From Chiloscyllium plagiosum (taxonomy: Eukaryota): a DNA stretch of 51,010 nt. A model generated the notes under the pieces. It was not told where the DNA came from, ran no database searches, and worked only from the letters and a program-made list of their open reading frames with translations. Below, piece after piece: positions 1 to 51,010 of the stretch; the first letter of the stretch is position 1; the number at the start of each line of letters is the position of its first letter. The position numbers and the translations under genes are program-made. Where the stretch lies: assembly GCF_004010195.1 (NCBI RefSeq), contig NC_057752.1, positions 13,408,272 through 13,459,281 on the forward strand, in the 5' to 3' direction.

Positions 1-1050
1 TGACTGATGCACTGCACTGACTGACACAGTGCACTGACTGACACAGTGACTGACACAGTGCACTGACTGATACAGTGACTGACACACTGCATTGACTGAC
101 ACACTGCACTGACTGACACAGTGCAGTGACTGACACACTGCACTGACTGATACAGTGACTGACACACTACACTGACTGACACAGTGCACTGACTGACACA
201 GTGACTGACACACTGCACGGACTGATACGCTGCACTGACTGACAAAATGCACTGACTGACACAATGACTGATACATTGCACTGACTGACACACTGACTGA
301 CACACCACACTGACTGACACACTGCACTGACTGATACAGTGACTGATGTACTGCACTGACTGACACAGTGACTGACACAGTGCACTGACTGATACAGTGA
401 CTGACTGACACACTGCACTGACTAATACACTGAACTGACTAATACACTGACCGAAACACTGTACTGACTGATACACTGCACTGACTGACAAAATGACTGA
501 CACTCTGCAGTGACTGACACAGTGACTGACACACTGCACTGACTGACACAATGATTGATACACTGCACTGACTAACACACTGCACTGACTGACACAGTGC
601 AGTGACTGACACACTGCACTGACTGACACAGTGCAGTGACTGACACACTGCACTGACTTACACAGTGACACACTGCATCGACTGACCCAGTGACTGACAC
701 ACTGCACTGACTGATACAGTGACTGACACATTGCACTGACTGACATAGTGACTGACACACTGCATCGACTGACATAGTGACTGACACACTGCATCGACTG
801 ACACAGTGACTGACACACTGCCCTGACTGACACACTGCACTGACTGACCCAGTGACTGACACACTGCACTGACTGATACAGTGACTGACACATTGCACTG
901 ACTGACATAATGACTGACACACTGCATCGACTGACACACTGACTGACACACTGCCCTGACTGACACACTGCATCGACTGACATAGTGACTGACACACTGC
1001 ATCGACTGACACAGTGACTGGCACACTGCACTGACTGATACAGTTACTGA

Positions 1051-1520
1051 GGTAAAAACAATGACTGCAGATGCTGGAAACCAGATTTTGGATTAGTGGT
1101 GCTGGAAGAGCAGAGCAGTTCAGGCAGCATCCAAGGAGCAGCGAGATTGACGTTTCGGGCAAAAGCTCTTCATCAGGAATAAAGGCAGTGAGCCTGAAGC
1201 ATGGAGAGATAAGCTAGAGGAGGGTGGGGGTGGGGAGAAAGTAGCATTTCACAACATGGTTGAAGAGCTTCAGGGCAGAAGAAATGACCTGGGAGTTGCA
1301 GTGGGAGAGGGACTCCCTGAGATTCTTGTAGAGAGAGGAGGAAAACTTCTTCAAGGCAGGCATCCTTGCAAGAGGATTCGCACTAGGGTTAAAATCAACG
1401 AGGTAAAAACAATGACTGCAGATGCTGGAAACCAGATTCTGGATCAGTGGTGCTGGAAGAGCACAGCAGTTCAGGCAGCATCCGAGGAGCAGCAAAATCG
1501 ACGTTTCGGGCAAAAGCCCT
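1051..1520 (-). mobile_element. Short Penelope-like element: two tandem pLTR copies with a fragment of the PLE ORF 5' end, 12-bp TSD
   Basis: TACAGTTACTGA at 1039-1050 and 1521-1532. Direct repeat at about 1049-1170 and 1400-1520. Hammerhead core on the minus strand. Confidence 0.8.
1146..1180 (-). ncRNA. Minimal hammerhead ribozyme motif (PLE type)
   Basis: Reverse complement: attc CTGATGA a gagc tttt gccc GAAA CGTC aat. One stem II mismatch. Confidence 0.65.
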
Positions 1521-2217
1521 TACAGTTACTGACACACTGACTGACACACTGACTGACACACCACACTGACTGACACACTGCACTGACACACTGCACTGAC
1601 TGATACAATGACTGAACACTGCACTGACTGAGATAGTGACTGACACACTGCATTGACTGACACAGCGACTGACACAGTGCACTGACTGATACAGTTACTG
1701 ACACACTGCACTGACTGACACAGTGACTGACACACTGCACTGACTGACACAGTGCACTGACTGATATACTGCACTGACTGACACAGTGCACTGACTGATA
1801 CCGTTACGGTCCTTACTGAGGTAAAGGATATTAATGCTGGGGAACCTCCCATTTCCGGATCAGATATTGCAAATCACAGATCCCTTGCCGTCTCCGAACA
1901 ATGTGCCTCAGTCCCCACCAAGGGTGTCTGTGCTGTAAGATTGATCATTGCTTACAAACTGCGGACGGTTTTTACACTAGCAGTTTCCGTGGCAACCCTC
2001 ACAGCCAATATGCCGAGGTGTTTAGCATCACCTCAGTCTCGACTGGGTCTGATCCATTTCCCAGAAACCGGGCAAAAGCGCCATGTGATTGTGCCAGCCA
2101 GTGCCCAGAAAGCATCTTTGACACGTACACTAATAATGATTACCAACTGGGGGTGCTGTTGGTGAAGGTTGATGTCAAGGAAGATAGCCACTGACCACCT
2201 TTCTTCCCTTTCTTTAG

Positions 2218-2284
2218 AGTTAGCTGTTCTGTACTGGGCCGAGCCTCAAACTCAGAGATTTACCGACCAGTGGACAGCACTATG
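2218..2284 (+). CDS. slc26a10: SLC26A10-like anion transporter, internal exon (start of STAS region: VSCSVLGRASNSEIYRPVDSTM)
   Basis: Polypyrimidine tract plus tttag acceptor (AG 2216-2217) and ATG|gtaagt donor. Phase 2 to 0, 67 nt. Peptide matches the SLC26 post-TM14 CSVLGxxxxxEIYR motif. Confidence 0.85.
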
Positions 2285-3654
2285 GTAAGTTCCAAGTCCC
2301 AACGGCCTGGAGTATCGCTTACTGAGGGATAAGGGCTGAGACAGTTTGGTGATACAGGGACCCGTACACTAGCGCTGTTCCCTCTCACCCTTAGCAGTGA
2401 CAATAATGCGGTTTAAACGGCAGAAATGTTTTGCCCTGCTGTGCTGAATTGCCTCCTCCTACGCCAGTCTAGTCAAGCTTCAGGAATCTCACTGAAACGG
2501 CCGTTTGTGACAGATGACCCTGGGCAGTGACAACCAAAAGGCAATTCAACAGTGGAGGGCATCACGTATTAACTCAACATTGAAAAACAGACAGTGTTCT
2601 GGAGAGAACTTGGAAGTGGCACAGTAAAGAGGTGATGGTCCCACGGTGGATTTGTTTTGTTTTGAAGATAACTGTTTGAAGATGTGACGAACAATCTAAT
2701 GTGTGATGTTTTCAAGTTCAACTCTTTTGCAAAGCACCCGTTATGAGAATATCTAATGGATTATAATGCCACGTGGGCTATTTTTCGTCTTGTGCAAGTG
2801 TTAGTTGTACTGCATCCGACCACAGCATAAACAACTGAAGAGGGCATTCAGTAGAGTGCACAGTGCTGCCACACTGTGATAACTCAATGCAGTACAGTGA
2901 CACTGCTGTTCCCAAGGCTTCTCCCTGGCTGGCTGACACCTCGTGACTGCAAACCTGCCAGCCAATCTTGTTTGTTCGGAGATTCCATCTCACTTCCGGC
3001 CAAACCGCAGCCGACAACCTGCTCCAAAAACTCTGCCCCCATTTTGACCAATTGTGCCGTGGCGCTTGAGAGAATCTGTCAGGTTCTAAACAAACGGCAC
3101 TCGATATTTGTGAGGGAAGGCACATTTGCCTCATCACCCGTCCATGTGCGTACGTGCCTTCAAGCCTGGAACATTCGAACGTGGATGGCGCATCCACCTT
3201 TCTGTCTAACCAGAAGAGGATTCTTGTGTAAATAGTATGAAGTATTCTGCTCCTATTTACGGGTTACCTCACTGTGATTTACATTACTGTCTCCTACATG
3301 GTCATTCTTTGCTCTGACCCAGTCCCCAAGCCAATGTCACAGTGTTTACTGCACGCGCTCAGGTATTAACCCTTTCAGAACTGTTCTAAACCTTATACAG
3401 CATCATTGTTAATGGATCCTTTCTGTGCAAGTTTGCCAAGAACTATAGACTTCTTCCTCAGGCCAGACCCTATCGGTGTACCAGGCTTTGTTGAAATCTG
3501 TCCTGTTCATTTTTCTTTTGGGATATGGCGAACAGAATGACAAACTGGGGTGTAAACGTTGCCTCTGCACATCTTCGGATTGCAGCAGCACATGGGAATG
3601 AGCACACGCGCTTACAATCAAGCAACGTTTCAAGTTTCAATGTGTCGCCGGGTC

Positions 3655-3805
3655 AAAATGCTGGAATTCACTCCCTTAGGACATTGTGGGTCTACCCACA
3701 GCACATGGACTGCAGTGGTTCAAGAAGGCAACTCAGCCCCACCTTCTCAAGGACGGGACAATATATGCTGGGCCCAGCCAGCAACACCCACATCCCAGAA
3801 ATGCA
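3655..3805 (+). mobile_element. CR1-group LINE 3' end (tail shared with the SacSINE-like element)
   Basis: GACTGCAGTGGTTCAAGAAGGC... A related copy lies at 17390-17620 (-). Confidence 0.6.
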
Positions 3806-4020
3806 TGCTAACAAGAAGCTACTTGATGTATTGGCTGACCGCATCTTGGCCTGAACTCCACTTTCCGGCCCGCTCCCCATGACCCTTCAACCCGGTACTA
3901 ATTAAGCATCTGCCTCGCTCCTCCTTAAACTTACTCAGTGTCCCAGCACCAACCGCACTCTGGGGGATTGAAGGCCACAGTCTCTCAACCTTTTGAGAGA
4001 AGTGATTCTCCTCATCCCTG

Positions 4021-4385
4021 GGTGGCACAGTGGCACAGTGGTTAGCACCGCTGCCTCACAGTGCCAGGGACCCGGGTTCGATTCCAGCCTCGGGCACTGT
4101 CTGTGTGGAGTTTGCACATTCTTCCCGTGTCTGTGTGGGTTTCCTCCAGGTGCTCCGGTTTCCTCCCACACTCCAAAGATGTGGATTGGCCATGCTAAAT
4201 TGTCCCATAGTGCCCAGGGATGTGCAGGTTAGGGTGGATTGGCCATGGGAGATTGCCCCACAATGCCCTGGAATGTGTGGCTTACTGGATTAGCCATGGG
4301 AAATGGAGTGGGTCTGGGTGATATACTTTTTGGAGGGTCAGTATGGACTCGATGGACCAAATGGCCTGCTTCCCCACTGTAGGGA
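4021..4385 (+). mobile_element. HE1-type tRNA-derived V-SINE
   Basis: A box (TGGCACAGTGG), B box (GGTTCGATTCC), V-core TGTGTGGAGTTTGCACATTCT and a CR1-like tail. Confidence 0.88.
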
Positions 4386-4884
4386 TTCGGTTTTAAATCT
4401 TATCCTGAAGCTTTGACTGCTTGTCAGGATCTCCTTTTGTGCCTGGATGTTATACTTTGTTTGGTAATCCCAACCAGGAAGCACCTTGGAATATAGCACC
4501 TGTTCATGGTGCTACATGAGTCTAAGTTGTTGTTGCTATGTGACTTGCCTGACAATTGGGCTCGAACAATGTCAGGGGATTTTGGACATGGGGCAGTGTG
4601 TGTAACAAATCGCCAGTGCGTAGTTCACGGCCCATGTCCAAGCCCATCCCTCACACTGGCTTTGCGAAGCAGTATTGCTGGTGGGCTTCACACAAGGACA
4701 GAAGGGTTGATTCCTTCACAAATCAGATGGCCAGAGAAACGGGGTTTCTGCCTCCTTCCCTTTGCTGCCCTTCAGTGGCTTTGATTGTTTCCTCTTTTAT
4801 TCCGGTCTTGTTCCCACAGCAGTGCGATTCCTGCTGCTTCAGCTGCTGCTGTCTCTGTTTAACACTCTTCTCATTCCATTCCAG

Positions 4885-5064
4885 TGCCAGGAAATTCCCG
4901 GCCTGAAGATCTTGTCTTACAACGCTCCCATTTACTATGGAAATAAGAACTATTTCCGGGATACCATGGCCAAAATAATCGGACTGACCCCAGATAAGAT
5001 CAAAAAGAGGGAAAAGAGAAAGAAAGCACTGGAAAGAGTCGGAAAGATGACCATTACCACCATC
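4885..5064 (+). CDS. slc26a10: SLC26A10-like exon (CQEIPGLKILSYNAPIYYGNKNYFRDTMAKIIGLTPDKIKKREKRKKALERVGKMTITTI)
   Basis: ttccag acceptor and ATC|gtatgt donor, 180 nt, phase 0 to 0. Carries the STAS PGxKIxxxxxPIYYGN motif. GLTPxKI...KALE resembles fish SLC26A10 as I recall it. Confidence 0.92.
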
Positions 5065-5149
5065 GTATGTTTGTTTCGGTTCCCTTCTTGAGTGTGTATA
5101 TGCACTGGTTTCTTCATGGATGGCTGATTGCTATTATTGCAGGTGTTAC

Positions 5150-5545
5150 GTGGGTCTGTATGTGTGTACAAGTTGTGTGTGTTTATGTATGTGTGTGTGC
5201 GTGTCTGCTGGTATCTGTGTGTGTGTGTCTGCGTGTCTGTGTGCATGTGTGTGAGACATAGTGTGTGTGTGTGAATGTGTGTGAGAGAGACAGTGTATGT
5301 GAATGCGTGTTTGTGTCTGTGTGTCAGGTGAAGTGGATGTGTGAGTGACAGTGCATGTGTGGCTGAGAGTGTGGGTGAGAGTCTGCATGTGTGCGCATGT
5401 CTGTCGTTGTGTGTTTGTGTGAGAATGTACATAACAGTGTGTGTCTGTCTGGGTGAGAGTGTGTGTGTGTCAGAGAGTGTTTGTGTGTATGAGTGTGTCT
5501 ACACTGGGTACTGCATGTGTGTGTGCAGGGTGTGCATGTGAATAC
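5150..5545. repeat. Degenerate (TG)n microsatellite
   Basis: Directly visible. Confidence 0.95.
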
Positions 5546-5654
5546 ATGCTCAGCCATGTTACAGACAGCTGAAGGACTGGAAAATAACAATTTTCTCACC
5601 CTAAAACAGCACACATCAGTTAGATACAGAATTCAGTTGCGTCGACATGGTTCC

Positions 5655-5960
5655 CACATGAAACCCTCCCAGGACAGGGACAGCACGAGGTTAGCTACAG
5701 AGTAAAGCCTCCTCTACACTGTCCCCACATCAAACACTCCCAGGACAGGGACAGCAAGGGGTTAGATACAGAGTAAAGCTCCTACACTGTCTTGTAACTG
5801 AAAGTTCCCTTCATGCTATTCCCATTTAACTCTCTCAAGACAGGTGCAGTGCAGAGCAAGTTACAGGCGAAAGCTCCCTCTGCACTGCGCCCATAAAACA
5901 CTCCTGGGGCAGGAACGGCATGGAATTTGATAAAGAGTAAAGCTCACTCTACACTGTCTA
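5655..5960 (+). repeat. Degenerate copies of the 70-bp minisatellite
   Basis: CCCAGGACAGGGACAGCA...TTAGATACAGAGTAAAGC units. Confidence 0.8.
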
Positions 5961-6529
5961 TATCAATGTACAGAAGGAGAATTTCATTAAATCTCAGATT
6001 CTGTTGAAGATTTGAATATGCTTGAATGCAGTATGAACGCTGTAAATATGTAACCAAGGAAGAAAATAATCTGTGGGCTTGTTAAATAGAAATCTCAATG
6101 TGGGAAACTTCCCCGTTCACATAGCTCTGTGTTTGATTCTCCTGACACACTGACCTTTTCTGTTCGAATTTCACGTGAGTCAGTTGGAGACAGTGTGTTT
6201 ATTTTTTTATGTGAGGAATTGGTCGGCGAGTGAGGGGGTGGGGGTAAATTTGAACGTTCAGCGGTAAAACTACACAAACCCCTCAGATTCTGAACAGAAA
6301 TCGCCGCAGGAACCACCCACAGTCCCTGACCAAGCATGGAATCTTCCTCCTAAAGAAACACCTCTGACCCAGAAAGGTTGAGTGAGTTACTGTGACATTT
6401 CTCTGACTACTGTTTTCAGCAGGGATGTACTTCTAATGAATCTCTTGATACCAAAATAAATGCAGGAGGAGGCTATTTAGTCCCTTGAGCTACAATGAAG
6501 ATGACCTTGAGAGAGTTGATTAAGAAAGT

Positions 6530-6845
6530 TGGGACAGCACAGTGGCACAGTGGCTAGCAGTGCTACCTCACAGAGCCAGAACCGGGGTTCAATTCTCACC
6601 TCAGGCAACTGTCTGTGTGGAGTTTGCACATTCTCCCTGTGTCTGCGTGGGTTTCCTGCAGGTGCTCAGGTCTCCTCCCACAATCCAAACATGTGCAGGT
6701 CAGGTGAATTGGCCATGCTAAATTGCCCGTAGTGTTAGGTGAAGGGGTAAATGTAGGGGAATGGGTCTGGGTGGATTGCTCTTCGGAGGATTGGTGTGGA
6801 GTTGTTGGGCCGAAGGGCCTGTTTCCACACTGTAAGTAATCTAAA
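6530..6845 (+). mobile_element. HE1-type V-SINE
   Basis: Same head, core and tail as other copies. Confidence 0.88.
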
Positions 6846-7170
6846 GCACATGGAATAGGAGGTAATGTACCAGAATAGGTCAATGACTGACTAAGAGATA
6901 GAAAACAGAGAGTAGGAATATATGAGTCATTTCTTCATTGCCAGACTTTGGCTGATGGGATACTGTGTGGATCAGTATTTGGGCCCCAGTTATTGACAAT
7001 GGGCTCCAGCTATATTTTTATTTGGACATGTGGACCAAATGTAATATTTCCACATTTGCAGATGATACCAAGCTAACAGGGAATGTGTGTTGCAAATGTG
7101 ATGTTACAGGAGGATTTGGACAGTCTTAGTAATTTGAGCAGGAACATGGAAAAAAGGAATGCAAAGTGGA
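6846..7170 (+). mobile_element. Old CR1 LINE RT fragment
   Basis: Degenerate RKQRVGI...GSVxGP...FADDTKL. Confidence 0.7.
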
Positions 7171-7177
7171 AAAAACA

Positions 7178-8880
7178 CTGTTCCCCATCAAACACTCCCA
7201 GGACAGGGACAGCACAGGATTAGATACAGTGTAAAGCTGCCTCTACACTATCCCCCATCAAACACTCCCAGGATAGGGACAGCATGGAGTTAGATACAGA
7301 GTAAAGCTCCCTCTACACAGATCCCCATCAAACACTCCCAGGACAGGGGCCGCACGGGGTTAGATACAGAGTAAAGCTCTCACTATACTGTACCCCATCA
7401 AACACTCCCAGGACAGGGACAGCACGGGGTTAGATGCAGAGTAAAGCTAACTCTACACTGTCCCCCATCAAACACTCCCAGGACAGGGACTGCATGGGGT
7501 TAGATGCAGAGTAAAGCTCTCTCTGCACTGTACCCCATCCAACACTCCCAGGACAGGGACAGCACGGAGTTAGATACAGTGTAAAGCTCTCTCTACACTG
7601 TCCCCCCATCAAACACTCCCAGGACAGGGACAGCACGGGGTTAGATACAGAGTAAAGCTCCCTCTACACTGTCCCCATCAAACACTCCCTGGAGAGGGAC
7701 AGCACAGGGTTAGATACAGAGTAAAGCTCTCTCTACACTGTCCCCCATCAAACACTCCCAGGACAGGGACAGCACAGGGTTAGATACAGAGTAAAGCTCT
7801 CTCGACACTGTTCCCCATCAAACACTCCCAGGACAGGGACAGCACGGGGTTAGATACAGAGTAAAGCTCCCTCTACACTGTCCCCCCATCAAACACTCCC
7901 AGGACAGGAACAGTACGGCGTTAGATACAGAATAAAGCTCTCTCGACACTGTCCCCATCAAACACTCCCAGGACAGGGACAGCACAGGGTTAGATACAGA
8001 GTAAAGCTCTCTCGACACTGTCCCCCATCAAACACTCCCAGGACAGGGACAGCACAGGATTAGATACAGAGTAAAGCTGCCTCTACACTGTCCCCCATCA
8101 AACACTCCCAGGACAGGGACAGCACAGGATTAGATACAGAGTAAAGCTGCCTCTACACTATCCCCCATCAAACTCTCCCAGGATAGGGACAGCATGGAGT
8201 TAGATACAGAGTAAAGCCATCTCTACACAGATCCCCATCAAACACTCCCAGGACAGGGGCCGCACGGGGTTAGATACAGAGTAAAGCTCTCTCTGCACTG
8301 TCCCCCATCCAACACTCCCAGGACAGGACAGCACGGGGTTAGATACAGAGTAAAGGTCTCACTATACTGTGCCCCATCAAACACTCCCAGGACAGGGACA
8401 GCATTGGGTTAGATGCAGAGTAAAGCTCTCTCTGCACTGTCCCCCATCCAACACTCCCAGGACAGGGACAGCACGGGGTTAGATACAGAGTAAAGCTCTC
8501 TCTACACTCTCCCCATCAAACACTCCCAGGATAGGGACAGCATGGAGTTAGATACAGAGTAAAGCTCCATCTACACTGACCCCATCAAACACTCCCAGGA
8601 CAGGGACAGAACGGGGTCACATACTGAGTAAAGCTGCCTCTACACTGTCCCCCCATCAAATACTCCCAGGATAGGGACAGCACGGGGTTAGTTACAGAGT
8701 AAAGCTCCCTCTACCTGTCTCCCTTCTAACACTCCCAGGATAGGGACAGCACGGGGTTAGATACAGAGTAAAGCTCTCTCTACACTGTCCCCCATCAAAC
8801 ATTTCCAGGACAGGGACAGCACGAGGTTAGTTACAGAGGAAAGTTTTCTTTGCACAGTCACCACTCAAACACTCCCAGGA
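7178..8880 (+). repeat. 70-bp tandem minisatellite, about 24 copies
   Basis: AACACTCCCA recurs at 7191, 7261, 7331, 7401, 7471, 7541 and onward (period 70). Confidence 0.97.
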
Positions 8881-9097
8881 CAACTGCTGTTTATTTTTTT
8901 TGTGGTTCTTTTGTTGCTGAGTGAACGCTGACATTCGTGTCAGCTGATGTCCTGGAATAAATTATTTATGTGGGAATGGGAAATCCTGAGGATCGAAGAT
9001 TTTTGTGGCCTTGCCTCAGCAAGAGAGAAAGTCTTGCTTTGTGACACACTCTGTTGTGGGAAATGTATACGACTTTGTGACAGAATGTGTTTTGCAG

Positions 9098-9152
9098 GAT
9101 AATGGACTCATACAACCTCACTACCCGGCTGACATGACCTCGTCCTCTTCAG
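9098..9152 (+). CDS. slc26a10: SLC26A10-like small exon, STAS variable loop (DNGLIQPHYPADMTSSSS)
   Basis: tttgcag acceptor and CAG|gtactg donor, 55 nt, phase 0 to 1. This is exactly the phase change needed between the flanking exons. The peptide itself is not a conserved motif. Confidence 0.7.
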
Positions 9153-9679
9153 GTACTGATGTGCAAAATCAAAGTTTGTTCTTGGAATTTTCCATTGCTT
9201 AGTGTATTTGCAACTCCTATGTCAGTTTGAATCTTTTTCCATTTAGTTTATGATCCATATCGATCTCCTGCCTCGCCAGCCAGTGCAATTCAGTTAGCAC
9301 ACTTCTGCAGTCAACAAACTTATTTTTAAACATAGTTTACTGACATTTGAGAGAGACAGACAGACGGAGGACAGAGCGAGTGAGGCAGAAAGCCAAAGAA
9401 ATTGAGAAAATGTGAGAGAGATCCAGAGAGAAGTACAGAGAGAGAGAGAGAGAGAGGGAGAATCACAGACCTCTGGGGTGGAGACTGAAAGAAAGAGCAA
9501 AACAGTCACACACTGAGAGACAGTCAGACAGAGATTGAACAAAGGACGAATAGATTGAGCAGGGAATCTGATTGAGACACACTAACTTATGGACAGAGTA
9601 GCTCGTGAGAATCTCTTCCTCATTGCAGACATGTTTCAGACCAGAGCACATGAGTTTAAGGCGAGGAGTCAAGCTAAGT

Positions 9680-10025
9680 GGTTTCAAGGAGATCTGAGAA
9701 AATTTCTTTCCTCCAGAGGGTGGTAGAAATATGGAATGTGCTGCCTGAGAGGGTGGTGGGGGCAGATACTCTCACGACATTTAAGAAGCAACTGGATATG
9801 CCTTTATTCCTGATGAAGGGCTTTTGCCCGAAACATCGATTTTGCTGCTCGTCGGATGCTGCCTGAATTGCTGTGCTCTTCCAGCACCACTGATCCTGGA
9901 TACTTAAAATGTCAAGGCATAGTTGGCTGTGGACCAAGTGCAGATAAATGGGATTAGTATCCCTTGGTGTTTGCTGGTCAGCCCAAACATGGTGGGCCAA
10001 AGGGCCTGTTTCACTGCTGTATGAC
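9680..10025 (+). mobile_element. CR1/HER1 LINE 3' end with a nested short PLE derivative
   Basis: FxQRVVxxWNxLP...FKKQLD. The insertion at 9799-9895 is flanked by CTGGATA (9792-9798 and 9896-9902). Confidence 0.8.
9806..9841 (+). ncRNA. Minimal hammerhead motif (ACGU decayed to ACAU)
   Basis: attc CTGATGA a gggc tttt gccc GAAA CATC gatt. Confidence 0.6.
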
Positions 10026-10079
10026 TCCCTGAGACAGGCAGACAGACAATCAGAGACAGAGAGAGAGATCATAGGCTCC

Positions 10080-10305
10080 CTAAAGTGTGGAAACAGGCCA
10101 TTTAGCCCATCAAGTTCATACTGACCCTCTGAAGAGCATCCCACCCAGACCCACCCCATCCCTGTAACTCTTTGCATTTCCCATGGCCAATCCACCCTGC
10201 AGACAAAGGGAGAATGTGCGAACACCACACAGATAGTGACCCGAGGCTGGGATCAAAGCCGGGTCCCTGACGCCGTGAGGCAGCAGTGCTAACCACTGAA
10301 CCAAT
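10080..10305 (-). mobile_element. HE1-type SINE, internally deleted
   Basis: Head and tail present. Part of the V-core is missing. Confidence 0.8.
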
Positions 10306-11474
10306 GTGCACAGAGACAGTGTGAGAGAGAAATAGATGAAACCCGAGATAAAGAGAGAGAGAAAGATGGAGCGAGACTGAAATGAAGTAAAGTCACCATT
10401 GTCTCAGTGGACCATGGGGCTGCTCTCTGATTAGAGAGAGACGACTGGAGATGGTTTAACCTGAGGGTCACCACCTCAGGCGAGGGGAGGGGTTGAGAAG
10501 GAGTGACTTTCCATGATAACCTCAGTCAGTAAAGACAGGAATAGGGACAAGACTGAGTGAGGTGCCGTTTCAAAATTAAGTTAGTAAGAACAGAACACAG
10601 TGTGTGCTGCAAACCGGAAGTGTGTGACACTGTGAATCTGGAATTTGGCTTGGGTCACCTGGATGTCTTTATACAAACATTTATTTACTTTGGTGCTGAT
10701 TTGTGCTTCCTATGGGTATTGAGCTGCCTTGATGTCAGTGTCTCTGAAATGCCCTGTCTTCAAACTGTCGTCTGTCACAAAATGCACATGTCCAAACAAT
10801 TCAACCAATATTTTGCTTGAACCACCTTTACCCAGGTACCTTGCAGGATCGAAGTCAACAATCTGCCCCAGGAAAGGGCTCAAATGCAAATGCTCCCCTT
10901 GTTTCCACTGATGCTGGGGGAACAGTCATGCTCATTGGCACTCTGTTCGGTGTGGAGTTTACCGTTCACATCCTGGCATTGTGGTCTGATTGCGTTTGCA
11001 GAGAGTTTACTCAAGTCTTTCATCACTTTTGCTCAGATCTCATAATTCCACTTGGTTGGCCAATTTTTAGGCCTGGGAGCCCAGCAGCCTCCTGGCTCCA
11101 CCTCATTCATTGATTGGACAGGGGAACTCTTGATCTTTGCTTATGCTTTGCTTTGTTAGGAAATATTTCAATTCAGATCAAGGCTTGACAATTGTTGCAA
11201 GGCCTCAGGGAGAGAGGGTGAGGTATTGAGAGGTTGGGGTGGGGGCAGGGTTGCTGTGGTGCTGTGAGAACAGGGGTGCAGCTCTTACAATTTAGTCAGA
11301 GCACCATGGTGACCATTGCTGTCTCAGAGGTCAGGTTTCCACCAGGGAGGTGATGGCCTAGTGCTATCATCACTCCTAATCCAGCAAGTCAGTGGCTATC
11401 CTGGAGACCTGGGTTCAAATCCTGCCACGGCAGAGAGTGGAATTTGAGTCCATCCAAGATCTGGAATTAAAGAA

Positions 11475-11790
11475 TTTAGATTAGATTACTTACAGTGTGG
11501 AAGCAGGCCCTTCGGCCCAACAAGTCCACACTGTCCCGCCGAAGCGTAACCCACCCGTTCCTGTACATTTATCCCTTTTACCTAATACTACGGGCAATTG
11601 AGCATGGCCAATTCACCTGACGTGCACATCTTTGGACTGTGGGAGGAAACCGGAGCACCCGGAGGAAACCCACGCAGACACAGGGAGAATGTGCAAACTC
11701 CACACAGTCAGTCACCTGAGTCGGGAATTGAACCCAGGTCTCTGGCGCTGTGAGGCAGCAGTGCTAACCACTGTGCCACTGTGCCACCCA
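11475..11790 (-). mobile_element. HE1-type V-SINE
   Basis: (TTAGA)n tail, V-core and tRNA head on the minus strand. Confidence 0.9.
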
Positions 11791-12385
11791 CAAAGTTGGG
11801 AGGTCATGTTGCAGCTGTATAGGACATTGGTCAGGCCACTTTTAGAATACTGCTTTCAATTCTGATCTCCCCGCTGTAGGGAAGATGTTGTGAAATTTGA
11901 AAGGATGCAGAAAAGATTTACAAGGATGTTGCCGGGGTTGGAGGGTTTGAGCTACAGGGAGAGGCTGAACAGGCTGGGACTGTTTTCCCTGGAGTGTCAG
12001 AGACTGAGGGGTGACCTTATATAGGTTTATAAAATCATGAGGGGCATAGATAGGGTAAATAGACAAGGTCTTATTCCCAGGGTAGGGGGGTCCAAAACTC
12101 GAGAGCATAGGTTTAGGGTGAGAGGGGAAAGATTTAAAAGGGACCTAAGGGGCACTGTTTTCATGCAGAGGGTGGTGCGTGTATGGAATGAGCTGCCAGA
12201 GGAAGTGGTGGAGGCTGGTACAATTGCAATATTTAAAAGGGATCTGGATGGGTACGTGAATAGGAAGGGTTTAGAGGGATATGGGCCAAACGCTGGCAAA
12301 TGGGACTAGATTAATTTAGGATATCTGGTTGGCATGGACAGGTTGGACCGAAGGGTCTGTTTCCGTGCTGTACATCTCTGTGACT
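11791..12385 (+). mobile_element. CR1/HER1 LINE 3' fragment
   Basis: LYRTLVRPLLEYC...RGDLIxVYKIM...TRxH...QRVVRVWNELP. Confidence 0.9.
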
Positions 12386-12432
12386 AAGATTCTGATGATG
12401 AAAATGAAGTTATTGTCGGGGGTGATTTAAAG

Positions 12433-12566
12433 AGGTAAAAACAATGACTGCAGATGCTGGAAACCAGATTCTGGATCAGTGGTGCTGGAAGAGCACAGCA
12501 ATTCAGGTAGCATCCGAGGAGCTTCGAAATCGATGTTTCGGGCAAAAGCCCTTCATCAGGAATAAA
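12433..12566 (-). mobile_element. About 134-bp hammerhead-bearing PLE derivative with a 15-bp TSD
   Basis: GGGGGTGATTTAAAG at 12418-12432 and 12567-12581. Hammerhead core at 12528-12563 (-). Confidence 0.85.
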
Positions 12567-13459
12567 GGGGGTGATTTAAAGCCCATCCAGTTCATTTTAA
12601 GGAAGCAAATCTGCCATCCTTACTTGGTCTGGGCCTGTATGTGTCTCCAGACCCACAGCCAATTTGGTTGACTCTTAACTGCCCCCTGGATGGACAATAA
12701 ATGCTGGCCTGACAGCGACACCCACATCTTGGGAATGAAGGAAAGGAAAAAGAATGCTGAAAATTCCAGTTTGTCATTCAGCCCCATCCCCTCAACCCCA
12801 GCTCTGGGAAGTCTTGGGGGGGACTGATAGATTTGTTATGTATGACAAGCAACCTTGTCCAATGCTCCCCTGCCTCATTGAATTCAGCTTATTCAGAATG
12901 CCTCACTACTCTGTGGGCTTTCATTGGCATAGATTGCGCCAGGCTTGTGGTCATTGTACCCACCACACCTGTGGCTCTCTCCCCCCAATACAGACACACC
13001 CCAACTCTCACCAAAAATGCTCGAGTCTCCATTTTATGGGCATTTCCTGGGCCATTTACAAGGGCCAACTCAAGACTGCCTTTGGCCCTTGATGTTCAAG
13101 CAACTGTCATACATACCAGTTATCATTTAAGATTTTATCCGAAGCTAAAAGTGTGCAGTACTTCCTCAGTGCTGAGCTGAACGTCAGCCAAGATGTTTTC
13201 TCCTCTTGTCATGGGGTGAATTCATGCGCTTCTGTCTCAGGCAAAAAATAGTGTTACCCACAGAGTCACAGTTGACACCAATTCCCACCTTAAGCCAGCT
13301 TAGCTAGTGCCCAGAACTGCCCCTTTAAGTCTGCTTGCCAATTTTCCAACTGTTTGTTAATCATTTGCCAAAACTTTCCCACTACGCAATGGAGATCCCG
13401 AGTTTATTTTCACAGCTCAGCAACGGTTGCCAATATAAATGTTGCTCTTTCTCTGACAG

Positions 13460-13548
13460 ATAAGCAAGATAAAAGGATTCAGTCTGTTGTGATCGACTGC
13501 AGTAGCATCATCTTCATTGACACAGCTGGAGCAAGATTATTTGTCCAG
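13460..13548 (+). CDS. slc26a10: SLC26A10-like exon (DKQDKRIQSVVIDCSSIIFIDTAGARLFVQ)
   Basis: ctctttctctgacag acceptor and CAG|gtaact donor, phase 1 to 0. STAS signature xIDCSxxxFIDxxG. Confidence 0.92.
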
Positions 13549-13844
13549 GTAACTAACTACAACCCATTTGGAAAAGATAAAGTTCACAATGTCAGTTTCA
13601 TTACAACAGTTCCTTGTGCAAAGACCAAGGAGCACCTTTTCCCACAGAAAGGTAGCCTCTCGTTCAACAAATGTGCCCTAATGGCATGAATTCCTTTACT
13701 CCAGCAAAAGAAAGAAAGATTTGCATTTATATAAGTGCTTTTTCACAACGTCCAGCTTTTCTGGAGAGTTCCGATGCAGCGAACATAACAGCCAATGACA
13801 CAAACAGCAATGTGGTAATGATAGGATGCTGATTGAGTGATAAA

Positions 13845-15125
13845 TCCTCCCACTTTCTCCAAACAAAAGGAGTAGCCATGGGCACCCGCATGGGCCCCAG
13901 CTATGCCTGCCTCTTCGTAGGGTATGTAGAACAATCCATCTTCCACAACTACACTGGCCCCACCCCCCATCTTTTCCTTCGCTACATAGATGACTCAGGA
14001 ATGAGCAGAGAGTGTTCAGCAGGAGAAGATAAAAGGTAGGGAGGAGGGACTTGGAGGAGGGGCGTTGGAAATGTGATAGGTGGAAAGAGGTCAAGGTGAG
14101 GGTGATAGGTCGGAGTAGGATGGAGGCGGAGAGGTCAAGAAGAAGACTGCAGGTCAGGAAGGTGGTGCCGGGCTGGAGGGATTCGGCTGAGACAAGTTGG
14201 GGGGAGGGGGGATGAAGAAACTGGTGAAGTCCAAGTTCATCCCCTGTGGTTGGAGGGTTCCCAGTCGGAAGATAAGATGCTCCTCCTCCGACCGTCGGGT
14301 TGTTGTGGTTTGGCGGTGGATGAGTCCAATGACCTGCATATCCTCGGTGTAGTGGGAGGGGGAGTTGAAATGCTGTGCTACAGGGTGATTGGGTTGGTTC
14401 CAACCTCCACTCCCGGCACCTTCCCTTGCAACCGCCGGAGGTGCAACACTTGCGCCCACACCTCCCCCTCACTTCTCTCCAAGGCCCCAAAGGAAACTTC
14501 CATATCCGCCACAGATTCACCTGCACCTCCACCCACATCATCTACTGCATCCGCTGCAGCCGGTGTGGCCTCCTCTATATTGGGGAGACAGGCCGCCTAC
14601 TTGCGGAGCGATTCAGAGAGCACCTCTGGGCCACCCGGACGAACCAACCCCACCAACCTGTGGCACAGCATTTCAACTCCCCCTCCCACTCCACCGAGGA
14701 TATGCAGGTCATTGGACTCATCCACCGCCAAACCACAACAACGCGACGGTCGGAGGAGGAGCGTCTTATCTTCCGACTGGGAGCCCTCCAACCACAGGGG
14801 ATGAACTTGGACTTCACCAGTTTCTTCATTCCCCCCTCCCCCCACCTTGTCTCCGCCGGGTCCCTCCCGCCCGGCACCGCCTTCCTGTCCTGCAGTCTTC
14901 TTCTTGTCCTCTCCGCCTCCATCCTACTCCGACCTATCACCCTCACCTTGACCTCTTTCCACCTATCACATTTCCAACTCCCCTCCTCCAAGTCCCTCCT
15001 CCCTACCTTTTATCTTCTCCTGCTGAACACTCTCTGCTCATTCCTGAAGAAGGGCCTGTGCCCGAAACGTCGAATCTCCTGTTCCCTGGATGCTGCCTGA
15101 CCTGCTGTGCTGTTCCAGCAATAAA
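13845..15125 (+). mobile_element. Penelope-like element (Neptune-like): RT fragment, inverted 3' segment, GIY-YIG endonuclease and pLTR
   Basis: RT QTKGVAMGTRMGPSYACLF...RYIDD (13845-13994). Cys linker CNRRRCNTC and IIYCIRCSRCGLLYIGETGR (14401-14820). 13995-14400 is the reverse complement of 14641-15047. Confidence 0.92.
15040..15075 (+). ncRNA. Minimal hammerhead ribozyme motif, intact core
   Basis: attc CTGAAGA a gggc ctgt gccc GAAA CGTC|gaat. Stem I attc/gaat, stem II gggc/gccc, ACGU palindrome in place of stem III. Confidence 0.75.
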
Positions 15126-15181
15126 GTTTCAACTTTGATAAATACTGTCCATGACATTGGCCAAGGTCAACTCTACTGCAC

Positions 15182-15665
15182 TTAGAGTCATAGAGATGTA
15201 CAGCACAGAAACAGACCCATTGGTCTGACTTGTCCATGCTGACCAGATATCCTACATTAATCTTGCTCCATTTGCAAGAATTTGGCCCTTATCCCTCTAA
15301 CCCCTTCCTATTCACATACCCATCCAGATGCTTTTTAAATGTTGTAATTGTACCAGCCTCCACCACTTCCTCTGGCAGCTCTTCTATACATGCACCACGG
15401 TCTGCGTGAAAAAGTTGCATCTTAGTTCCTTTTTAAATCTTTCCCCTCTCACCTTAAACCTGTGCCTCTAGTTGATGGGAAAAACACATTGACTATTTAC
15501 CCTACACATGCCCCTCGTAATGTTGTAAACCTCTGTAAGGTCACCCCTCAGCATCCGATGTTCCAGGGTGAAAAAGCTCCAGCCTATTCAGCTCAGACCC
15601 TCCAACATCCTTTTAAATCTTTCCTGCACCCTTTCATGCTTAACAACATCTTTCCTGTAGCAGGA
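15182..15665 (-). mobile_element. CR1/HER1 LINE 3' fragment
   Basis: Reverse complement of the 11791-12385 type. Confidence 0.85.
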
Positions 15666-16379
15666 AATCTTTAACACTCACCTAAGACATTGGTTTAACA
15701 CCTCATCCCAAAGATGGCCCTTCTGACAGTTCAGAACACCTTCAGTACTGCACTGGAAGTGTCAGCCTCGCTAATTATACTCAATCCTGGAGTAGGACTT
15801 GAACTCAGAGCCTCGTGAATAGAGGCTAGCGCTGCAATCTGAAGCACAACAACAGCAGCGACACTGAATGTAGAACATTACAGTGCAGTACAGGCCCTTC
15901 GGCCCCCAATATGGCGCCGATACTGAAAGGGATGTTTCTCGGCATCTTTTCACACTTGGAGATATCCGAACCTCAGTGCAGGCAGGGCCAGGCCTAGTTG
16001 CCATGGTGATGGTGGATCCTCTGCTGCAATTCTTGAGGCCAACGTCCTGAGATTACTTCAGAAATCATAAAAGTATTATGGTGGCCTGGAGTCACACAAA
16101 ATACATTAATGAATCAGCTCCCTTTTTAGAAACAATCTTTTGGGTATAGCTTTTTCATAAGATCGATTAAACGCAATTATAGGAGTGGGATGTAAACTCA
16201 TGCGCTGGGTTTGTTAGACTGCTTTACGGCCAGGCCCCAGGGCACAAGAAAAGGTAGAGAGAGAGGAACACGATCGAAGGATCTAAAGTGTCAAAAAGAA
16301 GCTGTTCGTGTGAAAACAAGCAGGTCATTGAATCTCCATTCTGAGTGTGGACTTAAAGGACACAAATACAACCTTTCTG

Positions 16380-17140
16380 GAGACTGGACAAATTGCCCAG
16401 CTGCCTACCCCTGCCAGAGAAGTGGATTAAACCATAGACTGCAAGCAAATGATGTGGATGTTAACTCATTGTGCCCCAAGCCACGGTATTCCTGTTTTTT
16501 CCAACCCGGCCAATTACCGCCCCATCAGTCTCCTCTCGATCATCAGGAAAGTGATGGAAGGTGTCACCAATAGTGCTATCAAGCAGCACCTGCTCAGCAA
16601 TACCCTGCTCAGTGACACCCAGTTTGGGTTCCACCAGGGTCACTCAGCTCCTGACCTCATTACAGCCTTGGCTCAAACATGGACAAAAGAGCTGAACTCC
16701 AGAGGGGAGGGAAGAGTGACAGCCCTTGGCATTGAGGTACCATTTGCCTGAAGGCAGCATTAAAGATCCCTGCAGAACTGGTTGCAGTCAGACCTAGAAT
16801 AAAGGTTGTGGTTGTTGGAGGTCATTCATCTCAGCTCCAGTAGGTCTCTGCAAGAATTCCTCAGGGTCCCATCTTCAGCTGTGTCACCTGCTCTCCACCA
16901 TGGCGATGGTCACTGATGATCGCACAGTGTTCAGTGTCATTTACAACTCCTCGGGCAGATACTGAAGCTGTCCGTGTCTGTATTGCAGCAAAGTCTGGAC
17001 AACATTCAGGTTCGGCTAATAAGTGGCAAGTGACATTTTCCGTGCACAAGTGCCAGGCAATGACACCACCCCTTGAGATTCAATGGCCTTCCCATCATTG
17101 AATCCCCCCCCACGACTGTCAACACCCTGATGGTTACCAT
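16380..17140 (+). mobile_element. CR1-group LINE RT fragment
   Basis: ANYRPISLLSIIRKVME...LLSDTQFGF. Confidence 0.85.
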
Positions 17141-17759
17141 GGAGACTGAAACATAAAGCTCCAAGGTCTAGCAGGCATGGAGTCTCAGGTGCACGGAGGG
17201 TAGCCGCAGAGGACGAAATGTCAGTGAAACACTGTATGTATTGTATCAGAGTACCTCAGTGTTGAGCAGAAATGCACATGTTCACTTCGAGAGGTCATTT
17301 TAGTATTTCTGAACATAGACAGGAGAGAATTGCAGCAAGAATTTCCAAAGCTAATCAAATTGAAGCAAAAGTATCAAAATTATTTTGTGTTCATTCATGG
17401 GACAAGGCTATCGTTGGCTGGGCCCAGCATTTACTGCTCGTCCCTAGTTGCCCCCTTGAGAAGGTGGGGGTGAGCTGCCATCTTGAACCGCTACAGTCCA
17501 CGAGCTGTGGGTTGACCCACAATGTCCTGAGGGAGGGAATTGCAGGATTTTGACCCAGCAACACTGAAGGAACGGTGATATATTTCCATGTCAGGATGGT
17601 GAGGGGTTCGGAGGGGAACCCCATCAGCGAACATCCTCACTTTTGACCTTATGATGGAGAGAAGATTATTCGTTCACAGGAAACTTCCCCATCCTTTAAT
17701 AGGAACTGTAAAGTCTCAATGAGACAATGCAATTGAAATTGGAGTTGTATTTTCAGTCG

Positions 17760-18830
17760 CAGAACTGACAAAATGATCAGAATGGAACTCAGGGCTAATA
17801 ATTATTCCCATGAGGAACTGAGGGTGAAGATTATGTGTGAATCTCATTCAGTTAAAGCAAAGGAGTTACGGGGGAAATCCACCTATTTTATCTATTGACG
17901 ATAGCTTGGCAAATTAGCAACAAACAGAATTTTCCCAGAACTCAATAGTGGGTTTTTTAGATTAGATTCTCAATAATGTGGAAACAGGCCCTTCGGCCCA
18001 AACCGACCCTCTGAAGAGTAACCCACCCAGACCCATTTCCCTCTAACTAATGCATATAACACTATGGGCAATTTAGCATGGCCAATTCACCGGGCCTGCA
18101 CATCTTTGGACTGTGGGAGGAAACCGGAGCACCCGGAGGAAACCCACACAGACACGGGGAGAATGTGCAAACTCCACACAGTCAGTCGCCTGAGTCAGGA
18201 ATAGAACCCGGGACCCTGGAGCTGTGAGGCAGCAGTGCTAACCATTGAGCCACTGTGTCACCCCATAGATGCCCTTAGAACTGGAGTCAGGACTGCTGAT
18301 TACAATTATTGCACCATTTAGACAGCACTGCATTAACCATCCACCATGAGGGTTCTGCTTTGAGATTTTCCAAAGGCCACAATCTAGAATCTTGGAAGAG
18401 AATCAGGAACCATTTGGCCATATGAGGAGGATCCTAGTTTATGGTCAAATGAAGAAGGAACAAGACCAGAGAGTCAGGGAAGTGCTAAAGGCACTACAGA
18501 AGACAGGCCCAACAGCAAATGAAAAGTGGTCTCTATTCTGTAGAATGGCCATTACATGTCCAGGAACGCATTATTCACAAGGTAGCTGAGAGCTCCACAG
18601 AAGTCAGGAGCCCTCAGTGAAGTTCGAGTACCAATGTGGATACAACCGTGATATAGTCTATGTTCCAGGCAAGGGGCTAGTGATTGCTTGAGGGCAGAAG
18701 TAAAGGCTGTGAATCCACAGATGCATAAGAATCCAGACTGGGAATTAGTTCGATTCAGTTACAGAGCAACACCATTGAATAATTGGTACTCACAAATGGA
18801 AATGTTAATGGGGAGTAAAATAACTCCACG
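17760..18830 (+). mobile_element. Decayed Gypsy LTR-retrotransposon pol (RT and integrase remnants), split by an HE1 SINE
   Basis: SIDDSLAKLA..NSGF / ILVYG..EQDQRVREVL..NEK (RT) and SYRATPLN..SxxEMLMG (integrase). Confidence 0.7.
17957..18263 (-). mobile_element. HE1-type V-SINE
   Basis: Head, core and tail recognisable. Confidence 0.9.
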
Positions 18831-19104
18831 GACTGATAACTTTGTACCACACAGAGGGTGTTTGAAACAAACAGTAGATACATTTAAAGGGAAGCTAAAC
18901 AAGCAGCTGAGGGAGAAGGGGCTAGAAGCTTCCAACAATAGATTTAGATGAGGAAACATGGACACCAGAATGGCTGGTTGGGCTGAATGGTCTGTTTCGG
19001 TGCAATATATCCCATGCAATCTAATCTAAATCCCACAAATTTCAACACTTGCCTCACATATCAGATTGTTAAATCCTTATTTATAACTGTCATTATTTAA
19101 CTGA

Positions 19105-19425
19105 ATGGATGGCATGAATAGGGTAGATAGACAAAGCCTTGTCCCTGGGGTGGGGGAGTCCAGAACTAGAGGGCATAGGTTTAGAGTGAGAGGGGAAAGA
19201 TATAAAAGGGACACAAGGGGCAACTTTGAGCTGCCAGAGGAAGTGGTGGAGGCTGGTACAATTACAGCATTTAAAGGCATCTGGATGGGTATATGAATAG
19301 GAAGGGTTTAGACAGGTATGGTCCAAGTACTGGCAAATGGGACTAGATTAGGTTAGGATATCTGGTTGGCATGGACAAGTTGGACTATAGGGTCTGTTTT
19401 CATGCTGTACATCTCTATGACTCTG
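19105..19425 (+). mobile_element. CR1/HER1 LINE 3' fragment
   Basis: GESRTRGHRFRVRG and the 3' tail. Confidence 0.85.
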
Positions 19426-19910
19426 ATCAAATTCCATCAATGATAGTTCACTCGTCTTCAGTGCATTTGAATAAGCGATTGGAAAGGCAGTGATAATGTT
19501 GGTTTCTGCGTGGACATGGAAGACAACACTGGACATGATGGTCAGTGGAATGATTGTGATTGATGGACCCAATTGCCTTTTCTCATTCCATACTCTCTCT
19601 CATATTGTACCAATGGGCTTGTGCAGAACCTCTGAGCGGCTTAAAGGAACATTAGCTCCAACCTCAAGCCCCTCGAGTCCTTCCTTGAAACACATGAAAT
19701 ATTTATGACCCATGTCGATGTTTATGCTTCCAAGGGACCCTCCCTCCACCCTACACTACCTCACCCCCATTGCTCCATTCTTTTATTCCTTTCTCACTCG
19801 TCTGTTCATCTCACTTCCCCTCCAGATGCCCACACAGGTCTTGATAATGGACCCGACACCACAACGTAAAGAGTTATAGTCTTATTCACTCCAATGGTTT
19901 TATCTTTCAG

Positions 19911-19965
19911 ATGTGTGCAGAGTGTCAGAAAGCCGACATGTGGGTCTACCTAGCAGAATGCAACA
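19911..19965 (+). CDS. slc26a10: SLC26A10-like exon (MCAECQKADMWVYLAECN)
   Basis: tatctttcag acceptor and A|gtaagt donor. 55 nt, phase 0 to 1, matching the conserved 55-nt SLC26 STAS exon (VYLAxCN). Confidence 0.9.
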
Positions 19966-20629
19966 GTAAGTGTTACAGTAATCTTCATATCATTTGCTCA
20001 CCCTTTTGGTGACATTTGCACTCTGGTTTGGAATCCTGGGATAGCATGTTATGGCATTCCATTGACGTGACAAGTCCAATGCAGTGTCATTAAGCACTTG
20101 GAAGGGGTTTCTCCCACTGATGCCTTGGCAAGGGTCCCATGACATCTTCACTATATTGTGGAATTTCAATGCCCTCCTCTGAGGCCAGTTTGGTAGGTGG
20201 AGGGGGTGCCACTGCCCTCCTGCCTCTTTCTCAATTAGGATCGGAGTGGGAAAGTTGGTGTATGGTAGTTAATGTCCAGTTGGCCCACCTTCCACCTGTG
20301 GTAATCTCCCAGTGGCATATGGGGAACTTGAAAAGCAAGCCCTGTGGTAGCATTTCCCCAGATGACCACTTCTGGCACCTTATGCCATTGTGTGGTACTG
20401 GGTAAAGGGCTGTTTGAGGTGGTTCACTCTCACAAACCCTTCTTTGCCTTTGCTTTGTGTTGGGCCTATCTAGTGCTTAGGTGTAGAGGGTACACCATTA
20501 CAGAGTATCTCCAGAAGAGGCTGTTCTTAGATAACAAGTTTATTGGAATGAGGACAAATACATTTGATCAGGCAGAATTCCTGGGACCTAAGGGAGCTGG
20601 TACAGATCCATCATATACAAGTGCTGAGT

Positions 20630-20835
20630 GGATGATCCATCTCGGCCTCCTCCAGCGGTCCTTAGCATCACAGATACCAATCTTCAGCCAATTTGATTCA
20701 CTCCACATGATATCAAGAAACAGTTGGATACTACAACGACCATGGGCCCTGACAACATTCTGGCAATAGTACTGAAGACTTGTGCTTCAGAATGCTCCCC
20801 TAGCCAAGCTGTTCCAGTATATGTTGGTCCAGCCA
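20630..20835 (+). mobile_element. CR1-group LINE ORF2 fragment
   Basis: MGPDNILAIVLKTCA (GPD motif preceding RT). Confidence 0.65.
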
Positions 20836-20882
20836 GCATCCTACAAGTGAATGAAAAATCAATCTGATCCCATCCCATTTGT

Positions 20883-21200
20883 GGGCGGCATGGTGGCACA
20901 GTGGTTAGCACTGCTGTCTCACAGCTCCAGAGACCTGCGTTCAATTCCTGCCTCAGGCGACTGACTGTGTGGAGTTTGCACATTCTCCCCGTGTCAGCGT
21001 GGGTTTCCTCCGGGTGCTCCAGTTTCCTCCCACAGTCCAAAGATGTGCAGGTTAGGTGAATTGGCCATACTAAATTGCCCGTAGTGTTAGGGGAAAGGGT
21101 AAACGTAGGGGAATAGATCTGGGTGGGTTGCTCTTCAGAGGGTCGGTGTGGACTTGTTGGGCCGAAGAGTCTGTTTCCACACTGTAGGTAATCTAATCAA
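20883..21200 (+). mobile_element. HE1-type V-SINE
   Basis: Full-length structure. Confidence 0.9.
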
Positions 21201-21464
21201 CCCAATGGGGGCTGCTGAACAATGCACATCTGCAGGCCTCTGATTGGCAGAGGAGGCAGGACGCCCACTCCACCACAGATTCCTTGATCTCTAGAAAGCC
21301 CCGTCATTAATGTGTCCCTCCTTGCCTGCATTAACATTTTTAAAAACACATTAGTGGGATGTGGGTGTCTACGGCTAGGGTGGCATTTATTGCCCATCAG
21401 GCACTTAAAAATCAACCACAGCTCCATAACTCTGGAGACACGTGTAGGACTGACTGAGTAAATT

Positions 21465-22530
21465 TCCCCTCCCATGTGGTTGAAGATGCCCTCCAACGCA
21501 TCTCATCCACATCCCGCACCTCCATCCTCGAACTCTACCCCTCCAACCGTAACAAGGACAGAACACCCCTGGTGCTCACCTTCCACCCTACCAACCTCCG
21601 CATAAATTGCATCATCCGCCGACATTTCCGCCACCTCCAAACAGACCCCACCACCAGGGATATATTCCCCATCCCACCCCTTTCCTCCTTCCGCAAAGAC
21701 TGTTCCCTCTGCGACTACCTGGTCAAGTCCACGCCCCCCAACAACCCACCCTCCCATCCTGGCACCCTCCCCTGCCACCGCAGGAATTGCAAAACCTGCG
21801 CCCACACCTCCTCCCTCACCTCTATCCTCCTCTATCGCCACTCCTTCACTACCCGACACCTAGAGGAAGAACGCCTGGTCTTCCGCCTCGGAATACTTCA
21901 ACCCTTTGGCATCAATGTGAACTTCACCAGTTTCCTCATTTCCGCTCCTCCCCTTACCCCAGTTCCAATCTTACAGCTCAGTACCGCCCTCATGACCTGT
22001 CAATCTTCCTTCCCACCTATCCGCTCTGCCCTCCTCTCAGACCTAATACTCTTACTCCCACATCCATCCACCTATTGCACTCTCAGCAACCTTACCCACA
22101 CACCATCCCCCTCCCATTTATTTCTCCACCCCCGAGGCTCCCAGCCTCATTCCTGATGAAGGGGAAATGCAGGGTCCTTTCACAGTGACCATCTCCTCAC
22201 ATTGCGATACAATGTTGCAGTCTTTAAAATAAGGAGGGCTTTGGAGTTCAGCAGACACAAAGAAAGTATTGTGTAAGCCTGCAGTTTAAAAGAGCAGTGG
22301 TGGCGGTTTAAAGCTTGTTAATGCCTGAGGTAAAGTATGCTTATATTACACATAGCCTCAAGCAGGCAATCTTACAGAATGTATCTGGGTGGCCATTCTC
22401 GGGGAACCCTGCTTTTTGCCCGAAACGTCGATTTTCCTGCTCCTTGGCTGCTGTCTGACTTGCTATGCTTTTCCAGCACCACTCTAATCTTGACTCTAAT
22501 CTCCAGCATCTGCAGTACCCACTTCTGCCT
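21465..22530 (+). mobile_element. Penelope-like element (RT thumb/linker, internally deleted GIY-YIG, pLTR interrupted by a 245-bp insertion)
   Basis: RTPLVLTFHP...CHRRNCKTC...EEERLVFRLG. The hammerhead is split: CTGATGAAGG at 22153-22162 and GCTTTTTGCCCGAAACGTC from 22411. Confidence 0.88.
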
Positions 22531-23276
22531 GGGTCATGATGTCAGACTTCCTTCAGTGAAGCAAGTAGGTTTTCACAATTGACAGTGGGTTGTTGGGCTA
22601 ATTTCAGGGATTTTCTTTTAAATTTGAATTCAGATTTGGTGGGATTTAAACCCACATCCCCAGAAAGTCTAGACAACTGGCCTATTGACATTACCACTAT
22701 GCCACCAAATCTTTAGTGGGTCTGTAATGAGTAAGAAACAGAATTAACAGTTTGGTTCGATGACCTTTCCTCAGAACTAGTTGAAGTTGGTGATTTGACA
22801 ATTTAAGCAAGCATGGAGGCTATAGCTTCTAAAGATGTGCCCATTGTCCTTCCACTGTAACGAATGTCATTGTTCTCTATGTTTTCTAGAAGATGTTTTG
22901 AAAATATTGACGTGTAGTGGCCTTCTTAACCACCTTCATCCAGAGCAGATCTTTGTAACGATACATGATGCTGTCGTCAATGTGGAGCGAATGAAGGTAA
23001 CAGGCTTTGTAAAGGAGTTTGCATCTTTTTTGTTCCCCGAGAATGGCCACCCAGATACATTCTGTAAGATTGCCTGCTTGAGGCTATGTGTAATATAAGC
23101 ATACTTTACCTCAGGCATTAACAAGCTTTAAACCACCACCACTGCTCTTTTAAACTGCAGGCTTACACAATACTTTCTTTGTGTCTGCTGAACTCCAAAG
23201 CCCTCCTTATTTTAAAGACTGCAACATTGTATCACAATGTGAGGAGATGGTCACTGTGAAAGGACCCTGCATTTCC
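22163..23276. repeat. 245-bp inverted repeat (arms 22163-22407 and 23032-23276) enclosing exon 22890-22996
   Basis: The arms are reverse complements. I find 2 mismatches by eye. Confidence 0.95.
22890..22996 (+). CDS. slc26a10: SLC26A10-like penultimate exon (KDVLKILTCSGLLNHLHPEQIFVTIHDAVVNVERMK)
   Basis: gttttctag acceptor and AAG|gtaaca donor, 107 nt, phase 1 to 0. SLC26 FxTIHDAV motif. Confidence 0.93.
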
Positions 23277-23299
23277 TCAGTCACAGCACAGAAACAGAT

Positions 23300-24270
23300 C
23301 CCTCGTTCTGATCAGACAACACTGACTAGACATCCCAGTCTGATCTTGTCCCATTTAGAGTCATCCAACACAGAAGCAGACCCTTCGGTCCAACTCGTCC
23401 ATGCCGACCAGATACCCTAAGTTAATCTAGTCCCATTTGCCAGCATTTGGCCCATATCCCTCTAAACCCTTCCAATTCATATACCCATCCAGAAGCCTTT
23501 TAAATGCTGTATTTGTACCAGCCTCCACCACTTCCTCTGGCAGCTCATTTCATACATGCATCACACTCTGTGTGAAAAAGTTGCCCCTTAGGTCTCTTTT
23601 GAGTCTTTCCCCTCTCACCTTAAACCCTCTACTTTTGAATTCCCCTACCCTGGAGAAAATACTTTGACTATTCACCCTATCCATGCCCCTTAAGATTTTA
23701 TAAACCTCCATAAGGTCACTCTAAGCCTCTGACATTCCAGGGAAAACAGGCCCAGCCTATTTAGCTCAAACCCTCCAACCCTGGCAACATCCTTGTAAAT
23801 CTCTTCTGAACCCTTTCAAGTATCATAGCATCTTTCCTATAGCAGGGAGACCAGAATGGAATGCAGTATTCCAAAAGTGGACGAACCAAAGTCTTGTACA
23901 GTCTGAACATGACCTCCCAACTCCTATACTCAATGCCAGCATTTGGCCCATATCCCTCTAAGCCCTTCCTATTCATATACCCACGCAGATGCCTTTTAAA
24001 TGCTGTAACTGTACCAGTCTCCACCACTTCCTCTGGCAGCTCATTCCAAACACGTACTACCCTCTGCATGAAAAAAAGTTGCCCCTTCGGTCTCTTTTAG
24101 ATTTTTCCCCACTCACCCTAAACCTATGCCCTCTAGTTCTGGACTCCCCCACCTCAGGGAAAAGACCTTGTCTATTTACCCTGTCCATGCCCCTCATGAT
24201 TTTATAAGCCTCTATAAAGTCACCCCTCAGCCCCAGCCTATTCACCCTCTCCCTATAGCTCAAACCTTTG
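23300..24270 (-). mobile_element. Two adjacent CR1/HER1 LINE 3' fragments
   Basis: LYKTLVRPLLEYC and QRVVRVWNELP, with the 3' segment present twice. Confidence 0.88.
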
Positions 24271-26048
24271 GGTGTTCACTCTGGCCAGAAAATGAAATTC
24301 CAAACATTATAATTTGATCTGAAATTAATCATTTGCCCATCATTCTTTCCTAAACACAGCATAGATAGTACATTATTTTGATGAAAGAGGAAATAATTTA
24401 TGTCTTTTGACTTAATTTTTCTCTGTTCAGTTGAGGGCATAACGTCAAGTATTTCTGTTCAGAGAGAGAGCCAGACTCATAGTTTTTAAATAAAAAATGA
24501 TACCGTGAAATATGTACCAACGGTGTAATTGGCAGAATATTAGTTGGAATGCCAATACCCACTGATGGCACAAAGCAGGCACTGTATAGGTTGACCGTGC
24601 ACAATCTAAAGTTTAAAATATGGGAACGGAAGGAAGCTATTCAAGCCTGTTCTGCCATTTAATTCAATCATGGCTAATTTGTATCTTAACTCAATCAGCC
24701 GTGGTTCCGGAATTAGGTCACCCCTTAATCTTCAAGGGGATACAAGCCTAGTCTGTGCAGTATGTCCTCACGATTTTATTTTTGAACCCCTTCTGAGGTG
24801 GGTTTGTCCTGCCTGAGGTGAAGAGCTAAGGAATAATCTCTGGGTGGGCGGGGCCTGAACCACAGTGTTGTATAACTGGTGAAAGGCAGACAGTTCTGAC
24901 ATCAAATGGTTCTCAATGAACAAACATTAGATTTAGAATTAGAGTTTATTGTCACATGTATTCAAGTACAGAAGTATAGGAACACAGTGAAAAGCGTATA
25001 ATGTCGCCACACACTGTTCCATCTTAGGTATAAAAGTACCTAGGTACACAAAATGTACATACAAAGTAATAAAAGAAACAAAATTATAAAGTTAAGCACT
25101 ACAGACTATCATAGTATCAATAGAAAATATAAAGAAATAAGCTAGTAGATAACATTAAAGCCCTTCTTAATATAAACTAGAAAAATAAAGAAATAAAGTT
25201 AAAAGTTCAACAGTCAAACAGATTGACAATGAAAGAGTTTCTCCCAGTACTGAGTAAAGCGGGTCGGTAATTCTCTGGAGTTTAGAAATTGCGAGAGGCA
25301 TTGAGACATACCAGCTTTTTGAAGGGGCTTGATAGAGCAAGGATGGTAGAGCTCTCTCTCTGAAGGGCATTAGTGAACCAGAGAGGGATTTCCCAAATTT
25401 TTAATTACCATTGGAGCAGCTTTTTAATTGAATCCAAGTTTTACTATTTATCACAGAGGGAAGGGTGGGCCTCTGGGTCACTAAGCCCAGTGACCATACC
25501 GTGAAGCCATGAGCTGTTTAGGAATCTCTCCCCCAGAGCGGGGTGGCTGCTCCACCACTGACCTATATTGAAGGCTGGGATCAGCAGAGCTTTGTTCCAT
25601 CAGGGAAATCGAGGATTGGGGGGAGTAGGTGGGAAAGTGGAGTTGAGACCCCAAGGTCAGCCAGGATTGGACTGAACAGCACAGCAGGTACATTGGGCAA
25701 AATGGTGTTGTCCTGCACCTATCTCTTATGCTCTTCTTTGCTGGTGGAGAGTGGAATAAATCAAATATGATCACTTCAGTCAGTAGAAAGTTAATGTTGA
25801 TAAAGGTGGTGAAAGTATTTTCCTCATCAACCTGCTAAGAGATACCATTATACACTGCTGGAACTTGAACCCTGGCCCCCTTGCTCAGAAACAAAAACAG
25901 AAATTGCTGGAAATGCTCAGCCTGTCTGGCAGTATCTTTGAAGAGGAATCAGAGTTAAGGCTTCGGTGACCCGTTGTACCACAATAGCCTCCAGGTTCCG
26001 TCACTAGAACTGAATGGTTTTGCTAATCCATTGATAGACTTCAGAGAA

Positions 26049-26890
26049 GGTTGTAAGTTTGCTAGCTGAACTGGCAGGATGTTTTCAGATGTTTCATCAC
26101 CATGCTAGGTAACATCATCAGTGAGCCTCCGGTGAAGTGCTGGTGTTCTGTCCTTCTTTCTGTTTATGTGTCTTGGTCTGTTGTGGTGGGTGATATCATT
26201 TCCAGTTCTTTTCTCATAGGTTGGTAAATAGGGTCCAAATCGATGTGTTTACTGATAGAGTTCTGGGTTGAATGCCAGGCCTCTAGGAATTCCCATGCTT
26301 GTCTCTGTTTAGCCTGTCCCAGTCGAAGTGGTGTCCTTCTTCACCTGTTTGTCCAATGTAGTGTTTGTTACAGTCCTTGCAGGGCGTTTTGTAAATGACA
26401 TCCGTTTTGCAAAACCCTGCAAGGACTGTAACAAAGACTACAGTGGACAAACAAGCAGAAACCTAGCCACCAGGATACATGAACACCAACTAGCCACCAA
26501 AACGACATGACCCACTCTCACTAGTATACTTACATACGGACAAAGAAGAACACCACTTTGACTGGGACAGCACCTCCATCCTGGGACAGGCTAAACAGAG
26601 ATACGCATGGGAATTCCTAGAGGCCTGACATTCAACCCAGAACTCCATCAGTAAACACATCGATTTGGACCCTATTTACCAACCTATGAGAAATAGAAAC
26701 AGAAGTGACATCATCCACCTTAAGAAACTAAAACACATAAATAGAAAGAGAGACAGAACACCAGCGCTTCACCAGAGGCTCACTGATGATGTTACCTAGT
26801 AGGGTGATGAAACGTCTGAAAACAAACCTGCCAACTCAGTGAGCAAACTTACAACCTGAACGTCAACCTGAGCTACAAATCTTCTCAAAA
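26049..26890 (+). mobile_element. Penelope/Poseidon-type PLE: GIY-YIG 3' end with an inverted upstream copy
   Basis: KPCKDCNKDYSGQTSRNLATRIHEH...FDWD...EFLEA. About 26049-26345 is the diverged reverse complement of about 26555-26856. Confidence 0.85.
26780..26819 (+). ncRNA. Minimal hammerhead motif, second PLE family
   Basis: tca CTGATGA t gttacc tagtag ggtgat GAAA CGTC|tga. Related copies at 26085-26124 (-) and 33131-33170 (-). Confidence 0.7.
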
Positions 26891-27980
26891 CTCACAAAGG
26901 CTTCAGAGAAGATGGGCAAGGAATGATTCCAGGAGTTGGGACACAATAGTAGGAGGACATCCCTGCGGGTTCAGCTCATTTTCATTGGGGAGAGGAGGAT
27001 TGAGAGGGATGTGTTCTGTTAGCAAGAAAAGAAATGGGGGGTGGGCCTGTCTCCGACAGAACTGGTTCCTGACTGTGAGGAGCCAGTTCCCGAGCCACCT
27101 GCAATGGTCACACCACTGGGGCAACTGCGGTGCAGCTCAACCAGCACAAACAGCAAGAGGTTTGTTTGCTCAGCTTTAAAGAAGGTGCTTGCATGTCAAG
27201 TGTGGGAGCAAAAGAATTGGCGATAGACAGCCCAGCTGTTGCTCACGCTGGGATCATCCATAAAGCGCTAATCTGCCTTCTGTACTGGCAGGGGGATGAC
27301 AAGAGAACTGATTTATTGCAGCGCAAAACCCCGCCAGCCAATCCTCTGCCGCTTGCCATGCTGAGTGCAGCCCGCAACGTAGCCTAGGATGTTCCACAGG
27401 CCGTGAAAGCACTGTTTCTGAGGAGGGGCCAGGCTTGATGGACCGAAAGGCTTGTTCTTGTTTTGTGCTTCCTCCCCATTCCCCAAGATTTGAAAGGGAT
27501 CCCGGTCTTGCCATCTTGAATCTTTCTGACAACTTTTGTATCTGCCTTTAGCCATGGTCACCCATTGGGTGCAATGCTTCATAAAGGCTTCTCTTAATTC
27601 TTGGGAGCTAGCCTCCACCACACCACACTTATGGATCCCCTACCTTTTATTTGTGTCTATAACTGTTGCTTTCCCTTTCGATGCTCAGTCAACTATTAAG
27701 TCTCGTCCTTCTCTCCTGATTGATCCCATTTGTTGATGCGAGGGGCTCGGAGGTAGTGAAGAACTGCAGGCAATCAGGGGAGCGAAGGAAGCAAAGCAGA
27801 TTGCCTCAATGGAAAAGGCAGCTCTTGAGAGAATTCTCTAACTTTGCTCCTTGTGCGCGTCACCATTGCTCAGAAAGCAAGCTGCTCTGCAATTTCAACT
27901 CAATCCAGAATAGTACATGGTCGGCCAGTTGTGAGGCTAAAGGTTTAAAAATATCAACATGATTATTTCTCTTTTTTTAG

Positions 27981-28019
27981 GAAGCAGCCTCACAGAAAAG
28001 CACGACAATTTGGGTATGA
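27981..28019 (+). CDS. slc26a10: SLC26A10-like terminal coding exon (EAASQKSTTIWV*)
   Basis: Strong tttctctttttttag acceptor, phase 0, TGA at 28017-28019, followed by non-repetitive UTR-like sequence. Confidence 0.8.
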   Translation, partial: EAASQKSTTIWV

Positions 28020-28370
28020 AAGAATCGGTGGACTTTCTGCTCAATGATTGCTGTACCACTTACAAAGGACAATCATAAGGGTCTGCCTGACCACAATTGC
28101 CTTTCAAGGAGACTCGAAATGAAGTGACTAGGCTCTATCCAACCTGAAATGCAGAATGAGACTTCTTTACTAATCTAAAATGTGTAGCGTTTCACTGACA
28201 AAACACAACTACAGGTTAAGCTGCATGGAATGGCTTCTTCCAGAGAGACACGTCAAAAAGCAGAAAGTCAGCTTTAACTGATATTGTTATTTGCCACTAT
28301 GGGATTTTAGTGTAGTTGGTGTGTGAATGAATCTGGTCAGAAAGAGATAAACTACAAAAGAATGATTGGG

Positions 28371-28376
28371 AATAAA
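28371..28376 (+). promoter_or_regulatory. Candidate polyadenylation signal for the SLC26 gene
   Basis: First AATAAA seen downstream of the stop codon (about 350 nt). Confidence 0.35.
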
Positions 28377-28779
28377 GGGATATCTTCTTTATGGGAGTGC
28401 TGGGCAATGCGATATAGGGTTTGGAAGACAGAGGTGAGGAAGGTAGGGGTAAAGGACAGTGCTGCCTGCATCTACATGGGCAGGGCGATTGAGAACCTTA
28501 TTAAGCTGGGCAGCATGATGCCCCCCCCAGTGTTGGTAACTAACGTGGTGGGACTTACTGTTATGCCCCTGACCCCCCCCCGCCCCCCGTCAAACAAGTT
28601 TGCCAGACAGTTTTTCTCACGGAGGCAGGATCCCTTGCATTTCACAATTTGAAAAATGGCTGTTTCACAGACCAGCAGCGATGATTCGCTCTATATTCGC
28701 AGGGTGGGCCCCCATACTGAAGGAAATTTAGTCCCTTTGATTGTTTCGCAAATCTTTAACTCTATTTTTCTTTTATCAT

Positions 28780-29060
28780 GTTTTTTTATGGGATGTGGGC
28801 ATCACTGGCAAGACTGGCATTTATGACCCATCCCTAATTGCCCTTGAACTGGTTGGCGCTCTCGGACATTTCAGGGGGTGGTGAAGTGTCAGCCACATTG
28901 GCTGTGGGCCTGGAGTCACATGTAGGCCTAGACCAGGTAAGGATGGCAGATTTCCTTCCCTCAAGGGCATTAGTGAACCAGATGGATTTTTACAACAATC
29001 GACAATAGGTCATGGTCACCATCACTTATTCCAGATATTTTTATTTGAGTTTAAGTTGAT
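28780..29060 (-). mobile_element. SacSINE/Deu-like SINE
   Basis: Reverse complement of the 12582-12745 and 32150-32260 body. Confidence 0.7.
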
Positions 29061-29707
29061 GGTTGGACTTGTACCTACATCCTGAACGTGGCATCTGAAC
29101 AAAAATTCCAGTGACATTAATGACATCAGCATCTCGACATTGCACTTTGATTTCAGCTGATCATCATTAAGCCTCCCTGCTATGGCGTTGTGCACTGTGT
29201 GACTCACCCAGACTCAATTCAACACCACCACTCCCCCTGCGAAAACTCATTTTGGCTTCTCCTGTGTTACCCCCAAATGGGGGCAGGAAGCTATTCAGCC
29301 TCTCATCAATGAATTCCAGTCAAACAGTTTGTGACTGACCTGTATCTTAATTGCCTCTATTCACCATAATGCCCTGGAGAGATAGGGCTTCATGAGTATT
29401 CAGATGAGCCTCTGAGGTAAGCTGTGATGCAACTGTGATGTCAGTGATCATGGGCTAGGACTCTGCTAGGAGGTTGGAGCCTGTGCAGCTCAGAGCGAGC
29501 TGCTCTGTAGCCTTACTGTCATGTACAGGCTTTTCAGAAATGTTGTTTAAAGGTACCTTAATCAAATCAGTCTGGCTTGACCTGAAGACCCGTGAAAACC
29601 CATATAGGAACATCTCACAGTATACCTTTCCCAACAAATACCGACCAATGCCAGTTTGGGAATTTTCCATTGAGTCCTAACCTCAGCAATGTATTTGTTT
29701 GTGTGAA

Positions 29708-30040
29708 GGGCGGCATGGTGTCTCAGTAGTTAGCACTGCTGCCTCACAGCGCCAGGGACCCGGGTTCAATTCAAACCTATGGTGACTGTCTGTGTGGAGT
29801 TTGCACATTCTCCCCGTATCTGTGTGGGTTTCCTTCACGTGCTCCGGTTTCCTCCCACAGTCCAAAGGTGTGCAGGTCAGGTGGAATGACTATGCTAAAT
29901 CACCCCTAGTATCCAGGGATAGGCAGGTTCAGTGGGTTAGCCATGGTAAATGGAGGGAGGGTGGGTCTGGGTGGGATGCTCTTTGGAGGGTTGGTGCGGA
30001 CTCACTGGGCAGAATGGCCTTCTTCCTGTCAGGACTCTAT
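29708..30040 (+). mobile_element. HE1-type V-SINE
   Basis: Head, core and tail recognisable. Confidence 0.85.
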
Positions 30041-30954
30041 GCTACCTGATGTGGCCTGGTTCAAATGTTAAAATTCTGCACCCACTACCGAGCAGAGGAC
30101 ATAGTTTCCCTTTCCCTGACCTATCAGTTCACCTCAATGAGATGGTCAACTTAAGCATCAAAGAGCATGCCAAGACTTGCCACCTTTCCTCACTCAAAAA
30201 GGCTGGCCGCTTCCGTGAGATATGGGGTTGGCCATTAACCACAACCCTGTACCAGTTGGCATCTTTGGAACAACAGGCGACAAGTGAAACTCATGGCTAC
30301 AAAAGCAAGTTTGAGCGTTGAATGAGTGGTCTTTCCCTGTTGACGCTTAGGCCCAAGTACTCCGTAATTGCTGTAACTGATTTACTACGTGATTCTGTTC
30401 GAAATTCATGTGTGTAAATAAATGATCATTTATGAAGAGCAACACCATATTGTGGGTTTCTGCCAATGTTTTACACTGCAGCAAAAATGGCAGCCATCTG
30501 TCTCGAAACGAAGTATTTTGTGCACTAAGCTTCACCAGGCACTTAAACGCTAAAGTAAACTGCGGAGGCTTCAAAGAAGCCATAAACCTGGTGGGTGAAG
30601 CTTGTGGTAAATGTGTACACTTCAATATTAGAACTAGAATTAAGCTTAAAGTCACGTGTGCACAAGTACCGGGATGCAGGAGTATAGGGTGAAATATACA
30701 AAGCTGCCATTCCTAGCGCCAGCTTAAGTACAAGGTACCGAGGTACAAAGTCTTGTGTATAAAGTAAAAAAAAAAGGAATAAGTTAAAATTTCAACATTG
30801 CAGTTGTGGTCAGTATAAAGTAGTAAATGAGAAAAAGAGTTAACCATTCAAATTTACAGGCCTGCTTTAACCATTGTTTCATTGTGATTTCTTAAAGAAT
30901 CTTGATCGCTTGTTGTTGTTGATGTCCAAGTCCATACAACGTTGGATTGTTTCT

Positions 30955-31210
30955 AGGAATGATCCTGGGGATGAGGGGCTTGTCGTATGAGGAGGGGTTG
31001 GGGACTCTGGGTCTGTACTCTGTGGGACCCATTGCTGCAGAGAGCTGTGGAGGCCGGGTCACTGAGTGTGTTTAAGACAGAGATGGATTAATAATAGGAT
31101 CAAGGGTTACAGGGAGAAGGCAGGGGAATGAGGCTGAGAAACATAACAGCCATGATCGAATGGCAGAGCAGACCCGATGGGCCAAATGGCCTAATTCTGC
31201 TCCTATATTA
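30955..31210 (+). mobile_element. CR1 LINE 3' fragment
   Basis: GLSYEEGL..LGLYS and the 3' tail. Confidence 0.7.
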
Positions 31211-31965
31211 TATTATCTTCAAACATCATATCATTAATTTGCACATTTTCATTCCATTGTGAAGATCACATCTGCCATTTACACTTTGGAAACTGGCACA
31301 GACAGGATTTCGGGCAGAGGAGAGACTCCCTGCTCGCGTCCTTGAAATGATTTCCAACTTGCATCACCAAGACATCAGACTGGCACGATTGCCAAATGGT
31401 GTTTAACTGTGTCACTGCGAGCGTGCCCACTGAGGAAACCCACACATTACTAGATCTAGGGGTGAGCAAGGACACAAGATTCTCTCTTCACAGCCTGTGT
31501 GGTCGAGAGATGCTTTCCAGATCGTTTGGGGAGGAGACAGTGGTGGCAGAATGTGGTGCAGCCGATATGCCAGTGCCAGTGAATATTGGTTCCTGAGGTG
31601 CACTCAGTACCAGAAGAACCATTCAGTTTTCAGCAGTGCATCCATGTTACAGCTACAGGCAAAGGCCACTTCCACCAAACCATCCTTCAGCCAACCACAC
31701 ATCACTCTCACAAACATCAATCGCTTCAAGTTAAGGCTTATCTTGCTGTTCAGCAGCAAAATAGGACACACGAGGAAGATATGCAAGCGAATAATACTCA
31801 TGTGACTCGAAGCTAAAAGCAAAAATCGATCCATCAGTGTGTGGCTGTGCTTCCCCTCAGGGAAAGGTATGTGTTGCTCAGAATTCCAAAGTTGTGCTGT
31901 CTCAGTACCAATTGTGGCATTCTCTTGGTTTTATAGACAAGGCAATGGCTTTTGATGTTTCAAGG

Positions 31966-32880
31966 GGAGGCCATGGCCTAGTGGTATTGTCACTGGGCTG
32001 TTAATCCAGAGACATGGCTAATGCTCGGGGGACATGAGTTTGAATCCTGCCATGCTAGACTGGGGAGTTTGAATTTAGGTTTTTTTTAATTTAATAAAAA
32101 TAAATATTTCTGGAATTAAGAGTCGAATGATGATCATTGTTGGTGGAAAAAATCCACATGGTTCACTCATGTCCTTTAGGGAAGGAGACTGCTGTCCTTA
32201 CCAGGTCTGAGCCTACATGTGACTCCAGACCCACAGCCAATGTAGCTGACTCTGAACAGCCCTCTGAAATGCTTGAGGAAGCCACTCAGTTATAACACTC
32301 CACAGCTTAAAGAGGAAATCCCCACAGACTGGGAAGGCCCATAGCGAACCCAGCCCCATCTAGGGGCTAGTGACAACATTAGGAGAGCTGTCTCACAGAC
32401 TACTCCAGCATCAGCCTGACCTGGTCATGCCTTACAGACAATGACTCAGACACCACCATCACCATCTCTGGATCTGTCCTTCCCGGTGGTGGCACAGTCA
32501 TATAAAATCAGAGTCTCATGGCTTCAGGTCAAGCATGGGAAAGGAAACCGCCTGCTGATTCCCACGTACCGTCCTCCTGCGGCTGATGAATCCGTACTCC
32601 TCCATGTTGCACAACACTTGGAGGAAGCACTGAGGGTGGCAAGGTCACAGAATGTACACTGGATAGGAGAATGCCCACCAGCAAGACTAGCTCGGCAGTA
32701 CCAGTGCTGACTGAGCTGCCCAAGTCCTGAAAGACATCGCTGCTGAGCTGGACTGAAAGGAACCAACAAGAGGAAAAGTCTTACTTGAGCTCATCTTAAT
32801 CTGCCTAGACGTATCGATCCATAATAGTATTGATAGAAGAGACCACTGCATAATTCTTGGGTTCACAGAGTTCCATATGA
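31966..32880 (+). mobile_element. SacSINE-like tRNA/Deu head followed by decayed LINE AP-endonuclease coding sequence
   Basis: Head at 31966-32260, then LGELSHRL..QPD...VSWLQVKHGKGN.LL..TYRPP (APE domain). Confidence 0.65.
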
Positions 32881-33094
32881 TACTGAGCAATGTTTTTATT
32901 TGTTCATAGGATTCTTTCATTCTGGCTAGACCAGCGCTTATTGCACATCCCTAATTGCCCAGAGGGCAGATAAGAGTCAGACACATTGGCTATGGATCAC
33001 ACATAGGCCAGACTAGGTAAGGATGGCATATTTCCTTCTCTAAAAGACATCAACACCCTGGGGAGTGTAGCCAAACAAAGAGACCTAGGAGTCT

Positions 33095-33263
33095 GGATGT
33101 AGGTTTGCTCACTGAGCTGGAAGGTTTGTTTCAGACATTTCATCATCATACTAGGGAACATCTTCAGTGAGGCTCTGGATGAAACACTGGTGATGTAGCC
33201 TGCTTCCTATTTATGTGTTTGGGTGGCCTGGGGTTGGTGATGTCATTTCCTGTGGTGATGTCA
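33095..33263 (-). mobile_element. Poseidon-type PLE pLTR fragment running into a gap
   Basis: Similar to 26049-26210. Confidence 0.7.
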
Positions 33264-33763
33264 NNNNNNNNNNNNNNNNNNNNNNNNNNNNNNNNNNNNN
33301 NNNNNNNNNNNNNNNNNNNNNNNNNNNNNNNNNNNNNNNNNNNNNNNNNNNNNNNNNNNNNNNNNNNNNNNNNNNNNNNNNNNNNNNNNNNNNNNNNNNN
33401 NNNNNNNNNNNNNNNNNNNNNNNNNNNNNNNNNNNNNNNNNNNNNNNNNNNNNNNNNNNNNNNNNNNNNNNNNNNNNNNNNNNNNNNNNNNNNNNNNNNN
33501 NNNNNNNNNNNNNNNNNNNNNNNNNNNNNNNNNNNNNNNNNNNNNNNNNNNNNNNNNNNNNNNNNNNNNNNNNNNNNNNNNNNNNNNNNNNNNNNNNNNN
33601 NNNNNNNNNNNNNNNNNNNNNNNNNNNNNNNNNNNNNNNNNNNNNNNNNNNNNNNNNNNNNNNNNNNNNNNNNNNNNNNNNNNNNNNNNNNNNNNNNNNN
33701 NNNNNNNNNNNNNNNNNNNNNNNNNNNNNNNNNNNNNNNNNNNNNNNNNNNNNNNNNNNNNNN
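33264..33763. other. Assembly gap (500 N)
   Basis: Run of N. Confidence 1.
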
Positions 33764-33764
33764 C

Positions 33765-34070
33765 CCCCCATGTCAGTCTGAAATGGCCTCCCCCGTATCC
33801 ATAAACTGTGACCGCCAGCTTCTGGACTCCCCCACCACTGGGAATATCCTTCCTGTGTTGACCCTGTCTAGTACGGTTAGAATTTTATAGGTTTCTATTA
33901 ACTCTCCTTTCCATCTCAACTCCAGTGAATATAATCCTAACTGATCCAGTCTCTCTTCATACGACAGTCCTGCCATCCCAGGAATCAGTCTGGGAAACCT
34001 TTGCTGTACTCCCTCCATCACCAGAACATCCTTCCTCAGATAAGGAGACCCAAACTGCACACAATACATC
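33765..34070 (-). mobile_element. CR1 LINE 3' fragment
   Basis: YCVQFGSPYLRKD...GLSYEERL. Confidence 0.85.
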
Positions 34071-34489
34071 AATCTCGATTTATCCGGATTAGAGTGGACA
34101 CCAGCGGTGTTTTAATTCCCCCTTTAGTCTTTTATGGGATGTGGGCATCACTGGCAAGGTGCCCACTTCATGCCCTTGAATCGAGCAGCTCACTAGACTA
34201 TTTCAGAGGGCGGTTAAGGATGGATCCCATTGCTGTGGATCTGGAGTCACATGTCAACCAGACCAGGTGAGAACTCACTTCCTTGATTCTTCTATGGGCC
34301 AACACGGACTAATTTTCTTGGCCTGCCATTTTTAATCAAAGGTTTCAACGTTTTGCCTTTCAGTACCAGTCTGCATTGGCATGTCATGCCACAATCACCA
34401 CTTGTTCTGAAAGCTTCTAACCCCAGTGTTTGCTAACGTCACAACTGCATTTATGCACAAGTGACACTGAATCGCTTCAAAAGAATCGG

Positions 34490-35940
34490 ATTCCCCACAG
34501 CGTGGAAACAGGCCATTCGGCCCGACAAGTCCACACCATCCCTCCGAAGAGTATCCCACCAAGACCCAGTCCCCGACTCTATCACTCCACATTTACCCTT
34601 GACTGATGCACATCCCTGGGCACTATGGGACAATTTAGCATGGCCAATCCACCCTAACCTGCACATCCCTGGACACTATGGGACAATTTAGCATGGCCAA
34701 TCCACCCTAACCTGCACATCCCTGGGCACTATNNNNNNNNNNNNNNNNNNNNNNNNNNNNNNNNNNNNNNNNNNNNNNNNNNNNNNNNNNNNNNNNNNNN
34801 NNNNNNNNNNNNNNNNNNNNNNNNNNNNNNNNNNNNNNNNNNNNNNNNNNNNNNNNNNNNNNNNNNNNNNNNNNNNNNNNNNNNNNNNNNNNNNNNNNNN
34901 NNNNNNNNNNNNNNNNNNNNNNNNNNNNNNNNNNNNNNNNNNNNNNNNNNNNNNNNNNNNNNNNNNNNNNNNNNNNNNNNNNNNNNNNNNNNNNNNNNNN
35001 NNNNNNNNNNNNNNNNNNNNNNNNNNNNNNNNNNNNNNNNNNNNNNNNNNNNNNNNNNNNNNNNNNNNNNNNNNNNNNNNNNNNNNNNNNNNNNNNNNNN
35101 NNNNNNNNNNNNNNNNNNNNNNNNNNNNNNNNNNNNNNNNNNNNNNNNNNNNNNNNNNNNNNNNNNNNNNNNNNNNNNNNNNNNNNNNNNNNNNNNNNNN
35201 NNNNNNNNNNNNNNNNNNNNNNNNNNNNNNNNNNNNNNNNNNNNNNNNNNNNNNNNNNNNNNNNNNNNNNNNNNNNNNNNNNNNNNNNNNNNNNNNNNNN
35301 NNNNNNNNNNNNNNNNNNNNNNNNNNNNNNNNNNNNNNNNNNNNNNNNNNNNNNNNNNNNNNNNNNNNNNNNNNNNNNNNNNNNNNNNNNNNNNNNNNNN
35401 NNNNNNNNNNNNNNNNNNNNNNNNNNNNNNNNNNNNNNNNNNNNNNNNNNNNNNNNNNNNNNNNNNNNNNNNNNNNNNNNNNNNNNNNNNNNNNNNNNNN
35501 NNNNNNNNNNNNNNNNNNNNNNNNNNNNNNNNNNNNNNNNNNNNNNNNNNNNNNNNNNNNNNNNNNNNNNNNNNNNNNNNNNNNNNNNNNNNNNNNNNNN
35601 NNNNNNNNNNNNNNNNNNNNNNNNNNNNNNNNNNNNNNNNNNNNNNNNNNNNNNNNNNNNNNNNNCCTAACCTGCACATCCCTGGGCACTATGGGGCAAT
35701 TTAGCACGGCCAATCCACCCTAACCTGCACATCCCTGGGCACTATGGGACAATTTAGCATGGCCAATCCACCCTAACCTGCACATTTTTGGATTATGGGA
35801 GGAAACCGGAGCACCCGGAGGAAACCCACACAGACACAGGGAGAATGTGCAAACTCCACACAGACAGTTGCCCGAAGCTGGAATCAAGCCCAGGTCCCTG
35901 GTGCTGTGAGGCAGCAGTGCTAGCCACCAAGTCACTGTGC
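34490..35940 (-). mobile_element. HE1 SINE with an expanded internal 53-bp tandem repeat spanning a gap (34733-35665)
   Basis: Tail at 34490, head at about 35940. The 53-bp unit appears on both sides of the gap. Confidence 0.8.
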
Positions 35941-36289
35941 AGCCAAGGGCTTTGGAATCTTTGAAGATTGCAAACAAAACATGGAAGATGCGCGGTTTTT
36001 GATCCATCCTTATGAGCTGGTGACGACAAAATGCTTCTGAAGGCAAAACAAAAATGCTCACAAACCTGTCAGCCCAGTGACAAAACTCACAAGAATGTCG
36101 CCAAGTCTTCAACCCATTCTCGGGCGTTGAACGTCAAACGTCGCTTGGAAGAACTCAACCGGAGGTACAGGCTTTATGTTCAAATGAACATGGGAGTTAG
36201 GTATTGGTTTTGCCATACCAAATGACTCCAGGGTGGGAAAGGACGGGAATCTTCATCTGTAATGCCAACTAAATTTGGTCAATGCCCAG

Positions 36290-36870
36290 AAACAGGGACC
36301 GGAGTAAGCCATCCGGCCCGCTCCCCCATGTAGTAAGATCACGGCTGATCTGATATTCCTCACGGCCACTCTCCTGCTCTTCCCCTGAACCTCTGATTCC
36401 CGGGTTGATCAGGACTCTATCTCAGCCTTTAATATACACAAGGACTGTGCCTCCACAGCTCTCTGTGGCAAGGAGGTCCACAGACTCCCAACCCTCTGGG
36501 AGAAAGAATTCTCCCTCATCTTAGTTTTAAATTGGTCCCCCTTCGTTCTGAGCCTATATCCTCTGGTTCTAGACTCCCCCAGGAGGGGAAACATCCTCTC
36601 AGTATTTACCCTGCCAAGCCCCTAAGGAATCCAATATCTTCCACTGAGATCACCTCTCATCCTTCTCAACTCCAGTGAGTAGAGTCCCAGCCTGTTTAAC
36701 CTTTTCTCCCACACCAGGGACCATCCGAGTGAACCTTCTCTGAACTGTCTCCAATGAAATGATATATTTCCGTAAATAAGGGACCAGAGCTGCTCACAGT
36801 GTTCCAGACGTGGTCTCACCAGCACCTTGTACAGTTACAGTAAGACTTCCCTAATCTTATACTCCAACCC
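36290..36870 (-). mobile_element. CR1 LINE 3' fragment
   Basis: LVRPRLEHC...GESRTRG. Confidence 0.85.
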
Positions 36871-37544
36871 CCTCAAAAGAATACATCACAGCAGAAAGCC
36901 ATTGTCTACTACTTTAGCGAGCTATTTTTATTGCTCAGTTAATCCCATTCCCTGCCCCATCCGTAAAATTCTTTTCCCAAGTATTTAACCAGTTCCCTTT
37001 TAAGAGTTGTAACTGAATTTGCTTCCACTGTCTTTTTGAGAAGAGCATTTAGTCATTAGAACAATTCATGACGCAATTTGCTTTCCCATCACATCTGCTC
37101 AAGTTCTGCATCAATCACATTAAGCTGTGCCCTTTGGTTACCACAGAAATCTTCAACTGCATTTTCAAAACCTCACAATTTTGTATACCTCTGTCCCCGA
37201 GGACAATTAACCCAGCTCATACAGTTACGGTCTTCCAACACACAAACAGACCCTTCGGCCCAACTCGTCTGTGCTGGCCAGGTTTCCCAACCTAAATTAG
37301 TCCCACTTGCCGGTCTCTGACCCAAATCCCTATGAACCTTTCCTATTCATGAACCTGCCTAAATGTCTGTCAAAGGGTGTAACTGTACCTGCTTCCACCT
37401 ATTCCTCTGGCAGCTCGTTCCAGGTTTGAGGGCTGGACGGTTCTCTCCTCTTCCTATTTCTCATGTTATTTTCTTAATTATTCATTTATCTGTGTGGGTG
37501 AGTGGAGTTTAATATATTTCCAATTACAAAGCCAGAGATGTCGG

Positions 37545-38332
37545 CAACATAGATAAAGGCCGTTGACCCATCAAGTCCATGCTAGTCAAAAACAACCCCC
37601 TGACTATTCAAATCCCATTCCCCAGGACTGGGCCCCATAGCCTTGTCTGCACAGAGTTTACATCTAAATCCTTCTTCAATGCGCTGAGGGTTTCTGCCTC
37701 TCTCACCACTACAAGCAGGGAGTTACAGATTCCCACCACCCTCTGGGGGGGGAAGAGAGGTTTGTCCACACATCCCCTCGGACCCTCCTGCCCCTTGTCT
37801 TCATTCTATGCCCCTGGTCAATGATCCTGCCGTCAAGGGGAAAGTTTCCTTCCTGTCCACCCTGTCTATATCCCTCATTATTGGATACATCTCAGTAATG
37901 TTTCCTCCTCAATCTCCTCTGCTCCAAGGAAAACACCCCAGTCTGTCCAATCTCTCTCCATCACAGAAACACTACAGACCAGGCAACATCCTGGTAAATC
38001 TCCATTGCCCCAGACCAGGCAACACCCCGGTAAATCCCCTCTGCTCCAGACCAGGCACCATCCTGGTAAATCCCCTCTACCCCAGACCAGGCAACACCCC
38101 AGTAAATCCCCATTGCCCCAGACCGGGCAACACCCCGGTAAATCCCCTCTACCCCAGACCAGGCAACACCCCGGTAAATCCCCCCTGCTCCAGACCAGGC
38201 AACATCCCGGTAAATCCCCTCTGCTCCAGACCAGGCACCATCCTGCTAAATCTCCCCTGCTCCAGACTAGGCACCATCCTGGTAAATCTCCCCTGCTCCA
38301 GACTAGGCACCATCCTGGTAAATCTCCCCTGC
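37545..38332 (-). mobile_element. CR1 LINE 3' fragment ending in a 36-bp tandem array (37975-38332, about 10 copies)
   Basis: Unit CCAGACCAGGCAACAYCCYGGTAAATCCCCTCTGCT, corresponding to the CR1 RFTRMLPG segment. Confidence 0.8.
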
Positions 38333-39935
38333 AGTTGTTATGAAACTAATTTGTGTCCTTACCTTTGTTAATGCGGCGTGCATACCATAGATGGTGTGAG
38401 AAATAGTCCAAGTTGCTGAGACTCTGATAATGCTCAGCTGTACTGAGGGAGATAGAATAAAGAGTTTCATCGTGGGTGTTAGTAGGTGTTGCTTATGCTT
38501 GGTGTGATGGGGGAGGGGGGGGATTATTGAGGGGTAGTGTTCTGGAATGGAGGGGAACGGGGGAACCAGGGAGTGGCAGAATTGGGCAGACTGGTGTGAA
38601 ATTTGACTGGCTGCTGAATTCCTGGGTTGTGTTAGCTCCCGAGGCGAGAGACGGTGGCACACTGGTAATCTGACTTAAACTGAAGGCAGCCCCATTACCC
38701 CAAGGGCGCAGCTTAATCCTTCAGCTGCTGGTGGGATTTACATTCATTTAATAAATCCAGAATCTCAAGCCGGTGTTTTTGTAACGACCAAATGATTGCT
38801 TACAAGTACAGATAATCCCCGGTCGCTGAGGGGTCCAGAGGAGATTGAAGACAAGTGGAGTCCATTTGCAAGTCAATTTGTACGCAACTCAGAACACAAC
38901 ATAGTACAGCGCAAAGGAGCTGAATGCAATTATGGGAAACATTTCACGTTGCGGTCTTCAAAATTAAAGCTCTGTGTGGGATCAGGTTCATAGGTATGAG
39001 CAGTCATAAGTTGGAGAGCCCCGATAACACTGATTGTTCACTTGTCTCATTCATGTCTTTCAGGAAGTAAATTTGTCACTCTGACCTGGTCCAGCCTACA
39101 CTTGACTCCAGACCCATGGGGTTGACTCGTAACCACCCTCAAAAACAGGCGAGCCACTCGTTTCAAGGGCAATCATGGACTGGCAATAAATGCCAGCGAT
39201 GCCCACATCCCCTGAAAGGCTTTGTAATGACAAAAGCCAACTGTGACAATGCAAGGTTTTCTTAGCGTGCAGCTTTCCATTGGATTCGATGGAACCGAGG
39301 GAAGGTTGCATTAAGTTGCTGTAGTTACAAAGCCTAACTGAAATAGGCACAGCAGCTGAACAAACAAACGTTCAGGCTGCGACTTTCTGACATCACGAGA
39401 TAAGCATACAGCTGCTTTGCTTAAACACTATCGTTGCCAACTGTTATGCAGATGTGGGTGTACTGTACCTTTAAGAGAGATAAAAGCTAGCAAAAACTAT
39501 CTGACAGAACCAAGTGTTCTGAAAAAACATAAGGTAACATTTGGTCGAACAACTTGATTAGCCGGTTGCCGGGAAATGACACAACTGTTTCGAATTAGGC
39601 CAATCAGTTTAAATTATACCCCAAAAAATACTAAACTCTAACCCAGTTTGGACAAGAGTATATTGACAATCTTAAAAGCCAATGAGACAATCCGATGCTT
39701 GGGGGCTACAAGACCGGGGAAAATTGAACACTTACGAGGAGAACTGCTAAGCCAACGACTTCTGCACACTGCCCAGAAAAATAGCTCTCTTAAAGGTACC
39801 TTTATCAATCAGGAACCGGTGAAGCAAAATTCCCAAGACGACCAGAATACAGAGAAGAACAAAAGCTGCCTAGTTTTGAGATAAACGTTTTGTAAATCGT
39901 AATCGAGAGTTTTATCTGGCTAGTATTGTAGAAGG

Positions 39936-40155
39936 AGAAAGTGAGGTCTGCAGATGCTGGAGATCAGAGCTGGAAATGTGTTGCTGGAAAAGCGCAGCAG
40001 GTCAGACAGCATCCAGGGAACAGGAGAATCGACGTTTCGGGCATAAGCCCTTCTTCAGGAATCTTCATTCCTGAAGAAGGGCTTATGCCCGAAACGTCGA
40101 TTCTCCTGTTCCCTGGATGCTGCCTGACCTGCTGCGCTTTTCCAGCAACACATTT
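39936..40155. mobile_element. Palindromic hammerhead-bearing PLE derivative with a 16-bp TSD
   Basis: CTAGTATTGTAGAAGG at 39920-39935 and 40156-40171. 90-bp arms at 39973-40062 and 40067-40156 with a 4-nt loop. Confidence 0.9.
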
Positions 40156-40253
40156 CTAGTATTGTAGAAGGCGAAGGTAAAAATTAGATTTATAGGAAGG
40201 AATTGTAAATCGTTGTTATTGCACACGGCACAATAGGTGGCTCAGTGGAATGG

Positions 40254-40570
40254 ATGGCATGGTGGCTCAGTGGGTAGCACTGCTGCCTCACATCACCAGG
40301 GTCCCAGGTTCGATTCCAGCCTCAGGCAACTGTCTGTGTGGAGTTTGTGCATTCTTCCCCATGTCTGTGTGGGTTTCCTCCTGGTGCTCCGGTTTCCTCC
40401 CACAGTCCAAAGATGTGCAGGTCAGGGTGAATTGGCCATGGGAAATTGTCCGTAGTGTTAGGTGCATTAGTCAGAGGGAAATGGGTCTGGGTGGGTTACT
40501 CTTCGGAGGGCCGGTGTGGGCTGGTTGGGCCGAAGGACCTGTCTCCACACTGTAGGGAATCTAATCTAAT
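40254..40570 (+). mobile_element. HE1-type V-SINE
   Basis: Head, core and (CTAAT)n tail. Confidence 0.88.
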
Positions 40571-40694
40571 AATTATTCTTGGTTATACTTTAAGAAATAA
40601 AAGTTGTTAATGTTACTTTAACTAGTTCTTGGCCTCTCGAATTTTCACAGATTACTGCACGGGAGAAATCTTTTCTGTGTTTCTTAAAGGAGGA

Positions 40695-40993
40695 GATTAG
40701 ATTAGATTAGATTACTTACAGTGTGGAAACAGGCCCTTCGGCCCAACGAGTCCACACCGACCCGCCGAAGCGTAACCCACCCAGACCCATTCTCCTACAT
40801 TTACCCCTTCACCTAACACTACGGGCAATTTAGCATGGCCAATTCACCTAACCCCTGCACATTTTTGGATTGTGGGAGGAAACCGGAGCACCCAGAGGAA
40901 ACCCACGCAGACACGGGGAGAATGTGCAAACTCCACACAGAGAGTCGCCTGAGGCGGGAATTGAACCCGGGTCTCTGGCGCTGTGAAGCAGCA
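40695..40993 (-). mobile_element. HE1-type V-SINE
   Basis: (ATTAG)n tail and core, with a 5'-truncated head. Confidence 0.88.
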
Positions 40994-41609
40994 TTTACCC
41001 AGTGTGGTAACACAATGAGCAAAAGGCCGCTGGAGAGGACTCAACCGCTCGCTAAGTCAATGAGCAAGTGCATGTTGATGTTGATCAATAATTAATATAT
41101 GGAAAGGTTGCACAGCGAGCATTTAGAATTTCTCCAGCTACTGTCATTCAATAAACAAATTTAATGCAAATAGTGATTAAATACAAATGCGGAGACAGTA
41201 CATTCTCCCCCTCTCTTGCTGTCACTTCATTTCCTCTCTCTATTTTTCGGCTGTATCTTAACTGGCAGTCAAAAAAAAAAAGAGGTTTGTTGAGATTCTT
41301 TCGGAGAGTTTCTCAGCATGAGGCCTAGCATGATGTCTCACCGGTATCTTACTCAAACCAGCCTCATTACTTGCCGTTCCCACCCCCGACGGTGTCTCTC
41401 ACCTCCAATTCCAGCCCCATTTACCATATGCTGTTCCCAGAAGGGCACGGCCCTCACCAGATATCCTAGGATTCACCAGTCTCGCTGCCATCTTTAACCA
41501 CCCACTGTGTACCCCGACAGGCTCTGTCAGTGCAAAGCTGCCCTGCACAGTTCCTGGGATTTGCAGGAGAGGGGGAAACTGGTGCCACTCCCCCCCCGCC
41601 CCACTCCCA

Positions 41610-42250
41610 CTGTGCAGGCAGGGACTTGGGGGGCCCTGCAGGATGGGGAAGTGAAGCGCAGGGGCTCCTTCAACCCCCAGGACCAGCCGTGGAAGAGGTG
41701 GGCCCCTTGGGTACAGTGTCAGCTGCTGGAGGAATGGCCAGCTCTGCAGGAAGGTCAGTGACCTTCCCCACTGCACCAACGCATGTGCCACCACTTCCTC
41801 CCTGATATCTCAGTGTCTCTCAGTTACTGTAAACACCACGGCTCACACTCTGACATTCTCACTATCGCCTGTAACACCTTCCCTCACACCCACCCTAATC
41901 CCTGACACCATTGGCCCTCCATGCCCTCTGTACTGTCCACTCACTCCCTCCCCGATAGCTGCTCCGACAGTAACAGCCATGCCTCACACTTCCATCTCCT
42001 TTTGTACCTGCACCCTCCCCCCCCACCCCCTTCACTCCAGGAGGAAAACAGCCCACAATGGGGCAGAAAGCGATAAGACGGGTACTGGCCTACCTCGACA
42101 TCCAGCTCCTCAGCCCTTACGTTGATCCTGGCTGCCCTGAGCGGGGCCTGGTCTGGTATCCGAGGCTGCCCTTGCCAGACTGAGCCGGGAAGGCCCCGAG
42201 TGAAGGCTGTCCCCTCCCTCCCTCCGACTGGGCTGGGTTCTGCTGATAAC
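41610..42250 (+). mobile_element. Decayed PIF/Harbinger-type Myb/SANT-like ORF
   Basis: Frameshifted remnants DLGALQDG..KRR, PAVEEV and RNGQLCRKVSDL, then an acceptor (ctccag, 42040) and AHN...KTG, in a GC-rich block. Confidence 0.45.
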
Positions 42251-42919
42251 GCCGACAGACTTCCTGGCTCGGTCTCAGAGTGAGACAGCCTGGACGTACA
42301 GGAGTACGCTGGGCCTAGGATCGCTGGCTGAAGGGGTAAAGTGCAGAAAGGCAAGGCAAACTGAGGCAGGGGCAGAGTGAAGATCTAGCTCAGCGCAGAG
42401 CGAGCAAGGGCGATGAGAGGGAGTGAGAAGGAGCCCAGATGTGCCCCTAAGCACACAGTGCCTTTGCTGCAATGTTACAGTCAGAGTTACCAGGACAACC
42501 AAAGGGGTAGCACTGAAGGGCAGAGTGTACTGCAAGTGGATCAGAGAATGAGGATTCTTTCATGCTGGCACAGGTCAGATGCCAACGTCCATGGATGCGG
42601 GATGGGTGGGGCTGGTCCCCATGGAGAAAAGCCCTGAGATGTTGGTACCCAGTGTCCAACAGGGAGGACACTCACAGCAGTTGGCGAGGGTGAATCAGCC
42701 AGGTACTTGCTCTGGTTTCCATGGCAAGAATTCCAGATGCTTGTTCAGTAAGACACGAAACCGCATTTTGCTTTAAACTTAACCTAATTTTTCTAATCAA
42801 CCTGCTTGGAGGTATTATTGCACAACCCTGGAGCAGGTGGGACTTGAACGGAGGCCTCCCAGACCAGGGACAGGGACACTACCATTGTGCTGCACGAGGG
42901 GCTCCATAGAGATTAGAAC

Positions 42920-43535
42920 TTGAGTCATAGAGGTCTACACCATTGAAACAGGCCCTTCGGCCCAATTTGCCTATGCCGCCCCATTTTCACAATTAAAACT
43001 AGTCCCATCTGGTCCAAATCCCTAACTATCTAACTGATGTACCTGTCTAAATGTTTCTTAAATGACAAAACTGTACTCACTTCTACCACTACCTCTGTCA
43101 ACCTGTTCCAGACACTCACCACCCTCTGTGTGAAGACATCGCCCCTCTGGACCCTCACCTTAAACCTCTGCTCTCTCGTTTTTGGACACCCCCACACTAG
43201 GGAAAAGCTGTCGGCTATCTACCTTATCTGTACCCCTCATGATTTTATAAGCCTCTAGAGGGTCACCCCCTCAGCCTCCTATGCTCCAGGGAAAACAGCC
43301 CCAGCCTATCCATCCTCTCCTCATAACTCCAAACTTCCAGTCTAAGTATCATCTGGGGAAATCTTTTCTGCACACCTTCCTAGTTTAACATAACCTTTCT
43401 GTAGCATGCTGTACTGTAAATGTGGTCTCACCAACGTCTTGTACAGCTGCAACATGATGTCCACAACTCTTATGCTCAATGCTCTAACCGATGAAAGCAA
43501 GCCTACCGAAAGCCTTCTTCACTGCCCTGTCTACC
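42920..43535 (-). mobile_element. CR1/HER1 LINE 3' fragment
   Basis: Same family as 23300-24270. Confidence 0.8.
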
Positions 43536-44119
43536 CGGAACTCCTACTTAAGCCAAGTGTTTTAGATTGTTTTTTTTTTTCCTTTAACCTGTTTTTCTAA
43601 TCAAGCTCTTCAGGAGGTGTCATTATACACCTCTGGAGAAAGTGGGACTTGAACACGGGTCTCTCAGCCCCCAGCATCTTCGATCTGAGTGAGGCGTGAG
43701 GGGCAGTTAGTTAATGAGGCCAATAAGAGATCAGAACAACTGGTTTTAGCTCAGATTAATCTGTACAGTCTTCAAAGCGGTGACAGGTTGTGTACATAAG
43801 CTTATGCTGAAGATATAAAGACTGCCTTACATGCTCATGTGCAATAAACTTGTATTAGAACATAGAACATAGAACATAGAAGAATACAGCGCAGTACAGG
43901 CCCTTTGGCCCTCGATGTTGCGCCGATCCAAGCCCACCTAACCTATACTAACCCACTATTCTTTTGTGAAAGAACATTAGCTGTCTTGTTTCATCTTGGT
44001 CAGTGACTAAACACCAGAGTGAGCAAATTGAAAAACTCAACGCATGATCTATCAAGCCAGATTTTACTCTGGGATCTGATTGGTCCACTGTAACCCCCTC
44101 AGTTGAGATTTTTTTTTTA

Positions 44120-44378
44120 AGATTCCCTACAGTGTGGAAACAGGCCCTTCGGCCCAACAAGTCCACACTGACCCGCCGAAGAGCAACCCACCTTGACTAC
44201 CGCACTTATCACTACAGGCAATCGAGTATGGCCAATTCACAGCTTTGGACTTGTGGGAGGAAACCCACGCAGACACGGGGAGAACGTGCAAACTCCACAC
44301 AGTCAATCGCCTGAGGCGGGAATTGAACCCGGGTCCCTGGCGCTGTGAGGCAGCAGTGCTAACCACTGAGCCACCATG
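44120..44378 (-). mobile_element. HE1-type V-SINE
   Basis: Head, core and tail recognisable. Confidence 0.88.
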
Positions 44379-44499
44379 ATTGTAATATTGTATGTCATTT
44401 GCTATCAGAAACAAATCAGCCAGGTTCTTTGGAGTAACAGATCAAACCAGAAGCAAACAGAACTTCCTCCTGAAAAAATGTAAAGATTGTTAACAAAAT

Positions 44500-44815
44500 G
44501 GGTGGCACGGTGGCACAGTGGTTAGCACTGCTGCCTCACAGCGCCAGAGACCCGGGTTCAATTCCCACCTCAGGCGACCGCCTGTGTGGAGTTTGCACGT
44601 TCTCCCCGTGTCTGCGTGGGTTTCCTCCGGGTACTCCGGTTTCCTCCCACAGTCCAAAGATGTGCAGGTCAGGTGAATTGGCCATGCTAAATTGCCCATA
44701 GTGTTAGGTGCAGGGGTAAATGTAGGGGAATGGGTGGGTTGCGCTTCGGCGGGTCGGTGTGGACTTGTTGGGCCGAAGGGCCTGTTTCCACACTGTAAGT
44801 AATCCAATCTAATCT
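44500..44815 (+). mobile_element. HE1-type V-SINE
   Basis: Near-consensus, full length. Confidence 0.92.
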
Positions 44816-45789
44816 AAAGGTTTAAACTGTCCAAATAAAATACACACAAAATCAGCCTCTGAAAAACCACCACACACCTAAAAATAACAGCTAACTTCAT
44901 TAAAGAAAAGCTATTATAGCCAATTTTGCTTTCCTGGATTCGTTACAGCTGGCTGAATTCACTTTGCTGGAGACAACGGTGTAGATATTGAATACAGCTG
45001 TTGAGGCATCTGGCTGTGGTGATGAAGCTTTCCAGTCACTTTTCAAATCATAAAACTTTGCCGAGAAGGGTTTCCAGCGAAACAGAAGAGACACAGAGAG
45101 AGAGGGGGGGCAAAGGCTATTGCTCCAGGCAATTGCTCTCTCTGTCCAATGCCAATTTTCTTTTAAATCCCTCACCAAACTAGTTCATGTGACTTCTCAC
45201 TGAAAATGTTGTAGATTAGAATCGAAGCGAGGCGGTGTGTTCGGTGACATGGTGATTATTGGCTTGGTTTTGCTTACCCAAGAATGAGATTCAATTTCAG
45301 ACAGAAATTTGCACTCATTGTGAAGAAAGATTTCCTGACTAATGTTTATCAAAACAAAAAGTATTCAAAGATATACTTCACAGTTACGGTGAACAACAGG
45401 CTGTTTAAATCCGTTGTAATCTGATTTAGTTGGCTTTTGTTTGTTCTGAAAGAGTATTCAAATATACATTATTTGCTTCTGTTTGATTTGGCCCAATTCA
45501 GTTGGCTATTTGTTTTTACCAAGAAGTGTACTCAAACGTACATAAAGAAGCATCAGTTGTTGGGGTTGGTTGGAATTAAACATTGACGAAAGTTTGGTCT
45601 CTTTCCCAAAACATTTTAACTTTGTGGACTAATCTGGATCATGGAGCGAAATCTCCTCCAGTTGGGATGGGCCTGACCTCGTTGCTGTGGAGCAATGTGG
45701 TTGACTTTTAACTGCCCTCTGGACAATTACAGATGGCAATACATGCTGGTCCAGCCAGTGACACCCTCATCCCAAGAACGGACAAATAA

Positions 45790-47540
45790 AACAAATGGTT
45801 TGGTGGAGCTGGGGCATGCGCAAAATCTTGGGAGGACTGCGTGGCCAAGAAACAGGTTTTTTTTGGAACACCACTTCCTCTCCATTGCAGGTAAAAACCT
45901 GGTCATCAGGTGAGAGGCACTCCCTCTACTATTGTACCTGGCGGAGGTTTGGCCCATTCCCCGAAACTGCGCCATTGCAATCTCACAAACCGTCTTCTAC
46001 CTCATTTGGAGGTCCGCAAGGACAAAACGCACAAGAATGTGGATGGAGTGGGGAGGATGAACATACCAAACACAACCCTCATCCTGATGGCCACCTTGGT
46101 GTGTGGCTGCATCAAGCTGTGTGTTGACCCTCGGTACACAAACACCAAGTCTCACTACGTACACCTGTCCCCGGTGTTGCGAAGGATGGGCCTGACCTCG
46201 ATGCCGTGAAGCGTTCCAAGTAATTGGACCATTCCGTATCGCCTGTCCCGCGTGGAGAAATTTAAAAAGAGAGACCCCTTTGACCACAAGCCCATCAGGA
46301 TGTGGTCAGCCCATAGTGTCCTCGAGACCCTGCGGGTAAAGGAGAGGGTGCATCCTGTCACATGGTTCCCTGAGCAGAATGTCAAAGTCATTTGGCAGAA
46401 CGCCTCATTTCCAGAATTTTCTAACAAGTACCAAGACATCACTCGGCTGGTGGTGAAAAGGACACTACCTGTGGAATCCTTTACTTACGGCCAGTTGGTC
46501 TGCCCCACCACACGCTGTCCCCAAAGTGGCTGTGGGGAGGGGGGGNNNNNNNNNNNNNNNNNNNNNNNNNNNNNNNNNNNNNNNNNNNNNNNNNNNNNNN
46601 NNNNNNNNNNNNNNNNNNNNNNNNNNNNNNNNNNNNNNNNNNNNNNNNNNNNNNNNNNNNNNNNNNNNNNNNNNNNNNNNNNNNNNNNNNNNNNNNNNNN
46701 NNNNNNNNNNNNNNNNNNNNNNNNNNNNNNNNNNNNNNNNNNNNNNNNNNNNNNNNNNNNNNNNNNNNNNNNNNNNNNNNNNNNNNNNNNNNNNNNNNNN
46801 NNNNNNNNNNNNNNNNNNNNNNNNNNNNNNNNNNNNNNNNNNNNNNNNNNNNNNNNNNNNNNNNNNNNNNNNNNNNNNNNNNNNNNNNNNNNNNNNNNNN
46901 NNNNNNNNNGTTGCCCCTTGGGTCTCTTTTATATCTTTCCCCTCTCACCCTAAACCTATGCCCTCTAGTTCTGGACTCCCCCACCCCAGGGAAAAGACCT
47001 TGTCTGTTTATCCTAACCGTGCCCCTCATGATTTTATAAATCTCTAGAAGGTCACCCCCTCAGCCTCCGACGCTCCAGCTCTGGTGACGCTGGACTCTGT
47101 GCTCTCCGGTCGGGGTTCCCCGGGACGCACACCGAGACAAGCATCGACTGCAATTGGAGGACCATCAACGCGGTGAAAGACTCGCTTTGGTCTGATTGAA
47201 ACCGTCGGCCGTCCAGAGCAAGGAGTTGACCCAGACAGAGTGTTGCAGACTGGTACGTTCCAAGGTCCCGGACCACGTGCTGGGGGACACACTGAAGCTA
47301 AAAGGTCTTTCTGCCGAAGTACAATGGGGGTCCGTTCAGTTATTGGACCCTCTTGATGTCTCAGATACATGTAAGTATATTGCACAAGTATTAATGCCTC
47401 GGGTTTGCCTCCTGGATAGAGTCCAACTCTAATGTTTGCTTGTTTCCTAATATGCTACTGTACAGAACTAAACTGCTTCAGGGGCTATGTGCGTATGCAA
47501 AGATATTTCACAAATAAAGTGTACCTTTGAAAAGAAAAGT
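45790..47540 (+). mobile_element. Tx1/L1-clade LINE ORF2 3' part, interrupted by a gap (46546-46909) and a CR1 fragment (46910-47080, -)
   Basis: KVIWQNAS...RTLPV...CP.SGCG (zinc-finger region). Resumes with FPGTHTE..WRTINAVKDSLW. Ends with AATAAA and an A-rich tail. Confidence 0.8.
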
Positions 47541-48627
47541 TGTTGGAAAGATTTAGGCTTGAAAAAGTTCAGGAATCTACAACAACACTTGCATTTGGAT
47601 AACACCTTCAGCACCCAGAGGTGTTTCACAGGAGTTTTATCTTGCAGAGCTTGAGGTGACATGAACAGCTATTAAAAGGGAGGGAGCCAGGTTTTAAAGG
47701 AGTATCTTAAACATTTCAAACCAAAAAGTGAGATAAAGGGAGGGAGATTTCAGAGTTTTCACCTGACAGTTGAAGACAACAGCAGAAGTTATTTTTTAAA
47801 AAAATCAGGAAGACCAAAGTTAGCAAAGTGGAGTGTAGTGGGCCTGAGAGAGATTACCAAAATAGGAAGCAAGCTTTGCTATTGCAGGAGCAGCACTCCA
47901 AGTCAATAACAGTAAAAGCCTCAATTAATTCAACTGTCTTTTGTACTTTTTCTTCGGTAAACAACTGTACTATGTACAGTAACAGGAAATTCTGGGGCTG
48001 TGTCATAGTACAGGGCAGGGTTAAGTTCAGCAAACACAGCCTTAAGTGGAAACTGAAAATACCCAGAGTCCGGAGAAGAAATAACACACAGGAGTTAACG
48101 CACAGGCTGAGCCACTGCATTCTAAGCAGGAAGTAAAAGCTGACACTTTGTTATTTGTTAGCTCTTCTGCCCAGTTTATATGCATTCGCCATAACAGTTC
48201 TTGATTAAGAAGCATTCTTCAGTCAGTCACAATGCAGACCAATGGTTACTTGGCATCCTTCTTGGCTAGTGTGCCAAACAGTCGGGAGCAGTTGGCTTGA
48301 CAGCTGCTTTACAATGCAGAGGCATGCTAACACGAGTTTGATTCTCACAGTACCAAGAAATTCCTGCTTTCCCTCACCACCAAGACACATGTCCCTCTTT
48401 CTCCAGTGAGGGAGAGTGGGCTAACGGTGACTTTACCTCGAAACCAGAAGGGACTGGTCTGCGTATAGTAACCTTTTTGGACTCTGGACTAGCGAAAAGA
48501 CAAGAATGGTTACTTTGATGAAGTGTTTTATTTTGAAGACTGGAGAAAGATTAGGCTGTCAGGTCTGAGAGAAGCTCACAGGATTCATCAAATCGTCTCC
48601 GAGCTGAGGAAACTCTAAGGAGTCAGT

Positions 48628-49680
48628 TAGAGAGTCATACAGTATGGAAACAGACCCTTCGGTCCAACTTGACCAGGTTTTCCCAGACTAAACAAGTCCC
48701 ATTTGCCAGCATTTGGCCCATATCCCTCTAACTCCTTCCTATTCATATACCCATCCAGGTGCCTTTTAAATGCTGTAATTGTACCAGCCCCCACCACGTC
48801 CTCTGGCAGCCTATTCCATACCCGTACCACCCTCTGTGTGAAAAGGTTGCCCCTTGGGCCCCTTTTAAATCTTTCTCTCCCCACCTTAAACCTACACCCT
48901 CTGGTTTTGAGCCCCGCAACTCCACGGAAAAGATCTTTGCTATTCACCTTAACGATACCCGTCATGATTTTATCAACCTCTATAATGTCACCCCTCAACT
49001 TCCTACCGTCCAGTGAAAAAAGCCCCTCGCCTTATTAACTTAAGCCCTCCAATCCCAGCAACATCCTGGTAAATATTTTCTGAACCTTCTCCAGCTTAAT
49101 AAGAGCCTTCCTGTAGCAGGGTGACCAGAAGTGTAGATAATGGCCTCACCAATGTCCTGTATAGCCTCAACATGACAACCCAACTCAGAGACTCAAAAGG
49201 TCAGAATAATGAAGGAAAGCATGCTAAACACCTTCTTAATCACCCTGTCTACCTGTGATGCAACTTTCAATGAGTTATTTACCTGAATACCCAAGTGTCT
49301 TTGTTCGTGGTCGTGCCCATGTTTATCTTCCCAGGATGCAACACCTCACATACCTGAAACTCCATCTGCCACTCCTCAGCCCATTTGATCAAGGTCTCTT
49401 TGTTATTTTAGATAACCTTCTAAAATTAGACCACCAAATTCAGTGCCATCCGCAAACTTACTAATTATTCCTCCTAAATTCTCACCCAAATCATTTGTAT
49501 AAAAAGGACAAAAAGCAGTGGACCCAGCACCGATCCCTGTGGAACACCGTTAGTCACAGGCCTCCAGTGCGAGAAACAACCCCCGACCACCACCACCCTC
49601 TGTCTCTTACTGTCAAGCCAATTTGGTATCCAATTGGCAAACTCACCCTGAATCCCATGTAACCTAATTTTACTAGTTTT
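48628..49680 (-). mobile_element. CR1/HER1 LINE fragment
   Basis: [13 protein letters not shown]...QRVVRVWNRLP and the 3' tail. Confidence 0.9.
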
Positions 49681-49689
49681 ATTAAACTG

Positions 49690-50550
49690 TGTGGCCAAAT
49701 TTCGTCTGAGCTCCATCTCCATGTTCGCTAACAACACCACCGTTGTGGGCTGGATATCAAACAGTGACGAGACAGAATACAGGAAAGAGATAGAGTGCTT
49801 TGCCTAAAGATAGCAAACTCGCCTTCAACGTCAGCAAAACTAAAGAGCTGACTTCAGGCAGCAAGGAGGAGTACACACCTCTGACTACATCAATGGAGTG
49901 AGGCAGAGAGGGTCGAGAGCGTCAACTTTCTGGGAGTGACCATCACCAACAGTCTGCCCTAGACCACCCATGTTGATGCGATGGTCAAGAAGGCACAACA
50001 ACAACACTTTTTCCTTAGCCTCCTGAGGAAATGCAGCATGTCCATATGGATCCTCACCAACTTTTACAGACACACCATAGATCTGGATGAACCACGGCTT
50101 AGTACGGCAACTGCTCTGCCCAGGACTGTAACAAACTACAGGGAGTAGTGAACACAGCCCAGTCCCTCACACAACCCAACCTTCCATCCACTGGCTCCGT
50201 CTACACTTCCCACTGCCTCGGGAAGGCAGCAACATCAAAGACCCCTCCCACCCCGGGTACACTCTTTTCCAACCTCTTCCATCGGGCAGAGAAGCATAAA
50301 CACATGTACCAACAGATTCAGGAACAGCTTCTTCCCCGCTGTTATTAGACTCCTCAATGGACCGCGCAAATTTCAAATCTAAGGTTGAATTTGTCTTTGG
50401 TGCAACGTCTCTGCATCCGTAACGCTGTATTCCTGGCTCTGTTCTAGCACCCTAATACACTTTGTATGGTATAGTCTGCCTTTGGTGCATATAAAACTCA
50501 ACTTTTCACTGTACTGAGGTACATGTGGCAATAATAAATCAAATCTAAAT
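49690..50550 (+). mobile_element. Rex1/Babar-like LINE 3' part
   Basis: FA(D)(D)[20 protein letters not shown]...NVSKTKEL...NFLGVTI, with an AATAAATC tail. Confidence 0.75.
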
Positions 50551-50825
50551 GAAGGGATTCATTTACCTTGGGCTGCAATCATGGTTTAATGTTCCTACCT
50601 TTTGTCCAGTCAAGAACCAAGGGTTCACAGTGTGAGATATTCCATGCTCTCAGTCTTCATTTTGATGAATCCTGTCTGTCCACATTTCAAAACTTTATCT
50701 TTCAATTTGTGTGGTAATGGTGATGAATGTTTGGATTCATGGCAAATAGACAATTGCTGATTATACAAGAAGCGTTTTGCTGTCCAATCCATTTATTTTT
50801 GTCCTTTCTCCTCAATAAGCAATGA

Positions 50826-51010
50826 GGGTGGCTTGGTGGCTCAGTGGTTAGCACGGCGGCCTCACAGCACCAGGGAACTGGGTTCGATTCCAGCCTCGGG
50901 TGACTGTCTGTGTGGAGGTTGTATATTCTCCCTGTGTCTGCGTGGGCTCCCTCTGAGTGCTCTGATTTCCTCTCACAGTCCAGGGATGTGCAGGTTAGGG
51001 TGGATTGGCC
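50826..51010 (+). mobile_element. HE1-type V-SINE (truncated by the window end)
   Basis: Head and V-core. Confidence 0.85.

What the first reader, a model, noticed from the sequence alone, without database searches (positions are those of the whole stretch)
1051..40171. Family of tiny, TSD-flanked, hammerhead-bearing PLE derivatives moving without ORFs
Seen: four insertions consist essentially of the pLTR/hammerhead unit, each with its own TSD: 1051-1520 (12 bp), 9799-9895 (7 bp), 12433-12566 (15 bp) and 39936-40155 (16 bp). They share CTGA(T/A)GA-a-GGGC-N4-GCCC-GAAAC(G/A)TC and sit inside a satellite, a CR1, a SINE and an LTR, so each is younger than its host. Several truncate within a few bases of the catalytic core. 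Established: PLE pLTRs carry minimal type I hammerheads whose ACGU palindrome permits dimeric self-cleavage. Inference: either a retrozyme-like non-autonomous family mobilised by the Neptune-like PLE, or extreme truncations whose ends are set by the ribozyme.
Basis: partly seen in the sequence, partly recalled or inferred. Interest (0 to 1): 0.7.

Follow-up and report, generated by a model that had tools for sequence, protein, structure and literature searches.

The report
Penelope end-stubs and a deletion cassette
These four small insertions are real end-pieces of an ordinary Penelope-type jumping gene, very common in this genome; they start at the front edge of a hammerhead-ribozyme motif rather than at its predicted cut site, likely because copying runs off the start of the parent RNA, so they are probably by-products rather than an independent ribozyme-driven family.

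Summary
All four insertions and their 12/7/15/16-bp duplications are exact, but they are not one family. 9799 and 12433 are solo pLTRs, 39936 is a head-to-head pair, and 1051 is an internally deleted element (pLTR part, ORF start, 3' UTR, pLTR). In 1.17 Mb sampled at fixed steps, 130 of 164 insertions are such stubs. Of 199 5' ends, 115 lie at -12..+10 of the CUGA box; the predicted cleavage site shows no excess (7 against 6.2 expected). Stubs form no lineage apart from long copies. In 39 of 42 inverted pairs one arm ends at each of the two Penelope 'tail' sites, and in four pairs picked for carrying a deletion both arms share the same junction. Likely mechanism: the RT primes from one or both target nicks and runs off the RNA start. 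The 351-nt deleted unit recurs with many junctions, also sits at the 3' end of RT/EN copies, and is rarely tandem, so it is not shown to be a retrozyme. The shapes are published. This scan found the stubs before, in this and other genomes. No RNA-end or cleavage data support the mechanism yet.

The parts
1039..1050 (.). left target-site duplication of copy 1 (12 bp), in a satellite
1402..1520 (-). copy 1: upstream pLTR, subfamily A, begins at +7 (after CUGAUGA), ends at the distal tail site
1253..1401 (-). copy 1: start of the PLE ORF region (ATG at 1363; 37 codons match the long ORF, then a 49-aa frame closes at 1214)
1181..1252 (-). copy 1: deletion junction (about 1249-1253) and the last ~70 nt of the PLE 3' UTR
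1051..1180 (-). copy 1: terminal pLTR, distal 3' end; damaged minimal hammerhead at 1145-1180 (C3 = 1176, predicted cut 1149/1148)
1521..1532 (.). right target-site duplication of copy 1
9792..9902 (+). copy 2: solo pLTR 9799-9895, subfamily A, from -11 to +85 (proximal end), 7-bp duplications 9792-9798 and 9896-9902; hammerhead 9806-9841 with ACGU changed to ACAU
12418..12581 (-). copy 3: solo pLTR 12433-12566, subfamily A, from -7 to +126 (distal end), 15-bp duplications 12418-12432 and 12567-12581; ACGU changed to ACAU
39936..40062 (-). copy 4, left arm: pLTR of subfamily B from -4 to about +122 (distal end), intact minimal hammerhead (C3 = 40058)
40063..40155 (+). copy 4, right arm: pLTR from about -6 to +84 (proximal end), intact minimal hammerhead (C3 = 40071); the pair is head to head
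39920..39935 (.). left target-site duplication of copy 4 (16 bp)
40156..40171 (.). right target-site duplication of copy 4
13846..15139 (+). parent-type element: rearranged Neptune-like PLE of subfamily B (RT fragment, inverted segment 13995-14400, CX4CX2C linker and GIY-YIG at 14402-14830, hammerhead 15040-15075)

Best explanation
The insertions are end-pieces of ordinary Neptune-like Penelope elements, likely written by the element's own endonuclease and reverse transcriptase, which would start copying at one of two fixed 'tail' sites inside the RNA and likely stop where the RNA begins, at the 5' edge of the hammerhead motif. Shown here: two fixed 3' ends (about +88 and +126), a 5'-end peak at -12..+10, duplications with a mode of 15 bp on inverted pairs, stubs intermixed with long copies, one long and one short arm per inverted pair. 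Inferred: the enzyme nicks both target strands about 15 nt apart; each 3'-OH primes on the same template, one at each tail site; keeping both cDNAs gives a head-to-head pair (copy 4), keeping one gives a solo (copies 2, 3). Inferred: the 5' peak is the transcription start of the pLTR promoter. Copy 1 is the same chemistry on a template that already lacked the middle of the ORF; such deletions arise repeatedly, often at a 3' hot spot at -76. Solo stubs would be dead ends if, as in the anole element, priming needs sequence beyond the tail. The hammerhead is inherited cargo and does not define the ends by cutting.
For: 5' ends: 115 of 199 arms at -12..+10, mode -3/-4, rate 0.052 per nt against 0.0073 beside it; cleavage window +26..+30 has 7 ends against 6.2 expected. 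The peak holds in solos plus long copies (47 of 95) and inverted arms (66 of 101), and in subfamilies A, B and C. In a dissimilar hammerhead family (H), about 11 of 29 copies share 15 nt or less upstream of CUGA (read by eye). 3' ends are bimodal. Inverted pairs: 39 of 42 have one distal and one proximal end (P = 3e-9 against 50:50); duplications of 8 bp or more in 32 of 43, control mean 0.7. The proximal arm reaches further 5' in 18 pairs, the distal in 14, tie in 8, which a simple fold-back of one cDNA does not give. Arms share haplotype (9% mismatch at polymorphic columns against 46% background, n = 9) and share a rare deletion junction in 4 of 4 fetched pairs. Tiny/long label is unclustered on the tree, and the window's long element is identical to four tiny arms over 86 columns. 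Precedent: two internal start sites, both strands nicked and extended, predicted dimer, hammerhead cleavage not needed (PMC11167929); internal Inr/DPE promoter in the pLTR (PMC2377424). An initiator-like word (TCATTC, TTATTC, TCAGTT; consensus recalled) has its A at -4 in A, B, C and D.
Against: No RNA 5' end was measured. Family H has only a weak initiator match. In copies that continue into the ORF start, 5' ends are spread from -91 to +106, with only 5 of 26 readable ones in the peak (5 of the 9 that reach it). Only 17 of 68 solos show a duplication of 8 bp or more (control 1.4), 8 of 35 among young ones. The tree has 86 columns and 12 of 81 well-supported branches, so small stub-only lineages could be missed. 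One locus (L184) has two arms with different deletion units, across an assembly gap. Deletions at a palindrome's centre after insertion could imitate the arm asymmetry. The P values treat arms as independent.
Confidence: 0.65

Rival explanations
1. Same by-product origin, but the 5' peak is a block to copying: the RT falls off at the folded or protein-bound hammerhead rather than at the RNA start.
For: The boundary follows the ribozyme's 5' edge in dissimilar families, including H with a weak initiator word. About a quarter of arms that reach the peak pass it (35 of 150). In the anole element the protein assists hammerhead cleavage, so it may bind there.
Against: An RT moving 3' to 5' meets stem I's 3' strand (+28) and stem II (+19) first, and neither shows an excess. 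Stem I is only 3-4 bp and is absent from the predicted folds. Read-through copies are expected from tandem templates anyway.
Confidence: 0.18
2. Inverted pairs arise by fold-back or self-priming of one molecule (the antisense self-priming idea of Arkhipova 2013), with the endonuclease trimming the second end.
For: Arms share haplotype and deletion junctions. Many junctions have microhomology or palindromic centres. The idea is in print (PMC3846280; PMC8557442).
Against: A proximal arm cannot template a distal one, yet the proximal arm reaches further 5' in 18 of 40 pairs, by up to about 90 nt (also L261). It does not explain the solos' shared 5' edge.
Confidence: 0.08
3. A retrozyme-like non-autonomous family: short RNAs are cut by the hammerhead, circularised and mobilised in trans. 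Most plausible for the ~350-nt unit of copy 1.
For: All 40 scored candidates (of 2,034) match at least 349 of copy 1's 470 nt at 85-100%. At least 139 exact-motif deleted units exist. The deletion is in the template. One same-junction dimer (L258) and a probable second (G000:C49:7512849-7513567, not fetched). Chondrichthyan retrozyme families average 363 bp (bioRxiv 10.64898/2026.07.22.740005).
Against: Many different junctions, and the same junction on different haplotypes. Tandem units: 0 and 2 matches against 139 single ones. The unit also ends RT- or EN-bearing copies, one bounded by a duplication (L169), so 5' truncation of such copies suffices. Copy 1's two pLTRs differ at 8 of 120 positions, 3 at polymorphic columns. 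Copy 1 has no intact ribozyme. The small stubs have no own lineage.
Confidence: 0.07
4. Copy ends are set by hammerhead self-cleavage of the template, or solos come from recombination between the two pLTRs of a full element.
For: The motif is conserved with varied stems (81 full matches against 0-1 in shuffles). 16 of 196 arms end at +24..+32. Recombination was suggested for rotifer solos.
Against: Every peak copy keeps the whole core upstream of the cut; the rate at the cut equals background. ORF-start sequence occurs at only 5 loci in 1.17 Mb against 73 solos. Neither route makes inverted pairs.
Confidence: 0.02

Closest known systems
EN+ Penelope-like elements, Neptune type: 5'-truncated copies, solo and inverted pLTRs with a one-sided 30-40-bp tail (PMC3846280, PMC8557442, PMC2377424; passages read)
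   Same: pLTR, head-to-head inversion, tail on one end, target-site duplications, CX2-5CXXC linker before GIY-YIG in the parent.
   Different: Here the stubs are about 79% of insertions, their 5' ends peak at one place, and the one-long-one-short rule is nearly strict (39 of 42). The passages read describe these shapes without such counts.
Anole Poseidon element PAc in vitro (PMC11167929; parts 1-2 of 4 read)
   Same: Two adjacent internal RT start sites matching genomic ends; both strands nicked and extended; hammerhead cut not needed and not seen in RNA-seq.
   Different: Other clade. The text read does not discuss inverted insertions or pairing of the two start sites. Its ORF starts in stem II; here the first ATG lies about 165 nt past C3.
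Minimal type I hammerheads of metazoan PLEs (PMC4209133; parts 1-2 of 4 read)
   Same: Extra base between 9 and 10.1, G10.1-C11.1, palindromic 15.2-16.2, U3-A8 core variant; mostly single dispersed motifs ascribed to truncated PLEs, some pairs 100-700 bp apart on opposite strands.
   Different: No shark family named in the text read; only copy 4 of the four keeps an intact motif.
Non-LTR retrozymes (PMC7761336, passages; bioRxiv 10.64898/2026.07.22.740005, parts 1-3 of 5)
   Same: PLE-derived, unit of a few hundred nt, type I hammerhead; copy 1's unit (351 nt) is in range.
   Different: Retrozymes are tandem repeats with a full hammerhead in each unit and circular RNAs. Here units are almost all single, have mixed junctions and a minimal motif.
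Non-autonomous Chlamys PLEs such as MRC1 (PMC8557442, passage)
   Same: ORF-less PLE derivatives with pLTRs.
   Different: Those are defined families, often in head-to-tail arrays; here a continuum of deletions from about 250 to 1,100 bp.

Membership tests
EN+ Penelope-like element (Neptune type) insertion | parent encodes RT and GIY-YIG endonuclease | tested here: met
   GIY-YIG E = 4.7e-5, above cut-off; RT fragment only weak, E = 0.033; same pLTRs joined to RT/EN sequence in L167-L181
EN+ Penelope-like element (Neptune type) insertion | CX2-5CXXC linker before GIY-YIG | tested here: met
   CNRRRCNTC in ORF 14369-15100; definition from PMC8557442
EN+ Penelope-like element (Neptune type) insertion | two 3' ends 30-40 bp apart (tail) and target-site duplication | tested here: met
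EN+ Penelope-like element (Neptune type) insertion | RT phylogeny within Neptune | not tested
   no full-length RT was recovered; long copies break at assembly gaps
Minimal type I hammerhead | CUGANGA, extra base, stem II with G10.1-C11.1, GAAA, NUH | tested here: met
   met in copies 2, 3 and both arms of 4; damaged in copy 1
Minimal type I hammerhead | palindromic 15.2-16.2 for dimer formation | tested here: inconclusive
   ACGU present in copy 4 and copy 1; lost in copies 2 and 3
Minimal type I hammerhead | stem covariation | tested here: met
   81 of 205 core matches have paired stems against 0-1 of about 54 in three shuffles; different paired stems in about six families. The pair tables come from motifs chosen for pairing, and no compensatory change is seen within A, B, C stem II apart from one GAGC/GCTC copy
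Minimal type I hammerhead | self-cleavage as a dimer | not testable with these tools
   needs an assay
Non-LTR retrozyme | tandem units, each with a complete hammerhead | tested here: not met
   copies 2-4 are single or inverted; copy 1 has no intact motif; genome-wide 2 tandem against 139 single matches. The assembly may collapse arrays
Non-LTR retrozyme | own lineage, propagating apart from the autonomous element | tested here: not met
   17 changes against 17.4 shuffled; many junctions
Non-LTR retrozyme | circular RNA of unit length | not testable with these tools
   only poly(A) single-cell reads and contigs were available
Non-LTR retrozyme | no protein-coding sequence | tested here: inconclusive
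   met for copies 2-4; copy 1 keeps 37 codons of the PLE ORF
Retroelement whose 5' end is made by ribozyme cleavage | copy 5' ends at the cleavage site | tested here: not met
   7 ends against 6.2 expected at +26..+30

The most novel reading that the evidence does not exclude
A Penelope RT-endonuclease dimer grips one RNA asymmetrically and primes from both nicked target strands at two sites about 37 nt apart, so every complete event is a one-long-one-short head-to-head pair and solos are events that lost an arm. The RNA begins at the hammerhead's first base, with initiator and stem I encoded by the same nucleotides. The recurrent ~300-350-nt deletion units, which keep exactly the ORF-start stretch beyond the tail, are RT-loading cassettes and the raw material from which animal retrozymes are born.
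Probability: 0.35. Interest if true: 0.7.

Novelty: new member of a known kind. Interest (0 to 1): 0.42.

Why it matters
How Penelope elements make their inverted ends, tails and pseudo-LTRs is still open. About 110 stubs per Mb in the sample (roughly 4 x 10^5 genome-wide if the sample is typical) give a large record of the reaction. They yield two predictions that an existing in vitro system and RNA-end mapping can test: paired use of the two start sites, and an RNA start at the ribozyme's first base. They also show that genome-wide hammerhead counts in such genomes mostly count dead stubs, and that the palindromes can pass for microRNA hairpins.

Tried and rejected
Rfam scan: no hammerhead family reached; mir-680 and MIR2630 hits are far below their gathering scores and fall on the palindromes. 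Single-strand folding: z from -1.3 to +0.8, the hammerhead fold is not the minimum-energy state, as expected for a minimal motif. RNA runs: no holder on record as RNA. One poly(A) single-cell run of a coded organism gave 925 and 607 reads on both strands, with no place where many molecules begin or end; a second gave none; contigs cannot show ends. These lays say nothing for or against a start site, cleavage or circles. Splicing as the cause of the deleted units: rejected, the donor side lacks GT and the acceptor side lacks AG at the common junctions. A DPE at +28: only 3 of 5 positions fit the recalled consensus. A full-length subfamily A element could not be recovered: 20 extended loci break at gaps or are truncated. 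Eleven near-identical cassette copies (L151-L161) abut assembly gaps and may be partly assembly consensus, so I rely on gap-free loci (L169, L171, L258-L262). Duplication search on 'long' copies (1 of 24) is uninformative because their 5' ends were not defined. Paper searches listed no paper on shark PLE stub ends or on pairing of the two tail sites; the library lacks subscription journals, Repbase and Dfam, and the retrozyme preprint's supplementary tables, which may list this unit, were not seen.
Full report
Observation. The four insertions lie at the stated coordinates with exact duplications of 12, 7, 15 and 16 bp. The hammerhead-like core occurs 9 times in the window against 0.67 by chance. 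I number positions from C3 of the CUGA box; the predicted cut (after GUC) falls between +27 and +28. Copy 2 (9799-9895, +) runs from -11 to +85 and copy 3 (12433-12566, -) from -7 to +126. Copy 4 is two arms head to head, -4 to about +122 and about -6 to +84. Copy 1 (1051-1520, -) is a pLTR starting at +7, about 150 nt of ORF start, a junction, about 70 nt of 3' UTR and a second pLTR; its repeat unit is 351 nt. Copy 1 sits in a satellite; the other three interrupt older repeats, whose class I did not test. The genome looks like that of a cartilaginous fish from its repeats (recalled, not tested).

Parent. The window holds a rearranged long relative at 13846-15139 with a GIY-YIG domain (E = 4.7e-5), a weak RT fragment and a CX4CX2C linker, the motif given for Neptune and Nematis PLEs (PMC8557442, passages). 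Copy 4 belongs with it (subfamily B); copies 1-3 form subfamily A, whose pLTR is joined to RT and EN sequence elsewhere and whose ORF start continues as a longer frame in L249.

Hammerhead. In 1.168 Mb sampled at fixed steps (120 stretches), a core-only pattern gave 205 matches, 81 with paired stems I and II, against 51-56 and 0-1 in three shuffles. About six families show different paired stems and two motifs have the U3-A8 variant. This matches the minimal type I motif described in PMC4209133 (parts 1-2 of 4), which already reports mostly single dispersed motifs from truncated PLEs. Of the four copies only copy 4 is intact; 2 and 3 have lost the ACGU palindrome and copy 1's motifs are cut or mismatched. 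Activity is untested.

Where copies end. A profile search found 285 arms; 278 aligned to references, 212 passed 80% identity and a score filter (the rest are older or other families), and 13 with a gap or stretch edge at the 5' side were dropped, leaving 199. They group into 164 insertions: 73 solo, 46 inverted, 11 inverted with a weak partner, 33 longer, 1 complex. Stubs are 130 of 164, about 111 per Mb, 1.6% of sampled bases. 115 of 199 5' ends fall at -12..+10 (16.2 expected; mode -3/-4); the cut site window has 7 against 6.2. Duplication-anchored solos agree: 14 of 16 start between -10 and +7. A dissimilar family (H) shows the same edge in about 11 of 29 copies, by eye. The A of an initiator-like word lies at -4 in A, B, C and D (consensus recalled), and Drosophila Penelope has an internal Inr/DPE promoter in its pLTR (PMC2377424, passages). 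I infer that the edge is the RNA start. Against this, family H fits the initiator poorly, copies that run into the ORF start have scattered 5' ends (5 of 26 in the peak), and the RNA lays showed no start or end peak.

3' ends are bimodal at about +88 and +126, the tail signature that PMC11167929 (parts 1-2 of 4) traced to two internal RT start sites. Of 43 inverted pairs with both ends readable, 39 have one of each, 2 two short, 1 two long, 1 unclear; 32 of 43 carry a duplication of 10-17 bp (control 0.7), against 17 of 68 solos (control 1.4). A tail on one end only is described in PMC3846280 and PMC8557442 (passages). The short arm reaches further 5' in 18 pairs, the long arm in 14, tie in 8, which a fold-back of one cDNA does not predict. 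Arms share haplotype, and in four pairs picked because both arms held a deleted unit, the junction is the same in both arms, with one long and one short end. With the in vitro nicking and extension of both strands, I infer double priming on one template. One gapped locus (L184) has arms with different units.

One family? A tree of 70 tiny and 19 long pLTRs (86 columns, weakly resolved) needs 17 label changes, as shuffles do (17.4), and the window's long element is identical to four tiny arms. The stubs track each active subfamily and show no lineage of their own.

Copy 1. All 40 scored candidates of 2,034 match at least 349 of its 470 nt. The junctions differ, with a 3'-side hot spot at -76 and 5' sides mostly 110-160 nt into the ORF start; one junction occurs on two haplotype backgrounds. 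Exact-motif searches found 96 and 43 single units but 0 and 2 tandem ones, one with the same junction twice and one with two different junctions. The unit also forms the 3' end of RT- or EN-bearing copies, including gap-free L169 with a 12-bp duplication. In the unbiased sample the ORF start occurs at only 5 loci, at least 3 of them in such units. So deleted templates are transcribed and copied, but whether in cis behind a full ORF or in trans is open. A preprint derives animal retrozymes from PLE pLTRs and reports chondrichthyan families averaging 363 bp (10.64898/2026.07.22.740005, parts 1-3 of 5; supplements not seen); its criterion of two tandem units with full hammerheads is not met by any of the four copies (see also PMC7761336, passages). 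Lunse et al. 2017 was seen only as a reference entry.

Verdict. Real, abundant and mostly ordinary: Penelope end-stubs plus a recurrent deletion unit. The shapes are in print; the counts sharpen an open mechanistic question. Eight earlier notes of this scan, two from this genome, reached the same reading for the stubs; I had recorded mine before opening them, and they are not independent support. The lines shown from them do not mention the deleted cassette or the shared-junction test.

Noticed in passing
window 26050-26900: Inverted insertion of a second PLE family (hammerheads at 26091-26121 - and 26783-26813 +, GIY-YIG-like coding remnants), 11-bp duplication at 26039-26049/26901-26911; by eye one arm ends about 40 nt further than the other, as in the main families. 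A third such motif lies at 33128-33167.
   Followed up: partly
window 21458-22530: Older subfamily C PLE whose hammerhead is split in stem II by an insertion of about 240 bp (22164-22408).
   Followed up: no
window 13995-14400: The inverted segment of the long element copies 14641-15047 and breaks at +3 of the hammerhead, then joins an RT fragment; a break at the same edge but on the segment's 3' side.
   Followed up: no
window 13459-13548: Exon-like stretch matching the STAS domain (E = 4.4e-5), so some of the insertions may lie in introns of an SLC26-type transporter gene.
   Followed up: partly
L141, L148-L166 (for example L169:1638-1644): A young group of cassette-bearing copies shares an A-to-G change at core position 9 of the middle pLTR's hammerhead, while the terminal pLTR is intact: a template with one predicted-dead ribozyme was still copied.
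   Followed up: partly
L257:1394-2039 and L147: Two different deletion units in tandem, in L257 of different haplotypes, suggesting template jumps between RNAs.
   Followed up: partly
L261:1147-1463: About nine head-to-tail repeats of a 34-nt piece of the ORF start inside an inverted insertion, like RT stuttering.
   Followed up: no
L079:2133-2711, L047:1956-2327, L189:7333-7491: Deletion units of the same design in subfamilies B and C.
   Followed up: partly
window 40007-40122 and 26338-26460: Sub-threshold Rfam microRNA hits are the palindromic centres of PLE inversions.
   Followed up: yes
L063:3123-3159, L200:4144-4182: U3-A8 hammerhead core variant in two different families.
   Followed up: partly

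Follow-up and report, generated by a model that had tools for sequence, protein, structure and literature searches.

An inverted copy of intronic DNA brackets the penultimate SLC26A10 exon of Chiloscyllium plagiosum and may favour its skipping

Can a short piece of intron, copied in reverse to the other side of an exon, change the way in which that exon is spliced, and how would such a copy arise? Loop-out skipping by inverted repeats, a mechanism which is itself already established, requires long complementary arms in both introns flanking an exon, and such arms are present around one exon of the shark Chiloscyllium plagiosum. The locus lies in a stretch of 51 010 nucleotides (contig NC_057752.1, forward-strand positions 13 408 272 to 13 459 281), which was analysed as a whole, is called the window hereafter and provides the coordinates used below. 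Within the partial texts it covered, our literature search found no publication on this locus.

Judging from its translated exons, the gene concerned is SLC26A10, of whose function little is known. Indeed, these exons translate to proteins named SLC26A10 with Sulfate_transp and STAS domains: upstream exons match Sulfate_transp in Pfam and one exon of the window matches STAS, an upstream exon used as a query retrieves SLC26A10 proteins, and the C. plagiosum protein P0003 (SLC26A10 isoform X1) can be aligned with the locus one exon after another. The antepenultimate exon (19911–19965, forward strand, as are the two that follow) ends with ...AECN plus one base, matches both P0003 and a second record, P0127, and carries the donor used on the upstream side of the skip junction. 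The penultimate exon (22890–22996), 107 nt long and bounded by AG and GT, encodes residues 641–676, including FVTIHDAV, which an alignment with prestin places at the end of the STAS domain. The last exon (27981–28078) reads TIWV followed by TGA (28017–28019) in the normal frame, and a C-terminal TIWV or TVWV is found in 63 of the 121 proteins compared. The STAS assignment rests on Pfam and on the prestin alignment instead of on AlphaFold models, which are poor for both isoforms (mean pLDDT 41.3 and 49.0); a search of the PDB with the 35-residue exon query gave no match. Elsewhere in the gene, upstream introns hold a degenerate simple-repeat tract (1–1807) and a tandem array with a 70-bp period (7175–8882), and the last intron holds an inverted pair (26048–26857, 88% identity) around an inner hairpin (26338–26460), which resembles a small element bearing terminal inverted repeats.

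The two arms lie on either side of the penultimate exon. The left arm (22163–22407, reverse strand) and the right arm (23032–23276, forward strand) are identical, once one is reverse-complemented, at 243 of 245 positions without a gap, a match far above chance (BLAST E 5e-122), and 624 nt separate them. The two mismatches oppose C at 22205 and 22304 on the left to A at 23234 and 23135 on the right, and both fall at CpG sites, of which the arm has three. As the preliminary description had reported, the duplication is near-perfect and 245 bp long, its 624-nt loop encloses the whole 107-nt exon with its AG and GT, and the right arm begins 35 nt past the donor. The presence of the inverted repeat in the assembly is thus confirmed. 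The arms had also been said to resemble no repeat elsewhere in the window, and this extends to the genome: at least two matches to the arm were returned from 3.56 Gb, these being the two arms themselves (such counts are lower bounds), and no further match occurred in 1.045 Mb of sampled genome, so that a dispersed repeat was rejected as the identity of the arm. Neither a second full copy of the loop nor an alternative contig was found in the assembly. The inner end of the right arm adjoins a six-base T/A run, and 2 nt from its outer end lies the tail of a repeat fragment (23277–23356) which we take to be CR1-like. Inside the loop, a tRNA-like match on the reverse strand (22632–22711; 27.7 bits against a cut-off of 29) is probably an old SINE head.

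Which arm is the copy? The left arm splits a motif that runs unbroken in other copies of a common repeat, whereas the right arm interrupts nothing comparable, and this asymmetry identifies the left arm as the insert. Read in this way, the left arm is the derived copy and the right arm, which is single-copy intron DNA, its source. The host repeat is assigned to Penelope-like elements because its family carries a GIY-YIG domain, present in a sister copy at 14369–15097. The point of interruption lies within stem II of a hammerhead-like motif (GAAGG on one side, GCTTTT on the other), the layout of which, with a CUGA-N-GA core, stem II, GAAAC and GUC, is like that of minimal hammerheads of Penelope-like elements; ribozymes with this layout are described from such elements (PMC6155905). 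The motif is intact in 61 of the 81 copies found in the 1.045-Mb sample, by a motif search that itself selects for it, and five copies in this sample are collinear across the position of the left arm with 3–4 nt extra. An Rfam scan of 9000–41000 with E up to 5 gave no hammerhead match; what it did return were hairpin-like miRNA models, a weak snoRNA hit and the tRNA-like match below the cut-off.

Other members of the family are found nearby. A Penelope-like element at 13995–15047, with 407-nt inverted arms at 95.6% identity and a GIY-YIG match, sits in an SLC26A10 intron with no exon between its arms. Palindromic, tail-to-tail Penelope fragments of 165–200 nt lie at 40008–40122 and at roughly twelve places in the sampled 1 Mb; since some of them display clear target-site duplications of 12–13 nt and relatives at 99–100% identity, the family was recently active.

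Two features had escaped the preliminary description, namely the Penelope-like tail that the left arm interrupts and a 335-bp piece adjoining this arm, whose near-identical counterpart lies on another contig. All on the forward strand, the segments around the arm can be delimited as follows, with 40 candidates scored in each subfamily search. Segment A (21461–21827) is an older Penelope-like fragment, its best other copy being 92% identical among the matches listed. Segment B (21828–22162), the 335-bp piece, belongs to a different Penelope-like subfamily and is identical at 334 of 335 positions to a copy on contig C8 (G000:C8:51176228-51176562, reverse strand), with next-closest copies at 94% and 92% among the matches listed; it would be a templated insertion. 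Beyond the left arm, the inner junction carries a 3-nt filler, CCT (22408–22410), and the genome has a single occurrence of the 20-mer that spans it. Segment C (22411–22531) is an older Penelope-like tail of a third subfamily, with its best other copy at 96% among the matches listed. On contig C8, the sequence on either side of the copy belongs to the same subfamily as the copy itself (identities to two sister copies of 94/94/91% and 94/93/88%), whereas in the window the flanks of segment B come from subfamilies other than its own.

Both templates can therefore be named, the local intron (243/245) and the C8 copy (334/335), and the two or one differences that these pieces show contrast with the divergence of the flanks, 4% for segment C and 8% for segment A among the matches listed. 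At the junctions, A and B share ATCC, and B and the arm share GG, overlaps so short that they also arise by chance; at the inner junction, the 7-mer context of the filler matches the start of the arm itself in reverse, which is at most suggestive. From its sequence, the insert reads as a multi-template repair insertion with serial template switching at a break. A break inside the old Penelope-like repeat would have been followed by synthesis that left segment A, then used 335 nt of the C8 repeat as template and, at the GG overlap, moved to the nearby opposite strand for another 245 nt; addition of the short filler and rejoining to the Penelope tail (segment C) would have completed the process. 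Two separate events at the insertion site are an alternative to a single one. Insertions of this type, drawing on several templates and joined at microhomologies, are known from the human germline (PMC8421209).

Could the element itself have written the insert? A single young Penelope insertion is disfavoured, as tail C reaches at most 96% among the matches listed and lacks a detectable target-site duplication. Two young control tails found matches at 99–100% in the same kind of search, again among the matches listed, and segment C is thus probably older than the insert. A more elaborate version, which concerns the origin only, would have Penelope reverse transcriptase and endonuclease make the insertion: having begun on the element's own RNA, they would pivot at stem II to the local template and move on from it to RNA of the C8 copy. 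The usual pivot of the family is where the break is situated (of 81 motif copies, 20 are interrupted there, and 11 of these 20 have an inverted motif just upstream), which keeps this origin under consideration; moreover, the end of B is collinear with the start of C in the element, and a lizard Penelope starts reverse transcription internally and nicks its own pLTR junction (PMC11167929). However, the tail does not reach the 99–100% matches of the young controls, no target-site duplication was found around segment C (of eight such tails, a set that includes this one, two had one), and just one of 108 motif copies in the sample, that of the present locus, adjoins such a capture, two low-copy rows on contig C5 having been set aside in this count because their motif lies inside a 1.4-kb duplication and not at a junction. 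We consequently hold a Penelope-driven origin to be improbable. Copying of the arm from edited RNA is not favoured either, since both differences sit at CpG.

With repair by template switching as the preferred origin, the insert can be dated in broad terms. The left arm and segment B together show three differences in 580 bp, i.e. 0.5% (95% interval 0.1–1.5%), and at the mutation rate of 7e-10 per generation given for the epaulette shark (PMC10587355), the upper bound on age is about 11 million generations. Allelic variation, too, would fit three differences (P about 0.11 for a pi of 0.002, a value from PMC10587355), so that the event may be very recent. For the same reason an assembly chimera has to be weighed, in which segment B and the left arm would be a repeat gap closed with reads that belong to the C8 repeat and to the other haplotype of the nearby intron. 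The assembly is fragmented (101 977 contigs), the window contains three N runs, the differences are at the allelic level and no alternative contig is at hand for comparison. Yet errors in the path through an assembly graph need long shared words, and such a chimera is made unlikely by three successive junctions with overlaps of 2–4 nt and by a filler that the genome contains at a single place; no N occurs within the unit, and the existence of a skip record fits a real stem. Overall, we regard the chimera as very unlikely.

What, then, would a genuine inverted copy do to the transcript? The arms are the only inverted pair between the two introns that flank this exon, and the predicted duplex (−477 kcal/mol) dominates the predicted fold. 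The occlusion check by partition-function folding gave unpaired probabilities of 0.29 versus 0.32 for the acceptor and 0.27 versus 0.25 for the donor, and thus no further occlusion of either splice site by the stem. As predicted splice-site pairing is left unchanged, any effect would come from looping. The stem would close about 280 nt after the donor has been transcribed and would compete with removal of the 2.9-kb upstream intron. Where it wins, position 19965 would be joined to 27981 and a 672-residue protein would be made from an mRNA escaping nonsense-mediated decay, with 32 new residues in place of the last 48 of the 688-residue form; from what we know of SLC26 proteins, this product is presumably unstable or non-transporting, and the net effect of skipping would be a partial loss of dose.

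The skipped form is on public record. The preliminary description had derived a shifted frame ending at TAA 28076–28078, within the last exon, and had predicted from it a product deprived of the STAS end and of the IWV terminus; the frame and stop are correct, and the record P0127 (XP_043538012.1, isoform X2, 672 residues), a model, has exactly the predicted tail and lacks the STAS end and TIWV. Full-length isoform X1 is recorded as well. Alternative isoform models generally rest on RNA-seq junctions; such records depend on the depth of annotation, and their lists are incomplete. Within these limits, a skip record exists in three of the 19 species of cartilaginous fishes whose records include the C-terminus (Scyliorhinus torazame and Amblyraja, whose records lack the C-terminus, were left out). 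Among sharks it is confined to C. plagiosum (one of 11, and none of the other 10), and in its congener C. punctatum five isoforms reach the C-terminus, none of them with the skip. The other two species are rays, Mobula birostris and M. hypostoma, in which SLC26A10 records lack the same exon (P0013, P0014, P0143). The exon is therefore skippable in a distant lineage, which makes the stem less certain as the cause of skipping: the species pattern favours an effect of the stem, and yet the exon can be skipped elsewhere. Of the earlier proposal that the stem loops the exon out, the predicted formation of the stem and the existence of the skipped isoform stand, whereas its causal role is weakened by the same skip in the two Mobula species.

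How unusual such a pair is also bears on this question. A sample of five blocks (1 044 734 non-N bases), searched for inverted pairs of at least 80 nt within 5 kb, contained 181 of them, five of which, including the present one, reach 200 nt and 97% identity. The arrangement is thus less singular than the preliminary description suggested, as four other pairs of at least 200 nt and at least 97% identity lie within 5 kb in this 1.045-Mb sample: the arms are single-copy in two of them, low-copy in a third and partly made of repeat in the fourth. Comparable pairs would number about 4 per Mb (95% interval 1–10), and some of the long inverted pairs in the sample may be assembly artefacts. Also present in the genome are a 1433-bp inverted duplication at 99.8% identity with a 399-nt spacer (G000:C5:40115683-40118947) and a near-perfect 488-bp palindrome of single-copy DNA, either real or an assembly artefact (G000:C5:40073711-40074198); two local inverted duplications of single- or low-copy DNA, 291 and 285 bp at about 97%, lie at G000:C23:20252334-20255523 and C14:30017128-30018200.

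At such a density, some pairs would flank exons by chance, and the duplication could be real and nearly neutral: the exon would be leaky across cartilaginous fishes, the upstream intron would usually be removed before the stem closes, and X2 would reflect background skipping. The records of the two Mobula species, the full-length isoform, the splice-site accessibility unaltered by the arm and the frequency of comparable pairs all agree with this view. Against it stand the absence of a skip record in the 10 other sharks and the altered splicing of mouse Tbxt by near-perfect stems of 220–297 bp (PMC10901737). We judge near-neutrality rather unlikely, while giving it more weight than any other alternative. 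Somewhat better than even, in our estimation, is the reading in which a young inverted copy was written by template switching and its predicted stem raises skipping of the 107-nt SLC26A10 exon as an unselected side effect.

Back-splicing and ADAR editing are both favoured by inverted repeats on either side of an exon, and the main product of the stem could consequently be, in place of a skipped mRNA, a circular RNA of 107 nt or else a hyper-edited duplex. The 245-bp near-perfect duplex, with 72 and 68 adenosines in its arms and two A–C mismatches, would lend itself to either. However, 107 nt is short for a single-exon circular RNA, and SLC26 is absent from the main text of a study of circular RNAs in C. 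plagiosum liver (PMC7759564), which weighs little. We consider this outcome highly improbable.

The preferred reading, in which the stem raises skipping, has counterparts among known systems. In mouse Tbxt, 220 bp of intron 6 placed as reverse complement in intron 5 gave rise to alternatively spliced transcripts and to mice with shorter tails, and exon 6 was skipped in ES cells carrying a 297-bp design, which shows that non-Alu arms suffice (Xia et al. 2024, PMC10901737). The likeness of these alleles, Tbxt-insRCS2 and insRCS, to the shark locus is close, as a non-transposon piece of the downstream intron is reversed into the upstream intron and flanks one exon; but they are laboratory alleles with measured splicing and phenotype, whereas the shark allele is natural, its exon is frameshifting and its effect is a predicted one. 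Inverted Alu pairs have been analysed genome-wide for loop-out skipping (PMC13019027), and in the hominoid AluY/AluSx1 pair of TBXT a lineage-specific intronic insertion likewise completes an exon-flanking inverted pair (PMC10901737; PMC13019027). The TBXT arms are dispersed SINEs identical at 228 of 297 positions; those of the shark are single-copy DNA at 99%, apparently produced by local copying. In MANBA, an inverted duplication made by a microhomology-mediated template switch at a repeat is associated with exon skipping attributed to a pre-mRNA hairpin (PMC6549551). That duplication spans 13.1 kb with exons, is pathogenic and leaves no wild-type transcript, in contrast to the 245 bp of pure intron in the shark, where both isoforms are on record. 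By analogy, the shark locus would work like the Tbxt, MANBA and inverted-Alu cases, a dependence on the arms being presumed.

The insert itself resembles the complex human germline insertions known as MMB-TI (PMC8421209) in its several templates, its inverted local copy and its short microhomologies, and differs from them in that one template lies on another contig and that the site is a Penelope tail. With Penelope-like elements (PMC6155905 and PMC11167929), the locus shares a host family with GIY-YIG, the CUGA-stem II-GAAAC-GUC motif and inverted tail pairs; unlike theirs, the shark arm consists of DNA foreign to the element, and the capture is probably younger than the tail.

At its widest, the interpretation would make Penelope hammerhead tails recurrent break-and-copy sites in bamboo sharks, which write inverted copies of single-copy neighbours into introns, sometimes with pieces of other chromosomes, and so act as an Alu-free factory of exon looping; the present locus would still be segregating, with a skip truncating the STAS domain of SLC26A10 in one species. 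We put this forward as a long shot. If confirmed, the narrower reading would provide the equivalent, in nature, of the reverse-complement allele engineered in Tbxt, one in which a single repair event alters splicing while exons and splice sites are left untouched, at a locus whose origin is readable and for which close relatives can serve as controls. Local inverted pairs this close to perfect number about 4 per Mb, and events of this sort could more generally feed species-specific isoforms in the slowly evolving genomes of sharks.
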